From positions 34,104,757 to 34,168,756 of the forward strand of contig NC_134842.1 of the NCBI RefSeq assembly GCF_965363235.1: a stretch of 64,000 bases of DNA, written 5' to 3'. Positions 1-64,000 of the stretch are shown piece by piece. The position numbers were made by a program, and so were the translations under genes. The DNA comes from Mytilus galloprovincialis. Its lineage: Eukaryota. How positions within the stretch are numbered: position 1 is the stretch's first letter; the number at the start of each line of letters is the position of its first letter. The notes under the pieces are model-generated. The model was not told the origin of the DNA and did not search any database. It was given only the letters and a program-made list of their open reading frames with translations.

Positions 1-295
1 CAGGACTGTTACCCTAGCTCCTATGGCTATGGTATTGACAAGTACTGCCTGAATCATGAATGTAGGATTTCTTTTATAAGGTTTTCATGGATTAAATTGA
101 AAAGTACTAGTCCACATCAAAGATAATAAAATCCCTGAAAGTCTAACAAATAAACGAAATTCTTTTCTCAAAATTTGCACATTTCATTAAAGATCTATTT
201 TTACAACCCAATTTTGTTCTGCTTATTTACAATTAATTCAAAGATGGCGGAAGACACCTGCGCTATTTCAAGCAAACATTCTTTTAGAACAAATT

Positions 296-1215
296 TATCT
301 TTAAAAAAATATACGCTGACATTTTCTTGATTATTTTTGCATTTAAAAAATTATAATAATAAATATAATACTGTTAATAACCAAAACACCAAATAAATAG
401 TTAACATTGTCATGCAAGGGGACTAATTAGTTATCAAAGGTACCAGGATTATAATTTAGTACGCCAGACATGCATTTCGTCTACTTAAGACTCATGGGTG
501 ACGCTCAAATCAAAATATTTATAAAGCCAAACAAGTACAAAGTTGAAGAGAACTCATACATTAAAAGGTAAGAAACTTTAAACAGATAAATTTATAAGCA
601 AGACAAGATCTGCATGTTAGTCAAGTCAGAGACATATATACACTGTGTATATATGTCTCTGGTCAAGTGGAGTAAATCTTGAATCTCCTGTTAAATGACT
701 TCTCATTCAGTGTTATTGCCCTTAAATATTTTTTTTTTACCATTGTCATAATATTAAAGATAAGATCTTCAAATATGTCAACATGACTGAATTGTTAGAG
801 TAATTCAGATTTAATTTCCCCTTTCATGATGACTTTTACTATAAAATGGTCATTATTAAAGAAACAGGTATGCTACACAGGCATCTTTGCTGACCTACTT
901 ACATATATTTTCTTGATCATTTTTGCATTTAAAAGTTTCTATTTATCAAATAATATGCAAAATAAATAGTTAACATTGTCATGAAAGGGGACTAACTCAT
1001 GCAATAAAAGACAGAACTTTTAATAGCAAAAATGATAAACAAGACAAGATCTGCAAAAAAATTAGTAACGAAAATCTTCTGTTGACTCCTCATTAGAGTT
1101 ATTGCCCTTTAATGACAATTTTTACCAATATTTTAATTGCGAATAAGATCTTCAAATATGTCAACATGACTAAATGCTAGTCAATTCTTAATAGAATTAT
1201 TCCATTAAATACTGA
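296..1215. repeat. Tandem segmental duplication, about 570-bp unit: copy 1 ~300-870, truncated copy 2 ~880-1215
   Basis: Shared blocks: cttgatyatttttgcatttaaaa, aataaatagttaacattgtcatgmaaggggactaa, acaagacaagatctgca, gttattgccctt...ataagatcttcaaatatgtcaacatgact. Confidence 0.7.
625..665. repeat. Near-perfect 17-bp-arm palindrome cagagacatatatacac|tg|tgtatatatgtctctg
   Basis: Read directly; the arms are reverse complements. Confidence 0.8.
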
Positions 1216-2538
1216 TGACTTAATTTTATTATAAAAGAGGGACGAAAGATTAGAATTTATCTGTTGAGAGTGGATATTTGTATTGTATTGCAAATAATTT
1301 AGTGGTGGAATCTGTTTCTTGGATGAATTTTAAACAATTTGCAGACATTCTTTTTGAATGATCTGCAAAAAAATGTGTTAATTCTATGCGAAGTCATTAG
1401 GCATGGCGTCTCAATAGGAAATTCCGAATGAAATTCAGAGGATAATAGAATTTTGACCAATGAATTACTGACCATGTCATTCTTCACACTGAACTGCTAA
1501 ATCTACAGGCCCAGAGCTCAATTTTTGAAAATTTTTAGTTAGATTCTGTTGGCATGTAGGTGTGATTTTTACAGGCCCGAGAGCAATTTTACCAGCCTGG
1601 GCTGCCTGGGCTGCCACTCGGCGTGAAGACTGCAATGAGATCAAAGGAATCAAACACTTTGATTGAATTGGGAAAAGGATAAATCTTTTAAGAATTAGAG
1701 AAACAGATTAACATGATCATAATCATTGTTTATATGGTTTGGTTGGGTTGGCCTTGCTCAACCTTAAGGGCATACGATACAGTTTCAGGGGAGGTAATGA
1801 CGTTGCTAACGTAAAATATTATTTTCACGACTTTAAACTGTGACATATCGGGAAAAGATGCATTTTTCGATTGATTTTTATCATTCAAACTGATTTAATT
1901 TGAAAACGAGTGCATGGACCCCTATTTTTTAAAACAACATTTTGTGTCATTTTGCAGGAAGATTATGTGGACCAAATTTTATAAAACTGTAAATAGTGCA
2001 ATTTTTTAAATTACATTTTTTTCTCAATTCATGACCATTTGAAAAATATGAATTATTTCTGAATAAAATATGCGTAAATGTTTAGGATACTAAGAACAGA
2101 AATTACAAGTTATTTAACAAAAAATAATTTGTGTTTATCTTTCAAAACAAAAAAGTTATAGCTTTCTTCGAAAGGAAAAATACGGCCACAAATCCGAATT
2201 TTGAGCAAATATACAAAATTTCAACCTCATTTAACTCAAAAAGTAGCACATGAAGGTATATTTTTATTACATATTTGATTTAATCAGGCAAAAAATAGCC
2301 TTTATGGAAATTTTCATCAAACTGTAAATACGGGATCAAAACTGTATCATATGCCCTTAACATTTCTATGTTGTGTTTTGTGAAATGTCTTTTGGTCTTT
2401 TTCTTTTTTAATTGCCATAGTATTGTCAGTTATTTGTATTTATGACTTATGAGTTTGAATGTACAGATGGTATCTTTAGCCTTTCTTTTATATGAGCTGG
2501 CAATTAAAATTTCTACATAATTTTCTTTTTCAGATAGA

Positions 2539-3345
2539 ATGGAAAAAATACAATCAGCTGAATCTTGGACAGCGCCCGTGAAAAGAAAAATTGCCAGTAG
2601 TAATGATTTAGACGAATTTCAGAAATCTTTTGATCACTGGCAAAATTTTACCGAAAGTTTAATGAAGGAAAAATCAAAACTAGTGGAGGATGTCAATGCA
2701 CTTTCTCAAGATAAACAAAAAATTACGTCAAAAAATGAAGAGCTTGAGAATCAAATTGACCATTTACAAACTGTTCTGGATTCTACACATAAAAGTTTAC
2801 ATAGGATTTGTGACGTCGAGGAAGAAAACAGGAAAATTAAAACAAATTTAGAAAGGCTAAAAACTGATATTGAAGATTCAAATTTAAAAATGAATGAGAA
2901 AGAAAGACAACATAATAGAATTTTAGAGGAAAAAGAGATTGACAATGAAAAACAGAAAGAAGAAGTTAGAAATTCAATGAAAATTTTATTAGAAAATGAG
3001 AAAGAGAGTTATGAAATTACCTTAAGAAAAAAGAATTTAGAGGTAAAAGAACTGAAAGAAAAATTACAAGCATCAAATAGGGAATCTGAAGCTGAGATTG
3101 TTAGAGTATCAATGGAATATGAGAGTAAATTGGCAAAACTACGGCAAAAAATACCAAGTACAACAGCACATGGTTTATCAACAAATCAGGAAATATTCAG
3201 AATGAAATTACAACACATGAAAAATGAGTATGAAAGAGAGGTTCGTCTATTGCGAGAACAAGTATCAGAACTTGAAGAAAGAGTAACTGCTCCACCTAGT
3301 GGTAACAGAATGACATTTACATCAAGTAAAAAACGAAGATTTTAA
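2539..3345 (+). CDS. Coiled-coil protein, E/K/L-rich, 268 aa. Single-exon gene or first/terminal coding exon. Acceptor-like tttctttttcag at 2521-2533 lies just upstream of the ATG.
   Basis: Long ORF in the six-frame track. Heptad-like E/K/L-rich composition (EELENQIDHLQTVLD, LEVKELKEKLQ). In-frame TAA stop at 2518-2520 upstream, so the ATG at 2539 is the first possible start. AATAAA at 3456-3461 downstream. Confidence 0.55.
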   Translation: MEKIQSAESWTAPVKRKIASSNDLDEFQKSFDHWQNFTESLMKEKSKLVEDVNALSQDKQKITSKNEELENQIDHLQTVLDSTHKSLHRICDVEEENRKIKTNLERLKTDIEDSNLKMNEKERQHNRILEEKEIDNEKQKEEVRNSMKILLENEKESYEITLRKKNLEVKELKEKLQASNRESEAEIVRVSMEYESKLAKLRQKIPSTTAHGLSTNQEIFRMKLQHMKNEYEREVRLLREQVSELEERVTAPPSGNRMTFTSSKKRRF

Positions 3346-3455
3346 AAGTTTCTCTACATGACTTAATTTATATGTTGCAATTTAATTATGTTAAGTTTGA
3401 CTTAGATTGAGTGATCCTTTGTGATATTTTTGGTTAATGTTTATGTTTTTCATAT

Positions 3456-3461
3456 AAATAA
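3456..3461 (+). promoter_or_regulatory. Candidate polyadenylation signal AATAAA for the coiled-coil gene
   Basis: aataaa about 110 nt downstream of the stop codon. Confidence 0.3.
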
Positions 3462-4239
3462 AATGATCAAATATTAGTTTTTATTTTTAGCTCACCTGGC
3501 CCAAAGCACTTGGTGTCCGTCGACGATCGTTGTCGTCTGTTAACTTTTACACAAATCTTCTCCTCTGAAACTCCTTAACCAAATTTAACCAATATTGGCC
3601 ACAATCATCACTAGGGTATCTAGTTTACAAAAAATTTTCTGATGATCCTGCCTGTCAACCAAGATGGCCGACATGGCCAAAAAATGAACATAGGGTAAAA
3701 TGCAGTTTTTGGCTATATCTCTGAAACTAATACATTTAGTGCAAATCTGACATTGGGTTTATATGTTCATCAAATTAAGATCTATCTGCCAACAAATTTT
3801 CAGACAAATCCAACATCCAGCTGTTGGGTTGCTGTCCCTGAATTTGTTATTTTAAGGAAATTTTGCAGTTTTTGGTTATTACCTTAGATATCATTATATT
3901 ATCTGATAATATTTAATATCTAATACTGTTAATTATGTTTTGATTTCACATGATTTACAAAGCATCAGTAAACACAGGTGAGCAACACAGGCTCTTGAGA
4001 GCCTCTAGTTAATATTGAACACAATACAGCTGCTGGTTTTGATTTGCTAGTCTTGATTTTTGGTGTATATATAATTTATTGAAGTGCTGTGATGAGCTTG
4101 TTTTCCATAGAACAAAAATTGTTGTTTGCTACAAACCAAATCCCTGCACAGACAGCATAAAAACATTTTTCCTGACTTTTTAACTGATTTTTATCCATTT
4201 GATCTATTAACAGGTACAAATGAAGAATCAAAACACAGG

Positions 4240-4760
4240 AAACAAAAATGTGTCCTCAGTACACGGATGCCCCATCCACACTATCATTTTCTATGTTCAG
4301 TGGATTGTGTAAGGGACTACATCAAAAGATCGATGTAGGATAAAAAACTTAAATCAAATAGAATGGGGGGTGGGGTTAAAATTCTGCAAGTTTTGTATAT
4401 CTAAAATCGATTTTTACATATATCCCTATTGGTAAATCAATTTTTCCCAAATTAAGTTAAGAGGAGGGGTGGGGGTCAGTGAAAAAACTATGTGAATTAG
4501 GTTTTTTATCCTACATTGAACTTTTGATGTCATCCCTAAATTGGGGAAAATCTCTAATTGGGCATCAAAATTATAAAGATCATATCATCAAGGACATGTG
4601 TATTAAGTTTCAAGTTGATTGGACTTCAACTTCATCAAAAACTACCTCAACCAAAAACTTTAACCTGAAGGGGGACAGACAAACGGACAAACAGACAGAG
4701 GGACGAACTAACGGACGTACAGACCTGAAAACATAATGCCCATAAATGGGGCAAAAAAAT
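4240..4760 (+). mobile_element. Interspersed repeat family 2 (SINE-like, about 500 bp, with a (ACAGACGG/GAACG)n microsatellite and ATAATGCCCATAAATGGGGCA tail). Other copies at ~39780-40100 (+) and ~58590-58930 (-).
   Basis: Three copies share CCACACTATCATTTTCTATGTTCAGTGGA...AAGTTTCAAGTTGATTGGAC(T/C)TCAACTTCATCAAAAACTAC...ATAATKCCCMTAARTGGGGCA. Confidence 0.7.
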
Positions 4761-5854
4761 TCAAAATATGAACATTACAGACAAGGTTTAAGTTAATATT
4801 ATCCTCTGACACCAACAACCATTGTCAAGGACTGAGACAAAAGTGAAAGTCTTTCCCTTAGGTCTAAATTTTCTGGGCTTTTGCTTGTTCATTACTTTAT
4901 TCTTGATATTTCTTATTGACATTGTAACGTTGGTACCAGATAAATCTTTTAAAGATCAACAGTACTATTATTTCCATTACACTGTATAAGAAGAGGAATA
5001 ACACAAGAAGAAGCAATTAAAACATAGAATTGTAAACCATACCTATTAAACTAGAACAAACTTAATGGCAAAAATTTGTAAACAATCAGGAATCGGATGT
5101 TTAGCAGTTGTCATTTGTTTTATAAGGTTCATAAGTGTTTCTCATTTTTTTTTAATAAAGATTGGACCGTTGGTTTTCAAGTTTGAATGGTTTACAATAG
5201 TCATTTTTGGGGCCCTTTATAGCTTGCTGTTCAGTGCTAGCCAAGGCTTTGTGTTGACGACCGTACTTTGACCTATAATGGTTTACTTTTATAAATTGTG
5301 AATCGTCTCATTGGCACTTATACCACATCTTCTTATATCTATATATATGTATTCATGCAGATGTGAAAAGTTGCACAGGGAGAACCAGAGATCTGACTTT
5401 CATCAAATTCCTAGATGATCATGGACACAAGAAACTAGATATCTAAGGGTATTATATTAGCTTAGAATTTATGATGATAACTTTTTACAAATTTTATTAT
5501 TTTCTCTTAAACTTACATAATGTTACAATATTCAACAAAATTGAAAAAATCACTTAAACAATCACAACTAAGTAAGAATTTTTACTCTTGTAATATTTTC
5601 ATGCATTTTATTATTTCAGTAATTTTGACAATAGTAGTTTTCTCTGACCATTATAAACTAATAATTTTGGATGTAACACATCTTCTGATTGGCTGACATC
5701 GTTTTGTTTATCTTATTATAGACACAATTTTGTCGTGTGACCATGACGTCATCAACGTTTTTTCATGATTTGCGCCGGTTTAAAATGGAATTTAGAATTA
5801 AATTATATTAAGAAATAACTGTAATATTTTGTCAGTCTATTCGAAATAACATAA

Positions 5855-6890
5855 AAAATAGGCAGTTGCTATTTGTCCGGCCAATACAATGCGCATGTCA
5901 CTATATTATTTGTGTGTGTGTGTAATATTATCTTCAGCAGCACCAGATGGGTAGCACATGTTTGTAATCTTTAGTGTTAGGGCCTAATCTTGTTACTGGT
6001 AATCAGTGAAATTGTTGTTTTCTTCATACTAGTATATAATCCAATGTGGATAAAGAATAATTAGAAAAAAATTATATATATCCCATTTTTTTTATATAAG
6101 AAGAGAGTAGAAATTACTTGTAAAACAAACTTAGTAGTGCTTGAATCGTGCATTTTAAGTTAACGTAAAGGATTTTGTCTAGCTGAAAAAGGTACAAAAT
6201 TATTATGTCTGTAGCTGTCAAAAAGAATTATAGAACCCTTGACATAAAGTTATCCATATTTTGAGTGAGAGGTGAGAGATTTTTCTATAATCCCCCCCCC
6301 CCCAAAAAAAAAAAGTAAAAACACTGTTTTTTTATTCTATTCACATGGGGGGTCGGGGTGACACGGTGTGCTCTTTTTCCCAAATTTCACTTCTTTTTTT
6401 TTCTCCTGATCACATCTTTGTTGTCCCGTGTATTCATTACCCCACTTTTTATAATCCTATTTCCAACATCCCCACTTCAAGTTTGTAGCCTCAATCCCCC
6501 CCCTTGTAAAGACCTTTCTCAACTACTCTTGCTTTTAACATCTTTTCCACCATTTACACAGCTGTTGCGAGTCGAATAATTTTGTAAAACTAGTTCTCCG
6601 ATCAGTTATCTTTTATTTCCCATTTTCCTTGTGATTTCAATTTTTTTGAGTCCTTTTATAAGATTATATCATTCTTGGAAGTTCATAATATCATGTTCCA
6701 TTGTCAAATTCCGCAAACTGTAAAATTTATTACAAATATTGATATCACCGTTTTCAGCCATGATCCTAAAATTGAAAACCAGTGATCAGATTACACGTGC
6801 TCCCTTGGTGCTACTGAAGATAATATTACACGCACTTCCAAACGCACATTATATGACATGCTTATTACAATGGCCGGACAAATAGCCCTG
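5855..6890. mobile_element. Foldback/TIR element of about 1.05 kb with about 100-bp inverted arms (5855-5960 vs 6785-6890) and internal C13/A11 homopolymers
   Basis: GCTATTTGTCCGGCCAATACAATGCGCATG...GTAATATTATCTTCAGCAGCACCAG pairs with the reverse complement of TGGTGCTACTGAAGATAATATTACACGCAC...ATGCTTATTACAATGGCCGGACAAATAGC. Confidence 0.65.
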
Positions 6891-7286
6891 ACAAATAGTC
6901 ACTCCATATAAATATTAGTCATTCCTTAAATTATGCAAATAAGATATATATATATGTAAAAAAAGTATCCTTTTTAATGACATTGAAATTTCATATGAAA
7001 AGAACTTCACATGTATGTTTATCAGATCTTTTTTTATTTAACTATGATATTGAGATTCATATATTTTGTACATTCAATGTTTAATAAAAAAGAGTTTAAG
7101 AGTAATAATTCTGTAACTTCACAAAAAATGTCCTAAAAAAAAATATAAATCGACTTTAAATTAGGTCGATGTGACTGTATCACAACAACATTAACCAGAA
7201 TGTATAAATCAACAAAGAATCTGACAAACATACTGACAATATATAATTTATAAAACACTACACCAAACTGAGACCACAACAACTAG

Positions 7287-9172
7287 TCTCACCCTTCCCT
7301 AGATTTTCCATCAAAACATGATGGAATTTTGTGATGGAACAAATGCCATCATCTTGATGGAGTATTGGAACAGCTTTCCATCAACTTTCCATCAATGATG
7401 GAAAATGGTTGATGGAAATTTTTTGATGGAATTTGTGTTCATGATGGTGGAAAACTGATGGCATAATTTCCATCTGATGGATAATTGATGGTATTTTTGC
7501 CATCTGATGGATAATTGATGGAACATTTTAACTGATGGAATATTTTCCATTACATGTAATATGCATGGAAACTTGATGGAGAATTGACCATCAGATGGAA
7601 TTTGAAAATCTTTCCATATATGGCATTTTCTGTGATGTCATAAAACAATATTTGTTCTCTGTCGTCTATAGGTAGTCCAGTTACATGTGTGTATCTTTTA
7701 GTTCAGTACTGTCCCATTGGAATCTCTGTCCTTAAAGTTGAATTAGTTGATGGCAAATTCTGCAAAATAAAAATAAAAGAATCTAGCATATTATAAACAT
7801 GATTAAATTAGAATAAGTTAACATTGTAAAGACATAAAGTAAAGTTATTAGTTACTTGTCATTTGTGGATTATATAAATGTATAATTGTCAGTCATACCA
7901 CAGATCTCTAATTTTATAGCAAAATTATTTTATTGGAATTAAGTACTAAATAATTTTATAAAAAAAATAATGTTTTAAAATGATACAAAATATGATTCCT
8001 GTCGTACACAATTGTATGATATGTATATTCACATTTTTTGTGTCATTTGGTCTTTTGTTGATAGTTGTCTCACTGGCAATTATACCATGTATACCACATC
8101 TTCTTGATTAATAATTTCTATAAATCTATGGTCTAGTGTTTTTCTCTTGACTCTGAAAAGCTAATAAAACATTTTAAATGTCACTTAACTTTGAACTAAA
8201 AGAGCATGCACATATATTCAAAATGGTGGAAATTCTAATACATTGTACTTACCAAAAGATTTAATCCAGAACATGTGTACACACTAATCTTCCTAAATCC
8301 AAGAGACAATTATGTCATCAGAAGAATACATCTGCACTATTCAATCCCATTCAATAGAATTAATAAGAACCTTTTGATCTAAATCCATTGTAAAATTCAT
8401 AATTTGTTAATGACAGAAGACATCTTTGCTTCTTGTCTGCATGTTCATGAATGTTCAAATTTGAATTTGTTGATTTGTTGAGGTTGTGTAGGGTCTTGTG
8501 ACAATTTGATTTCTTTGAAATGTGCCCCTAATAAATACTGTTAATTATCTCAATCTTGAATAATTGCTATAAATTATATAAAAAATATGTATTTATAGTT
8601 TGTAGTTTATCTTTATGTTATATTTAGTTAGAGAAGAATGCATAAAAACATGTGCTCTCCTCATTGGGCCTCAAACTCTGTGTTCATTTATGATGTCACA
8701 TCCTGTACACAAATGTTAAAGGAAAACAGATTGGCACCTGACACCTGTGATGGAAAAATTTCTAAGTTTTTTTCCATCAAGAAAAATGACAGAGTCCAAA
8801 TACCATCCCTCTTTCCATCAAAGAAAATGTTTAAGTCCAATTTCCATCAAAATTCTTTTATTTCCATCCTATTTACCATCAGATGGAATAAGTGCCATCA
8901 TATTTTCCATCAGGGGTAAAAATGCCATCCAATTTTCCATCAAAGGGTAAAAATGCCATCCAATTTTCCATCAGGGGTTAAAGATTCCATCAAATTTTCC
9001 ATCAAAAGAATGATGATGGAAAAAATATTTCTAATTTCCATCATCCTTTGATGGATATTTTTGGTTTGGGATGGAATTCCATCAAGTACCATCAAATTTC
9101 CATCAATTGTCCATCAAGTGTTGATGGAAAATGAAGAAATTGATGGAAGATCTAGGGAAGGGCTGAGTGAGT
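7287..9172. mobile_element. Foldback-type DNA transposon-like element of about 1.9 kb. About 25-bp TIRs (CTCACCCTTCCCTAGATTTTCCATC / GATGGAAGATCTAGGGAAGGGCTGAGTGAG) and about 330-400-bp subterminal arrays of GATGGA(A/T)-containing short repeats in opposite orientation on the two arms (7300-7620 and 8740-9140).
   Basis: Termini are reverse complements; the left arm is full of TGATGGAA and the right arm of TTCCATCA. Confidence 0.7.
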
Positions 9173-9774
9173 GAGTAACAATTATAAGAATAAAACATTC
9201 AAAAACAAAAAAATGTACATGAATATAAACAATAAACATTAATATTCAAATAGCATTAATAAGATATAAATATTACTTGCATTGACTGTGACATAAAAAG
9301 TCCATTTACTAGATAATGTGAATTAATAAAATTAACAAATTAAAAAAAAAAATAATCAGGAAACTTGCATTGAAAAATAAAAACATTAATTATTATTGCT
9401 GTAATATAAAACATGTTAAGTGTTGGAAGATATTAAGATATAGTAACCATTATTTTTCATATATTCTGCTGTACATATCTATAAATTGAGATATTTATGA
9501 AATATGTTGATTTTTCATAAATTTAGAGTTGATACATGTACTTACATTTATGTTAAAATCATAGAATTTCAAGGTTTGTTGAACAGGAGAAAAAACTCCT
9601 TAAATGTTATACCAAACAAATTCCATGCACAAATCAAATCCCTCCCAATAGAACACATTCTAATTGTAGAATGTGAGTAAAACATTATAACCAGCATAAT
9701 CCATGTATCAGATAAGCAACAAACTATCATAAAAACAATTTCGAAACTTTCTACACAACTTGGAGAATACACAC

Positions 9775-9965
9775 AACAAAAACAACCAGATGCTCCGCAG
9801 GGCGTAGCTTTATACGACCACAGAGGTCGAACTCTGAACAGTTGGGCAAGTATGGACACAACATTTAAGCTTGATACAGCTCTGAATTTGGATTGTGATT
9901 AAATAGTTGACACAACATAGGTTTCTGACACAGAATGAATGTGGTCTGAGAAACTTAAACCATGG
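9775..9965. repeat. Segment X: about 190 bp present again as an inverted copy at 45240-45425. Contains the TATACGACC motif.
   Basis: 9775-9965 CAGATGCTCCGCAGGGCGTAGCTTTATACGACCACAGAGGTCGAAC...GACACAGAATGAATGTGGTCTGA equals the reverse complement of 45240-45425. Confidence 0.75.
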
Positions 9966-11345
9966 AAGTATTATATTGACAGGAACTACAACGATTAATT
10001 AGCATTTATTTATAACCCGGGTAGCCCTGTAGAAAAGATATGGAAACTGTCTAATTAATACGCTGTCGTTAATTTCTTTTGTGACTATCTGCGATGCCGC
10101 AGTCATAAATTGACCAGAGATACTTCTTATCAATCACGTGGTTTTAATCGAGACAGCTTAACAATATTACCTGTCGGAAAACACCTTTACTTATTCCAAT
10201 CGCCTCCGTAGACCTTTATTCGTGAACAACTTATTTAAACAAATCGACTGATGCATAAAAAATGAAAATCGACCCAGAATTAATTATTCTACAACGATTT
10301 GAAATAGTGAGTGACATTATTTTATTAGTTTGTGGGTGAAGTTTAAATCGCGATTAAGGTGTGTTCCGGTTACCGCCGGTTAACATTAAATATATTTGAT
10401 AAATATTAAAACTGTGAAGTTTAGAGTAATATATATGGTTAAGTTACTGGATAATCCTGGAAAGTAGAAATTTCCAGTTTACAATACGAAAATTAATCGA
10501 GCAAGTACCAATCAACAAAATACAGCAGAAGAAAACAGAGATCTAACTACGTTATATAGATATTTATATAATACATTTCTGTCCCCTAAAATATGTTAGC
10601 ACTATCCGACCAAATGAAACCGTCCAAATGATACTGGTAAATATTATTGAACAGTCGCACAAGTATATGTATAATGTCACTATACAAATCCTTGAGTCGC
10701 AGTACTAAAAAGTATTTCAACGCATCGGGGTTCAGCTGAACAGTCGTATATATACCAACCAATGATCTTACCCTGGATTTAGAACGAAGCTTAATAATTC
10801 CTACATTTACTCAAAATCTCTTTGATCCGTTTTGATTTTATCAGAACGATCATTTACAATCGTCTTAAATATGCAGGAAATGTGTGCCACTCAATGGAGT
10901 AAACAGTAGTTATTATATAATCACAACTTGCGATATATATTACATATAGTGCACTTTCTACCGAAAAAATAAATCAATAAAAATGAGGCATTTATTCAAT
11001 AATTTGGTACAAATTTCCATTGTCAATGTGTTTTTCTATAGAATTAATGATGACTCGCACTAATCCATCAATCACTCAATCGGCACAGTTAGGTAACGGA
11101 ATCTGCCGAGGTTTGCCGATTGCTGTTTCCTAAAAATTGATCACAACTTTTGATTTCTTCGTTTATTTCCGTTATCCCGAAAGCAACCGAGAATGACAAT
11201 ATTGTAGGGCACCACACGCTGGTATGTAAATAACGTGCCATGTTTCAAGCTAATTAACATGTCATTAAATTGGGCGCGGCATCGCAGATGAAACGTTTGA
11301 AGTCGGGTCGTAGTAGTTCCTGTCAATATAATACTTCCATGCTTA
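9960..11345. mobile_element. TIR-bounded insertion of about 1.4 kb. TIR CATGGAAGTATTATATTGACAGGAACTAC...CTGCGATGCCGC at both ends, inverted. No convincing ORF.
   Basis: 9960-10110 is nearly identical to the reverse complement of 11200-11345. The element separates segment X from the satellite array here, but is absent from the inverted copy at 44640-45240. Confidence 0.6.
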
Positions 11346-12125
11346 AACTTAACCCAAAAACTTAAAAATTTTAAATTGGACATTTACCTATTATGGTCCA
11401 ATATCCAAAATCTAAATACATGGTTAGATTCAGCATATCATAGAACCCCAAGAATTGTCCTTCTTTTACTTTAAGGGTCCTTAAACTTTACAGATTGACT
11501 TCTTTCATGGTTATAGTTAGGTTAGATGTTTTAGGTTAGGGTTAGGTTTTAGGGTTAGAGCTAGTGCTAGGTTTAGGAATCAGTTAGGGTAAGGTTTGGG
11601 GTTAGGGATAGTTTAGTATAGCTCTATATGGCTTGGTACTCCTAAAGTAAAAGAAGGCCCAAGAATTCAATTTTTTATGAAATCAAATAATGTTCAATTT
11701 TAGACCCTTTAGACCTCAATGTGGACCAATTTGATAAACAGGCCCAAATATTAAAAATCTAAATACATGGTTAGATTCAACATATCAAAGAATCCCTAGA
11801 ATTCAATTTTTGTTGAAATCTAACAAATTTTAATTTGGGACCCCGATTTGGACCAACTTGAAAACTGGGCCCATAATCAAAAATCTAAGTACATGTTTAA
11901 TTTCAGCATATCAAAGAACCCAAAGAATTTGATTTTTGTTAAAATCAAACTAAGTTTAATTTTGGACCCTTTGGACCTTAATGTAGACTAACTTGAAAAC
12001 AGGACCAAATATTAGGAATCTAAATACACGGTTAGATTCGGCATATCAAAGAACCCCAATGATTCATTTTTTGATGAATTCCAATATACGACCAAAACAT
12101 TTTCAATTTTTGCGGTCGCATAAAA
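11340..12125. repeat. Satellite array, about 140-150-bp unit, about 5 copies. An inverted copy of the same satellite lies at 44250-44640.
   Basis: Repeating unit ...AATCTAAATACATGGTTAGATTCAGCATATCAAAGAACCCCAAGAATTCAATTTTTGATGAAATC...GGACCAATTTGAAAACAGGCCCAAATATTAAAA... The array ends in the TATACGACC...GGTCGCATA hairpin at 12084-12122. Confidence 0.8.
11480..11620. repeat. Degenerate interstitial telomere-like tract (TTAGGG/TTAGGTT)n
   Basis: ttaggttagatgttttaggttagggttaggttttagggttagagctagtgctaggtttaggaatcagttagggtaaggtttggggttaggg. Confidence 0.6.
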
Positions 12126-12439
12126 ATAGTATATATCATTAAAAATGAATGAATAATCTTCTTTTATGGTATCTTCTGTTCTAAAATCTATATATTAATT
12201 TATAAAACACTTTTTTCCATGACTTATCTCCCTTGTTGATGGATTTTTTAAAAACATTATTTGAAATAATTTTAGGTAAACATCTCTCTTTAATCCTTGA
12301 TAATGTGATTTTTGCATTAATATGTTCAAGTCGTGGTAATTCTATAGCTTCAAAAAATGATAATATTCATTAGATATTGTATAAATTCTGTTTTAGAAAA
12401 ATAGCCCTCATTACAGAAATAAAAATCTTGAAAAGTCTT

Positions 12440-12545
12440 TCACAAGTCTCTTTCTTTGAAGTTCACCATGATACCAGTTTTTGCTCTCAAAACAACTTCC
12501 ATGAAAGGTTCAACAACATGATCTGGATCTAGTGATACTTCAAAT
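12440..12545 (-). CDS. CYP4 paralog A exon 12 (C-terminus + stop)
   Basis: Acceptor ttttaacag|ATTTGAAG. Translation FEVSLDPDHVVEPFMEVVLRAKTGIMVNFKERDL. TGA stop at 12440-12442. Exon lengths sum to 1518 nt = 505 aa + stop. Confidence 0.8.
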
Positions 12546-12917
12546 CTGTTAAAAACAAAAATACTTATATAATTCATGATCTAAAATTACACATTACAGA
12601 ATTTATCTTAATCCGTTATTTTGGGCAATTAAACTTTATGTAATGTAAAAAAGGTACAAATTAATGTAACCTATCAATTATTTCAACTTCGTACTTGAAT
12701 TGGCGTACAAAACTTTAATTCTTGTATCTATGATGAATTATTTGTATATATTATATTTTGACTCAAAGCATAACTAAGCACTTATCTATATCAGAAACAA
12801 ACAAACAAAAATCATTAAAATACTTTAAATACAGTTTTCTAACTATTTTAACTAAGTTTGAATTTTGAAAGTGGTAGGTTTTTATTTGCCTACCTGTTAA
12901 AATACATTTAATCATAC

Positions 12918-12983
12918 CTTTTGATTATTCTTGCAATCATCACTTTTTCTTCATTCTGTGCAAAATTCATTCCAATACAGTTT
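12918..12983 (-). CDS. CYP4 paralog A exon 11 (heme-binding Cys loop)
   Basis: Acceptor ttttcag|AAACTGTATTGG. Translation (R)NCIGMNFAQNEEKVMIARIIKR, completing FSAGPRNCIG. Donor AAG|gtatga. 66 nt. Confidence 0.85.
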
Positions 12984-13379
12984 CTGAAAAGTTAAATTAT
13001 ATTAATTAAATCGTCATATATAAAATATAATTATATCTTCCAAATTAATCAAGAAGAAATGATGAGAAATGCATTGCTTATTTGATGTTTGCTTAGTATA
13101 AGTGGTAAATATTGCATGTATATTCTTTATGAGGGTGTACTGGTAAGTGTGTGCTCAATTAAATGTAATATTTATAGTATGTGAAATTTATATTCAGTCC
13201 AATGGAAGAACATTTCACTTGGGTACAGACTACAGTTTGTGTGATTGTTTTTTTTTTTTATATTGTGTGACTAAGCTCTTAAATTTTCATCATGGTATTG
13301 CTTTCAAATTTCTCTCCTCAACATCCCAATGCATTGAATTTTACCTTGGTCACAAAAAAAAAACCTGGTGTAGAACACA

Positions 13380-14128
13380 ATATATCCCATTCTTGATATG
13401 GGAGATAACTCATTATTGAATAAAAATATTTGGTCAAACTATATGGATCCATCTCATAAAGCTGCATACCTCATATCTTTTTTGGTTTATTAAATAATTA
13501 ACTCATATTTACCTTTTAACCATAGAAATAGGAGCACATCTATAAGGAGATGTCACATAAGGAGTATTTTGCACAAATACCTCTGCTTTACATGGGAGAT
13601 AACTCATATTTCACTTGAATCAACTGAAGTTTTAGCAAACTTTCATGATGGTTTTTGAAGATAAAAATTGGAATTATAATATTTTTTTATTAGTTTAGAA
13701 TTTCATGGCAAGTAAGTCTTGTGTTTTAAGCTCTTCTTTCTCTGATTAATATTGGAGAAAGAAAGAGCTAAAATCAAGGTTAGATTCACTTGATCTAAGT
13801 CAGGGGTTTACACAGTATATATTGGAGATGATACATATCTTACTGGAGCCAGCAAATAATAAAGTAAAAGTTCAAGGATCTGATGTGAATATGGGAGATT
13901 ATCCTCATTGATATAGGAGACAACTCATTTATAACTCCGCACCTTTTCTCAAAACATGTCTTATTATACAGATCTTTCCAATAGTGTTTTTCCCTCAAAT
14001 CTCATGGTTTATTACAGAAATAGTTTTTATTTAACTTGTTCCCGAAAGAAAAAAGTTTTAAGAAAAAGGTATAAAGTAATTACCAGTTATGAGTTATCTC
14101 CCATATCAAGGTCAGATAAATATTTACC
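13380..14128 (-). repeat. Intron-10 tandem array in paralog A: degenerate copies of the exon-10 3' end, splice donor and downstream TATCTCCC motif
   Basis: Repeated GATGGATCCATATAG.TTTACTCCATTTTCAGCTGGACCAAGgtaaat...TATCTCCCATATCAAG-like units, about 100-200-bp period. Same position as the arrays at 31200-31529 (B) and 62797-63330 (C). Confidence 0.7.
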
Positions 14129-14210
14129 TTGGTCCAGCTGAAAATGGAGTAAAGCTATATGGATCCATTTCATGATGTTTGTCTCCCTCAAATCTCTCTG
14201 GTCTAAACTC
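14128..14210 (-). CDS. CYP4 paralog A exon 10 (PERF motif)
   Basis: Acceptor tttctag|GAGTTTAGACC. Translation EFRPERFEGDKHHEMDPYSFTPFSAGPR. Donor AAG|gtaaat. 83 nt. Confidence 0.85.
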
Positions 14211-14699
14211 CTAGAAATGAAAATAAACAAAGCTGTGATCACAATACAACCTTTTGTTTTTCATTATTTACTATCATTACTGTCACATAATAAATTATCT
14301 GAATTTTTATACACATTAATTACAACAATAAGAAAAGGACCAACTTAAATTAACAAATTGTATTAGTGTGATTAAATATAATGAACAGCCTTACAGAAAC
14401 AAGACTCAGCTATTCTCACATTTGCACCAGCATTTTTATTTTAATCTTTATGTAGGAACATCATTTCTGCTCATCTAAAAATCATGTTCAAATTATGAAG
14501 CAGTTTACATGTTCTTTTAAAAATGTATATAAAATTCACGATATGCTCTCATGGAATTATAATTTACACATTTGTAATAATTACACTACTATATGTAAAG
14601 ATTAAAAGGAAGATGTTTTTACAAACTAAGAGATTACATGGTAGTAAGAAAACCAGGGCAGGCTAAAAAAAATATGTTCTGTATATTGTAAGACCTACT

Positions 14700-14895
14700 G
14701 TAGGATTTTGCCAGACATCAGGATGATTTTGAGCATGGTAAATACCCAGATCTATTAATATTCCAGCAGGTATCTCTACACCATTGGTAACAACAGGTTG
14801 ATCTAGCATTCTGTTGACTATGGATACAGGCGAATGTAATCTCATTACTTCCTTTAAGAAACACGTCAAGTATCTCAAATTTGATAGATCTTCAC
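14700..14895 (-). CDS. CYP4 paralog A exon 9 (K-helix ExxR)
   Basis: Acceptor ttatttag|TGAAGATC. Translation EDLSNLRYLTCFLKEVMRLHSPVSIVNRMLDQPVVTNGVEIPAGILIDLGIYHAQNHPDVWQNPT. Donor ACA|gtaggt. 196 nt. Overlaps track ORF 14663..14878. Confidence 0.82.
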
Positions 14896-15716
14896 TAAAT
14901 AAAATAAAAGAACTGTAGACTTAAAAATAATATTTTAGAAAGAATGTTTATGATAATAGAGCTTTTATTACAAAAATAATTCCAATGAAAAATTTTTTTT
15001 TAACTGATAAGTTGTATACTGAGGATTCATTATTATTCATTTGATACCAATTTTAGTGGATTTCATGGTAACCTGTAAATCCCATATTTCATTGTAAGAT
15101 GAATTAATGTGGTACCTAACACTACAGGGAAATAACTCTGTAAAATCAGCTAAACGTTTTAATTACTTTGTGTTGTTTAGGGAATATTAAGCTTCTCAAT
15201 GATCAAAATAAGGGTTGGTCAAACTGCTATATAACCAGTGTAATTTTCCTGATAAAACGGTTGGTTCAAATTTTTTGAAATTTTTACATTTTTGTTAGAG
15301 GGTCAAAGTAAATACTTTGTTAAAATTTTATGAAAATTAAAGGAGCCAAATTTATTTTAGTGAAGGTACCTTAAATGACTTTTCTATAAGAATATATTCA
15401 GACTTTGGTAAAACCATGAAATCAAATATCCACAAAATTACAAGTCTTCCTCAATCAACGAAAAATGGTACGCTCAAAAATAAATAATCCACAGTAGGTG
15501 TATAACTATACAATGACATAATTTTATATTCATTTGCAAAAATGTAATTTTCTAATACTATATCTAATAAATTATAAAAAAAATAAATTCAGTCACCATG
15601 TAAAACTTGTTTTCAAGCTACAAATTGTGAACAAAATGACATGCTTTGTAATCAAAGGTACAGGTATTTTTATGCAACTTTATAGAAAGAGAACTAAAAA
15701 TAAAATACAATTTTAC

Positions 15717-15840
15717 CTGTCAACAGTATTTTTGCTGCCAATGACCTGTTTAATTTCCTGATAAACTTTGTCCTGGATAGCTTTGAATTTACCCAAACAA
15801 TACATACTCCAACTAAGCACACAAGATGTTGTGTCATGAC
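15717..15840 (-). CDS. CYP4 paralog A exon 8 (I-helix GHDTTS)
   Basis: Acceptor ttctag|GTCATGAC. Translation (G)HDTTSCVLSWSMYCLGKFKAIQDKVYQEIKQVIGSKNTVDR. Donor AG|gtaaaa. 124 nt. Confidence 0.8.
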
Positions 15841-16476
15841 CTAGAACATAAACTCTTCCATATAAAGCGGTATGCAAAATATAGTTAAGATCTGAGTTTT
15901 ATAACTTCTACTTCTATAAGGATTTAGATATCAAACACAAAGAAATAATTAAATGCTTAAAAATAAATCACAAGTTTTATCGACTCTGGACGATTTTGAG
16001 GTTGACTATGATATTGTTAAGACATCTGTTTGTTGTTGAAGACTTTGTTGCCCTTCAGATGTCTTTCGGTTATTTTTTTGGTTGGGTTTCTGTATCATTA
16101 ATGTATACCCCTCTTCTCCTTTAAATCATATTTGTTAATGGCAAAGTGAACAGTTTCTCTTTACTTGTTTGTTTTATTTTATTACATAAGATAATATATA
16201 CTGACAAACTCTATTCCTTGCACAGGATTAAACATGAAATGGAAGATATATCGTAGCTACTAGTAATCATATTCAATCAGAAATAATCTTTGAGAAGAAT
16301 AGAAATGACAATCACAAATCTATCAAAAGTTAAGTTTGCTTTAATTTAAAACTTAAGATAGATAAGATGGCAGCATATGGGAATATTAATATACATATGT
16401 TTAATAGGCAAACAATTGGTGGTTACCGGCAATACTGAATCCAGTATTAGGTAGAACATTTTTGTTAAAAAATTAC

Positions 16477-16609
16477 CAGCAAAAAGGAAGGTATCGACTT
16501 CTGCCCTGATTTCATCATCCGTCAGTCCGACACCATTGTCATCTTTGGCTGTTATTAATATATCAAGGAAATCCAAGTGTTTCTTCTTCTCTGTTTCTTT
16601 ACTTTCATT
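16477..16609 (-). CDS. CYP4 paralog A exon 7 (I-helix first half, EVDTFLFAG)
   Basis: Acceptor ccaag|AATGAAAGT, with an in-frame TGA just upstream in the intron. Translation NESKETEKKKHLDFLDILITAKDDNGVGLTDDEIRAEVDTFLFAG. Donor G|gtaatt. 133 nt. Confidence 0.8.
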
Positions 16610-17261
16610 CTTGGATGATCATTTATAAAATATATTAGATTTAAATTTAATTCTATCATTGCTTGATAATCAAAGAAAAAAAATATAGTCAAAATAGTTT
16701 CTTTGCTTATTTATAATACTGTCAAGTTAAAGAACCAACAATTGAGAGAAATTGTTTCATTATATCACAACTTACTTTATTAAGAATTTTCATGACCTAA
16801 TTTTGAGAATCAAAATTTCTTATGTATTTTTTATAATAATATTTTGGTTATATGTTGACTGACAGGGTTTGGTGTAAAATTATGAGTGAAATCAATTATC
16901 TCCCCTTAAATATATGATTTTATTTTTGTCCAGAAGTGGAACACATTTTTTTTATTGACCAGGAACAATTTATAAATATTGATTTACTTAAATCAATTTT
17001 TATTTGCAGAAAATGCTATTAATTGAATCAACCCTAGATGTGGTAATTTTGAAATATAAAAGACATAAGTTTAAAGTATACTGTGGATTTGTGTATTTTC
17101 TTGGGTATCATTTTTTGGATTTGGGGAAATTTGTATTGTGCGGATATTTAATTTCATGGTTTTGCCAAATTCTACATTCAAGAATTTAAAACATTTATTC
17201 TTCGTTAAAATTTAAATTTGCATTAATATTTATCCTCCAAATCCCCCATGAGAGTACCTAC

Positions 17262-17388
17262 CAGTTCTTTTCTTCTTGTAGAAATGATATCTTTTGAGAA
17301 TTTATGAACATAATCACAAAGTTTAAAGAATTCTCTGCCATTGGCTGTCAGGTATCTATATATGAACTCTGGGTAGTGGTGAATATAT
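17262..17388 (-). CDS. CYP4 paralog A exon 6
   Basis: Acceptor ttctgtag|ATATATTC. Translation YIHHYPEFIYRYLTANGREFFKLCDYVHKFSKDIISTRRKEL. Donor CTG|gtaggt. 127 nt. Overlaps track ORF 17223..17426. Confidence 0.8.
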
Positions 17389-17639
17389 CTACAGAAAAAA
17401 AATCCAATAAAGTTAAATATGTACATTTAAAATATGCAAAAAACTGATTATATCTTTGCCCTAAAAGAAAACGAAGTCTCTATCAATGAAAGTTCTTTTA
17501 TTCGTTGTTTTCATTTATTATGTTGATGGAGTACAGGAGTGAAGAACTCCCTCCCCAATCTGTACTCACAACAGTTAATCAAAACCACAAAGTCTTATAC
17601 AAGGTTTTTAATGGTAATTAAATCAAAGAATTTAAAAAT

Positions 17640-17990
17640 ACTCAATGAAATATTCATTACAATTGGATTCCATTGAATAATATACAATTACTGTCTTTTG
17701 ATGAGGTAAATGTGTAGTTTTATTGACTTTTGAAAAATTGATATTCACTGAGGCCAAAGGTCAAAAGTCAATTAAACCACATATTTACCGAAACAAAAGA
17801 CAGTAATTGTTTTATTCCATATTCCGAGAGAAATGTATGTAATGGCAGTTATGAATCAAAACCAATTGTACATCAATCGTTTTTTTTACAAAAATAGTGC
17901 AGGTAAAAGCACCCGACGTTATGCGCGGTGAATATCCTTTTTCCGCAGGTGAATATGCTTATTTATTCAAAATCCCATTCATATAGAAAA
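17640..17990. mobile_element. MITE-like hairpin (17687-17815, about 48-bp arms) plus adjacent repeat. A related copy lies at 29560-29830.
   Basis: CAATTACTGTCTTTTGATGAGGTAAATGTGTAGTTTTATTGAC...GTCAATTAAACCACATATTTACCGAAACAAAAGACAGTAATTG. GGTGAATATGCTTATTTATTCAAAATCC is shared with the reverse complement of 29590-29620. Confidence 0.6.
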
Positions 17991-18159
17991 ACCTACTAAA
18001 GTTTTATCAATATGGAATAATTTTTTTTATTTTATTGTTTCATTCTTAATTTCTTGATAGAAATATTAAATTATAAAATATTGCCCTATATTTTCAGAAA
18101 GAAAAAAGACAACATCTTCCAAAGAATTTTGTATAGTTATATTAATTGATAATACTCAC

Positions 18160-18222
18160 AAACATCTTTCCTGAATGTGAAAACCAAGTCGATTCACTGC
18201 TATTACATATGGATGGTGTTCT
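18160..18222 (-). CDS. CYP4 paralog A exon 5
   Basis: Acceptor ttttcag|AGAACACC. Translation EHHPYVIAVNRLGFHIQERCL. Donor TT|gtgagt. 63 nt. Confidence 0.72.
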
Positions 18223-18672
18223 CTGAAAATAAGGAAGCAACTATTACGTTAAACCTGCTAACTTTTTATGCACTTGTCATAAGTCAGAAGCCTGTTGTTC
18301 AGTGGTTGTTCAGTGATTGTTGTTTGTTAGTGTGTTAAAAACACAAGTGTTTCTTGTTTCTCGTTTTTAGACTGTTGGTTTTCCTATTTGAATGGTTTAA
18401 AATGATTTTTGGGGCACTATATAGCTTGTTGTTCAGTATGAGCCTAGGCTCCATGTTGAAGACCGTACTTTGACATATAATAGCTATATAGTTTACTTTT
18501 AAAAATTGAGACTTTGATGGAGAGTTGTCACATTGGCACTCATAACCAATCTTCCTATACCTTTTGTAAAAGAATATTTTTTTTCTATCAATTTTTGATC
18601 AATTGAAGATGAAAAGTAATATCATATACGTACTACAATTTTATAGAATTATTAACAAAATATTTTACATAC

Positions 18673-18797
18673 CCAACTTGTTGTACATCTCCCTTATATC
18701 CCAAGGCACACTGAAGTAGAGTGTCTAATGTAGCCATGCTAGCTGGTTTGAATATATCTATGTATTTTCTCTTTTCACACATAGTTGCCAATTTATC
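18673..18797 (-). CDS. CYP4 paralog A exon 4
   Basis: Acceptor ttttag|GATAAATTGG. Translation DKLATMCEKRKYIDIFKPASMATLDTLLQCALGYKGDVQQVG. Donor GG|gtatgt. 125 nt. Confidence 0.78.
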
Positions 18798-19501
18798 CTA
18801 AAATAAATGTTTTCACAAGAATTGTGTGGTAGCTATGTGATCAAATCAGTAAGGATTTTATATTTGTTTCTTTTTGTTTTTCGATTGTATACTTCAGCAT
18901 GTTTGATTTCAATAAGAATAATCATAGTACCTTGAAAATATTATTATATTTACAAATGTAGTACTTTATCAACATGATAAAACTAGATAGGAACAGCTTC
19001 TCCTATGTTTATTTCTCAACAGTAATATTTTCTAAAATTCCTCAAATCTTTACTTAAACTCCCATAAAGTATCAGAGATTCAATTGAAACTACTTTTAAT
19101 AAAAAGCTTATCATTCATTTACTAGACAATATATTTGCATCAATTAGGCTGTTAGTTATCTTACTTGAATTGTTTTACATTTGTCATTAAATAAGGCCTT
19201 TTATAGATGACTATGTGGAAAATTATACCACATCTTTTTTATTTTTATTGGTTAAATCATTATTTCTATTTAATAATGGAATACTGTGGATTCATTTATT
19301 TTCTAGGGTATCAATTTTCGTGGATTGCTGAAAACTTGATTTCGTGGTTTTGACAATATCTGTATACAAAGCCTATTAAAACAGATGTATTTAACAGTTG
19401 ATTTCTAGGTTCACCTGTATCCACGAAACCAACGAAAAGTGGTATCCAACGAAGAATAATTAATCCACAGTATTGAAGAAAGGCATTAATGTTTTACTCA
19501 C

Positions 19502-19629
19502 CATTAATACATCGGTAACTTCATTGTAAATCTTGAAATACCCCGTCAATATACTGAAGTGGAATGCTGGTGTCAACAATCGACGATTTCTCTCCCATTT
19601 AGCTCCATTTGATAATAGAAGACTTTGAC
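19502..19629 (-). CDS. CYP4 paralog A exon 3 (helix-C signature [15 protein letters not shown])
   Basis: Acceptor ttttatag|GTCAAAGT. Translation [42 protein letters not shown]. Donor ATG|gtgagt. 128 nt. Confidence 0.82.
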
Positions 19630-20336
19630 CTATAAAAGGAATAGGAATGAAAAATGAAAACAATCTGTAGGACTTAATGAAAGAAGAAATGTACAAATTT
19701 TTCATTTTACACTGATAATAATACAGCAATGAAGATAATAGAATAGATTTATCTTTATACTTTATGCATTTTCTTAAAAGAATGTTTTCTGAAGCTGAAG
19801 CTTGTCTCCCCATGCTGGATTTTCTCACTTTGTTGTAGATCCATTAATGGCTATGAGCTGTTTTCTACTTTTTGGTCAGTAGTTGTCTCTTTGACACATT
19901 CCCCATTTCCAATTTCATTTTTATATATCTGATATAAATGCTTCTTGAGGAATTCTGTCAATCTTAAGTCTTCTGTTAAAACGAACATTAGATAAAGAAA
20001 GTCCTGATAGTTTCATAAATTGTCTTTGCTCAACACAATCATTGTTCCCTGTTGCAATGTCAAAACTATTAGTAAAAATTTCACCTTAGTATTTCTATTG
20101 AAATTTGCAATGCCAGTCTATTCTTTCATTTTACAAAATAATATAAATCTGAAGTATATTTGTCAATATCTTTTACATTTCGTAGGATGTCAAATTTTGA
20201 TGTGAAGAAATTACAAAGAATTCAATTATATTATCTTAGAAATTCAATATTTCTATGCTAAACTTAAGGAATGAACAAGTACATGTATTGATTTATTTAT
20301 ATAGACACAAGTATCTTTGATTTAACCTAAGAATGT

Positions 20337-20500
20337 ATCATTTAATTTAATATGTTTAAGGCAGGGGGAGATAATTAATATGTTTAATGCAGGGGGAGAA
20401 AACTAATATGTTTATTTCAGGGGGAGATAATTAATATGTTTAATGCAGGGGGAGAAAACTAATATGTTTATTTCAGGGGGAGATAATTAAATATGTTTTT
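20337..20500. repeat. 28-bp minisatellite (GTTTAATGCAGGGGGAGATAATTAATAT)n, about 6 copies, with one inverted copy at 20670-20710
   Basis: Read directly; in intron 2 of paralog A. Confidence 0.85.
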
Positions 20501-21311
20501 AATGCAAGACAATCATAAACAAAAATGTATTTAATATAGCTAAGGTATTAATATTATTTTATGAAACTTATTTATTTTAGAAAATGGAGGTTACCACGCT
20601 CTTGTTTTCTTGATATATTGCAAATTACTATTAAAAAATAAAACTGATTCACATTATTTTAATATTTCCTTAAATTATCTCCCCCTGAATTGAACACATT
20701 AAACATATTTCATAATAACCAAACTTTATTATTTTTACATAAAATTGTACATGTAACGTTGTATTGTTAGATGAGGGTCTATATGTGGTTTTTATAATCA
20801 AGAATAATGGGAGAAAAATTGAAGATATAGAGAAAAATTTGGCCGAAAATATTGAATAAAAATTATTAGATGCTAAATTGAAAATTCAATTGAAAAGACC
20901 AAAACATATTTGAAAGAATGTTTAGTAGAACAAAAAATGTAAAGAAATTAAAGAATAAAAATATTCAAAATTCCCTGTCGAGAGCCTCTTTCATATCGAT
21001 CTCATTAGTTTGTCACCCCATACCACCTTTTCCCCTTAAGGTACTGTAGATTTATTTATTTTAGCTGATACTTATTTTCTTGGATTGAAAAAAAAAATGT
21101 ATTTTAGTAACAATCATATTTGATATAGTGGTAAGTAAAAGTCTGGATTTAAACCTATAGAAAGTTCGTGATTTGTTAAAAACATGTAAATTTGTGGTTT
21201 ATCAAAACCCATAAAATCCACAAAAAATGGTAACCCACGAATAATAATGAATCCACCTGTACAGAACACTTGAAAAAACAATACTATTGAAAGGATCTGA
21301 AATATCTATAC

Positions 21312-21513
21312 CTAGCCATGGTACAAGGAATGGATACCCTGGTCCTACAGTAGGCTTTGGTGAATTAGACCTCATGACTTCTTTGATTGTATCTGGATGT
21401 GCTAGCATCACAGTTGGAAAGAATGTTGACAACCAAAACACATATATCTTCACTTTTTTCTGCACAATGAATTCTTCATGACATTTATAATGGAATTCAC
21501 TAAAATTTCCTAT
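21312..21513 (-). CDS. CYP4 paralog A exon 2
   Basis: Acceptor ttttgcag|ATAGGA. Translation IGNFSEFHYKCHEEFIVQKKVKIYVFWLSTFFPTVMLAHPDTIKEVMRSNSPKPTVGPGYPFLVPWLG. Donor G|gtatag. 202 nt. Confidence 0.78.
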
Positions 21514-21839
21514 CTGCAAAACACAAAAAATGAAACATGATTAATAAAGTTGACTCTATAAATTGAATTGTGTCTCAACCCAAAATGCAAGGAATCAAGA
21601 AGAGACCAACAAAATTTTACTCTAATTATAACTATTGTAACGTGTAACCGGGCGGGGACGTTTAGATATTTTAATCCTCGGGTTCGTACCAGTTTCCTGG
21701 GATTTGAAAAGCAATTCAAAAGTTCTAAAGTCAATAAAAAGTTTACACTACCACTAACAAATATGAAACAAATACTACATAAAACAAATTTCAACACTTA
21801 TCAACCTAACCCGAACCTGTTGAATTAAAACTGTTTAAA

Positions 21840-22270
21840 ACCCTTTCAGTCCGATACTGTTTAAACCAACTGTTTGAAACTATAGTCTGAAACCTAAATG
21901 TATGGAACTGGTTTGAAACCTAAATGTATGGAATGGGTCTGAAACCTAAATGTATGAAACTGGTCAGACAGTTTGGAACTATTGTCTGAAACCTAAATGT
22001 TTGGAACTGGTCTGAAACCTAAATGTTTGGATCGGGTCAGACAATTTGGAACTATTGTCCGAAACCTAAATGTTTGGAACTGGTCTGAAACCTAGATGTT
22101 TGGAACTGGTCTGGAACCTAAATGTTTGAAACGTGTCAGACGGTTTGGAACTATTGTCTGAAACCTAAATGTTTAAAAATGGGGCTGAACCGAAATTTAT
22201 CAAACGGGCTGAAACCTGAATGTATAAAACGGGCTGAACCGAAATGTCTCAAACGGGCTGAAACCTGAAT
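21840..22270. repeat. Minisatellite, about 27-40-bp unit (CTGAAACCTAAATGTTTGGAACTGGT...)n, about 15 copies, in intron 1 of paralog A
   Basis: Read directly. Confidence 0.85.
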
Positions 22271-22369
22271 AAAACAAATGTATGGAAACTATTCAAACTG
22301 TTGTAAAACTTTCTTATGAAACTTAATAAAATAAACATGTCTATAACTGTCTGAACAACAGGGCAGCAC

Positions 22370-22800
22370 TAAGGCATGGTATGTCAGCAAACACTCACTG
22401 CAATAGTGAAAGATGTGAGACGCAAAACCTTAGCACCAGCCCGGTTTGGACAATCTGTACCGAACCAACAGTCTCAGCCTTTCTATATTCTGTCCGCAGG
22501 TTCCAAGCACTACACTACACTTAAACTTAACCGACTGCCTGCTATAAACTACTTCCTTTCCAACCTTTCCGATGTTCACTGTCTGCTGTCTTTGGTACAA
22601 GTGACGATTTGAACAACAAATGGAAGTTTTTAACGACCTTGACTGGCTATACAGCCCTTGCACGGTCGGCTAAACGATTTGAACTGAATAGCTACCCACT
22701 ATTTATACTTCGAACGCGGACCTCGAAGAGAGCACCCTAGCAACAACTGTACAGGTAAAGCGTCTGATAGCAACAAAGGATAAAGGGATGATTTTAATGC
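22370..22800. mobile_element. GC-richer transposon-like fragment in intron 1 of A. Its 3' part (22620-22680) is an inverted copy of the 42-bp minisatellite unit found at 35097-35390.
   Basis: ACGACCTTGACTGGCTATACAGCCCTTGCACGGTCGG is the reverse complement of the GACCGTGCAAGGGCTGTATAGCCAGTCAAGGTCAT unit. Antisense ORF pairs in the track here are artefacts. Confidence 0.5.
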
Positions 22801-23204
22801 CGTTTTCAATGATAAAGAGATCAAATGGAAAATTCAAAGAGGTTTCGAAAAATATACAACTGTAGAAATATTTTATCCTTCTTAAACTGTAAATTCGTAA
22901 CACTATATTGCAGGGGCACATCCAAATGTTTTTAAAAGAAGGTTAAAACCCATGACCCCCCCCCCTTTTTTCTAAATTATCTGACTGATTTGCTGCCTAA
23001 ATGACATATACCTACAATAATGAACCCTATAATGAACAATATTGGTTTCCTGCCTGCTAACAAAAGTATATTTTCTTACATGATTACAAAGCAACATGCT
23101 ACTACTTATAGCTATTATCGCTTTTTTTTAATAACAAAAGACAAATTAAAGAGATGCAATTTCAATATGTATGATATATATATGCTGAATTGTTTATAAA
23201 TTAC

Positions 23205-23369
23205 CTGGAAAATATTTCCAAATAACCAGTGTGGTTTTGGACCTGGTAATTTGGATAATGTTTTATGGACATATCTCAACCATTTCAAATATCTGTACAG
23301 CCTTATTCCAATGTATGTCATCACCAAGGTAACAGCACCAACTACAAATGTCCACGTTATAGTACCCAT
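23205..23369 (-). CDS. CYP4-family P450 paralog A, exon 1 of 12 (N-terminal membrane anchor + PGPKPHWLFGN)
   Basis: ATG at 23367-23369. Translation MGTITWTFVVGAVTLVMTYIGIRLYRYLKWLRYVHKTLSKLPGPKPHWLFGNIFQ. Donor CAG|gtaatt. Phase 0. Confidence 0.8.
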
Positions 23370-23509
23370 CGCTCTTACTTAATGTTGTCTCTTGAAATAG
23401 AATTATGAAGTACAATTGTGATTAAAGCACATGAAGCATGTTAATTATCATGAGAAATAACAAGTTAATAATTACAATGATGTCTTGAAAAATATATAAA
23501 AGATAATTA

Positions 23510-24210
23510 AGGTAGCACAATACAAAGATTTTTCATCCCCAATCAGACATCTTTAAACTGATGTAATTCCACTCATCTTTCTTTAAATTTTATAAATGAG
23601 GTACCAAAAGAAAGAAGAAGGATTAATCTTTCAAATTGAGATAATTTCATTATGACATAATTATTACATCATTAATTGTTATGTAATTAGTTGCCATATT
23701 GTGATGTCTATACTTGAATGAATTTAGCTTCTTTTATTATTCATAGCATCCCAAAATATTTTATAGATTCTTGCACAACACAGTTTGACCTCCAAAACTG
23801 TGTCTCAGATTTTTCCTATTGTATTTCATTCTCTCATAAATCTTCAATGAAGTTTGCAACATCAATTCATAAGAGACCACTTAATTCAATTGGGTATAAA
23901 ATTTGTTCTATTGATGTTTTTGGAAATCTGAGACACAGTTTCGGAGGTCAGGCTGTGTTGTACAAGAATATATAAAATATTTTGGGATGCTATGAAGAAC
24001 AAAGAAGCTATAAATTCATTCAAGTGTGGACATCACAATATAGCAACTAATTACATAATAATTAATTATGTAATAATTATGTCATAATGAAATTGTCACA
24101 ATATGAAAGATTAATTTTTCTTCTTTCTTTTGGTACCTCATTTATGAAATATAAAGAAGGATGAAATGAATTACATCAGTTTAAAGTTGTCTGATTGGGA
24201 GTGACAAAAT
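23510..24210. mobile_element. Foldback element with about 290-bp perfect or near-perfect inverted arms (23510-23820 vs 23905-24210) and an about 85-bp centre. Lies 140 bp upstream of the paralog A start codon.
   Basis: GTTGCCATATTGTGATGTCTATACTTGAATGAATTTAGCTTCTTT...CACAGTTTGACCTCCAAAACTGTGTCTCAGATTTTTCC vs GGAAATCTGAGACACAGTTTCGGAGGTCAGGCTGTG...AAAGAAGCTATAAATTCATTCAAGTGTGGACATCACAATATAGCAACT. Confidence 0.8.
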
Positions 24211-27189
24211 CTTTGTATTGTTTTACCTTAAAGAAGATAAAAGAAAAAATATAGAAAATATATGGCAAAAAAAATGAATAACCTCCAAACAGCTAGACCC
24301 TCATGCATTTGAGTAATACTAAAATACAATATTAAAAGAACTGTCAACTACATTCTATTCTCTGAAGACAGCTTTCACACCTAATACATTTAAACCTTTA
24401 TCCTTTTAGTGTAAATAGTATATGTTAAAAATGTTGTGAAACTTGTACATGTAATACTATCAAAGACTGAAATAAATAAATGTATTATGTAGAATTGTTT
24501 TTCATTAACACAGTAATTGTAACATACCTGCATGCAAACTAATGGTACTTTTAAACTATATATATCTATAATCAATGCAAATCATAATACACAATTCTGC
24601 AATTTTCTTCTGTTAGCTATAGTCATGTTGTTTTCACACTTCTGCAGCACAATCTAATGTCAAACTGAAGCAAACATAGATCTGCCTTCAATGTCCTATA
24701 TAATGACATTTAAAGCCATAACATATTCCCAAATATATTACACATGAATGCATCTGTTAATAAATGTATTCTATTTATAGTTTACTTACAATATTTCAGT
24801 AGTATCCAGGACTAAATTCTTTAAAACATTTTGTTTAAAAATTAAGATTTTGTAGGGGTTGATAAAATTGTCTTAAATTGGTGATGATTCTAAGTAACTT
24901 TGTATTCTTAATTTATTAGAACAAGAGGCTCCATGCATTCACTGCTTATATGATAATGTATATCAGACAAATTATATAAGTTTATATAAGTGATAAAAAC
25001 AAAATTCACTTCAGATTTCTTGAAATACTTTTTTAAACCCAGATTTATTTTATTGCACAGTTTTCACAACTTTAATTATTAGTTTTTAGCTAAGCAAATA
25101 CATATAAATGGCCAGTGCTTTTATCCATTTACTTGACACAGATGGTTAGTTGAGAACAAAAATTTACAAGAATGGGGTTAAAGCTATTATTTTCCTTTGT
25201 GAATTTTCCATTTCTATGTTGAATAATTTGAGTAATGATATGTAACTCTAAGTAACACTATTCTTCGTGGATTTTTTTAAGATAATTGACTTCAAGATCA
25301 GATGTTCAAAGTTGTTCCTGGTCCTATCTTGAATAGCCTGTCATAGTATTTTAGAGGGTCATCCAAACCCCCTGGCTATGGGTGTGTTGATATTCGAGGG
25401 CTTGGGGTTCCTAGTTGATTGATGGTTGATGCATTAAATGAAGCTTTGGAATCATCAATCATTAGGGTTCTCAATGTTAAATTTTAATTAATCTCAAGTC
25501 TTATACTTATCTCAAATATGACTAATTATTATTAACAAATATTTAATTGGGATTAGTATAAAGACAGGTGCATCAGTATAGAGCTGAAACTGTTTCACAT
25601 TCAGGATCACCTGAGTTCTCCCTCTGGAATGTTTGGTGGGGTAACTGTTGCTCAATCACTTGATTTTTTATGAAGTTTTTTTTAAGGATTGCTGCTCAGC
25701 TGGCCACCTTTTAAACTTGAACAGTTTTCCTGAAGTTCTTATGAATAACAATTTGATTAAACAAATATATTATTCCGGAATGTCTATTATCTTACTGTCA
25801 TTGAAAAAAATAAAGGGAAATCCACAGTAATACAGATAATTAAATATCTTTTCCTTTTGGTTCTAAATTGACTTTTTTTCTCTTAATTCTTTAGCCATAA
25901 AGGGGGGTGTGCATTATACACAAATGTGCACAATAGTACATACCAAAAGACAGTACTTATAAATTAATATTAAACCAAACAAAGTTTATTATGTGGTATG
26001 AAATTTGCTCATTGTTGAAGGCCAAATGGAGACGAATAGTTGATTATATGTACATCATTAAGTCTCTTGAGTATAGTTGTCTCATTGGCCGACATACAAC
26101 ATCTCCAGATTTTTTTCTTTTTAGAGCTTTTTTTTTATTAAAATAACAGACAGATAACTACGATTTTGTTCTTTACAAATAATGATCGATCCTCTAGAAA
26201 ACATATGTTCTTATTTGAATATTTAAATTCGAGGTTATCCTATACCCACGAAATCAACAAAATTTGGTTACCCATGATTAACAATACATCCACAGTAGCC
26301 AATAAATATACCCAGTCAAGGTTGTTAAAAACTTCCATAGTCAGAGCAGGGATTTGTAACACTTTTCTGTAGCACCTAATTGCACCCTCCTGTTTGTGTA
26401 GAGATGGCATAATTGTTTTTTGTAAGTATTTGTGAAGATACGACATCTTCATAGCAGGCTGTGAAATTGATGTTACCATTTTAAGCTGCTTAAGAAACTC
26501 CTGTATGCTGTCAACTTTATAGATCTTTATACAAATAAAAGTAAAAATTGACAAGAAGGTGATTACAATGGATTTCAAGAGAAATACAGATTGTTGACAT
26601 TAATAAACAAATGGGTTAAAGTATGTTTGTCAATCATAATTCATATTATTCAACATTTAAGGATGGTCATTTGCAGGAAATTTTAAGTGTTGTTGTCAAT
26701 TTTGCTTAGTATTTGAGTGTTGCATTTATTTGCATAATTTATAAAAAAGAAGACGTGGTATGATTGCCAATGAGACAACTGTCCACAAGAGACCAAAATG
26801 ACACAGACATTAATTTTTTACTAAAAGAGTTATCTTCCCTTAAATGGCTCATTTGAAAAAAAATATTCTAAAAGCAAAACAAATGATATTTGTTTAAATA
26901 TTTTGTATTATACAGTAAATTACCAAGTTTTCTTAATATTATTTAACAGTCTATCCTTTAAATTGCAAATCTGTCTCCAAATTTGAAGATTGATAGGCTA
27001 ATAACTTGACCGGTTTTTTACTGTGATTGTACAATCCAAGATGGCAGTATACCATGTAACTACCTTTAAAAAAAGGGTATTTCCATCCAGGTTTGTCAGT
27101 CCTGGTTTTTCAGAAAGTATGTACGACTTATAATTCATTTAATCTGTATCTAATTAATCTAATTGTTACAAATCAGAAGTACTTGATCT

Positions 27190-28355
27190 AAGGCCGTTTT
27201 TATTAAATAAGTTGGTTTACGGATCCGCCGACCCGAATTTTCGCTAATTCAAATAAAAATAAACGCACATTTGCCCTTAAAAATTATTTCCGCCGACCTC
27301 ATATTTATCGATTTACTAAGAAAATTTTAAACGGTATTTTTGTGTTTACGTTTCGTAATTCTGGTTCCTATTACTGCATTAAAAAATCGTGAACCAGTGC
27401 ACCGGAAACGTGACTGGTTAGCTGTTCACGTGTTTGCGCATCCTTAAACCCTGACTTCCGTTTAGGAACCAGACGATATCAGGGCATGGTTTGTTTACTA
27501 TGAATGAACCAGTGTACATCCATCTGGATGTGGACGTCCTAAACAAGAAAAAAATAACAATTTACATTTGTTTTTAATAATTAAAAACATGTATACTGCT
27601 TTCATCAATTGCATATTTCACTTAATACAAATCTTTGTCTGTCAGATGTATGTTTATAGGGTTGATACATATAAAAAAGATGTGGTGTGTTTGCCAATGA
27701 GATGATTTTTCATAAAGAGACCAAATGACACAGAAATTAATAACTATAGATCACTGTACAGCCTTCTTCAATGAGCAAAGCCCATACCGCATAAGCTATA
27801 AAAGGCCCCAAAATGACAAATGTAAAACAATTTACGTGAGAAAACAAACAGCCTAATTAAATGTAAAAAAATGTACTAAAAAAAATTAACAAATATGTAA
27901 CACACCAACAAACAATATTAAACCACTGAATTACAGGCTCCTGACAGTAAATTTCTGTTTATACTTTTAAATACTGTCTGATATGCTCTGTCCTTATAGG
28001 TGTTGACATGCAATATGCTCTTAGATTTGCCTTTGTCTTTTAATATTGACTTGTTCTATGTGATGTGTTTTTGTTGTCGCATTTATTAATTCCACAAAAC
28101 CTACAAAAGATGCTGAATAAAAGGTATTATCAAAAGGCTTTTCAAGTTTTACAGAACTATAAATAAGTCTTTTCAATCAAGTTTAAATGTTTTTTTTTTT
28201 TTCCTCCTACCCTATTTTTTTGTGGCTGATATCCGTAAACCAAGTAAAAAAACAAAAACTGGAAAGATCTAGTTTAAATTTATTTTTTTCCCCTCCTCCT
28301 ACCCGAAGTTTTTTGGGCTGATGTCCGTAAACCAACTTATTAAATAAAAACGGCC
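27190..28355. mobile_element. TIR element / MITE of about 1.17 kb. About 40-bp TIRs (GGCCGTTTTTATTWAATAAGTTGGTTTACGGA...). Subterminal tandem duplication at 28195-28340. Contains a nested family-1 repeat (27690-27960).
   Basis: 27190-27230 is the reverse complement of 28315-28355. Confidence 0.7.
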
Positions 28356-30054
28356 TAATGATAATGTAAATTTTCTTACTGATTTAAAATAGTGTGTCAT
28401 CAACATTAAAAAAAAAAAACAACAAAATTTACAAAAAGATTCCACAACATTTTTCTGACAGTAAATTTTGAAAACAAAAATGTCTGTCATTTAGGCAATT
28501 AAAAGTTGAAATTGCAGATACATGACTCTGGCTGATGTCTTATATAAAATTCTGTAACAAATGTGGCATTGTAAAAATAAAGCACAATCTCTTCCATTAT
28601 ATGTTTAATATTAATATAAGAGTTATAAATAATGCAGTATAACAGACACATAACAAATTGAAATGGTAATACTGTATTGCTTTGATTATAAAATGATTAT
28701 AAAATGTATAATATAAAATAATATACTACTTTATGTACAACCATATCTAACAATAACTATGGAATAACAAACCAGAAGATGTGGTATAATTTCCATCAAG
28801 AAAACAATCCATGAAGACCAGAAGACAAAGAAGTGAACAAATAACAGATTACCATAAGTCTTCAACATTGAGCAAACCTAATACTGTAAAGTAAGCTGTA
28901 AAAAGGTTTATTTCAAATTCCATCTATATACATGTAGTACTTATAAAGGGTAGCACTTTGTGTGTCTAATTTAAATAATAAGACCATTTAAAATAGGACA
29001 AATCAATATTAAAAATGCCTACTCTCTCATATTAAAATTACCAATTATCAATTTTTACCAAGTAGTAGATATATTTTCTGTTGTTCAAATCTTGAAACCA
29101 TCGTTTAATGATTGTTGATAATCCATTCAACTTATTTTTTTGTCCAAGAATTTTCTTATATGCGACAACTGATTAACAACAATATATACATGTATCTTCT
29201 TTTCAATATTGATTCTACCAAAATATGGACTGGGTTTATAAACACATACTAAAACAGATCTTTAAAACTTTTCACAATTTAAATGGTGGTACCCAATGGT
29301 GAAAAAAACCCTCTGTAACTAGATAAATTTAAAATAATACTTGATGGATAATCTACCAAAAAAATTTGTATAAAATACATAACAAAATTTCAATCCAACA
29401 TTACAACAGTGGAGATAATTCAATTTTACTAATGCACCAGTGGTTGCAATAAAACAAAAAATAAAGGATAGGTAGAAAGTTGTGTAAAACCTTCATCTAA
29501 TAAAAAAAATCTAAAAATATATAGGGGAGATAATAATTATTATTCCATATTGCTAAAACTTTAGTAGGTTTTTCTATATAAATTGGATTTTGAATAAATA
29601 AGCATATTCACCGCACAAAATATTGCGTGCTTTTACATGTATAATTTTGGTAAAAAAAACCTGTGATATATAATTGGTTTTGGTAAATAATTAGCATTAC
29701 AAACATTTCTCTTGGAATATGGCCGTTGGCCTCAGTGAATATAAGTTTTTCAAAGGTCAATAAAACCACACATTTACCTCATCAAAAGACAGTAATTGTA
29801 TATTATCCGTCTGCCAATTGCCCAATTCATTGAATATGTATAAAAAGTTGGATATGACTGTTTAAGTTAATCAAATAAACATATGTTTTTAAGATAATAA
29901 AACATGTGCAATATTGTCCTGTCTGCTAACAAAAATTCTTAGAAACACCAAAAATCAATGGCTTAATGTTTCTTCATTTCTTTCATTAAAATCAATGCAA
30001 TAAATTATGAGAAGCCTCTGTTTTAAATTTCACTTTTCACATCTTCTTGGTAAC

Positions 30055-30160
30055 TTAGGAACTTCTTTGTTTAAAGTTGACCATGATACCAGTTTTGGCT
30101 CTCATTACAACCTCAAGAAATGGTATCACTGTATGGTCTGGATCCAAGGAGATTTCAAAC
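30055..30160 (-). CDS. CYP4 paralog B exon 12 (C-terminus + stop)
   Basis: Acceptor ctttttaaag|GTTTGAAATC. Translation FEISLDPDHTVIPFLEVVMRAKTGIMVNFKQRSS. TAA stop at 30055-30057. Exon lengths sum to 1515 nt = 504 aa + stop. Confidence 0.8.
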
Positions 30161-30821
30161 CTTTAAAAAGAATAAAATTATACCAAGATTTAGTGATGTG
30201 AATCAATAACATAATTCAGATTGATGATTAAAGAAAATACATCAACTATTTTGATCATAAATTGTTAAAATGTTTTCCTTTTCTATGGTCTCACTAACAA
30301 TCAAACCAGAATGTTGACTGTAAAATGAGAAATTATTGTGTGCATTTGTTACTGTCATTTCATCATTTTAGACTAAAATGTGATTTTAATTTTTGTAATA
30401 TTGAGAAAATTTCGAGTTTAATTCAAATAAAAAATTAAAAAATGCGAGTTTTAATTATTGTGGTTATAAATAACCCTGTCACATTTTTCGCAGTGATAAA
30501 AACATCACAACAATTCCTTAATTTACAGTAAGTGAAACTTAGTGATTTGAAAAGAGGTTTCTGTGCATTTTTTTTATCATTGATTAAATGTTGAGTTTAA
30601 TTTGTGATGTAGGGTTGCTGTCTTACTGATCATTGATTCTTATCCAACATTGATTTTCATTCATTTTGAAATTCAATGAAAAAAAAAATCTTTTGTTTTA
30701 TAAGTTATGCAATTGTATCATTGAACATGAAATTGGTGAAATAGTTAATTGGATAATCTGTTAGCAAAAAGGGAAGGGTATATATTCACAAGAATCTGTA
30801 TATACAACTTAAATGGCATAC

Positions 30822-30887
30822 CTTTCTACAATTCTTGCTATCAAAACTTTCTCTTCATTCTGTGCAAAATTTAATCCAATACAATTT
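30822..30887 (-). CDS. CYP4 paralog B exon 11 (heme Cys loop)
   Basis: Acceptor tcttcag|AAATTGTATTGG. Translation (R)NCIGLNFAQNEEKVLIARIVER. Donor AAG|gtatgc. 66 nt. Confidence 0.85.
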
Positions 30888-31199
30888 CTGAAGAAAAAAA
30901 ATATGTATAAGAAGCTAATACAGATACAATCACAAGGAAATTTCTAAATTTGTCTTTCTTTCTATAAAAAAATTACACTAGCTTAAGTTGCCTTGATGTA
31001 CATTTCAAATATGTTCTGATGAGAGCAAGCCAGTTCTAAAATTAATATGAATCTGGTTTAATATCCTCATTTCAGCAGAAAAGTGAGTAATTTGTAGAGA
31101 TGCTTGAGAAACCATTTTATAAGGAAAGACCATGTATGTCTGTCTGCGAAAAAAGGTGTAAAACTAAATGTGTTTCTCTCTGTATTAGGGTTTGTCTTA

Positions 31200-31529
31200 A
31201 TGATGTTCATCTCCCTGCATTATAAGGGAGATAACTGGTTCCATAAAAATGAAGTAGAACTATGAATCTGTTTCAAGGTGATCTAGTCCCTGCAATATAG
31301 GGGAGATAATTCATATTTAACTTGGTCCAGGAGAACATGAAGTTAAACTAAAAGGATCCATCTCATGAAGTTAAAAAATGTCTCCCTCAAATCTCCCTGC
31401 AGCAAAGGGGGATAATACATATTTTCCTTGGTCCAACAGAAAATAGAGTAAAACTAGAAGGATTCATCTCATAAATGTGTGGCTCCTTTAAATCTTTCTG
31501 CTAAACAAGGGAGATACTTCACATTTACC
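31200..31529 (-). repeat. Intron-10 tandem array in paralog B (degenerate exon-10-3'/donor copies, about 105-bp period, about 4 copies)
   Basis: Repeated ATGGATCC(T/A)T..AGTTTTAC...CTGGACCAAGgtaaat.. and GGGAGATAA motifs immediately downstream of true exon 10. Confidence 0.7.
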
Positions 31530-31611
31530 TTGGTCCAGCTGAAAATGGAGTAAAGCTGTAAGGATCCATCTCATGATGTTTGTCTCCCTCAAATCTCTCT
31601 GGTTTAAACTC
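31529..31611 (-). CDS. CYP4 paralog B exon 10 (PERF)
   Basis: Acceptor ttttcag|GAGTTTAAACC. Translation EFKPERFEGDKHHEMDPYSFTPFSAGPR. Donor AAG|gtaaat. 83 nt. Confidence 0.85.
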
Positions 31612-32291
31612 CTGAAAATCAAATATACAACTTTTATAGAAACTAGAAACTAATGGGGTTCATTTCCATGGCCCTGACTCAATTAGGAAAAATTGTTCAC
31701 AATCAATGGGTCAGGATGACCATAGCAATCGATCATAGTCTCTGTACTTAGCTGTTTCTTTTAAATATTTGTCCATCTAGACAGGAAACAACTATTGGAC
31801 TGGACTTTGATCAGTATTTTTTAAAGTCCTTTTTAAATAGTCTGCAAATGAATAACTTTAGCAACAACTAATTAATTTTGCCAGAACATTATTCAAACTT
31901 ATCGTATTAGAAAGGTTTTGAAGAAACTATAAGCATTGACATATTTAAAAAAAAAGTTAGTGTAGGTGCACAAGTGTGAAACTTTACAATTTTGCATTTA
32001 CAATTAAGATTTTAAAATAATAAAACAAGTTTCATCAGTTACATTATGTTTGCCTTGAATATTTTGAAAAATAACATGAAGAGAAATAATTAATTTGAGG
32101 ATGCTTAACAAAAATGGACATATTATTTCAGATATTTTACATCTAGTTTGAGCTTCATCAGAAATAAGGAAAAACTACCTTTTGTGGAAAAACTTCAACC
32201 CTGACAGTAAGAGTGTAGTATCTAAACATAAAAATACATCTATTTTTTCTGCACGGACAGAAAATCATCAAATATATTTAATTTAACTTAC

Positions 32292-32487
32292 TTTTGGATT
32301 TTCCCAAACATCAGGATGGTTGTGACAATGATAAATACCAAAGTCTACCATAACTCCAGCAGGGATGTCATACCCATCCAAAACAATGGGTTCATCTAAT
32401 GTCCTGTTTGTGACTGGTACCGGTGTATGTAATCTCATTACTTCCTTCAGGAAACAGGTCAGGTATTTCAACTTTGGTAGATCTTCA
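32292..32487 (-). CDS. CYP4 paralog B exon 9 (K-helix)
   Basis: Acceptor tgtatag|TGAAGATC. Translation EDLPKLKYLTCFLKEVMRLHTPVPVTNRTLDEPIVLDGYDIPAGVMVDFGIYHCHNHPDVWENPK. Donor AAA|gtaagt. 196 nt. Overlaps track ORF 32283..32531. Confidence 0.85.
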
Positions 32488-32773
32488 CTATACATGGAAA
32501 AATAAAAAAATATAATTTGTATGTGCAGCAAGTATTAACTTCTAATTTTGATGTTTATGTCTCGATAAGATGCATTACTATGATATGTGCTCTCCATGAC
32601 AACACTAAAAAAATCTTTTTTAGACTGCATCTGTTCTTTTACCGGTTTGCATCAGTGCCTCATGATCATTGCCATGATTGCTGTTACAAGCTAGTATCAA
32701 TATAAATAAAATACCACTGCTTCAGTACAAGTTAATTTGGTGAATTATACATTATTAATCCATACTGGCATAC

Positions 32774-32897
32774 CTTTCAATAGTTCCTTTGCTGCCTGTA
32801 ACTTCTTTGACCTCTCTGTAAACTTTTTCCTGTATATCTTTGTATTTACCTAAACAATACATACTCCAACTCAACACACTGGATGTTGTGTCATGGC
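32774..32897 (-). CDS. CYP4 paralog B exon 8 (GHDTTS)
   Basis: Acceptor tttcag|GCCATGAC. Translation (G)HDTTSSVLSWSMYCLGKYKDIQEKVYREVKEVTGSKGTIE(S). Donor AG|gtatgc. 124 nt. Overlaps track ORF 32755..33006. Confidence 0.8.
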
Positions 32898-32929
32898 CTG
32901 AAATACCAAAACAGATATAACAACATGAA

Positions 32930-33340
32930 TATAAAAAATAAGATGTGGTATGATTGCCAATGAGACAACTATCCACAAAAGACCAAAATGACACAGACAT
33001 TAACAACTATAGGTCAACGTACGGCCTTCAACAATGAGCAAAGCCAATACCGCATAGTCAGCTATAAAAGGCCCCGATAAGACAAGGTGAAACAATTCAA
33101 ACGAGAAAACTAACGGCCTTATTTATGTAAAAAAAAATGAACGAAAAACAAATATGTAACACATAAACAAACGACAACCACTGAATTACAGGCTCCTGAC
33201 TTGGGACAGGCACATACAAAATTAATGTGGCGGGGTTAAACATGTTAGTGGGATCCCCTCCCCCTAACCTGGGACAGTGGTATAACAGTACAACATAAGA
33301 AGGAACTATAAAAATCAGTTGAAAAAGGCCTATGAAGACC
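32930..33340 (+). mobile_element. Interspersed repeat family 1, near full-length copy. Starts AGATGTGGTATGATTGCCAATGAGACAACT and ends ...CTGAATTACAGGCTCCTGACTTGGGACAGGCAC... Many other full or partial copies, e.g. 5160-5330(-), 8040-8100(-), 18370-18545(-), 26750-26830(+), 27690-27960(+), 28760-28900(+), 35630-35690(-), 35830-35940(+), 40990-41270(-), 42030-42075(-), 47510-47590(+), 57600-57730(+), 62380-62420(+), 63700-64000(+).
   Basis: The recurrent core GATGTGGTATGATTGCCAATGAGACAAC and its reverse complement GTTGTCTCATTGGCAATCATACCACATC are seen repeatedly on both strands, in introns and intergenic DNA. Confidence 0.8.
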
Positions 33341-34288
33341 ATTATTAGATATATTTCATTGATTGATATTAGGCTTTTCCTCTTTACTTTTGTATATTGT
33401 AAATATATATGTAGATAGGAACCTGTATTACTAGTTCTACAACATTATCTACTTTTTATAAAGTTTGATGTTAGGTGAATGTGGAAGGAGAAAAGTTACC
33501 GCAATCTGTACAAGTGTAATGTTTTATGGTATAATAAAACATTTGGGATGTAAATGTACCACTATCAATGGATCAACTTGATGGTTCTATGCAAATTATG
33601 CTTAAGTGCCAGTCTTTGTAAGAATCAGGCAATTTAGGTAAAAATTAAAACATGATTTGAAAAAACCCACCGAGCTAATCATTCTATTTAATACTAACCA
33701 TCATCCTGAGTTAAAAATAATTGGTCTTTCGTTTGTGTGTGTCTTGTAATATCAAATAACTTGGTTAGAAAATTGGTTAGAATGATAGCAAATTACAGAG
33801 TTATCTCCCCTTATTCGTTAATTTCTAGTGCATTTCAACCAAATTTTATCTTCTGTTACCAGAACAGAAAATGGAAATGAATGTTATTTTTGTGCATAAC
33901 TACATATTATGAACTGAAATCATTGTCAAATAGGGTGGTTTTTTTTGCTCATGTTTTCACCACTGCCTAATTCTTAGGCAGACTGGCACTTAATATTTCT
34001 ATGCATATATTCATTGTAATAAAGATATTTGAAAGGCATTGTAGTAATTTTCAAAATGCTATAAAATTGACACTTAGAATCAAGGCACGGTAATTGCCTT
34101 AATATATTAAAGACTAGAAGCCAAATTATCCATGGAAGTCAGCATGCCCAAAGAAGGAAAAATTGATATAGAATAAAATCAAAATATAATTTTAAGTGTT
34201 TTCTTTAGTGAACCCTGTGTGATCTTAGTAATCTGATATTATGCAAACTACATTGAAATATTTTGTAAGCAAAATCTACTACATGTAC

Positions 34289-34421
34289 CAGCAAAAAGGA
34301 AGGTATCAACTTCAGCTCTGATTTCATCATCCGTCAGTCCTATGCCATTATCATCTTTGGCTGTTATTAATATATCCAGGAAGTCCAAGTGTTTCTTTGC
34401 CTCTGTTTCTGTACTTTCATT
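34289..34421 (-). CDS. CYP4 paralog B exon 7 (I-helix first half)
   Basis: Acceptor ttttag|AATGAAAGT. Translation NESTETEAKKHLDFLDILITAKDDNGIGLTDDEIRAEVDTFLFAG. Donor G|gtacat. 133 nt. Confidence 0.8.
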
Positions 34422-34855
34422 CTAAAAAGATGCATATAATGTCTACAAATGGCATTATTTCTTATTTCACAGCAGGTTAAGCAATAAAAGCTTGCTTTTT
34501 TGTAAGCAGAGCATACTCTGACACAGTATAATCATATCATGAAGTTGTGTTATTTTTGTACATTATGTACTGGTGTTTATATTAAATTATTACAGAGTAA
34601 AGTGGATTCATTTATTTATGTCGGAAAAGATTTTTGTGGAATGAGGAAAATTTACACTTTCGTGCATATTTCAATTTTTGGTTTTCCTGAAGTCAGCATA
34701 CAAGTCTTTACAAAATTTGTAATTCATTGAATATTTGAATTCCCGGTCCACCTGTATCCTTGAAAATTTCGAAAATTGGTAGTCAACAAAAAATAATGAA
34801 TCCTTAGTAATTAACTTTATACTCCTATACACAGTTAGTACACGATATAACATAC

Positions 34856-34982
34856 CAACTCTTTTCGTCTTTTAGATATTATGTCTTTTGAGAATTTATG
34901 AACATATTCACAAATCTTGAAAAATTCTTTACCATCAGCAGTAAAATATCTGTATATGAACTCTGCATAATGATGAAAATGG
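34856..34982 (-). CDS. CYP4 paralog B exon 6
   Basis: Acceptor ctttgcag|CCATTTTC. Translation HFHHYAEFIYRYFTADGKEFFKICEYVHKFSKDIISKRRKEL. Donor TTG|gtatgt. 127 nt. Confidence 0.78.
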
Positions 34983-35096
34983 CTGCAAAGAAAATATCAA
35001 ATGAACCTACTTATTCATAATGGGTAAAATGATCTTACAAGACAGTATTAAAGGGAGACAATCATATATATTCATTTATGGCAGACAATACAGCAA

Positions 35097-35390
35097 CAGC
35101 CGACCGTGCAAGGGCTGTATAGCCAGTCAAAGTCATTTAGACCGTGCAAGGGCTGTATAGCCAGTCAAGGTCATTTAGACCGTGAAAGGGCTGTATAGCC
35201 AGTCAAGGTCATTTAAACCGTGCAAGGGCTGTATAGCCAGTCAAGGTCATTTAAACCGTGCAAGGGCTGTATAGCCAGTCAAGGTCATTTAAACCGTGCA
35301 AGGGCTGTATAGCCAGTCAAGGTCATTTAAACCGTGCAAGGGCTGTATAGCCAGTCAAGGTCATTTAAAACTTCGATTATCATGCAGCAA
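35097..35390. repeat. 42-bp minisatellite (GACCGTGCAAGGGCTGTATAGCCAGTCAAGGTCATTTAAAC)n, about 7 copies, in intron 5 of paralog B
   Basis: Read directly. Confidence 0.85.
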
Positions 35391-36538
35391 CACAAGTGTT
35401 GGGGTTATATACTATGCAAATCAATGTGTGAGGTCAATAATATGAAAATCAAGTTATAAACACTTTTTTAATTTTTTTTAATTTTGATCAAACAATTGTA
35501 TTTCCCTGAGAACAAAAGAACATAGGCCAATACCATAGATAGACACATTATGTGGTATAGGTTTTGCTCATTATTGCAGATTGTACAGTAATGTATAGCA
35601 TCTACATAGATTAATTCACCTCTATTGATCTATGGTAGAGAGTTATCTCATTGGCAATCACACCACATCTTCTTATTTTTAAGCATTCTTGTTCACAATG
35701 TCTTTAATGTGCTTCTCTTTCAGGCTTTATGGTACTATAGGGGGTATATTTTATCACCATATACCTGTATTTTTATCTCAAAGTGTAAGCACTGTTAGAG
35801 GGTTAAAGGTATATGAAAAGCAAGGAGATGTTGTATGATTGGTCATAAGACAACTATCAACCATAGTTAAAAGTGTAGATGTAAACAACTATAGGTCAGT
35901 ATATGACCTTCAATAATGAGCAAACCCATTCTGTATAGTCTGACAGCTATACCAGAGTTCTAGAAATCTATTACCCCTGGCGGTCCTTGAAAGAATATAT
36001 GCTGGTCCTCACTATTATTGCAAAATACCAAAATTGTGTTGGTCCTATGCAAAATGTTGGTAGTCAAAACCTTCGTATCACCACTTTTCAGGAACTCTGC
36101 TATAAAAGGATCAGACATGACTGAATGAGAAATATAGCTAACAAGAAAACCAATAACCTGATTTATATTTAAAGTTATGTGGCAAATCTGATATAAAAAT
36201 CTATTCCATACCATGAAACATACTTCATCATGTATCATACCTCAAGACTAAGAGATTGACATGAAGGGAGGTGTGTCAATCCCTAACATTTAGGATTACT
36301 AAATATACAAAGTCTCTAAATAATTTTTAACAAATTTAAGGGGTGTTCCTGAATTGCTGTTCCCCTACATGTCTTTTTTGTTTGTTTGATTGTATTGTTG
36401 TGATACTGTCTCGATGACATTAACCCCAAATATTCATGTTTATCATAGTACAAACGTGATGCAAATGACATAAACAAAGCTACTTATACTATATACATGT
36501 ACCATGAAGTAAAAGTATCAAGCTTCTGATAAACTTAC

Positions 36539-36601
36539 AAACTTCTTTTATCAATCAGATGTCCCAGACGATTTACTGCTGTCACATACGGATGGCTGTC
36601 T
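36539..36601 (-). CDS. CYP4 paralog B exon 5
   Basis: Acceptor ttttcag|AGACAGCC. Translation DSHPYVTAVNRLGHLIDKRSL. Donor TT|gtaagt. 63 nt. Confidence 0.72.
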
Positions 36602-37382
36602 CTGAAAAATTACAAAATTATAAACAATTAGTAGGAGATTAATGTTTCAAGAGTCAACATAACATATTTGGATCCTGTGAATTCACTGTTTCAGATTCAA
36701 AAGCATTCAGGGAAAATGTTTAAAAGCGTTCATCAAAATGTAGTCATTGGTTAAAAAGTCCTTAACAATAGAGATTCATACAATGGTGTCATGTTTCATT
36801 TTGGAGTACAAACAATGAAACAACCCATAGTCCTTTAGATTCTGTAACAGTGAATTGTAATATATTTATCAATATAAATAAAAACATTAATAAAGAATTG
36901 ATTGTACGTTTCCTACTAAGACTGAACTTTTACAAATTAGTTGTGTCCTTTATCTGAATGAACGATTTAAAAAATTGAACTTCAATTTAGGTTAATCATA
37001 CAACAAAGTTATCTGTTTATCAATCTATTTCAGAATTGTTAACATGTTCTCTCATAGGCTATTAGCACATTGTACATCTTGGAAGAACTTTTCAGGGTTT
37101 ACTGTCATTTCACATTTGTATATATCTAGAACAATGAAGTTTTTTTTGGTGAGGTTCCTTTTACTAAATCTTAAGTTATCTGAGTGTTTAATGTTTTGTT
37201 AGTCATGTTTGTTTTTAGGCAATTTGATTACTTACTTCCCTTTGGGATTTGGTTCATGTATCTTCTCTCTCTTTTTCAAACAAAAATGGCAATATTATAT
37301 CCAATACATAGTTTCATATAAAATTAAAAAGTTTGACCCCAAATTGAACCTTTTACTTTTCTCAAATCTTAAGTACCACCTA

Positions 37383-37507
37383 CCCCACAAGTTGAACATT
37401 TCCTTTGTAACCAAGTGAACATTGTAACAAGGTATCTAGAGTAGCCATACTAGCAGGCTTAAATATATCTAAATATTTTCCATCTTTACTTCCACTGGCT
37501 AGCTTAT
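37383..37507 (-). CDS. CYP4 paralog B exon 4
   Basis: Acceptor ttaacag|GATAAGCT. Translation DKLASGSKDGKYLDIFKPASMATLDTLLQCSLGYKGNVQLVG. Donor GG|gtaggt. 125 nt. Confidence 0.78.
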
Positions 37508-38298
37508 CCTGTTAAAAATAAAATAAAGAAAACTATCAATTAAAAACTTCATTCATTTCATATTTATATATTACATTTGTATCAATATAAATGGAAAATT
37601 TAATCACTATTGGCAATATATCATTTTCAATACTGCGCAGTAAATCTTTTACTAAATTTTTAGCATTAACTTGTAAATGTACATTAAGTTTTATATCTTT
37701 TAGTCTTGTAACCGTATTCATTGATCCAGACTAAAAATGATACCTAACTAAAACTAACAAATCTGTAGGTTCTTAAGAATATAGTTTGTTCAACTGGTGC
37801 ATGTCGATCTTAAACTTTTTATGTGTTAAGATGATTATATACTTCCTTTAACAATCTCTTTATAACTATATTATATAATTGTTAAAAATGACCAAAACTG
37901 CACTTTTAGAGTATCTTCATATCATCACCTATGGATAATGACAAGCTGATTTGACAATCAGGTGGGATAAAAACTATGTAAAGACTTTTTGACAAATCGG
38001 TTATCTGAAGTTTTATTTCAGCTTGTGGTTCAACATACTTACAAATAAAATTATATATGGTGAACCAACACCTGAAATGATTGTGTGGAAGAGTAAAATG
38101 CAGGTGGATACCTTAACCTATTCACAGTTGTCTTTTACCAAGATAATAGATATAACGATATTTAAGATAACAACACCTTCAACATAGCACTAGCCATCTG
38201 GCAACATGCACCCTGTTTCACTCAAAACTAGCAAGACTTTTTCACAGAATCACAGTGTGAATATACTATAGTGGAAACTAGATGTTACCATTACTTAC

Positions 38299-38426
38299 CA
38301 ATAATACATCAGCCACTTCATTGTAGAGCTTAAAATACCCTGTCAGTATATTAAAGTGGAAAGCTGGTGTCAACAATCGGCGATTTCTCTCCCATTTTGG
38401 TCCATTAGCTATTAACAAGCTTTGAC
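38299..38426 (-). CDS. CYP4 paralog B exon 3
   Basis: Acceptor ttttaag|GTCAAAGC. Translation [42 protein letters not shown]. Donor TTG|gtaagt. 128 nt. Confidence 0.82.
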
Positions 38427-38489
38427 CTTAAAAATGATAACAATTAATTCAATAATTAAATATCTGTGCTGTGCTTCATATCATTTTAA

Positions 38490-38698
38490 GGGGGTAGACC
38501 TAGGTTAAGGGAAATTACTCTTAAAATCATCAGTATGTTTGTGTCAACCATTTTCATAAATATATTCTAAGCTTCTAGGATACATAGGCTATTTCCAATC
38601 TGTTTCAGGTAAATGCTTAAAATACATTGAGGAAACTTGACATTCAGAAACACAAGAGTGATTTAAAGAGTTATCTCCCTGAACCAAGGTCTACCCCC
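38490..38698. mobile_element. MITE of about 210 bp with TIR TAAAGGGGGTAGACC (in intron 2 of B)
   Basis: TTAAGGGGGTAGACCTAGGTTAAGGGAAATTACTCTT...AAGAGTTATCTCCCTGAACCAAGGTCTACCCCCTTTAA. Confidence 0.65.
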
Positions 38699-39232
38699 TT
38701 TAAAAAATCTCTTGTGAATGTGAGACAAAAGAGGATTCATAACCTGCCCATAAATAATGCTTCAATATGAGATTTTACCAAGAGAATGTGAATATAGATC
38801 AATATAGGCACGGGGAAGACCTATAATGTCTATTAAGTGTATCATGTGGTAAAATGATAGTTAACTTTGAGTCTGATTATGCTTGAAGATGATGTGAATT
38901 TAAAATCAGACATTATAAATTTATTGTTAATTCAGCAATCATTGCATGCATTTATAATTGCGATTTTTGTAGAATGGACAAAAATGCAAGTAATTTCGAT
39001 TTCAGGAAACTTTGCATACAGATATATGTATCAGATGTCAGAATGTGACTTCTCACTATTGCAATACTCACTCAGTCCCATAATAAGCATGAATAAAACC
39101 TCACAATCATTTTCAATTTATAGTATTTATACAAAAACTCTTGTGCTCACCTTTTTTTCATGATATTGTTGACCTGAAAATCAATGTATTTCATTGCAAC
39201 TGATGTTATAAGTTTATCTAATCACAACTTAC

Positions 39233-39431
39233 CTAGCCATGGAACAAGAAAAGGATATCCTGGACCTATCGTTGTCTTTGGAGCATTAGATCTCATTACA
39301 ACTTTAATGGTGTCTGGATGTGCCAGGATAATAATTGGTTGGAATCGAAACAACCAAAACACATATAGTTTATCTCCCTTCCCTATACACTCCTCGTGCA
39401 TCCTAAACATCAGGTCACTGAAATCTTTTAT
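39233..39431 (-). CDS. CYP4 paralog B exon 2
   Basis: Acceptor gttttcag|ATAAAAGAT. Translation IKDFSDLMFRMHEECIGKGDKLYVFWLFRFQPIIILAHPDTIKVVMRSNAPKTTIGPGYPFLVPWLG. Donor G|gtaagt. 199 nt. Confidence 0.8.
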
Positions 39432-40282
39432 CTGAAAACACATTTATGTATATTATAACAACAAGGACAACAACAGCAACACCACTTGATTTTCAGAGGG
39501 TTACATGGTTAGTTTTTACTAATCTTCCCCAAGCCCTCATCAATTAAAACTAATTTCTATAACAAATCTAGCTGCTACATGCAGCTGCTTAAAGCTTGTG
39601 ATTAACAGTGAAGCAGGCACCTTTAAAATTTCTGAATTGAATGTCTTATCAACCACATTTAGGTGTGTATTCACTACCAGCTTTTTTACCCAAGACATCA
39701 TGTGGTTGGTAGAGGGAATGTGTATCATACACAACTATCATACATCACTGAAGACTCTGCAGTCGTTTTTTTTTTAAATAAAAAAAACCAAGAATGTGTC
39801 CATAGAACATGGATGCCCCACTCACACTATCATTTTCTATGTTCAGTGGACCCTGAAATTGGGGTTAAAACTCTAATTTGGCATAACGATTAGAAAGATA
39901 ATATCATAGGGAACATGTGTACTAAGTTTCAAGTTGATTGGACCTCAACTTCATCAAAAACTACATGTACCTTAACTAAATACTTTATCCTAAAGTGGGA
40001 CAGACGGAGGAACAGATGAATGGTCGGACAATTGAACTAAGGAATGAACGAATAGACGAACAAATGGATGCACAGACCAAAAAACATAATTCCCCTAAGT
40101 GGGGCATAAAAATCTTTATAGCTTTAAAAATCAGTTTTCTCATATGACTTTAAAAGATCTTATCAAGCTAAACTTTAAGGAAAACATTCCATCAAAATTT
40201 TACTGATAATTAAATTCTAATTATTGTTTGCATAAAACTTTCAACTGGTATCAAGAGTTTTTTTTCTGTACTGATTTTGATT

Positions 40283-40420
40283 GCACATGTACATGAGGAG
40301 TGTATAGGGAAGGGAGATAAACTATATGTGTTTTGGTTGTTTTGATTACAACCAATTATTATATTGGCACTAATCCAGATACCATTAAAGTTGTGATGTG
40401 ATCTAATAATTTTGTAACTT
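40283..40420 (+). pseudogene. Inverted, degenerate duplicate of paralog B exon 2 (pseudo-exon) inside B intron 1
   Basis: About 125 nt at roughly 90% identity to the sense sequence of B exon 2 (CACGAGGAGTGTATAGGGAAGGGAGATAAACTATATGTGTTTTGG...CCATTAAAGTTGT), on the opposite strand. In-frame stops. Confidence 0.7.
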
Positions 40421-40572
40421 TTTTTATTTGACTGATCATGATTGAAAAAGGGTAGTGTTTAAGTTATGTAAGTTTGGTGAAAATAAGGCTTATATCAATT
40501 ATCCCTAAATAAAGGAAGATTTACATAAACATGATAAAAAGCTATATAAATCCAACATGAAATAATTATTAC

Positions 40573-40737
40573 CTGAAAAATATTTCCAAAGAACCAATGT
40601 GGCTTTGGACCTGGTAATTTTGAAACAGACGTTATCACAAGTCTCAGCCATTTCAAATATTTAAATATTCTAATAGCAGCATAGGTCAACACTAAGGTCA
40701 CAGCACCGACTACAAATGTCCATGTTAATGTACCCAT
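40573..40737 (-). CDS. CYP4-family P450 paralog B, exon 1 of 12
   Basis: ATG at 40735-40737. Translation MGTLTWTFVVGAVTLVLTYAAIRIFKYLKWLRLVITSVSKLPGPKPHWFFGNIFQ. Donor CAG|gtaata. 165 nt. Confidence 0.8.
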
Positions 40738-43529
40738 AATTCTTATCTGCTGCTACTGTTTCCCATTATAGTATTCCTAAAATTAAAAAAAAAAGATACT
40801 TTTAATGTTAGGCTCACTTATTTTTACTACTTTTGATAAAAATCTACATAAGATTATAATATAAACTGTTAACACAAAGATATGTCTAACAGTAACCTTT
40901 ATGTTACCTATTCTAACATCTAACTCAGATTCTGTGTGTTTGTTTATTCTAAATTGGCTAGAGGAATAGGGGGAGGGTTGAGATCTTGCAAAACATGTTC
41001 AATGTGCCACATTTTTGCGTCTGTTCCAAGTCAGGAGCCTCTGGCCTTTGTTAGTCTTGTATGTTTAAAAAAAAATCATTTATGAGTTTCAGAGTTTAGT
41101 GTGACGTCCATTTTCGCTGAACTAGTACAAATTTTTGTTTAGGGGCCAGCTGAAGCCTATCTCTGGGTGCAGGATTTTCTCCCTGTGTTGAAGACCCATT
41201 GGTGGCCTTTGGCTGTTTTCTTCTCTTTGGTCGGGTTGCTGTCTCTTTGACATGTACATTCCGTTTCCATTCTCAATTTTATTTATGTAATTTTGATAGA
41301 ATAATGCAATTTATAAAATCAAAATGGCGTTTATAATTTGAACATATAAACAATGCAAATTATTCAACGTTAATGAATCATGACTAAAGTTTCAGAGCCC
41401 TGATCACCAGCAATAACCTCCATGGAAATGAGAAAAACGCCAATACTGAGGCATTTCAACTACCAACCAACCACCACTTCAGATAATACCACTGACTTAT
41501 CAAAATTGGTTCCCTTTCAATTCACCTAAACATTAAAACTTTAACATGTATGAACTATGCAAAAGTTTCAAGTCAATGAACTTATTTCAGTAATTTTTTT
41601 ATAAATAGCTGGAACAGTTTGTAGTCATGAAAACCCTCCAATTAAGACAATGTTTATGATGTTTATATTGGTAACTGTTGACTTTTTACAAAGCCATTTC
41701 TGTTTAACTGTTGAGACTGAGCCATTATATTTAAATATCACCAAGAATTATGTCTCACTATAAAAATCCTTGAGTATTATCTGCAGTTAGCACATTGTTA
41801 CAAAAAACAATTATACATACTTGATTTTATATGTTTGATATGTTCCAAAACTGTTTATGTATACAATCAATACATGTACATGTATGTAAAGGTGAGAGGA
41901 AAGAACTTATCTATTTTCTATCATATCTGTTATAATGTCAGACGATTGAAAAGTTCACGAAGTCTGAATTCATACAAATAATGTGAGTAACACTAGAAGG
42001 CTGTATAGTTGTTAATCTCTGTGTCATTTGGTATCTTGTGGAGAGTTGTCTCATTGGCAATCATACCACATCTTCTTTTTATAATTAATGCAACATTTTA
42101 CAGGATTGGATTTTATTCATTAAAAACTACATGTAAAAAAAGTTTTATAAGGTCCGGTTATATTACTCCATAACCTTTTAACTAAAAGGATATAATATAA
42201 TCAATGCTTAGTTAATGTGAAGTTTAATATGTTTAATGATGAATGTACTGATTCTACTGACCAGTTATTTTAAGCTATAAAACTGAGAATGGAAATGAAT
42301 ATGTCAAAGAAACAACAACCCAACCACTTAGTTCATAGTTTTACCTGAAATAAGGTGTAATATCCCAAGTGTTTGTCCCAAAACAGTATGTAGTTTAAAT
42401 TTGTATGTCCTAGTTATTTATATATATATAAACACTGTACTACACAATGTTTAATCAACATAAGTGGAAATTGAATGCACCCAAACTGAGTTTACCTGTA
42501 CTGGTAAATGTACGAGCTTTAAATCTTAAATGTATAGGATCTGTTAAACCATATTTGGCTGAATCTATTAATGGGTAATGTAGATTTGAATATTAAAAAG
42601 CATGATATAATTAGATACATGTATATATCATTAAAATTATTAAAACACTTCTGATAATTATATTCTGTAAATAAAAGTACCTTAAATCATTCCTTTTATT
42701 ATACATTTGTTATACGTACATTGTCAACATTACTATTATATATATTATATATAAATGTATTTAGATAATACAGTTCAAGTTCAATAATTCATTGTCAATC
42801 AAAGATACGCATTACAGATGCAATGACAGACAGAATTATCTTTATTGCAATCGTTTATGATTACAATGATTTCTGAGGTTACATTTTAGGAATAAAATGA
42901 TGAAAGGAAAAAAAAACATATATATATTTGATAATCATAATAATATATAATATATATGTATTTACATAAATAAAAACTGTCACATCTATCTTTGTAGATA
43001 TATTTATGTTTTGACATTGACAAATACAGAGGTCCTATAGTAAAATAGAAAACTGAATTCTGGATACTGTCGAATAAAATATGTTGTTTTGTCTGAGGCT
43101 GCCATAAACATATATACTTGTAATCACAATTGTATATAGATAAACCAAATCAATTTCGTCTAATTTTGTACTTCATTCCTTACATCAATTGATGTATACA
43201 TGTTGTACATATTGATCAAATTTTATTTCAGACACCTATGATTGTCACTTTAATCTTTAATAAGCTCCCTGGAACTAATAAAATACTCACCCTGAGTGCA
43301 AATGTTGAATGGAATTAGGAATACATGTTATAATTTGGACTTGACGGCTAGGATTTTAACACATTTTACCCTAACTGTTGATGGTGCTGATGATGATCAC
43401 ACCATATCAAGCATATCATTAAGATTATTATTTTCACTTGAATTCAACTAGTTGATCTGCATTGTAGGGTATGTAACAGATAGTGTAATTTTGAAATTTA
43501 TCTACATTTCATCGTTATTCAACTGATTT

Positions 43530-44640
43530 TTTTTTTGTTCTTTTTATACGACCGCAAAATTTGAAAAATTTTTCGTCGTATATTGCTATCACGTTGGCGT
43601 CGTCGTCTGCGTCGTCGTCGTCGTCCGAATACTTTTAGTTTTCGCACTCTAACTTTAGTAAAACTGAATAGAAATCTATGAAATTTTAACACAAGGTTTA
43701 TGACCACAAAAGGAAGGTTGGGATTGATTTTGGGAGTTTTGGTCCCAACATTTTAGAAATTAGGGGCCAAAAAGGGTCCAAATAAGCATTTTCTTGGTTT
43801 TCGCACTATAACTTTAGTTTAAGTTAATAGAAATCTATGAAATTTTGACACAAAGTTTATGACCACAAAAGAAAGGTTGGGATTGATTTTGGGAGTTTTG
43901 GTTCCAACAGTTTAGGAATTAGGGGCCAAAAAAGGGCCCAAATAAGCATTATTCTTGGTTTTTGCACAATAACTTTAGTTTAAGTAAATAGAAATCAATG
44001 AAATTTAAACACAATGTTTATGACCACAAAAGGAAGGTTGGTATTGATTTTGGGAGTTGAGGTCCCAACAGTTTAGGAATTAGGGGCCAAAAAGGGACCC
44101 AAATAAGCATTTTTCTTGGTTTTCGCACCATAACTTTAGTATAAGTAAATAGAAATGTATGAAATTTAAACACAAGGTTTATGACCATAAAAGGAAGGTT
44201 GGTATTGATTTTGGGAGTTTTGGTCCCAACAGTTTAGGAATAAAGGGCCCAAAGGGTTCAAAATTAAACTTTGTTTGATTTCATCAAAAATTGAATAATT
44301 GGGGTTCTTTGATATGCTGAATCTAAAAATGTACTTAGATTTTTGATTATTGGCCCAGTTTTCAAGTTGGTCCAAATCGGGGTCCAAAATTAAACTTTGT
44401 TTGATTTCATCAAAAATTGAATGATTGGGGTTCTTTGATATGCCAAATCTAACTGTGTATGTAGATTCTTAATTGTTGGTCCCGTTTTAAAATTGGTCTA
44501 CATTAAAGTCCAAAGGGTCCAAAATTAAACTAAGTTTGATTTTAACAAAAATTGAATTCTTGGGCCTCTTTGATATGCTGAATCTAAACATGTACTTAGA
44601 TTTTTGATTATGGGCCCAGTTTTCAAGTTGGTCCAAATCA
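43530..44640. repeat. Composite satellite region: a (TCG)n microsatellite plus a hairpin at 43545-43630; an about 180-bp-unit array x4 at 43640-44250; and the inverted copy of the 11340-12125 satellite at 44250-44640
   Basis: TTTCGCACTMTAACTTTAGT...GGTCCCAACAKTTTAGRAATTAGGGGCCAAAAAGGGTCCAAATAAGCATT repeats. Followed by GGGTCCAAAATTAAACTTTGTTTGATTTCATCAAAAATTGAAT..., which is the reverse complement of the left-hand satellite. Confidence 0.8.
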
Positions 44641-44870
44641 GGATCCAAATTATTATATTAAGTATTGTGCAATAGCAAGAAATTTTCAATTGCTCAGTAT
44701 TCAGCAATAGCAAGAAATCTTCAATTGCACAGTATTGTGCAATAGCAAGAAATCTTCAATTGCACAGTATTGTGCAATAGCAAATATTTTCAATTGCACA
44801 GTATTGCACAATAGCAAGAAATATCTAATTGCACAATATTGTGCAATAGCAAGAAATTCCAATTGGATTT
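44640..44870. repeat. About 38-bp minisatellite with an internal palindrome (ATTGCACAGTATTGTGCAATAGCAAGAAATCTTCA)n x6
   Basis: Read directly; TTGCACA..TGTGCAA palindromic cores. Confidence 0.85.
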
Positions 44871-45239
44871 CAATTGGAGTTATCTTTCTTTGTCCAGAAT
44901 AGTAGTTGAATCAACTTAAAACATTGTTTTATACAATATACAATGTATATTCACTTTTACTACCAACTGATAGATTAAAACAATCTTTACCATTCAGTTA
45001 TAACAAGCACTTTTTTTACATTTTAATATTTTATGATGTATTTAAATGAGTAGTTATTGTTGCAAACTTCATTAGAAATTTGAATTGAGATCAGTTTTGA
45101 AATAAGGGAAAGGGGGATGTGAAAAAAAAATTGGGGGGTCAATTTTTTTCATTTCAGATTTCATAAATAAAAAGAAAATTTCTTCAAACATTTTTTTGAG
45201 AGGATTAATATTCAACAGCATAGTGAATTGCTCAAAGGC

Positions 45240-45425
45240 AAAATTTTTTGTTTAAGTTCATTAGACCACATTCATTCTGTGTCAGAAACCTATGCTGTGT
45301 CAACTATTTAATCACAATCCAAATTTAGAGCTGAATCCAGCTTGAATGTTGTGTCCATACTTGCCCCAACCGTTCAGGGTTCAACCTCTGCGGTCGTATA
45401 ATGCTGCGCCCTGCGAAGCAACTGG
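45240..45425. repeat. Inverted copy of segment X (9775-9965)
   Basis: Reverse-complement match, including CGACCTCTGCGGTCGTATAATGCTGCGCCCTGCG. Confidence 0.75.
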
Positions 45426-45699
45426 TTTTATTTTAAAAGAGATTTGAAAAACAAAGCAATCATTTAACATAAATAGTCGTGCACTGCTCTATTAAAATAA
45501 ACTAATTTCAGTGGAGATTAATAAATGCTAGTCCAGGAAAACAATGGAATTGAATTACAAAGGTTTAAATTAATTATTCTTTTCAGGATCTTTTAGTATT
45601 CTGTGTAATAAAACAGATATATGTGTATAATGGGTATATACATGTATGTGAAAAATACTAGGCATGCAGTATTTACTTTCTCGAGAATGACATTTTACC

Positions 45700-46650
45700 A
45701 CTGCCTGTATGAAATATTTAGCAGGATTCTTACTAGACTATAGCAGGAATTCACATGGAATTGGCAGCAAATCTTAAATTCCTGTTTTAGACGTACTAAG
45801 AAAATTTCGGTTTTTCTGGCCGGATTTTTCATTTTCCTACAAGATTCCTGGGTTACTAACAGGAATATTTTTTTCCTGCTAGAAAATCTTTCTACCAGGA
45901 ATTTTTTCTTATTTAAACAGGATTATTATATCTTGACTGATATTGATTTAATTGTATTCAATTATCTTTAACTTAATTCCAGTTTGCTAATAACATTTAT
46001 TTTGCTGTGTTATAAGCAACCAGGTTCCAGTTTACAATTTCAAAAGTTGGAGGGTAAAAGATTCAGATTGCATGTGTATTTAAACAATGCTGCAAAGATT
46101 AAATAATTATCAGGGAAATATTTGAACAGTGAATATAAGACAGGATTGCTTATGAAGGTATTTGAGAAGAAGATTAAATATGAATAATGTTCTATATGTG
46201 GCTGATATTCAAACTAATGAATGACCCAGTTGTGTATATGTGTAAAACACTTCAGTTTATAATGTATATATATTTAGATTAATTCCTGCTAGAAAATCAA
46301 TTTTCCTAGTAGGAATTTATGAAAAAATCCTACCAGGAATCTGAATATTCAAATTAGAAGGAAAGTTGACAGGAATCCGAATATTCAAATTAGAAGGAAA
46401 GTTGACAGGAATCCTCAGCGGGTAGGCCGATTCTACTTTCCTGACAAATTATTCCTGCTATAAATTTAAATATACCTATAGTAGGAATCACATTATTCCT
46501 TAACTAAAAAAATCCTGCTAATTTAAATTTTTCGGCTGTTTTTCCTGGTGGATTTCTGATACAATGAAACTGGAATATGCACACTTTCCTCAGGTAGGAA
46601 TTCATAACAAATTCCTACTAGATTCCTTGTACATTCCTGTAAGACTAGTT
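45700..46650. repeat. Cluster of short direct and inverted sub-repeats (CCTGCTAG / AGGAATT / CAGGAATC). Includes a 39-bp tandem duplication at 46340-46420. Possible degraded DNA-transposon subterminal region.
   Basis: More than 15 occurrences of TCCTGCTA/TAGCAGGA and AGGAAT/ATTCCT within 1 kb. Confidence 0.4.
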
Positions 46651-46989
46651 CCTACAAGCAAACATGACGTATTTAATATAGTCCTTTTTTGTACTTGCAA
46701 GAAGAACGTTACTTTAAATAGTTATGTCTCTTAAATCTTTTTGCTATAGTTGATTTTTAGTGTGATTTGTGTTGGTCTGATGAGTCAATGGGGCCTTGGT
46801 GGCGGGGTGGTCTATTAGTAGTCGAACTTGGTGGTTCTCTCTGGGCACTATTGATTTCTCCACAACTAAAAACTGACCATCAAGAAATAGCACATTAGTG
46901 ATGAAAGCAGTGTTATAACACCAATCAATCAATCAATCTGATGAGTGAGTCAGTGGTTGCCGTTATCTTATTTGTTTTTCATTTAGGAG

Positions 46990-47160
46990 ATAACTGTATT
47001 GTATTTTAAGCTCCGACGGCATCAATTGGGGATTTGATGGTCGCAAATTAAGTTTACTGGCGACACATTAGCAGAGGCAGTAAAAGGGTATTTGCGACCA
47101 TCAAATCCCAAATTGATGCTGTCGGAGCTAAAATACAATATTGTTATGACTCCATTCTTA
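46990..47160. repeat. Large inverted repeat: about 47-bp arms (TATTTTAAGCTCCGACGGCATCAATTGGGGATTTGATGGTCGCAAAT) with about 45-bp spacer
   Basis: Arms are near-exact reverse complements. Confidence 0.8.
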
Positions 47161-48619
47161 CATTATTTTGTCTTACATGTAGATGAAACTGACAGAAAAC
47201 AACGTTAAAACATGTATTTAAAATCTGTCATATGCCGTCTGGGCTTGTGCGTATGTCCCATAATATCAATTGTCAATTGATGCCATGTAAGAAAGTGACG
47301 TTATCCAATCAAAATGAACGTTATAAATGTTGTTGCATTAGAATGTACATTAATCAGGTTGTCAGCTGTTCTTTGTTTTACATTTTACATGCCGAGGCAA
47401 TTTGATAAATTATATCACTTATATAGCTCTAAAACATCCATGCTTTTAAAACCTGGGAAATAATATGTTGACAATACTATTCCCAGCTATATAAAATTGA
47501 GAATGGAAACGGGGAATGTGTCAAAGAGACAACAACCTGACCAAAGAGCAGTGGAAAACAGCACAAGGCCACCAATGGGTCATTCAAAAGTCATGTCTAT
47601 ATGTGTCTATCTACATGCCAATCTTCTAACAACAGAGCCAAATATGATCTAAAAACTACGAATAACAATAGGGATTTGATCATGTCATTTTGTCCTCCCC
47701 CTTTTTTAGAATTATACTCCATTCAAGCGTAGATCTCGAAATAAATCATAACTTACCATGATGTAAAATATTTAGTTACAACTAGTTTACCTGAACGAAA
47801 AAATTCACAAAATCAAGCAAGCAAATATATAGATTTTTGCTATTCTATAAATCCTTTCGATAACATTCATTTTGTTGACATTTTTCGCGAATCGAAATTC
47901 AATGCTCGTTTCCCTCCCCTATGCACTACATCCCGAACTGAGAATTTATTTATGAAATTATAAGTTTGTTCGTGACAGTATGTCACTAACAGATCCTTTA
48001 ACCTCACTCTTCTTCAAACTTCTGTTTTGCTTTATTGGAAATTAAGTATAGACTTGCTTAACCTGTAAACCTCCTTTATAAAAACACATAAAGACTTAAA
48101 AAATGTATATAGTGTATATAATGTTGTTGTGTTACGATTGTTAATTTATTCTTCAATTATTTTTTTGGTGGTGGAACTGTTCGACATACAAAGTATGGTT
48201 ACCCTATAAAGGGTGAAGAAGAAGCTTATATTTTTTTCCGATTTTATATGAGACAGGTATTTATGCTTGAAATCCTCCATTATATTAAACTGTTAAACTG
48301 GACATGAAGGAGGGTAGGAATGACCTTTACCCTCAGGCTTCAAGTGGTCATTTTAGGCCACTGTTAGCGTCAAATTGGTTAAAATTTTACTGTGAGTCGT
48401 CAAAATATCCTTATTGTGATTCGTCAGAGGTCTCAAATAATTATCGTTATACCTTTATTTAAAAAAAAAATTAATGTAGTTCGTCAAAATCAGTCGATTT
48501 TTTTATCGTCTATATAAGAAAGTGTACATTTTTTACCGTTATTTGTCATGAAGGTAACCCAATTAGGATCCTCATGTACACTATCAGACAGATAATAAAC
48601 ATAATTTCGACATGTTCAA

Positions 48620-48862
48620 AGTGGGTCTCATTGGGGTCTAAGTGCAATGAAGTGTGATGCGGGATTGCCGTTTTTTTTTGGAAGTGTGACACGTGAAAGT
48701 CAAATTATTGTGCCGGGAAAACGGGAAATGATGTCTAGTGGGACACAGGAAATTACAAAAAAATGAGAATTGCTGAGGTACATAGTGTAATTAAGCGGGA
48801 TACGAGAATCTGGCAAAACAGTAAGCGGGATCCAGGATCAGAACCCCCCCAATGAGACCCCC
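48620..48862. mobile_element. MITE of about 240 bp with about 16-bp TIR GTGGGTCTCATTGGGG
   Basis: GTGGGTCTCATTGGGGTC...CCCCCCAATGAGACCCCCTTC. Confidence 0.6.
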
Positions 48863-48879
48863 TTCAAAGCAGTGGTTCA

Positions 48880-48985
48880 ACTACAGGCACTTGTTTCTAT
48901 CCATGGGAAGACCCACTATCAACGTATATTTACGATATAGTCGTTGATAGTGGGTCTTCCCATGGATAGAAACAAGTGCCTGTGG
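48880..48985. repeat. Perfect 41-bp-arm palindrome (CAGGCACTTGTTTCTATCCATGGGAAGACCCACTATCAACG) with a 17-bp loop
   Basis: Arms are exact reverse complements. Confidence 0.85.
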
Positions 48986-50113
48986 GTTCAAAGTGTACCC
49001 ATGACATTTAATCACATATGTTCTCAATACAAACCATTCTATATATCAAAATAATTTGGCTTTTACATTGGAATTATATGTCATAGTACATGTATATCTG
49101 GTATTCAGGCTAATAAGTATGGTCAGATCATAAGTTTTCGTATGTCATATGAATTTGTACTATGCATGCTTTTTTAATGGAAATTGTGACATCACAATGC
49201 ATTGTTAGTAGTACAAAAACCAATGAGACACGGATATTTAAAGATATGCTGGTCTGGCCACCCTTAATAAGACAAAGTAATATAATTTGTAATGTAGACT
49301 TTCTTCTGTGATATATTGTGTCATTTTCCTGGGTATGTTTGTGTCTGATAATACTGACACAAAATTGGACTAGGATAGCCACTGTCAACAAAGCTAGCCA
49401 ATAGTTCTAACAATCCTTTGATGTTTGTTCTTGTATTGTCATTGGTCATGTTGGTGATAGGTTGTATTAATCTACCAGTACATACATATAATACATGTGC
49501 ATATGCCTTTGAAGAGAATGGACCATTGCCAGGAGTCTTTATGTTTTTGAAGTTTGTCATTCACCCTCATTGTTTAAAACTGATCATTAACATGATTAAG
49601 ATATCAAAAATGAGGTAATGCTGATGAGACAACTTATATTAATCATTTGTTAATCCACCACCTGGAGATCTATAAGTTCAAGGATGATTGCTAACTTCTA
49701 CTGTAATAATTCATGCATACCATACATCCTTCAAAAATGAGCAAAACCAATGTTGAAAAGGATGCTGGAATTTAACAAATTCAGGAAACAGCATGGTTTA
49801 ACTTTAAGCTAATATAACATTAAACAACATGAACAGAGAACCATTATTGCAGAATTTAGCTACCAAAGACAATCATTCGGAGGACCACAGGCTTTTGAAA
49901 TCCAGAAGGCACATAGTTCTGTCATGTCTGCAGTGGCTGGAAGTGCATACAATGTAGATCACAGTACATCTGCCTCATCTTATCTCTCTGGGTCAGATGA
50001 TGAAATAATGTCAAGGCAAAAACTTGTATGATACACCATTGAACATGTTGAAAATAGATATACGTTTATACTGTCAAAATTTCAGATACATACAGTAAAT
50101 AACTGGTGCTACC

Positions 50114-50278
50114 ATGGCAGCTGTGTTGATGACGATAGCGATTGGTGTAGGTGTGTTGATTCTCACAGTTATCATTATAAACCTGATCAAGTTCTCAAAA
50201 TGGCATGGTCACATGGTCAGGACACTGTCTCATTTCCCAGGACCGAAAGCACATTGGTTGTTTGGAAATGCACTCCAG
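50114..50278 (+). CDS. CYP4-family P450 paralog C, exon 1 (gene continues past the window end)
   Basis: ATG at 50114. Translation MAAVLMTIAIGVGVLILTVIIINLIKFSKWHGHMVRTLSHFPGPKAHWLFGNALQ. Donor CAG|gtattt. 165 nt. Matches track ORF 50114..50308. Confidence 0.8.
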
Positions 50279-51388
50279 GTATTTAAGCTTAAAAAAGATA
50301 TTAACTGACAATAATTTATTCTAATTTTAAGAAATTAAATACACAAGTATAAAATTTGGAGATAGGGCATGATTGCCATTGATGCAACTATTCTATAAAA
50401 ATTAATAGACTGCTCTTGAGTTTGTCCTTCACAAGAAAAAACTCGCCAATTATGCTCGCCTTTATGGCCTCATTTTCCAGAAAGAGCGGATTGCCTGTAT
50501 CCCTGCACTATTAACAAGCACGTTATTGATTGTCATTGTGTAGGATAAAACTAGAAACAATGTTTGTTCTGTAGGTACTTAATCACAATTCCCTAATGAC
50601 ATCAATTCTGATTAACAATTAGGAGAATTCAATTTGCAGAATAATTTGTGCACTATAGCATTTTCCAACCACTAGCTCAACATGGGAACTGAAATGACAA
50701 TGCCCCTAAATGCACGAATAATGTTCACTGACACCAAAGTTTTTGACGGAAATGCATCAAACTTGTAAGTTGTCGGTTGGACAAGGATGTTAAGAACTAT
50801 ATATGTCACTGTACAGTCTGTAACAATAAGGAATTCCATATCTTTGATAAGCTATAAATTTAAAGGCACCAAGACAACAAAATGTCCAGACAGGGACATT
50901 AAATAATGAAGCAGGGTTAAACATTTAAAGATGTGGGTATGATGCCAATGAAGATGGCAATCCAATGGTACAAAAATAAAATACAAATCAAAAGAAATTT
51001 AACAAAAGCTATCAAAGACATTATAACATTTTTTTGCTGGTAAATGTACATTAATTTGTACCTGTGTTGAAGAATTGAGAAAAGGGTAATTCAAAATTTC
51101 TGTAGTTTTCTTTTTCTAAGGCCTGTATAGACTATTTTCTTGGACATTACCTTTATTTTTTCAAACTATTACAGAAAGGGGAACGAAAAAGGCTTTTGGT
51201 TTCTGGGATATAAGGAGTAAAAAAGTAGGGATGTGGGATATAGTGGGGAAAAAGGTGGTATCTGGGAAAAAGAAGGGGAAAAAAATACATATACATGTAT
51301 ATGAAAAAACTACAAAAAAAAAATCCAGATTTGATAATGAGCTTCCTATGTCATCCACCTTATCACACCTAACACTCATTTTTTGAAG

Positions 51389-51590
51389 ATTGAATCCTTT
51401 GATGGATTTTTCAAAAAGATGTATAAGGTATATGTGGAAGATAAAAGATGTAAAGCTTTCGTCTACTGGTTATTTGTTGTACGACCTTTACTGACCTTGA
51501 CCCATCCAGACACTATAAAGATTGTAATGAAGTCAACTGCACCAAAGTCTAGAAAAGGGGCAGGAATTGCCTTTATGTTACCATGGATTG
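51389..51590 (+). CDS. CYP4 paralog C exon 2
   Basis: Acceptor ttttttgaag|ATTGAATCC. Translation IESFDGFFKKMYKVYVEDKRCKAFVYWLFVVRPLLTLTHPDTIKIVMKSTAPKSRKGAGIAFMLPWIG. Donor G|gtgagt. 202 nt. Matches track ORF 51383..51607. Confidence 0.8.
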
Positions 51591-52465
51591 GTGAGTTATG
51601 CAAATGAGTTCATACAAGGGGCAGATAATTTGTGTATGTGTATACTATGAAGTCATTTATTTTTGTTGGTATAAATTTTTGTGTATTGAGGAAAACTTAT
51701 ATTTTCATGAATATTTGATTTCATGGTTTTTGGTTTTGCCAATCTCTGCATACAACATGTACAAAGCCTATAGAAAATTGTAATTTGTCGAACATTTGAA
51801 TTTTGTTGTTCACCTATACACATGATACATGTACTCATGAAACTGACAACAATTGGTATCCAAGGAATAATAATGAATAAATCTGCAGTACCATTGTTGC
51901 ATTTGCAATAATTTTGTAATAACTGGACAAGGTTCACAAAACAAAGTTCTCTTACACTGTGTCATGGATTGATAAATTCAGTTGGAAAAAAGGCAACCAT
52001 ACCTGATGACATTAATAAACTGTTGATCCCTATAAAATGTCTTCATTTAATGCATGATGTAAGCAACTCTGTAAAAATAAATAGTAGAAAAGATTTAACC
52101 ATTATATAGGCTACAAGACATCTCAACTCTTATCTGTTAAATTTTCAAACTGAAATGAACATCACTCATTTGAATGTCTTTGATACAAAATTTTACATAC
52201 TGTAAATAATGGTAAATTCAGAAATTAATGCAAGGTTTTTTAATTTTATTATTACGATAAATGGGACAGAGTTTTAAACGCATTAATATAAACTCGCATT
52301 TTGAAATATTTTATATGAATTAAACAGGATTTTTCTCAAAATCGTTAAAATTAAACACGCATTTAAGTCTAAAATGACAAAATGGCAATAATAAATGCAC
52401 GCAATAATCTACCGTAACCAAAAGTTTAAAATTAAAAAATATGGTATCCTTATATTTATGGACAG

Positions 52466-52593
52466 GTGAAAGTTTACTGGTAGCAGATGGACCAAAGTGG
52501 GAAAGAAATAGAAGATTGTTAACACCAGCTTTTCATTTCTCCATTTTAAATGGGTACTTCAAAGTCTACAATGATGTGACAGATACATTATTA
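52466..52593 (+). CDS. CYP4 paralog C exon 3
   Basis: Acceptor tatggacag|GTGAAAGT. Translation [42 protein letters not shown]. Donor TTA|gtaagg. 128 nt. Confidence 0.82.
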
Positions 52594-52935
52594 GTAAGGA
52601 ATATTTCATATAACTTTATTATGTTAAATTTGTAAGTCAACATAAAAAAAACATTGAGTTTCTAAATCTGATGGCTGAAAAGTTTACTTTCTTTAGCTAG
52701 GGGAGCAAATGAACATGACAAATATTTGAAACTGACCTTTGAACACAAATTTTCTCAGTATAAAACACATCTGCCTCAAATTTAACTTATGATCTAAAGA
52801 GGAGACTAGGGTTTTATATCATGAAAATATTTATTTTTGAAAACTATAATATTATGTACATAATTGTCTTTAGATAAACATCAAAAGGTAAAATAATCAA
52901 CTATGTAAGGTCTAATATTCTATTTTCTTTAACAG

Positions 52936-53060
52936 GTAAAGTTTGCAGAGGGAAGTAAGAATGGAAAATATGTGGAGGTGTTTCAATATTCAGGACTGGC
53001 TACATTAGATATCTTGTTACAGTGTGCTCTGTCATACAAAGGAAATATACAAGATGTAGG
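52936..53060 (+). CDS. CYP4 paralog C exon 4
   Basis: Acceptor tctttaacag|GTAAAGTT. Translation VKFAEGSKNGKYVEVFQYSGLATLDILLQCALSYKGNIQDVG. Donor GG|gtaaga. 125 nt. Confidence 0.78.
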
Positions 53061-53235
53061 GTAAGAAATTATGTCAAAGAAATTAGTAAGATTCATCTTT
53101 AATTTGAAAGCATTTATAGGAAGTTATGTATTATTAGATTAAAAAGATAACAAATATGTGATATACAGGTACTAATGATTCCTATTTGTACATACATTTT
53201 GTATACTTTGTTAAAATTACATTTAATCTTTACAG

Positions 53236-53298
53236 TGAGAGCCATCCATATGTTAAAGCAGTTAAAAGAATGATTGAGCTTATGCTACATAGATGTCT
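53236..53298 (+). CDS. CYP4 paralog C exon 5
   Basis: Acceptor tctttacag|TGAGAGCC. Translation ESHPYVKAVKRMIELMLHRCL. Donor CT|gtaagt. 63 nt. Confidence 0.72.
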
Positions 53299-53633
53299 GT
53301 AAGTTATGAAAAATATTCTGAACTAAAGTTATTTAGAATAGCTTGAAGCCTTTTAAAAATTGTTATTTGAATAAAAGAAGTTTTGATTCATGCTTGCATA
53401 CTTTTCTTTCATCATGGTGTAAGAACATGTATGTGCAGTTTATGTTTGATTCCTCATTTGCTGCTTTTGAGAATCCCTGAAGACAAAATATGAGGACGAT
53501 GTTCAGTCGCTTCAACACATTCAGTACGCTTAGTACCAATTGCAAATTGAATATAAAACTCATTTGTGCAAATAAATGTTAAAGGTTAAAGGTAAGGATC
53601 ATGATTTGACTCACTTGAAACAAAATCATTCAT

Positions 53634-56063
53634 ATGTGGCGTAATCAATTCCATCTAAGATTTGATGGTCAGTTCTTAATCAGTTTAATGATCTTTCATC
53701 TTGTTTAATGTGACACTTTATACGATACATTAGTTGCACAGTTGAACTGCAATAGCATTTACAAGTTTATCCAAATAATCTAAGACCATTAATCAATGCC
53801 TTACATAAATTAAGAACATGTTTATAGCTCGATCTTGTAAGAAACTTTATGTATTGGTCAGAGATATTAGAGTAGTAGCTTGAAGTAACATGTTGTTTTA
53901 TATAGCTGGAATTTAGTAACGTTTTGTATTGGAAGTTATAATTGTGAACCTTCAAATATATTATATATATACATGTACTTTTATAAGATTAAACATGTGA
54001 ACATTAAGGAGACTTAGTTCAATTCTAACAGTGACTTTATGGTGGCATATATACAATAGCTAGTTCCCTATGTTAACGGGCAACATGGATTACGATCCCG
54101 GATACGTAGATCCGAAATAATGACATAGTTCTAAAACACACACAAGAAAGCCCCGTGATATCTGGTGGAGGTACCCGTGGTTAACTATATCAGTTACCGG
54201 AGTTATGATGTCTGCGAAATCTGGACGAATTAGCAAAGGCATGGCGTCTTTGGAAAGCATAAACATTTTTTGGATTTATTCAATTGAAACTAGCAGTGCT
54301 GTTATGATCAAATTAGACGAGAGATAGAAATAGGATAACTTTGTATATGGCATAATGTAATTAAGTGACTTGCTGTAAATATTTGTGAACTTTTGTGTCA
54401 GCCTTTTTGTTTCTTTGTTTTTTTGGATACACTTTTTACCAAACATGAATGTTAACGTTTATACGCGAGAGTATTCAGTATTATATTGATGAACATTGGA
54501 GAAGACGCTGGAGAACAATTTCGATGACTAGAAACCTGAGATGACTCTGAGTTGTGTGTTGGTGACAATGTATATATGTAAATACCAGTATGGACTGGCG
54601 AATCTGTCGATCCATAACCAGCAACCTATCTGCAGAGACCGTGAGAAATGAAGGAAAATGGCACCCCTGTTGAAAGATTAGAAGAAGTGGTTCCGCAAGT
54701 TCAAACCGAAGAAGTCATGCATGTGGACAATATTTTCATTTTTGTAAATAACTTTAGTTTTCATAAATGTTTTTATCCATTCAGAATGTTTTATGCCTAG
54801 GTTTAGTTTTTTATTGTATATTTTTTTTGCATTTTATTTTGTATTACACATGTTTGATTAAGCTAATTTTTAATCTCTTGTTATTACGAGAGTGGGCGTA
54901 TTGGGTGTAGTTAAGTTAACCGAGAAGGGTTGCTTATACTAGTTGGAGGTTCATGGGAGTGTCCATGTGAAGATGATTTACAGTGTTGGTAGTTCTATGG
55001 TGATATGGTCACATAGAAGTGAAAATTGCAGCTAATTAGTGCTGATTTTCTGAATTGGATTGCCCAGAAATAATGATTAGTTGATTTTAATTGATGCTTT
55101 TAATTATTTTATCATTTCGTTTACGCTTGGATTAACGGTCAAAATTCCGGAAAGACCTTACCATAATGTATTTGAATAGATTTATAATTGTCAAACTTGT
55201 GTGTATTATATTTTTTATGATTTTTGTTTAGTGCCTCTTTTGTAGTTATAAATATCAAGAGTTTGAAGTTGAAAGGATAATTGTAAATTTAGATTTTAAG
55301 TAATCTTTTTGCAAGTTTTCCACAACTATTCACTACGTAAATTGATAAATTACATGGTATAGCAATTATCATTATTTTTTTATTATTATTAGTTTAGATT
55401 TTTTTAAGTAGTTTTAGTAAAAGAAAATTTTTATTTTTTAATGTTCACATTGCCTCCCCCTATTTTTTACTTATATAATATTTTTGGTATGATTTTTTTT
55501 AATTCGAGTGAAAACTAATTTTGTTTAGCGGGGAGTGATGTGGCGTAATCAATTCCATCTAAGATTTGATAGTCAGTTCTTAATCAGTTTAATGATCTTT
55601 CATCTTGTTTAATGTGACACTTTATACGATACATTAGTTGCACAGTTGAACTGCAATAGCATTTACAAGTTTATCCAAATAATCTAAGACCATTAATCAA
55701 TGCCTTACATAAATTAAGAACATGTTTATAGCTCGATCTTGTGAGAAACTTTATGTATTGGTCAGAGATATTAGAGTAGTAGCTTGAAGTAACATGTTGT
55801 TTTATATAGCTGGAATTTAGTAACTTTTGTATTGGAAGTTATAATTGTGAACCTTCAAATATATTATATATATACATGTACTTTTATAAGATTAAACATG
55901 TGAACATTAAGGAGACTTAGTTCAATTCTAACAGTGACTTTATGGTGGCATATATACAATAGCTAGTTCCCTATGTTAACGGGCAACATGGATTACGATC
56001 CCGGATACGTAGATCCGAAATAATGACATAGTTCTAAAACACACACAAGAAAGCCCCGTGATA
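53634..56063 (+). mobile_element. LTR-retrotransposon-like non-autonomous element of about 2.4 kb in intron 5 of paralog C. About 527-bp direct LTRs (53634-54160 and 55539-56063). PBS-like TGGTGGAGGTACCCGTGG 2 nt after the 5' LTR. Polypurine tract AGCGGGGAGTGA abutting the 3' LTR. No long internal ORF.
   Basis: Two near-identical 527-bp direct repeats, each starting ATGTGGCGTAATCAATTCC and ending AAGAAAGCCCCGTGATA. PPT and PBS are positioned as in LTR elements. Confidence 0.65.
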
Positions 56064-56351
56064 CATATTTGTTGGGTGAGAAAGGAAAGTTAATAATTGG
56101 GTGCCCAAAAAGTAACAACTTTCATTTGGAATAATTCATTGCACTGTATTGGCACCAACATTTACTTTGTTTGTCCATACATGTACTGAAATTAATCATT
56201 AGAATGGATGCCACTTGATTTCAATACAATATTATAGCCATTCATGCAGTATCTTACAACATAACACATGCTTAATTTGAATTATTTTGGCTTTGATATA
56301 TTGATTTCAAACTTTTATATGTAACTGACAAGTAATGCCTTTATTTTGTAG

Positions 56352-56475
56352 AAACATTAATTTGTATCCAGAATTTCTATTCAAGCTATCACCTAGTGGT
56401 AAAGAATTTTTCAAGCTCTGTGATTATGTTCATGAGTTTTCAGAAGATATTATTTTGAAGAGAAAAGATGATTTG
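56352..56475 (+). CDS. CYP4 paralog C exon 6, one codon shorter than in A and B
   Basis: Acceptor ttattttgtag|AAACATT. Translation NINLYPEFLFKLSPSGKEFFKLCDYVHEFSEDIILKRKDDL. Donor TTG|gtatga. 124 nt. Confidence 0.78.
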
Positions 56476-57442
56476 GTATGATATATTATATCAATTATAA
56501 ACCGTTTTCACTAGAATTTTATTCAAATGGTGTGAAATAATACCTTTATATCCTTTATTAAGGATGTTCGCTGCTCAGTTTCAAAATAAATAACTTTTTA
56601 TAAAGCTAGTATGTATTGATAGGGAATAAATTGAGAAATCAAAAAAGCCAAAAAAATATTGGGGTCAATGTGCTTGTTTTCGAGATATTAGCCATTAGAA
56701 TTTTGGCGGGAAGATGTTCTCTCTTGATTTTTCATAGCTTTATCATTGACCAGTTAAAGTTCTCAAATACTATTAAAAAATAAATAAAATTTTATAAGAC
56801 TTTTACAAATGACTTGTAATTATACATGTAAAAGATTTACAAAAAGAAAAATGGGGGTTCATTGGGAATTTTTTTTAATGCATTCAAATGGATAAAACCA
56901 GAGGATTCCGAAATTATGACAAAAATTCCAAAACATGACCAGCAGACATCCTTAAAACAGTTTTAAGATGTTGATACTATTGTTTTGAAAATCAAATATA
57001 GATGATACTTTGAAACCTTATTTGTATATCCAAGATTGCATACATTCATCACATATTCTGTATCTAAGCCCTATTTGTAATACCTCTGGAATGATCATGC
57101 CTTAATCGATATACAACATATATGATATAGTGAACAATAAATGATACTATGTCATTCATAAGGTACCCATTTATAAATATACTGGTATCAGACAATCTGC
57201 AGATCAAATTTTGTTATGTAAAATGGAGAATATTCATAGTATTTTTATTTGTTCTTGTATGTGACAGTTAATATGGGTAAATCAATTTGTGCTACATTTT
57301 GTCATGTTTTTTATAAATCAAAATTAAACAAACAAAAAAATAAAAACAAAGCTTATACCTGAAATGAAAATCCCATTGGTTGAGTATTTCATTTTTTTTT
57401 TCTTTAATTATTTCACCTTATTATAACTTAATACTTTTATAG

Positions 57443-57575
57443 AAGGACGGTTCCGAAACAAAGAAGAAAAGACAGTTGGATTTTCTGGATATTTTGTTAA
57501 CAGCGAGAGATGAATCTGGTAAAGGATTAACTAATGAAGAGATTAGATCTGAGGTGGATACATTTATGTTTGCTG
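57443..57575 (+). CDS. CYP4 paralog C exon 7 (I-helix first half, EVDTFMFAG)
   Basis: Acceptor acttttatag|AAGGACGG. Translation [45 protein letters not shown]. Donor G|gtaaag. 133 nt. Confidence 0.82.
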
Positions 57576-58313
57576 GTAAAGTATTATGTTTAGAATTATA
57601 GATATAAGAAGATGTGGTATGAGTGTCAATAAGACAACTCTCAATCTAATTTGCAATTTGTAAAAGTAAACCATTATAGGTTAAAGTACGGTTTTCAACA
57701 CAGAGCCTTGGCTCACACAGAACAGCAAGCTATACATTTACTTGATTGAATATCCAGCATTTTATATGTTAGTCGATGTATTCCAATCGTGTATCAGATG
57801 TTTTGAATTCTGTATGTCCTAAGTCTACAAACTTAAATGTAAAGAAATCAAGAGTCCTGATCCTAAATGACCCCTGAAAATAGTTCTTTTAAACACCTGA
57901 GTTCTAACCTTTGATTTTCACAGCATGACCTTTGAGTTGTTAGTTCCATAAGTCCTGAACCTTTTTGATTTAGGATTAATTTTGAACCTCTGCTGTATGC
58001 ATTTTATCTATGTATCAAAATTCAATGAACTTATGTAATGTAAACCTTTTTTAGTAGTTTCATGTTATTTTAAGAAAGATATTGTATGTTAACTTAATAC
58101 TGTTTATAAAGTTAAAATGATAATAAAAGTTGATGAAACAGAATCAGATTAATGAATAATATCTACAGTTTTAAACCTATTAAGTCAGATTCTTCCATTA
58201 TTCATCTAGTATGTGCTCAGCTCTTGATGGTTATTTTTGAATAGCTCCGTCTATTTGTTAACATCTAATTTTTACACTCATGAAATGATGATTTGTCTCG
58301 TCATGAAATAAAG

Positions 58314-58437
58314 GTCACGACACAACATCCAGTGTATTGAGCTGGAGTATATACAGTTTAGGCAAACACAAAGATATACAGGACAAAGTTTATGAAGAGG
58401 TCAGAGGGGTCATTGGGGATAAACAGTATGTTGATTG
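58314..58437 (+). CDS. CYP4 paralog C exon 8 (GHDTTS). The acceptor has a weak polypyrimidine tract.
   Basis: Acceptor gaaataaag|GTCACGAC. Translation (G)HDTTSSVLSWSIYSLGKHKDIQDKVYEEVRGVIGDKQYVD(C). Donor TG|gtaagt. 124 nt. Confidence 0.75.
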
Positions 58438-59046
58438 GTAAGTAAAAGGCTTAATTAATTGATAATGATGATGGATGTTTGCTTAACATCCAGCGGAAAA
58501 TTGATATGCATATTCATGACGAGAACATGTTAATGTAATATAAATATTAACCCTGTTTTTAAGTAGACCAACATGCTAGCTCACAAGGTAACAGTCTGTA
58601 GGAAGACTACATTTTTATGCCCCATTTATTATGCCCCATTTATGGGCATTATGTTTTCTGGTCTGTGCGTCCGTTCGTCCGTTCGTTCGTTCGTTCGTCC
58701 GTTCGTTCGTTCGTCCGTCTGTCCCGCTTCAGGTTAAAGTTTTTGGTCGAGGTAGTTTTTGATGAAGTTGAAGTCTAATCAACTTGAAACTTAGTACATA
58801 TGTTCTGTATGATATGATCTTTCTAATTTTAATTCCAAATTAGAGATTTAACCCCATTTTCACGGTCCACTGAACATAGAAAATGATAGTGCGGATGGGG
58901 CATCCGTGTACTGGGGACACATTCTTGTTATTGTATGTCTTGTCACCTTACCAGAACACAATATTTTGACTCAGATGCTGACTAGCCTTTGCTCTTACTC
59001 CTTAATGCCACGTGATAATAATAGAAGCAGCAAATACCAATTTAAA

Positions 59047-59078
59047 AATCTTTGGTTTGACCCGGCCAGGATTTGAAC
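59047..59078 (-). other. tRNA-derived fragment (T-arm and 3' acceptor: GGGTTCAAATCCTGGCCGGGTCA). Probably a SINE-head remnant, not a functional tRNA.
   Basis: The reverse complement reads ...CATGGGTTCAAATCCTGGCCGGGTCAAACC. The anticodon arm is missing. Confidence 0.35.
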
Positions 59079-59329
59079 CCATGACCTCCTGCACTCACCT
59101 ACAGTCAAGGCGAATTGAAGTATAACCTTTCTGAATATATTGATACTTATGGTTTGGAATAAAATAATGATAAGCTGTTTCCTTTGTATTTAAACCTTTC
59201 TATAATTTTATGAAAGAAGCTTGTGGTATGCCACATTTGTTAATGTAATGGCTAATAAATTTGTTTTGTAAACACTATTATGAAGTGTTTACAAATGTTA
59301 ATTATACCCCTGCTTTGAAAAAAGGGGGG

Positions 59330-59760
59330 TATACTGTTTTACCTCTGTATGTCCGTCAGTCCGTCCGTCAGTCCATCAGTCCATCCCTTCCATGAATATT
59401 TTTCGTTTCATTTTTGTCAGGAAATACAAGGATTTCTGAAATGTGGTTCCAGGGTTTATATAAGTCTGCTATACCATTTGATGGGTTATCAGATTCATCA
59501 CTCGACAACTTCCTGTTTACCGAACACTTGTATTATTTAACACATGATAACCAAGTTGAAAATTTTCGTCATGTTTTTCTTAGGAACTACAATAAAAGGA
59601 TTGCTGAAATTTGGTTTCAGGATTTATGCAAATCAGCTATACCGTGTGATGCGTTTTCAGATTTAACACTCAACAACTTCCTGTATACCAAACACTTGCA
59701 TATTTTTAAAATATTAAAATTATCCACTTGCCGCGGGGGTATCATCAGTGAGCAGTAGCT
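59330..59760. repeat. About 180-bp tandem repeat x2 preceded by a (GTCCGTCA)n microsatellite. Produces the internally repetitive track ORF 59414..59758.
   Basis: ATTTCTGAAATGTGGTTCCAGGGTTTATATAAGTCTGCTATACCATTTGATGG... repeated as ATTGCTGAAATTTGGTTTCAGGATTTATGCAAATCAGCTATACCGTGTGATGC... Confidence 0.6.
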
Positions 59761-61669
59761 TGCAGTTTCACTTGTTTAGAAAATAAGAGGATGTAGTTTT
59801 CTATTATCAGAAACTTATTTATCCATTTAGATATAAAAACCAAAAGAAAAGAAAGCCCTGAGAGAATAGAATGAACTCTTTAAACAGAGTTAAATAGTTA
59901 GATGCCTAGACAAGGTTAAGAAATGTGGATATTAACTAAACAGCCTAGTTCTTTGCCTCCAGTGTTCTCCCCAGGCCGACGCTATATTTTTTCACCGTGA
60001 TGCTTTAATAATTCCCGCGACGCTATAATTATTTTGAAGATGCTATTTTACTTGTCCTCAATTTTGAACTTTCATCTATTATCGATTATGATCATAAAAA
60101 TTATATCACCTTTAATTGTAATCCCTTTAAGTCGGACACTAAAGGCAATTAAGAGATTAAATAGCTAGTTGTTAATTGCCCTCAGGGTGATAACTGTTTG
60201 GATGCGAATATCCCAAGCTGACACTTGTGACATGACTAATACCACGTGTCTGCAATCACCAATTTCGACATGGAAAAATGCAATCACAAAACAATTCGAA
60301 ATCTATGTTTTGTATTACGAAATTTCAAAGATTGAAACGTTTTTTTCTTTTTAAAAGATCCTTTATTTGTGCAACTCTCCAAAAATTACTTTTTTTCTCT
60401 TCCGGTAATACGAGAGCAAGAATTTTGGTTTAGAGCTAAAATAAGTCTAATACTTCTTTAAAAAGTTATAATAATTGGCTTAAGTTTATGTTTAATCCAT
60501 TTAATGCATTAAAAGCGTCTTATTCATTCACAATCTCTTGTCAAACAATGTTTATTCTCGGACTCATTTTCGCAAATTTTTCTACGGCCGCCATTGCACA
60601 TTTTTGTGTAAACTGCGGATAGGAACCGGACCAGAATGACAAAAATCCGCATTTTCACGATAATGACAACAGATGGACAGTAGACAGAAAAAATGTTCCA
60701 AGAGAGAAAACTACGCATTAACAGACTATTTGTTAGATAACTTTGTTAAAAATACATATCATTTTGATGTAAAGATAAGAAACAACTGGGACTAATTCAT
60801 TGAGTGCCATGAAACAATGAATTTAATAAACATGATAAAAGAAGTTTTTAAATTGATTTTTTTTTGCTACTTTTGCTACTTTATCTTTACTTAATATAAT
60901 ATAAAAAATAGTTAATTTTGTGTACTAGATATTGAGTTTTGTATATATACAGGTTGCACTATAATGAACCATTCATTCATTTGACTTATTGTTGGGTAAC
61001 TGAAACCACATATTTATTTTTGTTTGGCACAAAAGGAAAAAAACAATTCTGTAACTATAAATGAATAAAGAAAACATCAACTGAAACAACTGTTTTTGTG
61101 GTTATAGTTTAATTGTATTCTCAGTTATGAATTGAACAATATAAACTAAAACATATAAAGGAAATAGAGCATCAACGCGACGCGACAAATGACATTAAAA
61201 AAAATACAGTTATTTTTTTTTACGCAAAATGTGATGCTATCCAAAATTTCTGGGGAGAACACTGGCCTCTATCCTAGTTGACTTAATATTTGCCTGAGTC
61301 TAAAAATGATTCATTGTAGATATCTTTCGAAGCCGAACTTAAAAGAAATCATACAGTATTTAAACAACTACTAAAAATAATAACATCTGCTAAAAAAGGA
61401 TATGAATTTGATCGTTGTCCATTAAAATACATCATAATGAGCAATACTGGTTTAATTATGTGCAAAATCTAGTTTTCTCCACTTGATTGTTTGAGGTAAG
61501 CTCCTTTTTGGTCAAATTTCATATAATTAGAAATGTTATCATGTCCCATCAGTTACAATATATTGAAAGTTGACTGTGTACATATCATTCAACAAAAAAT
61601 GTCATATTTTTTTCATCTTATATTCATCATGTTTGATTTTTTTTAAATCTTTCAAATATTTTATTTCAG

Positions 61670-61865
61670 TGAAGACATATCTAAAATGAAATATTTGAGT
61701 TGTTTCCTCAAGGAGGTAATGAGACATCATACACCAGTACCTGTTATCAGTAGAATGCTAGATGAGCCATGTGTTATTGAAGGTGTAGAGATACCTAAAG
61801 GAAGTTTTATAGATATGGCTATCTATCATGCTCATCACCATCCTGATGTATGGGAGGACCCATGG
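61670..61865 (+). CDS. CYP4 paralog C exon 9 (K-helix)
   Basis: Acceptor ttttatttcag|TGAAGACA. Translation EDISKMKYLSCFLKEVMRHHTPVPVISRMLDEPCVIEGVEIPKGSFIDMAIYHAHHHPDVWEDPW. Donor TGG|gtaagt. 196 nt. Overlaps track ORF 61686..61976. Confidence 0.85.
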
Positions 61866-62713
61866 GTAAGTCTACAAATTAGGTGCTTCGAAGGTGTTTC
61901 CCAATGTCAAATCAAGGTCAAAAACAATTTTTTTTTTAGAATTACTTCTGAAAGGAGGGTAAAAATTGTGTATTGACAGGGTTGACAAATCCAGCTATTT
62001 TTTCCTGTCAATGGAATCCACACTCATAGACTTAAATAAGATGTACTACTAGGGGTTCATTATTACTCGTTGGAAAAACAATGTTTATGGATCTCATGGG
62101 TACAGGTGAACCAAGAAATTAACTGTTCAATGACTAACAATGTTTTTATAGGTTTGAATGCAGACTTTGGGAAAACAAGAAATAAACTATTCATGAAAAT
62201 GTTTCCTTTCCTAAGTACACTAAAATTGGTAACAACGAAAATAGTGAATCCACAGTATAAGGGACAGGTTTAGAATGTAATATGTTCAATATGAAAAATC
62301 AGCTGTTGTTAATTGGATATAAGATTTAACAAGAGATATTTCATTAGATTGAATACAAATCCTATTATGTTTAAAAGATATAGGAAGATGTGGTATGAGT
62401 GTCAATGAGACAACTCTTCATCCAAGTAACAATTTAAAGTAAAGTTATACAATTTTCTAGCTAAGATACATTATACATTACCAAATATCCAGAAACTTTA
62501 TGACATATTATTTAATATCAGATATAAAATTTGACAAGAGCATGTTTATGTGTCATTCTTTTTTTTACAGTTGTTAAACAAGCAATCCATGAATATAATT
62601 TGAAATTGTATAATTAAATGAAGCACCTTTTCACATTCTTTAGTCCTTTCAAACTTTTCTTATCTATAAAGCAAATACTGATAAGTTAGAATACTATTTG
62701 TTTTCAATTCTAG

Positions 62714-62796
62714 GAGTTTAAACCAGAGAGATTTGAGGGAGACAAACATCATGATATGGATCCATATAGTTTAACTCCATTTTCAGCTGGACCAAG
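62714..62796 (+). CDS. CYP4 paralog C exon 10 (PERF)
   Basis: Acceptor caattctag|GAGTTTAAACC. Translation EFKPERFEGDKHHDMDPYSLTPFSAGPR. Donor AAG|gtaaat. 83 nt. Confidence 0.85.
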
Positions 62797-63330
62797 GTAA
62801 ATGTGAAGTATCTCCCCTGAAATGTAAAACAATTAACGAGACAAATATCGCAAGATTTTAATTCAGACAGACTTCCTAGGTAGATTCTTATAGTTGTACT
62901 CTATTTCTGCTTGACAAAGATAAATTTGAGTTATCTCCCCTGAAATGTAAAACAATTAAGGAGAGACAAATATCGTAAGATTTTAATTGAGACAGATTCC
63001 TAGGTAGATTCTTAAAGTTGTACTCTATTTTCTGCTTGAAAAATGTAAATTTGTGTTGTCTCCCCTTTCCTACAGAAACTTTCAATCCAGAAAGACTTCG
63101 TCAGTTGATCCTTATAACTTTACTCAATTTTCTGCTTGACCAAGGTAACTATTAATTATCTCTAATTATGCAGGAAGACTAATTGAAACAAACACAGTTG
63201 ATCCTTATAGTTTTACTCCATTTTCTGGTTGATTGAGATGAACATAAATTATCTCCCCTATAATGCAGAGGATCCTAATAGGTTTACTCCATTTTCAGTT
63301 GGACCATGGTAAATACAAATTATCCACCAT
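62797..63330 (+). repeat. Intron-10 tandem array in paralog C: about 5 copies of an about 105-bp unit. Each unit carries a degenerate DPYSFTPFSAGP exon-10 tail, a GTAAAT donor, a TATCTCCCCTGAAATG motif and an acceptor-like TTCTTATAG.
   Basis: Unit starts at about 62797, 62895, 62998, 63095 and 63200, e.g. GATCCTTATAGTTTTACTCCATTTTCTGGTTGA.. and GGTTTACTCCATTTTCAGTTGGACCATGgtaaat. Confidence 0.8.
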
Positions 63331-63572
63331 AAATTAGTGGATAAATACAGATGATAAAAGTCAATGAAAAGGACTTTTATAATTGTATTCCTTTCATGGA
63401 GAAGAATGAAGATAATTATGAATGTCAGCAGTTTGAAAGAGACAAAAAGCATTTCAATTTACTAATTTTCTGAACTACTACAGTATTTATTAATAAGGAG
63501 AAAACATCAATTATTCAGCTTTTGACTTTATTCAATTTTCCACCCAGGCAATGTGAATATTTTTTATTTCAG

Positions 63573-63638
63573 AAATTGTATTGGCCAAGCATTTGCACAA
63601 AATGAAGAAAAGGTCCTAATTGCTAGACTAGTCAATAG
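63573..63638 (+). CDS. CYP4 paralog C exon 11 (heme Cys loop). Exon 12 lies beyond the window end.
   Basis: Acceptor ttttatttcag|AAATTGTATTGG. Translation (R)NCIGQAFAQNEEKVLIARLVNR. Donor AG|gtaata. 66 nt. Confidence 0.85.
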
Positions 63639-64000
63639 GTAATATTGTTGTATTTTAGAATAAAAAATTTTTGGGCAAAAATTAAAAGATGTAAAATAAG
63701 GAGATCTGGTTTGATTGCCAATGAGACAACCATTAACCAAAGTTCAAATGAAGCACATGTAAGCAACAGTAGGCAAAATGATTTTTTTCAAAGATGATCA
63801 AAAACCCATACTGTATAGTTGACTTTAAAAGGCCCAAACATGAAAAATAAGAAAGACATAAATTGAGAAAAACTAACAACCTAAATTATATATGAAAAAA
63901 CAAGTTACAAAAAGAAATAGGCTAGGCATGAAATAATGTCAACCACTAAACTACAGGCTCATGACTTGGGACTGGCACATAATGAATGTGGTTAAACATG

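Follow-up and report, generated by a model that had tools for sequence, protein, structure and literature searches.

CYP4 genes and inverted blocks of the window

The window, by which we mean the whole 64-kb stretch of DNA that was analysed, comes from Mytilus, most likely M. galloprovincialis, and carries the following CYP4 genes.

12443..23369, minus strand: CYP4 gene A (tblastn exon map)
30061..40737, minus strand: CYP4 gene B (tblastn exon map)
50114..63639, plus strand: CYP4 gene C, head-to-head with B, outside the bracket and just right of the right copy

The best PDB match of gene A was CYP4B1 (2e-62), and M. galloprovincialis P0003 and P0124 are near-identical to this gene. Gene C (from 50114, plus strand) is a third CYP4 paralog, in addition to the gene pair of the earlier note, and its last exon probably runs past the window end.

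Two collinear blocks in inverted orientation, 9784-12121 (minus) and 43546-45427 (plus), flank genes A and B. The blocks lie about 31 kb apart and both enclosed genes are on the minus strand, A running from 23369 to 12443 and B from 40737 to 30061, as the earlier note had it when it described two minus-strand CYP4 paralogs bracketed by a repeat pair.

Alignment with blastn showed three modules in both blocks: a hairpin end (45 bp), a satellite of 126-bp monomers and an end module of 180 bp, called X on the left and X' on the right. X (9778-9960) proved 89.7% identical to X' (45433-45250) along 184 aligned bp (E 1e-65). The satellite (11394-12084 against 44246-44652, inverted) aligned at up to 89.8% over 254 bp and the terminal hairpin module (12082-12126 against 43585-43541) at 88.9%; the X, satellite and hairpin modules did not occur elsewhere in the 64-kb window. 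The collinear inverted blocks are real. The palindromes TATACGACC...GGTCGTATA, the nested palindrome GAAAAATTTTTC (43563-43574) and the TATACGACC motif within X (9810-9822; 45389-45401) were also found in the sequence. Some points of the earlier description required correction: the left array carries a second small insertion (11457-11657), the right satellite array is not single, being made up of three unrelated arrays of which only the 126-bp array is common to the left copy, and the polarity is reversed, the hairpin end being the 5' end and X the 3' end. The orientation of the 126-bp array relative to the flanks is identical in the left copy, the right copy and two further copies (L011 and L012).

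Structure of the right element

The right and left blocks are called HINE_R and HINE_L after the class to which they are assigned below. The features of HINE_R are as follows.

43546..45427, plus strand: HINE_R, long R-type variant, 1882 bp (M. trossulus empty site and family termini)
43546..43583, plus strand: HINE_R 5' end, hairpin-forming
43596..43626, plus strand: (GTC)n microsatellite in the left flank (read from sequence)
43638..44253, plus strand: 161-bp tandem array, 3.8 copies, 90% matches (TRF)
44253..44652, plus strand: 126-bp tandem array, 3.1 copies, common to the left copy (TRF, blastn)
44661..44865, plus strand: 35-bp palindromic tandem array, 5.9 copies (TRF)
44866-45249, plus strand: unique spacer, 385 bp, downstream of the 35-bp array
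45250..45427, plus strand: X', right flank (3' module), with the terminus ...CTGGTT at 45427

The 5' end of HINE_R lies 2.8 kb from the ATG of gene B. Its 5' subTIR, ATACGACCGCA (43546-43556), directly follows a T-run (43541-45), and other family copies likewise have a T-run ahead of the 5' end. The complementary inverted repeat TCGTCGTATAT is located at 43573-43583, where GTCGTATAT pairs with the 5' subTIR, and the DNA fold of this end gave -9.2 kcal/mol (z -3.2 versus shuffled sequences). The (GTC)n microsatellite follows the inverted repeat, ahead of the first tandem array, and is also carried by an M. edulis copy (L003:1539).

The 161-bp array was not found in the left copy. One of its monomers contains an ApaI site (GGGCCC), and by its monomer length and this one site the array may be related to the Mytilus ApaI type 2 / BIV160 satellites, whose published consensus includes two conserved motifs. 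Comparison by eye of the published BIV160 primers (PMC5139131) with the 161-bp monomer gave no obvious match. The 385-bp spacer recurs in L003, L011 and L013, and its search against Rfam returned sub-threshold miRNA-like hits only.

Within X', the 3' subTIR TGCGGTCGTATAA is found at 45389-45401, where TGCGGTCGTAT(AA) starts 39 nt from the element end at 45427, and the 5' and 3' subTIRs show perfect 11-bp complementarity. The palindrome GCTGCGCCCTGCGAAGC (45403-45419), 8 nt from the end, folds with 3+3/4 bp and one mismatch; this fold is not better than those of shuffles (z -0.6 to -1.6), and the position of the palindrome is kept in all aligned copies.

Structure of the left element and its nested insertions

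9784..12121, minus strand: HINE_L, short L-type variant, 2338 bp (empty sites)
12084..12121, minus strand: HINE_L 5' end, hairpin-forming
11394..12081, minus strand: 126-bp tandem array, broken at 11457-11657 (TRF, blastn)
11457..11657, no strand assigned: nested MITE-like insertion of ~200 bp, within a 126-bp monomer
9961..11341, no strand assigned: nested TIR transposon, 1381 bp, with 43-bp TIRs and a 7-bp TSD
9784..9960, minus strand: X, right flank (3' module), with the terminus CTGGTT ending at 9784

HINE_L measures ~750 bp after the two nested insertions are subtracted, and its 5' end lies ~320 bp from the stop codon of gene A. The 5' subTIR ATGCGACCGCA (12121-12111) and the inverted repeat TGGTCGTATAT (12094-12084) make up a 5' end whose fold gave -6.2 kcal/mol (z -1.7), and the 5' flank carries no microsatellite. 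In X the 3' subTIR is at 9822-9810 and the palindrome at 9808-9792; the pair of 5' and 3' subTIRs is that of HINE_R with 2 mismatches.

The nested TIR transposon has the termini CATGGAAG... and CATGGAAGTATTATATTGACAGGAACTAC and is flanked by the TSD CTTAAAC (9954-9960 and 11342-11348). The site is empty, with a single CTTAAAC, in the second M. galloprovincialis assembly, Lola (L001), and in M. edulis (L005), and these uninterrupted sites bear out the earlier suggestion that a TIR element had inserted into the left copy. The ~200-bp MITE-like insertion possesses a TIR (CCTTCTTTTACTTTAAGG), a 10-bp direct repeat (CCCAAGAATT) and a degenerate TTAGGG-like interior; it is missing in the paralogous copy L012 and present in the orthologs L001 and L005.

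Copies of the family in Mytilus

The 3' end ...GCAT(C/T)T(G/T)(G/A)TT recurs in no fewer than 12 copies, which come from four marine-metagenome contigs and from four species of Mytilus, and the flanks of these copies diverge immediately past it. The 5' end, TTTTT^AT(A/G)CGACCGCAAAA (^ marks element boundaries and insertion points here and below), is common to three independent copies. The M. edulis copy in L003 carries the same subTIR pair, and its 5' hairpin gave a fold of -9.9 (z -5.1). The R-type architecture recurs in this M. edulis copy (L003 1534-3805) and in the metagenome contig L011, and the L-type architecture in the metagenome contig L012, where both nested insertions are missing.

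Twelve copies were counted in ~360 kb of CYP4-locus sequence, that is ~1 per 30 kb, so that two copies in 64 kb are the expected number. Mobility of the family is indicated by two more copies that M. trossulus carries in an intron of gene B, where the window lacks both, and by further copies in M. edulis and M. californianus.

Empty sites and insertion history

The left copy is missing in M. trossulus (L004, 21318 joined to 21315) and M. californianus (L006, 32182 joined to 32181) and present in M. edulis (L005) and Lola (L001). The empty site of L004 and L006, ...AATTTTT^(A/G)T(T/A)TTTGTTGTG..., corresponds to TTTTT-element-GTTTTTGTTGTG in the window. The right copy is missing in M. trossulus, where the junction of 7037 and 7039 in L002 joins window positions 45449 and 43545, and among the assemblies compared it was seen only in the window. 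At this site the window is ~20 bp (TATTTTAAAAGAGATTTGAA) longer than M. trossulus, and the extra ~20 bp could be an indel or filler. The insertion targets were TTTTT^GTTTTT on the left and CTTTTT^T... on the right, with no target duplication beyond a possible TT, since duplication of TT and an element-terminal TT are indistinguishable at both sites.

By these empty sites of sister species, both blocks are discrete insertions, with the termini of the family, into formerly contiguous DNA. The left copy dates to the common ancestor of M. edulis and M. galloprovincialis, where it inserted downstream of gene A. The right copy inserted separately into the divergent intergenic region between B and C. 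Because the empty sites differ in species distribution, the two insertions were independent and took place at different times. Of the composite inverted repeat of the earlier note the blocks stand, and the single unit with a structural role is unsupported, the blocks being two subfamily variants with different internal content and insertion times. Their inverted orientation and the bracketing of A and B are coincidental.

The modules of the two blocks are collinear and in the same order, as would be expected of the arms of a segmental inverted duplication that had been copied together with host sequence and not transposed. However, on either side the homology breaks off precisely at the family termini, four internal features (the microsatellite, the 385-bp spacer and the 161-bp and 35-bp arrays) belong to the right copy only, and each insertion has a clean orthologous empty site with its own species distribution. 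The empty sites refute a duplication of this kind, to which we give practically no chance.

We also asked whether the inverted pair may be functional, either because ectopic recombination between its arms had inverted the A-B block, which would account for A and B lying on the minus strand and C on the plus strand, or because the pair still promotes inversion or gene conversion, as the earlier note had proposed for the enclosed segment. The geometry is what speaks for it, since the two copies face opposite ways at a distance of 31 kb and sit precisely at either end of the A-B block, whose reversal would yield a head-to-tail array B-A-C, and the locus is structurally variable between assemblies. 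Against this, B and C are head-to-head in M. trossulus, where the upstream flanks of the two genes abut and no element separates them, and C-upstream adjoins B-upstream in the same relative orientation in M. coruscus and M. edulis. The tandem order of A and B is constant in M. trossulus, M. californianus, M. edulis and Lola, which carry 0 or 1 copies, and a 268-aa gene downstream of A likewise has the same orientation in those four assemblies. Orientation was compared at the left flank in these four and at the B/C junction in M. trossulus, M. edulis and M. coruscus; A-B keeps one orientation with respect to C and the left flank whether an assembly has 0, 1 or 2 copies. Since the head-to-head arrangement of B and C occurs without the right copy and the A-B orientation is constant, inversion is unsupported, and as the origin of the A-B orientation it is largely refuted.

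There is likewise no sign of gene conversion, because the left and right copies are 90.2% identical, a value that either one also reaches against an unrelated copy of M. edulis (90.8 and 90.2%). The longest exact run between left and right is 55 bp, and arms with ~90% identity along 180 bp and 76-90% along the satellite do not qualify as a NAHR substrate. With the orientation constant across assemblies and the copies lacking mutual homogenisation, a functional role of the inverted pair is very unlikely.

Probable assignment to the Helentron-type elements

We interpret the blocks as two separate copies of one non-autonomous Helentron family (HINE), of the pearl/MgE/DTC84/Cg_HINE kind, with a probability of about 0.87. 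HINEs are recognised by subTIRs of 11-15 bp, one within a few nt of the 5' terminus and the other ~38-60 nt short of the 3' terminus, an inverted repeat complementary to the 5' subTIR or a subTIR that is itself palindromic, a palindrome 8-35 nt from the 3' terminus, a left-flank microsatellite, central repeats of fixed orientation and T-rich targets without TSD (PMC4067079, PMC7492417). Every testable hallmark was present, in agreement with the Helentron-type, satellite-carrying likeness suggested earlier. In both copies the subTIRs are terminal at the 5' end and ~39 nt internal at the 3' end, the inverted repeat is spaced 16-17 nt from the 5' subTIR and the 3' palindrome agrees by its position, 8 nt from the end; (GTC)n accompanies the arrays in the right copy and L003, the L-type being without microsatellite, and the sites are T-rich with boundaries set by the empty sites. 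No Rep/Hel ORF was found in the 64-kb window or in the compared CYP4 loci.

A canonical Helitron (5' TC...CTRR 3', insertion at A/T, hairpin of 16-20 nt ~11 nt from the 3' end) was considered and rejected; the termini ATACGACC... and ...CTGGTT and the targets T^T or T^G in T-runs are unlike it.

The original reading of pearl and DTC84 was that of a MITE, and the same layout has been described as a MITE with an AA TSD (PMC3879986). A MITE moved in cut-and-paste fashion by a DDE transposase, with short inverted repeats at or near its termini and TT/AA duplication, would account for the 11-12 bp inverted repeats near both ends and for copies that are all T-flanked at 5' and end in TT, and the filled sites fit TT duplication and no duplication equally well. 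The ends are nevertheless strongly asymmetric, with the repeat terminal on one side and ~39 nt internal on the other and the palindrome near that end only. Such asymmetric ends are the signature of Helentrons and HINEs, a signature that Thomas et al. linked to autonomous Helentrons with the same termini (PMC4067079), and pearl itself was later moved to the non-autonomous Helentrons (PMC7492417). We consider a MITE unlikely and retain the HINE assignment.

Comparison with known elements

The layout resembles that of Cg_HINE from a different host genus (Crassostrea gigas; Vojvoda Zeljko et al. 2020, PMC7492417), which has the same order of 5' subTIR, inverted repeat, microsatellite, short spacer, array or arrays, 3' subTIR and palindrome. 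Its microsatellite likewise has a GTC core (GTCY/GTCC/GTCK; a trinucleotide in the Mytilus copy), its arrays always face the same way with respect to the flanks, two unrelated arrays occur together in some elements, and copies are dispersed near genes at T-rich targets with no clear TSD. The distance from inverted repeat to subTIR is 1-12 nt in Cg_HINE against the 16-17 nt of the Mytilus copies, the 3' flank module is ~60 bp against ~180 bp, and the Mytilus L-type variant without microsatellite is unlike the Cg_HINE layout.

Likeness to pearl/MgE/DTC84 (Donax trunculus; Gaffney 2003; Kourtidis 2006; Satovic & Plohl 2013, PMC3879986) is based on the described layout of an L flank with a subterminal inverted repeat, up to about six core repeats of ~160 bp, a microsatellite and an R flank with a terminal inverted repeat. 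In the orientation of the earlier note, pearl-type naming makes X the L flank and the hairpin end the R flank. Both groups have AA/TT at the ends, and MgE, from the same species, is reported without microsatellite, like the left copy; unlike these elements, the Mytilus copies also hold 126-bp and 35-bp arrays.

DINE-1/HINE-Mo and autonomous Helentrons (Thomas et al. 2014, PMC4067079) agree in the placement of the subTIRs (5' terminal, and ~38-60 nt from the 3' terminus). This group also agrees in a palindrome that lies 8-35 nt short of the 3' terminus, in the boundary T-runs, the boundaries confirmed by empty sites and a copy number above that of any autonomous partner; the DINE-1 'core' sequence is missing from the Mytilus copies.

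Proposed mobilisation and significance

At the 5' end, T-run^ATACGACCGCA, the repeat pairs with the nearby complementary repeat to form a hairpin, with the (GTC)n microsatellite of the long variant near this end. The tandem repeats constitute the cargo, 126 bp in both copies with 161 bp and 35 bp in addition in the right copy, and the 180-bp 3' module X holds the inverse of the 5' repeat ~39 nt from the end and the palindrome 8 nt from ...CTGGTT. By family resemblance, an autonomous Helentron may supply Rep/helicase(-endonuclease) in trans and recognise the element ends, and rolling-circle-type transposition would proceed into T-rich DNA with no real target duplication; as none bearing these termini turned up in the window or the compared loci, we infer this mode of mobilisation. 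The internal arrays may change through slippage or unequal exchange.

Satellite-carrying HINEs are known in bivalves, including MgE of M. galloprovincialis (PMC7492417, PMC3879986). The element kind found at the CYP4 locus is thus already known. Among bivalves such an element is nothing out of the ordinary, and the pair does not amount to a rearrangement structure.

Gene content and organisation of the two blocks

Exon mapping located three CYP4 paralogs (A, B and C) in the window and bore out the view that the two repeat blocks enclose exactly A and B. The genes, the blocks and the parts of the right block are as follows.

12443-23369, minus strand: CYP4 A, from ATG at 23369 to stop at 12443
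30061-40737, minus strand: CYP4 B, from 40737 to 30061
50114 to window edge, plus strand: CYP4 C, last mapped at 63639
9784-12121, minus strand: left block
43546-45427, plus strand: right block
43546-43556: 5' end of the right copy, T-run then ATACGACCGCA
43573-43583: complementary inverted repeat
43596-43626: (GTC)n microsatellite
43638-44253: 161-bp array, 3.8 units
44253-44652: 126-bp array, 3.1 units, common to both blocks
44661-44865: 35-bp palindromic array, 5.9 units
3' of the 35-bp array: 385-bp unique spacer, then the 3' end module X'
45389-45401: 3' subterminal inverted repeat (subTIR), TGCGGTCGTATAA
45403-45419: 3' palindrome, GCTGCGCCCTGCGAAGC
45427: 3' terminus, ...CTGGTT

The closest solved structure to the spliced A product was CYP4B1 (2e-62). 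This product was near-identical to annotated M. galloprovincialis proteins, and the best-scoring matches for all three genes were M. galloprovincialis RefSeq products. The DNA accordingly comes from Mytilus, most probably M. galloprovincialis. The left block begins about 320 bp beyond the A stop codon, and the right block lies within the 9.4-kb divergent spacer between the start codons of B and C. Per-exon identity was 67-96% between A and B and 42-89% between either and C. The exon coding for EFRPERF...FSAGPR (14122-14230, 31523-31630 and 62697-62802) showed 92-94% DNA identity between paralogs, well above other exons, and in B and C it sits inside 102-125-bp tandem repeats (31301-31601 and 62765-63066) with degenerate extra exon copies, a pattern for which local gene conversion or duplication of the exon may account.

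Self-comparison of the window revealed three modules shared by the blocks in inverted orientation: the approximately 180-bp 3' end module, X on the left (9778-9960) and X' on the right (45433-45250), with 89.7% identity over 184 bp (E 1e-65); the 126-bp tandem repeat, of which 11394-12084 matches 44246-44652; and a 45-bp terminal module (12082-12126 and 43585-43541, 88.9%). None of the three recurred elsewhere within the 64-kb window. A word-match dot-plot was collinear, confirming the inverted repeat blocks around A and B that the earlier note had proposed, and the palindromes cited there were all found in place. The right copy had been described as a satellite array followed by X'; both are present, although the copy contains more parts than that (three different arrays, the microsatellite and the spacer). 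The left block carries the 126-bp repeat as its sole array and harbors two nested insertions. An Rfam scan of both blocks for a SINE or RNA-gene origin of X gave no match at gathering score, the 35-bp palindromic array yielding weak miRNA-like noise only. With its period and one ApaI site, the 161-bp repeat may be related to the Mytilus ApaI or BIV160 satellites.

Nested insertions and other repeats

The first nested insertion is a 1381-bp non-coding element (9961-11341) with termini CATGGAAG..., 43-bp TIRs and a 7-bp target site duplication (TSD), CTTAAAC, at 9954-9960 and 11342-11348. It is missing from both M. galloprovincialis 'Lola' and M. edulis, each of which has an uninterrupted site with a single CTTAAAC; this verifies the proposed insertion into the left copy and, the element being specific to the window haplotype, indicates that the event was recent or is polymorphic. 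Its 7-bp TSD and CATG termini are reminiscent of P-type elements. The second is a MITE-like insertion of about 200 bp (11457-11657) that splits a 126-bp monomer; its TIRs (CCTTCTTTTACTTTAAGG) are 17-18 bp long, its direct repeat, CCCAAGAATT, is 10 bp, and degenerate telomere-like TTAGGG/GTTAGG repeats fill its interior. It was found in the orthologs of the left copy but not in the paralogous copy of the marine-metagenome contig L012.

Other repeats were observed in the window. A 527-bp direct duplicate in a gene C intron (53634-54160 and 55538-56063) is 99.4% identical, far more similar than the other window repeats, which points to a recent duplication or a TE pair. A 38-bp tandem repeat (35103-35369, seven units, 98% identity) lies in a gene B intron, and a single related unit, inverted, lies upstream of A (22619-22682). 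A repeat of about 360-400 bp has one copy in the window (3479-3898), directly downstream of an intronless 268-aa coiled-coil-like ORF; it is multi-copy and tandem-like (spacing about 500 bp) in M. trossulus L002 (16000-17407 and 20489-22430) and M. edulis L003 (3970-5325), where the arrays sit in introns and flanks of the CYP4 loci.

Probable identity of the blocks as non-autonomous Helentrons

Non-autonomous Helentrons (HINEs) carry on the 5' side a subTIR a few nt from the end with an adjoining complementary inverted repeat, in the interior a microsatellite and central tandem repeats, and on the 3' side another subTIR and a small palindrome, about 38-60 nt and 8-35 nt from the end respectively; their targets are T-rich or TT, without TSD (PMC4067079, PMC7492417). 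Both blocks fit this feature set once the 'hairpin' end is taken as 5' and X as 3', so the suggested resemblance to Helentron-type satellite carriers held. The end pattern of the element is a T-run followed by ATACGACCGCA ... TGCGGTCGTAT-N-palindrome ...CTGGTT. These features recur in the left copy on the minus strand (12121 to 9784), except that the microsatellite is missing and the subTIR pair contains two mismatches. In folding tests the 5' hairpin outperformed shuffled sequence, and the 3' palindrome, although weak by folding energy, keeps its position across copies. An older description of pearl and DTC84 gives an L flank with a subterminal repeat, core repeats, a microsatellite and an R flank with a terminal repeat, with AA at the ends (PMC3879986), which is the layout of the window copies seen from the opposite strand. 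The terminal motif TATACGACC / GGTCGTATA, when sought as text in the literature, matched unrelated primers only.

Further copies and subfamilies

Orthologous CYP4 loci of M. galloprovincialis 'Lola', M. trossulus, M. edulis, M. californianus and M. coruscus were compared; a 66-aa protein query retrieved two fragments only and a longer spliced query was then used. Four marine-metagenome contigs were added through a 29-nt 3'-end pattern. These sequences yielded at least 10 additional copies. Every copy ended in ...GCATCTGGTT or ...GCATTTTATT, flanking homology being lost directly beyond, and three independent copies started at TTTTT followed by AT(A/G)CGACCGCAAAA. The long architecture of the right copy was also present in M. 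edulis L003 (1534-3805) and the metagenome contig L011, and the short architecture of the left copy in L012, there without either nested insertion; the window copies therefore represent two subfamilies of one family. Two other copies occupy a gene B intron of M. trossulus where the window has empty sites, and this demonstrates that the family is mobile. The assemblies together gave 12 copies in about 360 kb of CYP4-locus sequence, a background rate at which two would be expected in 64 kb; that the two are inverted is a coin toss.

Empty sites and insertion history

Downstream of A, M. trossulus L004 and M. californianus L006 pass from window position 12122 straight to 9785, reading AATTTTT, then (A/G)T(T/A)TTTGTTGTG, where the window has TTTTT, the element and GTTTTTGTTGTG; the left element is present in M. 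edulis L005 and Lola L001. On the right, window 43545 adjoins 45449 directly in M. trossulus L002. Both blocks thus arose as discrete insertions. The left one took place before the split of M. edulis and M. galloprovincialis and after the split from M. trossulus, while the right copy was found only in the window among the assemblies compared. Separate empty sites and different phylogenetic distributions speak against the reading of the blocks as one composite. The remaining outgroup flanks of the right site were uninformative (M. californianus L007, where other sequence occupies the gene B upstream flank; M. coruscus L008, whose gene B upstream flank gave no clear junction; and the Lola gene C contig L009, in which homology begins only at window 50855). 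Within the window no paralogous empty site was usable, the A, B and C duplicates being too old and alignable only in exons and a few downstream blocks. About 20 bp at 45428-45448 (TATTTTAAAAGAGATTTGAA), outside the family consensus, separate the right 3' terminus from the resumed M. trossulus homology; possible explanations are an indel, filler DNA and a short read-through at the 3' end.

The two copies are discrete, independent insertions with family-specific asymmetric termini, in T-rich targets and with no TSD past a possible TT. By analogy with Helentrons and HINEs, such elements would be moved by a Rep/helicase(-endonuclease) supplied in trans, in a rolling-circle-type step using the 5' subTIR/hairpin and the 3' subTIR plus palindrome, and their arrays may change in length through slippage or unequal exchange (PMC4067079).

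Inversion, gene conversion and variation at the locus

Since reversing an inversion between the copies would yield a neat head-to-tail B-A-C order, we asked whether the pair had inverted the A-B block. M. trossulus has no element between the flanks upstream of B and of C, which meet there head-to-head, and in M. coruscus and M. edulis C-upstream adjoins B-upstream in unchanged relative orientation. The B-A tandem order, with the 268-aa gene beyond A, has one orientation in every assembly, whether 0 or 1 copies are present. The gene orientation is thus older than at least one of the two insertions, namely the right one, and independent of the pair, and the suggested inversion finds no support. 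No intergenic paralogy of upstream regions was detectable across the putative breakpoints. Gene conversion between the copies fared no better: X was 90.2% identical between left and right, and the X of an unrelated M. edulis copy had 90.8% identity with that of the right copy and 90.2% with that of the left, so that the pair shows no sign of conversion; the longest exact run common to both copies is 55 bp. The inverted geometry of the copies is coincidental.

The head-to-head order of B and C was also seen in M. trossulus, M. edulis and M. coruscus. The 268-aa ORF (2539-3345, plus strand), used as a synteny anchor, has no Pfam match on record; it is annotated downstream of A with equal length and relative orientation in Lola, M. 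edulis and M. californianus, and with 272 aa in M. trossulus.

The CYP4 locus is structurally highly variable. In Lola (L001 1882-4276, UYJE01001268.1, against window 29862-31688) the part matching 30802-31688, 0.9 kb with two 3' exons of B, is inverted relative to its neighbour, and the remainder of B lies with gene C on a separate 34.7-kb contig; the difference is either genuine, as a structural or presence/absence variant, or an artefact of assembly. Comparison of M. edulis (L003 1-18400, OY782961.1) with window 36-46 kb gave only about 70-89% identity for the 5' half of B plus its upstream region, against 92-97% for the 3' half of B and for the A-B spacer; other sequence replaces window 43482 to about 46720, the right element included, and other HINE copies occur in opposite orientation. 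M. galloprovincialis is known for presence/absence variation, and the inverted gene B piece of Lola and the diverged B 5' half and upstream region of M. edulis are two hints of structural polymorphism of A-B. That the pair adds to A-B inversion or presence/absence polymorphism in M. galloprovincialis haplotypes with both copies, or that the left copy supplies edulis/galloprovincialis-specific 3'-UTR or regulatory sequence to A, is highly improbable.

Significance

Satellite-carrying HINEs are already well documented in bivalves (pearl, MgE, DTC84 and Cg_HINE; PMC7492417, PMC3879986), and the copies described here can count at most as a Mytilus family, or pair of subfamilies, that is newly delineated. 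The practical use is in annotation: a Mytilus HINE family bearing two or three different satellite-like arrays now has exact termini, two architectural subfamilies and two dated insertion polymorphisms. The tempting but wrong reading of the inverted repeats as shapers of the CYP4 cluster is also removed. The results support the established view that Helentron derivatives disperse satellite repeats through bivalve euchromatin, with a family active within the Mytilus edulis species complex.

What the first reader, a model, noticed from the sequence alone, without database searches (positions are those of the whole stretch)
12440..63638. Tandem cluster of three CYP4-family cytochrome P450 paralogs with identical 12-exon architecture
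Three genes share exon lengths and intron phases (165, 202/199, 128, 125, 63, 127/124, 133, 124, 196, 83, 66, 106 nt) and GT-AG introns at homologous positions. A (12440-23369) and B (30055-40737) are both on the minus strand; C (50114 to beyond 63638) is on the plus strand. A and B are about 80% identical at the protein level in the aligned exons, and C is more divergent. This indicates lineage-specific tandem duplication followed by inversion of one copy. The CYP4 assignment follows from the motifs [31 protein letters not shown](M/L)FAGHDTTS, EVMRLH, EFKPERF and FSAGPRNCIG, which were read in the sequence. No manually spliced coding sequence contained a frameshift or internal stop, so all three look functional. 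CYP4 expansions in bivalves are linked to xenobiotic and fatty-acid metabolism. These particular paralogs may be unannotated or mis-merged by automated pipelines because of the dense repeats.
Basis: partly seen in the sequence, partly recalled or inferred. Interest (0 to 1): 0.6.

Follow-up and report, generated by a model that had tools for sequence, protein, structure and literature searches.

The report
Three annotated mussel CYP4 P450 genes

Summary
Three CYP4-clan P450 genes lie at 12440-23369 (-), 30055-40737 (-) and 50114-63638 (+, last exon off the window).

My spliced models of A and B equal Mytilus galloprovincialis RefSeq proteins XP_076107317.1 and XP_076107318.1 residue for residue. 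The C model is the first 469 residues of XP_076107322.1. They are therefore neither unannotated nor mis-merged.

All P450 motifs are intact and dN/dS is about 0.1. Assembled transcripts of a B orthologue are colinear with all 12 B exons.

The evolutionary story needs correcting:
- A and B (76% identical, dS about 1.1) are tandem sisters.
- C (about 60% identical) belongs to an older lineage. It is closer to two paralogues more than 23 Mb away on the same chromosome.
- The C/B/A order and orientation is the same in M. californianus, and each gene has orthologues in four other Mytilus species.

All three have Ala where CYP4A/B/F enzymes have the Glu that binds heme covalently.

One side observation may deserve follow-up. 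Exon 10 alone is 94-95% identical in DNA among the three genes, and decayed tandem copies of it follow in intron 10. Local gene conversion is the best explanation.

The parts
12440..23369 (-). Gene A, a CYP4-clan cytochrome P450 with 12 coding exons, 505 aa (= XP_076107317.1, 'cytochrome P450 4B1-like', M. galloprovincialis)
   Evidence: Exons 23205-23369, 21312-21513, 19502-19629, 18673-18797, 18160-18222, 17262-17388, 16477-16609, 15717-15840, 14699-14894, 14128-14210, 12918-12983, 12440-12545. All introns are GT-AG. The product is identical to P0121. Pfam p450 E = 2.9e-107.
30055..40737 (-). Gene B, a CYP4-clan cytochrome P450 with 12 coding exons, 504 aa (= XP_076107318.1 to XP_076107321.1, 'cytochrome P450 4B1-like')
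   Evidence: Exons 40573-40737, 39233-39431, 38299-38426, 37384-37508, 36539-36601, 34856-34982, 34289-34421, 32774-32897, 32292-32487, 31529-31611, 30822-30887, 30055-30160. The product is identical to P0126. A 2.15-kb assembled transcript of a Mytilus orthologue aligns colinearly to all 12 exons.
50114..63638 (+). Gene C, a CYP4-clan cytochrome P450. Coding exons 1-11 of 12 are in the window and encode the first 469 of 503 aa of XP_076107322.1 ('cytochrome P450 4A4-like'). Exon 12 lies beyond the window end.
   Evidence: Exons 50114-50278, 51389-51590, 52466-52593, 52936-53060, 53236-53298, 56352-56475, 57443-57575, 58314-58437, 61670-61865, 62714-62796, 63573-63638. The model is an exact prefix of P0165. 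No exon-12 match was found in 63639-64000.
14128..14210 (-). Exon 10 of A (EFRPERFEGDKHHEMDPYSFTPFSAGP), one of three nearly identical exon-10 copies
   Evidence: 95.2% nucleotide identity to exon 10 of both B and C, against 60-90% for the other exons. dS is 0.07-0.23, against more than 0.4 elsewhere.
31529..31611 (-). Exon 10 of B
62714..62796 (+). Exon 10 of C
   Evidence: It differs from exon 10 of A and B at 4-5 nt, but from the whole-gene-closer paralogues P5 and P7 at 16-17 nt.
31313..31506 (-). Two decayed tandem copies of exon 10 plus the start of intron 10, inside B intron 10 (102-bp period)
   Evidence: TRF array 31301-31601, period 102, 2.9 copies. blastn copies at 31506-31419 and 31399-31313 are 80-81% identical to exon 10. 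The donor is lost in both copies and the second contains a stop.
62797..63315 (+). Array of about five decayed copies of the 3' part of exon 10 plus the start of intron 10, inside C intron 10
   Evidence: TRF 62765-63066, period 125, 2.4 copies. blastn copies at 63107-63152, 63200-63225 and 63270-63315 are 83-92% identical. In the three blastn copies that were translated (63080-63160, 63185-63240, 63250-63325) the reading frame is broken.
13433..13489 (-). Weak decayed exon-10-like copy inside A intron 10
   Evidence: blastn identity of 74-88% to exon 10 of A, B and C. tblastn hit at 13426-13488.
40292..40407 (+). Inverted 116-nt copy of part of B exon 2, inside B intron 1. It could pair with exon 2 in the pre-mRNA.
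   Evidence: tblastn shows 80% identity to B residues 62-92 on the opposite strand. blastn shows 91% identity to B exon 2. The copy is present in M. trossulus (L003 10935-11027) and absent in M. californianus.

Best explanation
The window is a stretch of a Mytilus galloprovincialis chromosome that carries three functional, already annotated cytochrome P450 genes of the CYP4 clan. A and B are tandem duplicates on the minus strand. C lies head-to-head with B on the plus strand.

Shown here: each gene encodes a roughly 505-aa protein with a hydrophobic N-terminal segment and a PGP hinge, as in microsomal P450s. Each also has the I-helix AGHDTT, the K-helix ExxR, PERF, and the heme-thiolate loop FSAGPRNCIG.

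Inferred from family knowledge: they are ER-bound heme-thiolate monooxygenases. They would take electrons from NADPH-P450 reductase and hydroxylate fatty acids or related lipids and xenobiotics.

All three, and their whole mytilid clade, have Ala at the position of Glu310 of CYP4B1. That Glu forms the covalent ester bond to heme. By inference they hold heme non-covalently and are probably less strictly omega-selective than mammalian CYP4A/B/F.

History of the cluster: an old split separated the A/B lineage from the C lineage. The C lineage later gave rise to two paralogues now 23-27 Mb away. A and B arose by one tandem duplication. All of this predates the radiation of the genus Mytilus. Since then exon 10 has been homogenised among the three neighbours, most likely by short-tract gene conversion.
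For: - Exon models with GT-AG introns and no stops.
- Products identical to RefSeq XP_076107317.1 and XP_076107318.1, and a prefix of XP_076107322.1.
- Pfam PF00067 covers residues 42-498, E = 1e-101 to 1e-111.
- CYP4B1 is the best solved relative by a wide margin: 347 bits, against 163 bits for CYP3A5.
- Motifs are located.
- Purifying selection: dN/dS is 0.147/1.12 for A-B, 0.038/0.316 for MgalC-McalC and 0.014/0.166 for MgalB-MtroB.
- Six assembled RNA contigs encode a B orthologue. The one aligned (L006) matches all 12 B exons colinearly.
- The same 12-exon structure reproduces the annotated proteins exactly in the M. californianus C gene and the M. trossulus B gene.
- M. californianus has the same gene order and orientation at 39.91, 39.95 and 40.01 Mb. 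M. trossulus has B followed by A.
- Trees: the five-group mytilid clade has bootstrap 100, A+B 100, C+P5+P7 100 and A+B+C 0. P5 and P7 lie at 16.1 and 12.5 Mb on the same chromosome.
- Ala in place of Glu310. The top PDB chain, 6C93, is the E310A mutant. That mutant keeps turnover but has about fourfold lower omega-selectivity (PMC9916508).
- Exon 10: 94-95% nucleotide identity, against 60-90% in other exons. In A-C, 22 of 23 same-amino-acid codons are identical, against 124 of 237 elsewhere. It is the best 81-nt window in all three pairs. Its relationships contradict the whole-gene tree.
Against: - No expression or splice-junction data from M. galloprovincialis itself were available. The transcripts come from a related Mytilus (494/504 identical to the M. 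californianus B protein).
- No RNA evidence was found for A or C.
- Substrates and regioselectivity are inferred only.
- Identity to rabbit CYP4B1 is 37.8%, just below the customary 40% family line.
- The trees are neighbour-joining on protein distances only.
- The gene-conversion reading rests on one 83-nt exon with few variable sites.
Confidence: 0.9

Rival explanations
1. Exon 10 is nearly identical among A, B and C because of selection on the nucleotide sequence itself, for example splicing enhancers in a short exon or an RNA structure. Gene conversion would then not be needed.
For: The high identity ends at or within about 20 nt of the exon borders. The exon encodes the most conserved protein segment, from PERF to the heme loop. 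About 25 nt of the downstream intron (gtaaatRtgaRKtatctccc) is also shared by B, C and the dispersed paralogue P5.
Against: Orthologous exon-10 copies differ as much as the paralogues do: 2-7 nt between M. galloprovincialis and M. californianus orthologues, against 4-5 nt between paralogues in one genome. The exon is therefore not unusually constrained over time. The dispersed paralogues P5 and P7 encode almost the same peptide. Yet against the A, B and C exons they differ at 3-13 of 19-25 same-amino-acid codons, most comparisons falling at 30-50% and near background. P7 against McalB is lower, at 3-4 of 21. C is closer to P5 and P7 over the whole gene, but closer to A and B in exon 10.
Confidence: 0.25
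2. One or more of the three copies is a decaying or non-functional duplicate (an expressed or unexpressed pseudogene) that merely still has an open frame.
For: No RNA evidence was obtained for A or C. The introns carry exon debris, namely pseudo-exon-10 copies and an inverted exon-2 fragment.
Against: The frames are complete and every catalytic motif is present. The duplications are old (dS 1.1-1.7), yet dN/dS is about 0.1-0.18 between paralogues and about 0.09-0.12 between orthologues. Each gene has a full-length orthologue in M. trossulus, M. edulis and M. californianus, and M. coruscus has orthologues of all three, though its A model is truncated.
Confidence: 0.05
3. The apparent paralogues are an assembly artefact, that is, uncollapsed haplotypes or a mis-joined duplicate.
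For: Mussel genomes are highly heterozygous and repeat-rich. 23% of the window matches itself elsewhere.
Against: The copies are only 60-76% identical in protein, with dS above 1. Introns are not alignable beyond the exon edges. The same three genes, in the same order, are present in an independent M. californianus assembly.
Confidence: 0.01

Closest known systems
RefSeq gene models of Mytilus galloprovincialis: XP_076107317.1 (4B1-like), XP_076107318.1 to XP_076107321.1 (4B1-like), XP_076107322.1 to XP_076107324.1 (4A4-like)
   Same: The amino-acid sequences are identical to my models of A and B, and to the 469 residues of C that lie in the window. The accession numbers are consecutive, in line with adjacency.
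   Different: Nothing differs. These are the same genes. The names '4B1-like' and '4A4-like' are automatic best-hit labels, not orthology statements.
Rabbit CYP4B1 (PDB 5T6Q, 6C94; E310A mutant 6C93)
   Same: It is the best solved relative, aligned over residues 23-500. It shares the fold family and the I-helix motif EVDTFMF-x-GHDTT, ExxR, PERF and the heme loop FSAGPRNCIG.
   Different: Identity is only 37.8%. The mussel proteins have Ala where native CYP4B1 has Glu310, the residue that binds heme covalently. In that respect they resemble the E310A mutant, which keeps turnover but loses omega-selectivity (PMC9916508).
Other Mytilus CYP4 paralogues of the same clade (P0005/P0009 group and P0007/P0152/P0153 group)
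   Same: For the P7 group, 11 of the 12 exons were mapped with the same lengths. All have the same Ala in the I-helix. They lie on the same chromosome and are 67-70% identical to C.
   Different: They lie 23-27 Mb from the cluster in M. californianus. They do not share the homogenised exon 10, and no exon-10 pseudo-copies were detected in the loci examined.
Vertebrate CYP4 gene clusters (human CYP4A/4B/4X/4Z on 1p33 and CYP4F on 19p13), cited from general knowledge and not tested here
   Same: They are tandem arrays of CYP4 paralogues with conserved multi-exon structure and mixed orientations, produced by lineage-specific duplication.
   Different: They are independent expansions. The mussel clade is not orthologous to any single vertebrate subfamily and lacks the heme-linking Glu.
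Gene conversion between neighbouring P450 paralogues (CYP2D6/CYP2D7, CYP21A2/CYP21A1P), cited from general knowledge
   Same: Short tracts are copied between tandem P450 genes, giving local identity far above the gene average.
   Different: Here the tract is a single 83-nt exon shared by three functional genes, including a non-sister, oppositely oriented one. It sits next to arrays of decayed copies of that exon. The event was not observed directly.

Membership tests
Cytochrome P450 superfamily (Pfam PF00067) | Full-length match to the p450 profile above the gathering score | tested here: met
   Scores are 359.7, 372.5 and 340.4 bits against a cut-off of 22.8. The match covers profile positions 2-460 of 462 (2-429 for the truncated C).
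Cytochrome P450 superfamily | Heme-thiolate loop FxxGxRxCxG with the axial Cys | tested here: met
   FSAGPRNCIG is at residue 444 in A and 443 in B and C. It spans the exon 10/11 junction.
Cytochrome P450 superfamily | K-helix ExxR, the PERF motif, and the I-helix (A/G)Gx(D/E)T(T/S) | tested here: met
   EVMR at 370-371, PERF at 424-425 and AGHDTT at 313-314 in all three.
CYP4 clan | The closest characterised relatives are CYP4 enzymes rather than those of another clan | tested here: met
   CYP4B1 scores 347 bits and the next clan (CYP3A) 163 bits. In the 5.8-billion-protein search nearly every listed hit that carries a P450 subfamily name is labelled CYP4A, 4B, 4F or family 4.
CYP4 family in the strict nomenclature sense | At least about 40% amino-acid identity to a named CYP4 family member (customary P450 naming rule) | tested here: inconclusive
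   A is 37.8% identical to rabbit CYP4B1. B is 44% identical to proteins that their sources label 'family 4', from Cyphoma gibbosum (P0095) and Pinctada (P0073). No official name from the P450 nomenclature committee was found.
CYP4A/4B/4F-type enzymes with covalently bound heme | A Glu in the I-helix (Glu310 of CYP4B1, EVDTFMFEGHDTT) that forms an ester with the heme 5-methyl group | tested here: not met
   All three have Ala (EVDTF[LM]FAGHDTT), as does the whole mytilid clade and its ark-clam sister. The role of Glu310 is taken from PMC9916508.
Fatty-acid omega-hydroxylases | Demonstrated omega- or (omega-1)-hydroxylation of fatty acids or eicosanoids | not testable with these tools
   Needs enzyme assays. 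Nothing here bears on the substrate.
Single tandem-duplication cluster (the three genes as each other's closest relatives) | Adjacent genes with shared intron positions and phases that form one clade excluding non-adjacent genes | tested here: not met
   Adjacency and identical intron positions and phases are met. A+B is a clade (bootstrap 100). A+B+C has bootstrap 0, and C groups with the distant paralogues P5 and P7 (bootstrap 100) (locations). The criterion is met for the A/B pair only.
Concerted evolution by gene conversion (exon 10) | A local collapse of synonymous divergence between paralogues, with relationships that contradict the rest of the gene | tested here: met
   dS in exon 10 is 0.07-0.23, against 0.44 to more than 2 in other exons. 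C is 4-5 nt from A and B but 16-17 nt from P5 and P7 in exon 10, the reverse of the whole-gene relationship. The 17 nt upstream of exon 10 in M. galloprovincialis A equal those of M. californianus C, not those of its own orthologue.

The most novel reading that the evidence does not exclude
Exon 10, which encodes PERF up to the heme loop, may sit in a small recombination hotspot together with the arrays of decayed exon-10 copies that follow it in intron 10 of all three clustered genes. Repeated unequal exchange and short-tract gene conversion would keep this one exon almost identical in DNA across non-sister, oppositely oriented paralogues that are otherwise saturated at synonymous sites. The pseudo-exon arrays, and the inverted exon-2 copy in B intron 1, might in addition affect splicing of these genes.
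Probability: 0.45. Interest if true: 0.3.

Novelty: already known. Interest (0 to 1): 0.15.

Why it matters
As found, it matters little. It is a correctly annotated detoxification and lipid-metabolism gene cluster in a sequenced mussel, and tandem P450 expansions are commonplace.

Three points are useful for people working on bivalve P450s:
- The automatic names '4B1-like' and '4A4-like' hide the true relationships. A/B and C/P5/P7 form a mytilid-specific clade.
- The whole clade lacks the heme-linking glutamate, which predicts non-covalent heme and relaxed omega-selectivity.
- Exon 10 cannot be used for paralogue-specific primers or probes, or for read assignment, because it is nearly identical among the three genes.

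Tried and rejected
Homology blocks were needed. For A exon 9 two equally long candidates existed. I kept 14699-14894 because it restores HPDVWQNP and matches B and RefSeq.
- The first chain search for C returned nothing because of a scripting condition that required a stop in the last exon given. This was solved.
- Exact look-ups of the M. galloprovincialis proteins A and B, and of P0005, in the contig index found nothing. The M. galloprovincialis chromosome beyond the window, including exon 12 of C, could therefore not be read.
- A GENECONV-style test on runs of matching variable sites was uninformative, because exon 10 is almost invariant among all three genes. I used codon-identity counts and comparison with outside paralogues instead.
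- Pseudo-exon-10 copies were checked as possible alternative exons and rejected in the copies examined in detail. They have lost donors or acceptors or contain stops, and they lack the PERF part.
- Four literature searches for a described Mytilus or bivalve CYP4 cluster, or a nomenclature name, found nothing relevant.
- The Rfam and tRNA scans of the window were empty.
- Pfam scans of the other long ORFs gave no meaningful family.
- No structure prediction was run. The sequence matches to Pfam and to a solved CYP4 were already decisive.

Full report
**What is in the sequence.** The window is AT-rich (about 31% G+C) throughout. Open-frame fragments of the three regions were compared with each other. 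They gave 12 colinear conserved blocks in A and B and 11 in C.

Chaining these blocks with AG/GT borders and an open frame gave one model each for B and C and two for A. The two A models differ only in exon 9. The A model with exon 9 at 14699-14894 restores the conserved HPDVWQNP and matches B.

Exon lengths are 165, 202/199/202, 128, 125, 63, 127/127/124, 133, 124, 196, 83, 66 and 106. Intron phases are 0,1,0,2,2,0,1,2,0,2,2, and all introns are GT-AG. Exon 12 of C is not in the remaining 362 bases.

**Identity of the genes.**
- All three products match Pfam p450 over nearly the full profile, with E-values of 1e-101 to 1e-111.
- Among solved structures, rabbit CYP4B1 is far ahead: 347 bits, against 163 bits for CYP3A5.
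- A search of 5.8 billion proteins returned Mytilus proteins first, then other molluscan CYP4-like proteins.
- Exact look-up showed that my A and B models are, residue for residue, M. galloprovincialis RefSeq proteins XP_076107317.1 and XP_076107318.1 to XP_076107321.1. These sit on a 103-Mb chromosome record.
- The 469 residues of C are the exact start of XP_076107322.1 to XP_076107324.1, which is 503 aa.

The window therefore comes from M. galloprovincialis, and the three genes are already annotated with these exon structures. Older annotations of the same genes do contain fragments and truncated models. Examples are VDI55365 to VDI55369 on a 34.6-kb contig and a 435-aa M. coruscus model.

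**Evidence that they function.**
- The products have a hydrophobic N-terminus followed by a PGP hinge, AGHDTT in the I-helix, EVMR (ExxR), PERF, and the heme loop FSAGPRNCIG.
- dN/dS is 0.147/1.12 for A-B, 0.29/1.65 for A-C and 0.28/1.76 for B-C.
- Between orthologues it is 0.038/0.316 (C, M. galloprovincialis against M. californianus) and 0.014/0.166 (B, against M. trossulus).
- Each gene has full-length orthologues in M. trossulus, M. edulis and M. californianus. M. coruscus has orthologues of all three, though its A model is truncated.
- In two of these orthologues (M. californianus C and M. trossulus B), the same 12 exon lengths reproduce the annotated protein exactly.
- Six RNA-derived contigs of 1.7-2.2 kb from public sequencing runs encode a 504-aa B orthologue. 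It is 494/504 identical to the M. californianus B protein.
- The longest of these contigs aligns colinearly to all 12 B exons in the window. This supports the junctions at the RNA level in a sister species.
- I found no such contigs for A or C.

**Likely mechanism.** By membership in the CYP4 clan, these are inferred to be microsomal heme-thiolate monooxygenases. They would be supplied by NADPH-P450 reductase and act on fatty acids, related lipids or xenobiotics. This is inference from family knowledge and was not tested.

One specific prediction follows from the sequence. At the position of Glu310 of CYP4B1, all three have Ala. In CYP4A, 4B and 4F that Glu forms an ester bond to the heme 5-methyl. 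It is what enforces omega-hydroxylation.

The best PDB match, 6C93, is in fact the E310A mutant. According to the CYP4B1 review, this mutant keeps its turnover but has about fourfold lower omega-selectivity (PMC9916508). Among the 166 relatives retrieved, 77 have Glu and 71 have Ala. The whole mytilid clade and its ark-clam sister have Ala, while other Mytilus CYP4s have Glu.

Identity of A to rabbit CYP4B1 is 37.8%. B is 44% identical to proteins labelled 'family 4' from Cyphoma and Pinctada. Clan membership is therefore firm, but strict family naming is a matter for the nomenclature committee.

**History of the cluster.** A neighbour-joining tree of 54 proteins places A, B and C in a mytilid-only clade together with two further paralogue groups (bootstrap 100). 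I call these groups P5 and P7. The sister to this clade is a Tegillarca gene (bootstrap 92).

Within the clade, A+B has bootstrap 100 and C+P5+P7 has bootstrap 100. A+B+C is never recovered. Whole-protein identity agrees: C is 67-70% identical to P5 and P7 but 58-60% identical to A and B.

In M. californianus the genes lie on one chromosome:
- P7 at 12.54 Mb
- P5 at 16.12 Mb
- C at 39.91 Mb (-)
- B at 39.95 Mb (+)
- A at 40.01 Mb (+)

The order and orientation of C, B and A are the same as in the window, read on the other strand. M. trossulus has B followed by A on one strand.

The A/B tandem duplication has dS about 1.1, roughly 3.5 times the M. galloprovincialis to M. californianus orthologue dS. 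The older A/B versus C split likewise predates the genus radiation. The cluster is not a simple triplication with one inversion. Whether C became inverted or was inserted in inverted orientation cannot be decided. Introns of A and B share no similarity beyond the exon edges, which fits the age.

**Side observation: exon 10.** Per-exon nucleotide identity is 60-90% for every exon except exon 10 (83 nt). Exon 10 is 95.2%, 95.2% and 94.0% identical in the three pairs. It is the best 81-nt window in each pair.

In A-C, 22 of 23 same-amino-acid codons are identical in exon 10, against 124 of 237 in the other exons. dS is 0.07, against 1.0 to more than 2.6. The similarity stops within about 20 nt of the exon borders.

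Two facts argue against simple constraint:
- Orthologous exon-10 copies differ by 2-7 nt between M. galloprovincialis and M. californianus, as much as paralogues in one genome (4-5 nt).
- The dispersed paralogues P5 and P7 encode nearly the same peptide but differ from A, B and C at 13-19 nt. In most comparisons 30-50% of the same-amino-acid codons differ. P7 against McalB is lower, at 3-4 of 21.

So C resembles its neighbours in exon 10 but resembles its distant relatives everywhere else. This is the signature of gene conversion between neighbours. In addition, the 17 nt before exon 10 in M. galloprovincialis A equal those of M. californianus C rather than those of its own orthologue.

The numbers are small and the event was not seen directly. 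I give the conversion reading about 0.6 to 0.7 against 0.25 for nucleotide-level constraint.

**Pseudo-exons.** Intron 10 of each clustered gene carries decayed direct copies of the 3' part of exon 10 plus the first 30 or so bases of the intron:
- Two copies in B, with a 102-bp period.
- About five in C, partly with a 125-bp period.
- One weak copy in A.

These are documented. Copy numbers differ between orthologues. M. californianus has four partial copies in A, three in C and none in B, and M. trossulus B has two. None was detected in the P5 and P7 loci. The copies examined in detail in B and C lack splice sites, contain stops, or lack the PERF part, so they are not alternative exons. Why this one exon attracts both tandem copying and homogenisation is unexplained.

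**Other things in the window.**
- B intron 1 holds an inverted 116-nt copy of part of exon 2 (40292-40407, 91% identical). It is shared with M. trossulus but absent from M. californianus.
- C intron 5 contains two 527-bp direct repeats that are 99.4% identical, 1.4 kb apart, with no ORF between them.
- The B-C intergenic region has a satellite block (43638-44865). Its 126-bp unit recurs inverted just downstream of A.
- A 268-aa coiled-coil ORF at 2539-3345 is conserved in M. edulis and M. coruscus, on the contigs that also carry the CYP4 cluster.
- No Rfam family or tRNA is present.
- 23% of the window matches another part of itself.

**Verdict.** The assignment to CYP4 and the inference of function are supported. 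The duplication-plus-inversion scenario is too simple, and the suggestion that the genes are unannotated is wrong. This is an already known, correctly annotated gene cluster of an ordinary kind. The exon-10 homogenisation with adjacent pseudo-exon arrays is a modest curiosity.

Noticed in passing
window 14128-14210, 31529-31611, 62714-62796: Exon 10 alone is 94-95% identical in DNA among the three paralogues, against 60-90% for other exons, with dS of 0.07-0.23. Its relationships contradict the whole-gene tree, which points to short-tract gene conversion among neighbours.
   Followed up: yes
window 31313-31506 (B intron 10), 62797-63315 (C intron 10), 13433-13489 (A intron 10); also L001 23769-24049, L004 20791-21752, L003 26962-27485: Decayed direct tandem copies of the 3' part of exon 10 plus the start of intron 10. 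Copy number varies between orthologues. None was detected in the dispersed paralogue loci L005, L012 and L013. The copies examined in detail in B and C are not usable as exons.
   Followed up: yes
window 40292-40407 (+), inside B intron 1: Inverted 116-nt copy of part of B exon 2, 91% identical. It could form a long duplex with exon 2 in the pre-mRNA. It is present in M. trossulus (L003 10935-11027) and absent in M. californianus.
   Followed up: partly
window 53634-54160 and 55538-56063 (C intron 5): Two 527-bp direct repeats, 99.4% identical, 1377 bp apart, with no ORF above 77 aa between them. Either a recent non-autonomous element with long terminal repeats or a 1.9-kb tandem duplication. 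No clear target-site duplication was seen.
   Followed up: partly
window 43638-44865 (B-C intergenic) and 11650-12084 (downstream of A): A satellite block with units of 161 bp (3.8 copies), 126 bp (3.1 copies) and 35 bp. The 126-bp unit recurs in inverted orientation just 3' of gene A.
   Followed up: no
window 35103-35369 (B intron 5); 20347-20498 and 21863-22270 (A introns 2 and 1): Short-unit tandem arrays: 38 bp x 7 at 98% identity, 28 bp x 5.4, and units of about 25-99 bp. The 28-bp unit contains GGGGGAGATAA. Its reverse complement resembles the TTATCTCCCC motif that begins the exon-10 repeat unit.
   Followed up: no
window 2539-3345 (+): An uninterrupted 268-aa ORF encoding a coiled-coil protein with no convincing Pfam family. 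It is 94% identical to an unnamed M. edulis protein and 85% identical to an M. coruscus protein, both on contigs that also carry the CYP4 cluster. It is probably a conserved neighbouring gene.
   Followed up: partly
proteins A, B, C residue 313/314 (I-helix; exon 7/8 junction at window 16477/15840, 34289/32897, 57575/58314): Ala replaces the Glu that links heme covalently in CYP4A/B/F. The whole mytilid clade shares this, while other Mytilus CYP4s keep Glu.
   Followed up: yes

Follow-up and report, generated by a model that had tools for sequence, protein, structure and literature searches.

One question raised by paralog B of the cytochrome P450 cluster described here is why part of a coding exon should be present a second time, inverted, in the intron immediately upstream of it, and whether the hairpin that these two sequences could form in the pre-mRNA has any consequence for the gene. 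The stretch analysed, referred to below as the window, comprises 64,000 nucleotides of Mytilus galloprovincialis DNA with three P450 paralogs (A, B and C), and the gene models used are the exons conserved among the three. The assembled protein of paralog B contains a P450 domain (Pfam PF00067, E=7e-74), has CYP4B1 as its closest solved structure (PDB, E=2e-74), and is identical to the NCBI entry "cytochrome P450 4B1-like [Mytilus galloprovincialis]." Judged from its sequence, the host gene is a member of the CYP4 family, and orthologs of it are present in M. trossulus, M. edulis, M. californianus, and M. coruscus. The relevant parts of the cluster are as follows.

About 21313-21513, minus strand: exon 2 of paralog A
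30061-40737, minus strand: paralog B
40573-40737, minus strand: coding exon 1 of B (ATG at 40737; MGTLTW...FGNIFQ; donor GT at 40572-40571)
39432-40572, minus strand: first coding intron of B, 1141 nt, host of the inverted copy
39233-39431, minus strand: coding exon 2 of B, 199 nt (acceptor AG at 39433-39432, donor GT at 39232-39231)
About 51407-51589, plus strand: exon 2 of paralog C

The borders of exons 1 and 2 of paralog B match those of spliced mRNAs. An mRNA contig also reveals a non-coding 5′-UTR exon approximately 1.65 kb upstream of coding exon 1 (positions 2129-2302 of the M. trossulus locus, L005), and the exon numbering therefore moves by one relative to the sequence-only reading that first drew attention to the copy. 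That reading had placed the copy in "intron 1"; it does lie between coding exons 1 and 2, and its host is the first coding intron.

In a blastn comparison within the 64-kb window, positions 40292-40407 of the plus strand align with the core of exon 2 (39285-39398) over 116 columns at 91.4% identity, with eight mismatches and one 2-nt gap (E=2e-42). A repeat search resolved the match into two adjoining inverted pairs, 39320-39398/40292-40370 (79 nt, 94%) and 39285-39319/40373-40407 (35 nt, 91%), and the sharp ends of the alignment (39398-39285 versus 40292-40407) were unchanged under strict or permissive local-alignment scoring. The two arms are thus defined.

40292-40407, plus strand: inverted copy of the exon-2 core, a pseudo-exon fragment and the 5′ arm of the predicted helix
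39285-39398, minus strand: exon arm, 114 nt of coding exon 2 (HEECIGKGDKLYVFW...TIKVVMRSN), predicted to pair with the copy

The exon arm represents 57% of exon 2, beginning 33 nt past the 3′ splice site and stopping 52 nt short of the exon-2 donor, while 165 nt separate the 5′ splice site and the copy. The copy has exon sense on the plus strand and is consequently antisense in the minus-strand pre-mRNA; it possesses an in-frame stop and a 2-nt insertion. The sequence-only reading had described a degenerate, opposite-strand copy within the same primary transcript as exon 2, about 125 nt long and about 90% identical. This is borne out, its figures being near the true 114-116 nt and 91%, and the arms align on opposite strands at an identity well clear of the 70% below which, or in the same-strand orientation, no hairpin could form. 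The range that it gave, 40283-40420, contains the real copy together with 9 and 13 nt of non-homologous filler at its two ends, and its distance of roughly 850 nt, correct in placing the copy upstream, becomes 893 nt when measured between the arms.

The donor of the copy is apparent from a four-way alignment, in which the copy possesses all of the B-specific states and none of those of A or C. Since it is, in addition, 91% identical to exon 2 of B and 73% identical to that of A, we conclude that it derives from B's own exon 2, as had been surmised. No comparable fragment was found in A or C, which agrees with the earlier statement that neither paralog has an equivalent. Protein-level matches ("LFRFQPV") in intron 1 of paralog A were considered and discarded; they are spurious because of a tandem array in that intron, the element being a short tandem repeat with DNA-level similarity not above chance. 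A homolog search with the exon-2 peptide returned only a read-through ORF of paralog A, metagenome contigs scanned with a 35-nt core gave no match, and none of the ten ORFs around the exon and the loop between the arms had an exact database record. A permissive Rfam search and a tRNA scan of the first coding intron returned nothing credible.

Part of the loop is occupied by an interspersed repeat.

39786-40113, no strand assigned: interspersed repeat inside the loop, with further copies at about 4240-4760 and 58626-58927

With a length of about 325 nt, the repeat occurs three times in the window, including the copy in the hairpin loop and another within an intron of paralog C. The loop is about 330 nt longer on its account; the repeat is not present in the introns of the outgroups and has neither a tRNA-like head nor an Rfam match.

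Other duplications are scattered through the cluster. Exon 10 of B, which encodes the heme-binding FTPFSAGPR region (31301-31601), is followed by two decayed same-strand tandem pseudo-exons with a period of 102 and about 75-80% identity, which carry stop codons and have lost their GT donors. In C (63107-63313) and A (13433-13489), too, the corresponding exon has comparable fragments downstream of it on the same strand, and the exon-10 duplication may therefore predate the paralogs. An intron of paralog C contains a direct duplication of approximately 545 nt (53634-54178/55538-56081; 96-100% identity, 1.9 kb apart), which appears to be a recent segmental duplicate. Minisatellite or tandem arrays are found in introns and intergenic DNA at 21866-22300, 35089-35378, 43657-44280, 44250-44650, and 11390-12090; the one at 11.4-12.1 kb is an inverted relative of that at 44.25-44.65 kb.

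The distribution of the copy among mussels was established by alignment of homologous loci. The insertion, with identical junctions and identical filler sequences, is present in the window, in an ENA contig, likewise of M. galloprovincialis type, that is 99.0% identical to the window over 2.8 kb (L002), in the M. edulis assembly GCA_905397895.1 (L009), and in M. trossulus (L005), from which we conclude that it arose in a single event. It is absent from M. californianus (L006), M. coruscus (L007), and the allele of the M. edulis reference GCA_963676685.2 (L008). Polarisation of the differences between the arms by paralogs A and C alone was ambiguous and was settled by the orthologs: the copy retains ancestral GAT and GTG at sites where all carrier exons have since changed, and the copies likewise retain ancestral ATAT where the exon has moved on. 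Because the copy keeps these ancestral states, the insertion must predate the common ancestor of the carrier haplotypes, which belong to three species, and postdate their split from the non-carrier lineages; its age would be a few million years.

The reference allele of M. edulis deserves separate description. Its identity to the window around exons 1-2 is no more than about 89%, a divergence on the level of M. californianus or M. coruscus, whose DTMKVV/KTMIG residues it also has. Exon 1 is at positions 2001-2165 of this locus and exon 2 at 4056-4253, directly followed (4259-4327) by a same-strand partial duplicate of the 3′-end of exon 2. Since L009, from the same species, has a window-like allele, this suggests that the L008-type allele is an ancient trans-specific or introgressed haplotype. 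The Mytilus genome is characterized by extreme haplotype divergence and presence/absence variation (PMC7653742). Two short contigs of other relatives, Logan SRR23320467 (L003) and ENA ERZ27283219 (L004), possess a homologous exon 1, with 82% and 73% amino-acid identity, respectively. No inverted exon-2 fragment was found in the first coding intron (approximately 470 nt) of the former, a more distant homolog for which only 94 nt of exon 2 are available.

The insert itself measures approximately 135 nt and consists of the exon-derived fragment (114-116 nt) bordered by an 8-nt and an 11-nt filler, the whole lying between direct repeats of about 26 nt.

40258-40283, plus strand: left flanking direct repeat, about 26 nt, a putative target-site duplication
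40284-40291, plus strand: 8-nt filler CACATGTA separating the left repeat from the fragment, identical in all four haplotypes
40408-40418, plus strand: 11-nt filler AATTTTGTAAC separating the fragment from the right repeat, common to all haplotypes
40419-40444, plus strand: right flanking direct repeat, about 26 nt

The flanking repeats are identical at 20 of 26 positions (77%), a match attained by 1.5% of 3000 random placements in the same window, mostly inside tandem arrays (empirical p≈0.015). They show T-runs at the start on the plus strand and A-runs at the end on the minus strand. At the empty site of the outgroups the direct repeat is a single copy. Alignment of the window with M. coruscus and M. 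californianus extends from exon 1 to about 118 nt into the intron (approximately 40455) and resumes past the second repeat. In silico excision of the insert and one repeat renders the window collinear with both outgroups to within 1-2 nt, leaving 45 versus 46 nt between shared anchors. This restored collinearity identifies the empty site in the two species and supports duplication of the target, though the duplication is only 77% identical and the resemblance to the outgroup site is modest. No terminal inverted repeats were found around the insert, no poly(A) was present at either of its ends (CACATGTA and AATTTTGTAAC) in either orientation, and no second copy of the 135-nt unit was detected in the window or any fetched locus. 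Junction microhomology, or similarity between flank and exon, was not above the null expectation (p≈0.11).

The capacity of the two arms to pair was assessed by folding a 1401-nt segment of the pre-mRNA; these are equilibrium predictions that take no account of co-transcriptional folding, bound proteins, or helicases. The MFE and centroid structures each contain the arm-arm helix, whose 104 arm-arm pairs have on average a probability of 0.99, and the longest perfect run in the window duplex is 48 bp. The earlier prediction of a long intramolecular dsRNA that includes coding sequence of exon 2 is in this respect upheld by thermodynamic modeling. The computed free energies are as follows.

Window arms, duplex: −160 kcal/mol
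Shuffled arm (300 shuffles), duplex: −42 ± 4 kcal/mol
Other segments of the same intron: −49 kcal/mol
Window arms, each folded alone: −14.5 and −19.7 kcal/mol
Own arms of L009 (M. edulis), duplex: −183 kcal/mol (five mismatches, no indel; the most intact helix)
L002 copy with the window exon, duplex: −142 kcal/mol
Larger fragment of M. trossulus, duplex: −125 kcal/mol

If formed, an imperfect duplex of about 114 bp would loop out the region of the branch point and the 3′ splice site, the latter being situated inside the 893-nt loop at 33 nt from the helix. Because the helix is extremely stable in silico, and most intact in L009, a biological effect is physically plausible.

Comparison of haplotypes points the other way. 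Between the window and L009 the copy has diverged at 3 of 114 positions (2.6%), the intron flanks at 26 of 975 (2.7%), and exon 2 at 2 of 199 (1.0%). Nine positions vary across the three haplotypes for which both arms are known, four on the exon side and five on the copy side; eight of the changes create a mismatch and one a G·U pair, none is matched by a change on the other side, and all nine lineage-specific substitutions thus weaken the pairing. In the window, all five of the transition differences between the arms result in A·C in the sense RNA, with G·U arising only in an antisense RNA. The copy has, moreover, been damaged in a different way in each lineage: by a 2-nt insertion in the window, by a T-run in place of TTTTGGTTGTTTTG in L002, and by a 3-nt deletion and a 201-nt MITE-like insertion in M. 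trossulus, where the element (L005 4734-4934) cuts the copy into pieces of 98 and 24 nt. From the rate equal to that of the flanks, the lack of compensatory changes, the lineage-specific damage, and the other decayed exon fragments in the cluster, we conclude that the copy has drifted as neutral intron DNA and is probably a neutral relic, bearing in mind that such tests have little power when three or four haplotypes are compared, the substitutions number 3 against 26, and the structure has had too little time to accumulate covariation.

Two further observations concern these loci. The M. trossulus locus has additional lineage-specific insertions at about 4206-4578 and 5244-5787. The differences between the window and L002 are concentrated around the copy (40211-40373), the rest of the 2.8 kb being nearly identical; they include a 7-nt indel near 40256 and, within the copy, four G>T changes and three extra T residues that make up the T-run, which could be due to slippage in a T-rich tract or to an assembly effect.

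Two Logan mRNA contigs of M. trossulus-like origin show exact joins of exons 1-2 and 2-3, and since exon 2 is spliced normally the gene evidently tolerates the insert; these mRNAs come from a lineage in which the copy is already split, and an assembly consensus hides minor isoforms and editing below about 50%. Relative to the M. trossulus genome there are 12 mismatches of mixed types in 2255 nt, and no cluster of A>G changes was seen in the assembled M. trossulus-like consensus. The sole A>G falls in the exon arm, at a position occupied by G in the outgroups, in the other type-1 lineages, and in every copy, and is therefore most simply regarded as a SNP. The suggestion that the structure influences splicing or editing of exon 2 accordingly gains nothing from these consensus mRNAs, with their normal joins and a single A>G among 12 differences. 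The wider claim of a functional consequence is likewise unsupported by a copy that diverges as fast as its intron, shows no compensatory change, and is broken in some lineages.

How did the copy arise? That it is an assembly artefact, such as a chimeric or fold-back read, is scarcely conceivable: library chimeras can give inverted duplications, but the arms here differ at eight sites and by one indel, and three further independent assemblies have junctions identical to those of the window, making four from three species. The most likely origin, judging from the anatomy of the insertion, is a template switch during replication or repair. The first coding intron of this CYP4B1-like gene would have gained approximately 135 nt in an ancestor of one of the haplotype lineages of the M. 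edulis complex, 114 nt of the insert being an inverted copy of exon-2 sequence situated less than 1 kb from it, and about 26 nt of the target would have been duplicated. The nascent strand may have switched to an opposite-strand template behind the fork or break, copied about 114 nt, and then returned about 26 nt behind its point of departure, in the manner of FoSTeS/MMBIR or synthesis-dependent end-joining. A template switch fits best because the donor is short, near, inverted, and retained, both junctions carry filler, and the flanks are duplicated; with no microhomology found at the junctions, it is a probable rather than a proven origin. Other routes are improbable overall, among them LINE-mediated retroposition of B RNA, capture by a DNA transposon or Helitron, and the end-joining of an extrachromosomal piece at a staggered break. 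A staggered break would suit the flanking duplication of about 26 nt and end-joining the filler at both junctions, and the fragment consists of exon sequence only, devoid of intron. Against these stand the close, inverted donor in cis, which favors local template switching, and an insert unit that is unrepeated in the window and in each of the fetched loci. A LINE-mediated (TPRT) retrocopy was rejected for want of a poly(A) tail, and the repeat does not begin at an A-rich nick site; Pack-MULE or Helitron-like capture is not indicated by a unit that is single copy in the loci examined, has no flanking TIRs, and is bordered by a 26-nt duplication, which is too long for DNA transposons. We therefore consider it probable that the locus represents a templated insertion, inverted and lineage-specific, for which exon 2 of the gene itself served as donor and which has since drifted as a neutral intron relic.

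Whether the duplex has nonetheless been put to use is a separate matter. As a cis-regulatory hairpin, the copy could act like an editing-site complementary sequence (ECS) or a long-range splicing helix, directing A-to-I recoding or slowing or skipping exon 2; skipping would shift the frame, exon 2 being 199 nt, and down-tune a detoxification P450 in carriers. The stability of the predicted duplex, with its 48-bp perfect run and pairing probability of 0.99, the position of the 3′ splice site in the loop, and the persistence of the copy for millions of years in three species all speak for such a role, as do the ADAR-like genes of this species (five gene models are listed for M. galloprovincialis; PMC6651903), the definition of ADAR sites by exon-intron duplexes (PMC1920255), and the association of long-range pairings with pre-mRNA processing (PMC8052449). 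We nevertheless regard it as unlikely, since the copy evolves at the neutral rate without compensation, each new substitution weakens the pairing, M. trossulus has a disrupted and L002 a degraded version of it, it is missing from a co-occurring M. edulis allele and from the outgroups, whose gene is intact, and the available mRNAs include exon 2 constitutively and lack an editing cluster. Lower still do we rate the chance that the hairpin or the excised intron would give rise to siRNA-like RNAs, or act in trans on B mRNA and, more weakly, on that of paralog A, to which it is 73% identical. In its favor, the feature is an inverted gene-fragment duplicate with near-perfect complementarity to its parent, in a duplex long enough for Dicer-type processing; yet one arm is a functional exon separated by an 893-nt loop rather than part of a compact independent hairpin, no Rfam match was found, and the evolution is neutral. 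With a real duplex potential and ADARs reported in the species, some promiscuous editing at a low level, or an influence on splicing kinetics, is plausible; any such editing or splicing delay would most likely be incidental and low-level and not a selected function.

Comparison with known systems leads to the same assessment. Templated inverted insertions generated by replication or repair template switching, fold-back, or synthesis-dependent end joining have been described (PMC11724301, PMC5120786, PMC6902434), and the mussel insertion resembles them in its nearby, retained cis donor, its inverted orientation, its non-templated filler bases at the junctions, and its duplicated target. Its length of 114 nt exceeds the 5-34 bp that are typical of inverted insertions at yeast breaks and falls far short of human DUP-TRP/INV-DUP events, and no junctional microhomology was found. 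The ECSs of the GluA2 Q/R and R/G sites and the Gabra-3 I/M site (PMC1920255, PMC3479170, PMC5654063) share with the copy the property of being intronic stretches complementary to an exon of the same pre-mRNA, such that a duplex is possible only before splicing, and this intron-exon base pairing is found here in silico. ECSs are, however, conserved, usually shorter, imperfect, and bound to specific edited adenosines, whereas the mussel copy is young, a straight copy of an exon, neutral, and haplotype-specific, with neither the element nor its pairing conserved and no consensus-level editing seen in the M. trossulus-like mRNAs. Long-range structures linked to splicing, known as conserved complementary regions (PMC8052449) and from Drosophila (PMC2724269), are similar insofar as splice signals could be looped out between complementary boxes that lie hundreds of nucleotides from each other. 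They are defined by conservation and compensatory substitutions, neither of which is seen in the mussel copy, and exon 2 is constitutively included in the mRNAs available.

Drosophila hpRNAs and plant proto-miRNAs are young loci born by inverted duplication of their target genes. The likeness lies in an inverted duplicate of a coding fragment capable of forming near-perfect dsRNA with respect to the parent gene. Such loci possess two dedicated arms in a compact non-coding transcript that yields small RNAs, whereas one arm of the mussel structure is a working exon beyond a long loop, and no compact, dedicated hairpin is present. The feature represents a further example of kinds already known rather than a kind of its own.

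For the biology of these mussels the significance of the locus depends on whether the predicted duplex matters in carriers. As it stands, the locus is a cleanly dated case of exon-complementary intronic sequence arising in one step; unless effects in carriers can be measured, it counts as a neutral structural variant of the ordinary sort, in a genome of extreme haplotype divergence (PMC7653742). There is a slim chance that the insertion represents an editing or regulatory element of very recent birth that is still polymorphic, the duplex in carriers recruiting ADAR or delaying the splicing of exon 2. Allele-specific recoding or dosage of a xenobiotic-metabolising CYP4 would then be expected in carriers such as the nearly intact L009 haplotype of M. 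edulis, and with non-carrier alleles segregating in the same complex the locus would constitute a natural before/after experiment on ECS origin. Because carrier and non-carrier alleles coexist, the functional question is directly testable, and measurable effects of the duplex in carriers would amount to witnessing the birth of an ECS-like element, which is normally seen only after long conservation.

Follow-up and report, generated by a model that had tools for sequence, protein, structure and literature searches.

Degenerate tandem copies of exon 10 downstream of its donor site in three Mytilus CYP4 paralogs: probably a junction-spanning intronic minisatellite within a small gene-conversion zone

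Three CYP4 paralogs (A, B and C, with A and B on the minus strand) carry tandem degenerate copies of exon 10 just 3' of the true exon in the window, by which we mean the whole 64-kb stretch of Mytilus DNA analysed here. Such copies raise the question of whether they serve as splicing signals or alternative exons or are only the products of local duplication, and of how they have stayed recognisable in anciently diverged genes. Tandem copies in all three paralogs, at approximately the coordinates found here, and their homologous intron position were both anticipated by the original prediction; the copies were recovered by blastn, nhmmer, a repeat search and TRF, and the array occupies the homologous position in A, B and C.

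Each array comprises 5-6 head-to-tail copies of a unit of ~100 nt (nhmmer E down to 1e-23), which consists of a nearly complete exon 10 and the first ~20 bases of intron 10 and has TTATCTCCCC as its 3' terminus. The earlier description of tandem units of this general size was sound, but its count (4-5) and length (~105 bp) need revision to 5-6 copies and about 66 to 136 nt per pseudo-unit. In addition, the units were thought to re-create the last ~35 nt of exon 10, whereas up to ~73-81 of its 83 nt are reproduced, and the supposed acceptor-like YTTCTTATAG turned out to be copied exon sequence (GATCCTTATAG, GATCC(A/T)TATAG, codons D-P-Y-S). When C exon 10 and its flanks were used as the blastn query, copies were found in C at 62865-62964 (E 1e-18), 62982-63066, 63089-63162, 63200-63265 and 63270-63333 and in B at 31500-31407 (E 5e-17) and 31399-31299 (E 1e-21), while those in A were weaker and fell between 14011 and 13340. 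The expected alignment of the units to exon 10 was therefore confirmed as significant homology (blastn E 1e-21 to 1e-7; nhmmer E 4.7e-23 to 1e-4 for most units), and blastn detected no exon-10-like match outside the three arrays within the 64-kb window. The repeat search of C revealed six in-register copies with spacings of 123, 125, 100, 93 and 71 nt, and TRF reported a period of 125 at 62765-63066 in C and of 102 at 31301-31601 in B, so that the head-to-tail arrangement, these periods and a spacing of 71-125 nt are those of a minisatellite. At all loci, the units share the strand and register of the parent exon and abut the true exon and one another. The CAG at unit junctions aligns to the exon's own CCAG (P-E of PERF), although in unit C-3 it may instead be the intron-9 acceptor. 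An Rfam covariance-model search of 62500-63700 gave zero matches at E <= 1.

The features of the three loci are listed in Table 1. Units 1 and 2 of C are 85% identical and therefore represent a recent duplicate pair, and units 2 and 3 of B have clear orthologues in M. trossulus (85-88%). The A array is the most decayed of the three (57-71% identity to exon 10); its intron 10 starts with GTAAATATTTATCTGACCTTGATATGGGAGATAAC, in which the motif is followed by an inverted copy of itself, and an unrelated spacer of ~160 nt separates units b and c.

Table 1. Positions of true exons, array units and the 28-bp minisatellite in the window (PWM, splice-site position weight matrix score).
Feature	Position	Strand	Description	Evidence
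C true exon 10	62714..62796	+	EFKPERFEGDKHHDMDPYSLTPFSAGP-R	sequence; tblastn with orthologous proteins
C exon-10 donor	62797-62798	+	GT	PWM 8.3, ~25th percentile of 46 true donors
C intron-10 start	62797..62861	+	unit 0 intronic tail, GTAAATGTGAAGTATCTCCCCTGAAATG..., with TATCTCCCC motif	
C pseudo-unit 1	62862..62985	+	long type, 124 nt; AT in place of the donor GT; stops in frame	
C pseudo-unit 2	62986..63073	+	GT kept (aat/GTAAAT); motif variant TTGTCTCCCC; stops	sub-threshold PWM
C pseudo-unit 3	63074..63171	+	exon 5' part kept (TTCAATCCAGAAAGA), possibly intron-9 acceptor; donor GTAACT	
C pseudo-unit 4	63172..63265	+	donor lost (ATGAAC); exact TTATCTCCCC	
C pseudo-unit 5	63266..63338	+	truncated: exon's 3' 43 nt (DPNRFTPFSVGP)	
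C sixth unit (tentative)	63432..63494	+	heavily decayed	weak matches only (blastn 63432-63452; repeat families D2, D4)
C exon 11	63573..63638	+	NCIGQAFAQNEEKVLIARLVN-R, heme-binding cysteine	acceptor PWM 12.9
B true exon 10	31529..31611	-		
B array	31112..31500	-		
B pseudo-unit 1	31400-31500	-		
B pseudo-unit 2	31293-31399	-		
B pseudo-unit 3	31218-31292	-		
B pseudo-unit 4	31112-31217	-	fusion of 4 and 5	
B exon 11	30822..30887	-		
A true exon 10	14128..14210	-		
A array	13311..14016	-		
A pseudo-unit a	13881-14016	-		
A pseudo-unit b	13811-13880	-		
A pseudo-unit c	13586-13651	-		
A pseudo-unit d	13489-13585	-		
A pseudo-unit e	13389-13488	-		
A pseudo-unit f	13311-13388	-		
A exon 11	12918..12983	-		
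28-bp minisatellite	20347..20498	-	5.4 copies, A intron 2	TRF

Of the 23 pseudo-units, 20 contain in-frame stops, differ in length by a number not divisible by three, or are heavily truncated. A GTAAAT donor had been assumed for every unit; the donor GT is kept in nine of the 23, none of them in B, and is missing in the rest. Agreement with the consensus in the GT columns is 0.59, the unit mean being ~0.6 and the exon-derived parts lying at 0.51-0.66. Two observations speak against a purely neutral decay, namely the per-site value of the TTATCTCCC motif in pseudo-units (0.78-0.85 vs 0.51-0.66 for exon-derived parts) and the presence of GT in all four C units of M. californianus.

As would be expected from the earlier reading, arrays recur in the corresponding introns of orthologues in M. 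galloprovincialis, M. trossulus and M. californianus. By sequence, the window is closest to M. galloprovincialis (assembly GCA_900618805, ~95% at the nucleotide level; 90-96% at the protein level), and no deposited protein is identical to its products. In the comparison with M. galloprovincialis, identity for the array and for the rest of intron 10 was 0.970 vs 0.974 in C, 0.988 vs 0.952 in B and 0.964 vs 0.975 in A, and against M. trossulus that for B was 0.827 vs 0.863. Judging from these sequence comparisons, the arrays appear to diverge as fast as the flanking intron, with no visible purifying selection. Insertions of about 300 and 230 nt are found within the L004 and L002 arrays, respectively. 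The unit structure is identical in the window and the M. galloprovincialis assembly, and within-species variation in copy number was not seen between these two. The units of B are one-to-one orthologous with those of M. trossulus, relative to which units 4 and 5 are fused, and the units of C are not one-to-one with those of M. californianus, the unit types being different. Because unit similarities radiate in a star-like pattern from the true exon, comparing unit positions across paralogs proves neither one ancient array nor separate origins.

The distribution of arrays extends beyond these three genes but is uneven. No array was found at this junction in the Tegillarca granosa homologue, nor in intron 10 of the M. 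edulis P0009 gene (L007) or its M. trossulus counterpart (L010). Similar exon-end arrays were observed elsewhere in the CYP4 family: L007 has a large array at exon 2 (75 nt x 256), and L008, a paralog only ~43% identical, has an array at the same junction with a different unit (62 nt x 9). The latter implies either that an array has persisted for a very long time while turning over or that the junction is locally predisposed, and in this respect it also speaks against decay alone. TRF detected six to seven other arrays with a period of 60 or more in the 64-kb window; since minisatellites are so common there, occasional junction-spanning ones would be expected.

Exon 10 itself behaves unlike the other exons of these genes. 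Third-position identity between paralogs is 0.82-0.89 in exon 10 vs 0.32-0.80 in other exons, and identical codons are used at 23/26, 23/24 and 22/25 conserved residues (88-96%) compared with 53-61% elsewhere (Fisher p 0.005, 1.7e-5 and 0.001). Of its 83 nt, 4-5 differ between paralogs within a genome and 6-7 between orthologues, whereas outside exon 10 orthologues are 90-98% identical and paralogs 54-83%. A derived GTAAATGTGAAGTATCTCCC is common to B and C and missing in their orthologues, and the first 20 nt of intron 10 in C are identical to those of B, unlike the corresponding sequence of orthologous B in M. trossulus and orthologous C in M. californianus. Homogenisation, which had been proposed as one alternative, is directly supported, as exon 10 and ~20 nt on either side are 92-94% identical between paralogs, against 54-83% for the other exons. 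Exon 10 is thus an interlocus gene-conversion island of ~110 nt between old paralogs. When paralogs were aligned with one another, only exons and array units could be aligned, and conversion may extend into the arrays beyond +20. It is probably because the exon-10 region undergoes gene conversion that the arrays are still recognisable in genes which diverged anciently.

Taken together, the array is probably a junction-spanning intronic minisatellite of pseudo-exons that decays neutrally within a small gene-conversion zone. It would have originated when a segment of ~100-115 nt, reaching from about the third nucleotide of exon 10 (or just inside intron 9) to approximately +21 of intron 10 and ending in TTATCTCCCC, was duplicated head to tail via unequal exchange or replication slippage. 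Splice-site logic suggests why such a duplication would be tolerated: the first copy holds the real exon and the first donor, and everything past that donor would be spliced out as intron, so that the mRNA would be unchanged and the duplication harmless. In the extra copies, none of which begins with a proper 5' exon end, stops, frameshifts and deletions have built up alongside inserted mobile elements, and splice sites have been lost at about the neutral rate; array turnover is ongoing, as seen in the recent 124-nt pair in C and the 4/5 fusion in B. Exon 10, being selectively constrained, may serve as an anchor for conversion among the three tandem paralogs, through which the arrays of old paralogs would still resemble the exon while other intron sequence no longer aligns.

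An alternative that we regard as unlikely, yet worth weighing, is that the arrays arose independently and repeatedly, with a duplication- or recombination-prone TTATCTCCCC / GGGGAGATAA motif seeding minisatellites and local conversion. The motif is the best-conserved block of the unit and in each case forms its 3' end, at the unit junction; the conversion island is centred beside it, and relatives without an array also lack it near the donor. TTATCTCCC occurs 18 times in the window, on both strands, vs 0.31 expected, and it forms the core of two more tandem arrays, one of 41 bp in L001 (~16555-16640) and the 28-bp minisatellite at 20347-20498, whose relatedness to the array motif had been correctly noted before. 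The unit of the latter reads TTATCTCCCCCTG(C/A)A(T/A)TAAACATATTAA on the gene strand and has a lower copy number in the M. galloprovincialis assembly than in the window. This minisatellite and a partner at 20670-20703 make up the two arms of an inverted repeat (arms of 29-32 nt, 87-90% complementary and 178-296 nt apart). It was also considered as a member of a dispersed family and rejected as such, being present solely at its own and orthologous loci. Against motif seeding, the apparent GGGAGATAAC of L008 is just a copied exon segment, to be compared with the GGGAGACAAAC of A, B and C; this array can therefore do without the motif, and the unit of the L007 exon-2 array lacks such a motif. Moreover, many solitary motif sites are unrepeated, and the unit boundaries common to B, C and M. 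californianus C favour a single origin in this clade. A motif that initiates recombination is also expected to erode rather than persist (the hotspot paradox), which counts against this explanation. A literature search for the motif sequence returned unrelated primer matches only.

It is also conceivable, albeit with a low probability, that TTATCTCCCC / GGGGAGATAA rather than the pseudo-exons is the functional core, acting beside the exon-10 donor as an orientation-independent cis element (protein-binding or recombination-prone) that would nucleate tandem duplications and short conversion tracts, or as an intronic splicing element present in copy after copy of the array. If so, arrays of an exon end plus its donor would have been built time and again in Mytilus CYP4 genes and would modulate their splicing or expression, the ~100-nt arrays of A, B and C and those of L008 and L007 being examples.

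The original prediction had suggested that the array could serve as a string of decoy or cryptic exons or as a recursive-splicing or splicing-regulatory platform. In its more general form, pseudo-donors and pseudo-acceptors would act as decoy or poison exons: by drawing the spliceosome into unproductive contacts, they would adjust CYP4 output via intron retention or nonsense-mediated decay, a role that we consider rather improbable here. Mammals are known to use decoy exons (PMC6097662, PMC7373989), and besides A, B and C a fourth paralog lineage has kept an array at this junction, with conservation in at least three species. As read from the sequence, splicing in a unit behind exon 10 would lead to an immediate stop (AGA GAG ATT TGA), and the true C donor is only moderately strong (PWM 8.3, 25th percentile). 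With a splice-site PWM built from 46 true introns of the CYP4 family, a complete candidate cryptic exon of 135 nt was predicted in C between an acceptor-like site at 63174 ahead of pseudo-unit 4 (PWM 9.5) and the atg/GTAAAT donor of pseudo-unit 5 at 63309 (PWM 8.0), and a second one in M. californianus C. However, splice sites are not preferentially conserved, donors being retained at the unit average, and the sites that score like real ones are specific to each paralog: one unit-derived donor and two acceptors in C, no donor and 3-4 acceptors in B (with acceptor-like TGCAG at 31289, 31214 and 31143), and two donors and no acceptor in A. Candidate splice sites of the arrays lie at 63076, 63174 and 63309 in C and at 13512 and 13344 in A. 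Because B has no competent pseudo-donor and A no competent pseudo-acceptor, there is no common architecture. Sites also vary across species, in contrast to the intact and conserved ones of decoy exons. Regarding recursive splicing, no AG/GT site of the recursive type scores as an acceptor, the AAG/GTAAAT of the units scores below the 5th percentile of true acceptors, and TGCAG at the unit junctions precedes AGAG or GGAG rather than GT. Furthermore, the arrays evolve like the flanking intron and accept insertions of 230-300 nt, and related paralogs and the Tegillarca homologue do without an array. The copies are unused in any full-length annotated isoform or transcript-like contig checked, all of which contain the FSAGPR/NCIG join (orthologues of A, B and C in M. 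galloprovincialis, M. edulis, M. trossulus, M. californianus and M. coruscus). At or near exon 10, several of the corresponding database models are truncated. An RNA stem between exonic GGGAGAC and intronic TCTCCC was also examined and discarded, as the predicted folding of six segments covering exon 10 and the intron start did not improve on that of shuffled sequence (z -0.17 to +1.45) and the exon arm is altered without compensation in M. californianus C and L005.

That the units are fragments of a mobile element which captured exon 10 and was inserted into each paralog is very improbable. The TATCTCCCC(C)TGAAAT segment of C does resemble a subrepeat of the foldback-like inverted repeat at 20347-20703, and mobile-element insertions are frequent in these introns; nevertheless, exon-10-like copies are found solely just 3' of exon 10, in the same orientation at every locus examined and nowhere else in ~290 kb of Mytilus sequence, and they abut in register with the true exon, as expected of in-place tandem duplication. 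Finally, tandem exon duplication is the usual route to mutually exclusive exon clusters (PMC9013439, PMC6071210), and in unit C-5 the DPNRFTPFSVGP frame is still open, but a cluster of alternative coding exons that would generate P450 variants near the PERF/heme loop is effectively refuted by the stops, frameshifts or truncations of nearly all units, which also lack the exon's first nucleotides, differ from 83 nt by frame-incompatible lengths and do not each possess an acceptor and a donor (A has no scored acceptor), and by the lack of any variant exon 10 in database protein clusters.

The locus offers a compact example of a constrained exon that holds a repeat array in place, and it illustrates how concerted evolution can let such an array last longer than the neutral half-life of intron sequence. 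It is also an annotation trap, as exon-like copies with partly intact splice sites that directly follow a real exon can mislead gene predictors and RNA-seq aligners, here in the heme-loop region of Mytilus CYP4 genes that are used as xenobiotic-response markers. If the decoy or motif reading were true, these genes would offer a natural multi-paralog mollusc system for splice-site competition.

Several known systems share features with the arrays. A systematic study of 2002, as summarised in PMC9013439, described tandem exon duplications that left unannotated exon-like copies in the adjacent intron, and PMC9013439 itself reports 4,027 intronic targets in human genes. As in tandem exon duplication, the homologous intron segment in Mytilus adjoins the exon in the same orientation and is due to local duplication; unlike it, the Mytilus array is a degenerate series of 5-6 units rather than a single extra copy, its unit straddles the exon/intron boundary, and three paralogs carry it. 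Decoy exons (PMC6097662, PMC7373989) are likewise noncoding exon-like intronic elements whose inclusion introduces a premature stop, but they need intact, conserved splice sites, and those of Mytilus are eroded and inconsistent between paralogs. In Dscam-type clusters (PMC6071210), too, an exon is duplicated together with adjacent intron, and each Mytilus unit carries a GGGAGAC/TCTCCC pair, yet the Mytilus copies are noncoding and fold no better than shuffled sequence. Intronic minisatellites (VNTRs) likewise consist of head-to-tail units, tens to ~125 nt long, that are more alike near one end, may fuse or be duplicated anew, vary in arrangement and copy number among species and haplotypes, and show no visible constraint; what sets the Mytilus array apart is that its first unit is a constrained coding exon with its donor, which anchors the array and supplies an unchanged template. 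With concerted evolution it shares an exon 10 that, together with ~20 nt on either side, is as similar between paralogs as between orthologues, whereas the Mytilus tract is very short (~110 nt, about one unit) and coincides with a tandem array.

The window, whose DNA is eukaryotic, contains three 12-exon CYP4-type cytochrome P450 genes (paralogs A, B and C), which were mapped through an all-versus-all match of translated open frames and through tblastn searches in which database orthologues served as queries. Among deposited sequences, those of Mytilus are closest; one M. galloprovincialis locus of 22 kb has ~95% nucleotide identity, and the A and C proteins show their top identity to M. galloprovincialis, none reaching 100%. 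The product of exon 10 is EFKPERFEGDKHH(D/E)MDPYS(F/L)TPFSAGP-R. With exon 10 of C and its flanks as query, blastn detected five more downstream copies in C (E 1e-18 to 4e-7), two strong copies (1e-21, 5e-17) and weaker ones in B, and a row of weaker hits in A. A three-sequence nhmmer profile reproduced this pattern in all three paralogs and found no exon-10-like sequence outside the arrays in the rest of the window. In addition, a repeat search gave six in-register copies in C, with spacings of 123, 125, 100, 93 and 71 nt, and TRF reported periods of 125 for the C array and 102 for the B array. Since these approaches agree, the exon-10 array is real and far above chance expectation. The original prediction of tandem copies 3' of exon 10 in A, B and C is thereby confirmed, with corrections, its units aligning to exon 10 when computed (E 1e-21 to 4e-7 for the best copies in B and C); the array start that it gave for C, 62797, lies directly after exon 10 and is the G of the donor GT.

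Genes, exon-10 arrays, splice-like sites and other repeats (window coordinates unless a locus is named)
Feature	Position	Strand	Remark
Paralog A	exons ~23378 to 12443	minus	
Paralog B	~40752 to 30058	minus	
Paralog C	from ~50099, extends past window end	plus	
Exon 10 of A	14128-14210		conversion island: exon +/- ~20 nt
Exon 10 of B	31529-31611		conversion island: exon +/- ~20 nt
Exon 10 of C	62714-62796	plus	conversion island: exon +/- ~20 nt
C units 1-5	62862-63338	plus	segmentation
C sixth unit	63432-63494	plus	segmentation; doubtful
B units 1-4	31500-31112	minus	segmentation
A units a-f	14016-13311	minus	broken by ~160 nt of unrelated sequence
C splice-like sites	donor 63309 (unit-derived); tag/GTAGAT 62880, 63004 (fortuitous); acceptor-like 63076, 63174		weight-matrix scan
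B splice-like sites	acceptor-like TGCAG 31497 (too near donor), 31289, 31214, 31143		weight-matrix scan; no donor
A splice-like sites	donors 13512, 13344; non-unit site 14083		weight-matrix scan; no acceptor
Long-period repeat clusters	43638-44900; 11722-12073; 9800-10000 / 45230-45430		
M. edulis satellite	L007:9168-24401 and L007:44682-48676		intron 2 of P0009 gene

Other duplicated or rearranged segments lie in and around these genes. An inverted partial copy of B exon 2 occupies 40277-40369 (+) in intron 1, against the gene orientation, and matches residues 62-92 of the M. trossulus orthologue at 81% identity. In assembly GCA_900618805, the B exon 10-11 segment (L001:10001-12171 versus window 30802-31688) is inverted relative to its flanks and annotated as the 75-aa P0001, and that part of the contig lacks the remainder of B; a misassembly is one explanation, a structural or presence-absence variant the other. 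A ~560-nt segment occurs twice in the C intron between exons 5 and 6 (53619-54180 and 55529-56131; 96-100% identical, ~1.9 kb apart in a translated-ORF self-comparison). Clusters of long-period tandem repeats (161, 126, 104 and 35 nt) between B and C have related copies downstream of A and are probably shared mobile-element or satellite families.

The cleanest array is that of the M. californianus orthologue of C (L003), where the true exon is followed by GTAAATATGAATTATCTCCCCTATAATG and then by CAGAGAGATTTGATGGAGAC...GGACCAAAGTAAAC..., continuing as a series of 99-103-nt units, three well preserved and one or two decayed. A unit therefore comprises nearly the entire exon 10 together with ~21 nt from the start of intron 10, closing in TTATCTCCCC, instead of only the last ~35 nt of the exon as originally described. 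Similarly, the supposed acceptor-like YTTCTTATAG is actually a copy of the exon's GATCC(A/T)TATAG (D-P-Y-S codons), and the CAG and preceding TATAATG at unit junctions align to the exon's own TTTAAACCAG (F-K-P-E codons). Because unit C-3, which may include the intron-9 acceptor, retains more sequence (TTTCCTACAG|AAACTTTCAATCCAGAAAGA), the start of the original duplication is ambiguous, being either just inside intron 9 or at approximately exon nucleotide 3. The 124-nt units in C, a secondary variant, contain an internal duplication, and C units 1 and 2 are 85% identical.

Orthologous and paralogous loci were obtained by exact-protein look-up. The array is located at the same position in M. galloprovincialis A, B and C (L004, L001 and L009), M. 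trossulus B (L002) and M. californianus C, and a fourth M. californianus paralog lineage (L005) has one clear copy there; no array was found at exon 10 of Tegillarca granosa (L006), the M. edulis P0009 gene (L007) or its M. trossulus counterpart (L010). Orthologous introns in three Mytilus species thus carry the array, contrary to what would have refuted the original prediction, and it is conserved as a feature within the genus. Its sequence is not conserved: array and flanking intron are on par in identity, at 0.970 vs 0.974 (C), 0.988 vs 0.952 (B) and 0.964 vs 0.975 (A) when the window is compared with M. galloprovincialis, and at 0.827 vs 0.863 when window B is set against its M. trossulus orthologue. 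Unit 2 of the M. trossulus B array is interrupted by an insertion of ~230 nt (L002:~20012-20203) and a ~300-nt insertion lies in the M. galloprovincialis A array (L004:~12930-13220), both absent from the window. The window's B units pair off one-to-one with their M. trossulus orthologues (85-88%), no such correspondence exists between C units and those of M. californianus, and similarity is star-like, most units best matching a true exon and not the units of other paralogs. This is how a minisatellite undergoing turnover behaves.

The paralogs themselves are old. Their third-codon-position identity is 0.32-0.62 (A-C, B-C) and 0.43-0.80 (A-B), orthologues of all three are present in M. californianus and M. 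coruscus, and paralog alignment between exons 9 and 12 recovered nothing beyond exons and array units. In exon 10, third-position identity is 0.82-0.89, and identical codons are used at 23/26, 23/24 and 22/25 paralog-conserved residues (88-96%, versus 53-61% elsewhere; Fisher p = 0.005, 1.7e-5 and 0.001); exon 11, which is as conserved in protein as exon 10, resembles the rest of the gene in third-position identity. The exon-10 copies of the window differ from one another at 4-5 of 83 nt (94-95% identical), other exons being 54-83% identical. Window B and M. trossulus B differ here at 6 nt, window C and M. californianus C at 7 nt, and more distant paralogs at 14-19 nt, between-paralog similarity in the island being on par with that of orthologues between species. 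Moreover, GTAAATGTGAAGTATCTCCC is common to B and C of both the window and M. galloprovincialis, and GTAAATATGAATTATCTCCC stands in its place in M. trossulus B and M. californianus C. Taken together, codon identity, difference counts and the sharing of GTAAATGTGAAGTATCTCCC form the signature of short-tract interlocus gene conversion over ~105-110 nt (about one repeat unit), still ongoing after the Mytilus species split, and the codon identity supports the earlier suggestion that the array is homogenised. Interlocus exchange and within-array unequal exchange would spread and renew array units, for which a selectively constrained exon 10 would act as an unchanging template.

The copies had also been proposed to act as decoy or cryptic exons or as a splicing-regulatory platform. 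Read in the exon frame, nearly all pseudo-units are interrupted by stop codons, heavily truncated or changed in length by a number of nucleotides not divisible by three. The donor GT is kept in 9 of 23 pseudo-units (M. californianus C 4/4, window C 3/5, window B 0/3, M. trossulus B 1/5, aligned A units 1/5, L005 0/1), and per-column consensus match is 0.59 for the GT, 0.51-0.66 for exon-derived parts and 0.85 for TTATCTCCC, the intronic motif closing each unit. Donor and acceptor weight matrices were built from 46 exactly resolved introns of the gene family, and intron 10 was scanned with them, keeping the sites that reached at least the 5th percentile of scores for real sites. The resulting sets differ among A, B and C, and therefore no decoy-exon architecture is common to them. 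A complete acceptor-donor pair is confined to M. californianus C and window C (63174-63308, 135 nt), and inclusion of the latter would lead to an immediate stop (AGG AAG ACT AAT TGA). FSAGPR is joined directly to NCIG in every full-length annotated protein and in ~2-kb transcript-like contigs of A, B and C orthologues from five Mytilus species; a few truncated gene models end at or within exon 10, none via a copy. With differing splice sites, frequent loss of the GT and proteins that skip the copies, this role is not supported. The weight-matrix scan found no acceptor-scoring sequence before the unit donors, so they are not of the recursive-splice type that had likewise been envisaged.

Comparable arrays occur elsewhere in the family. 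A distant M. californianus paralog ~43% identical to window B (P0068 gene, L008:20673-21230) has a young, clean array directly after exon 10, at the same junction, with period 62, 9.0 copies and 95% matches. In its unit, GTAAG follows the final 57 nt of the gene's own exon 10, so that GGGAGATAAC in this locus is copied exon sequence. A strong donor is kept in every copy. Intron 2 of the M. edulis P0009 gene harbors an extreme array of this type, a very large satellite with 203 + 53 copies (93-94% matches) of a unit of 75 nt composed of the last 67 nt of exon 2 (IMKSNAPKAKGNIGYSFMIPWIG) and the donor GTGAGTAG, the true exon 2 (8291-~8510) lying ~650 nt upstream and exon 3 at 49214. Exon-end-plus-donor arrays have thus originated at least three times in the family. 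Given that minisatellites of period >= 60 occur about once per 9 kb in the window (TRF) and that roughly 170 exon boundaries were examined, a few junction-spanning arrays are, by rough inference, about what chance would produce if they are harmless; that all three span donors and not acceptors is not significant. We consider it quite probable that a neutral minisatellite together with gene conversion explains the locus.

The excess conservation and dispersal of TTATCTCCC are the main residue that this neutral model leaves unexplained. The motif occurs 18 times in the window, both strands included, where 0.31 would be expected; ~226 kb of Mytilus loci contain 51 copies. Eight window sites lie outside the intron-10 arrays and the minisatellite, two of them being coding GGAGATAAA (G-D-K) in B exon 2 and in an inverted pseudo-copy. 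Solitary (A/T)TTATCTCCCC(T) copies are seen in unrelated introns and intergenic DNA, e.g., at 12224, 16896, 20675, 29525, 33801 and 38671. As anticipated, the motif also forms the core of the 28-bp minisatellite in intron 2 of A (20347-20498), which is shorter by about two repeat units in the M. galloprovincialis assembly and makes up one arm of a foldback/MITE-like inverted repeat with 20670-20703 (arms of 29-32 nt, 87-90% complementary, 178-296 nt apart); a 41-bp tandem repeat in L001 likewise has the motif as its core. In pseudo-units picked by their exon-like part alone, the motif is kept at 0.78 per site and lies within one mismatch in 9/21, versus a fraction of 0.0012 in random 35-mers; it was absent near the donor in all three array-free loci (L006, L007 and L010). 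Its reverse complement matches GGGAGA(C)AA of the exon with one mismatch. An exon-motif RNA stem was rejected: fold z-scores are -0.17 to +1.45, and the exon arm has changed without compensation both in L005 (GAAGAAGAC) and in M. californianus C (GTTGGAGAC).

Among known systems, the features defining a recursive splice site, a mutually exclusive exon cluster (PMC6071210) and a decoy exon (PMC6097662, PMC7373989) were tested and are lacking, the cluster being contradicted by the disrupted frames and the decoy exon by the paralog-specific sites. Tandem exon duplications and unannotated exon-like intron copies are well documented (PMC9013439), and the locus fits best as a further case of a pseudo-exon minisatellite, here accompanied by a short gene-conversion island.
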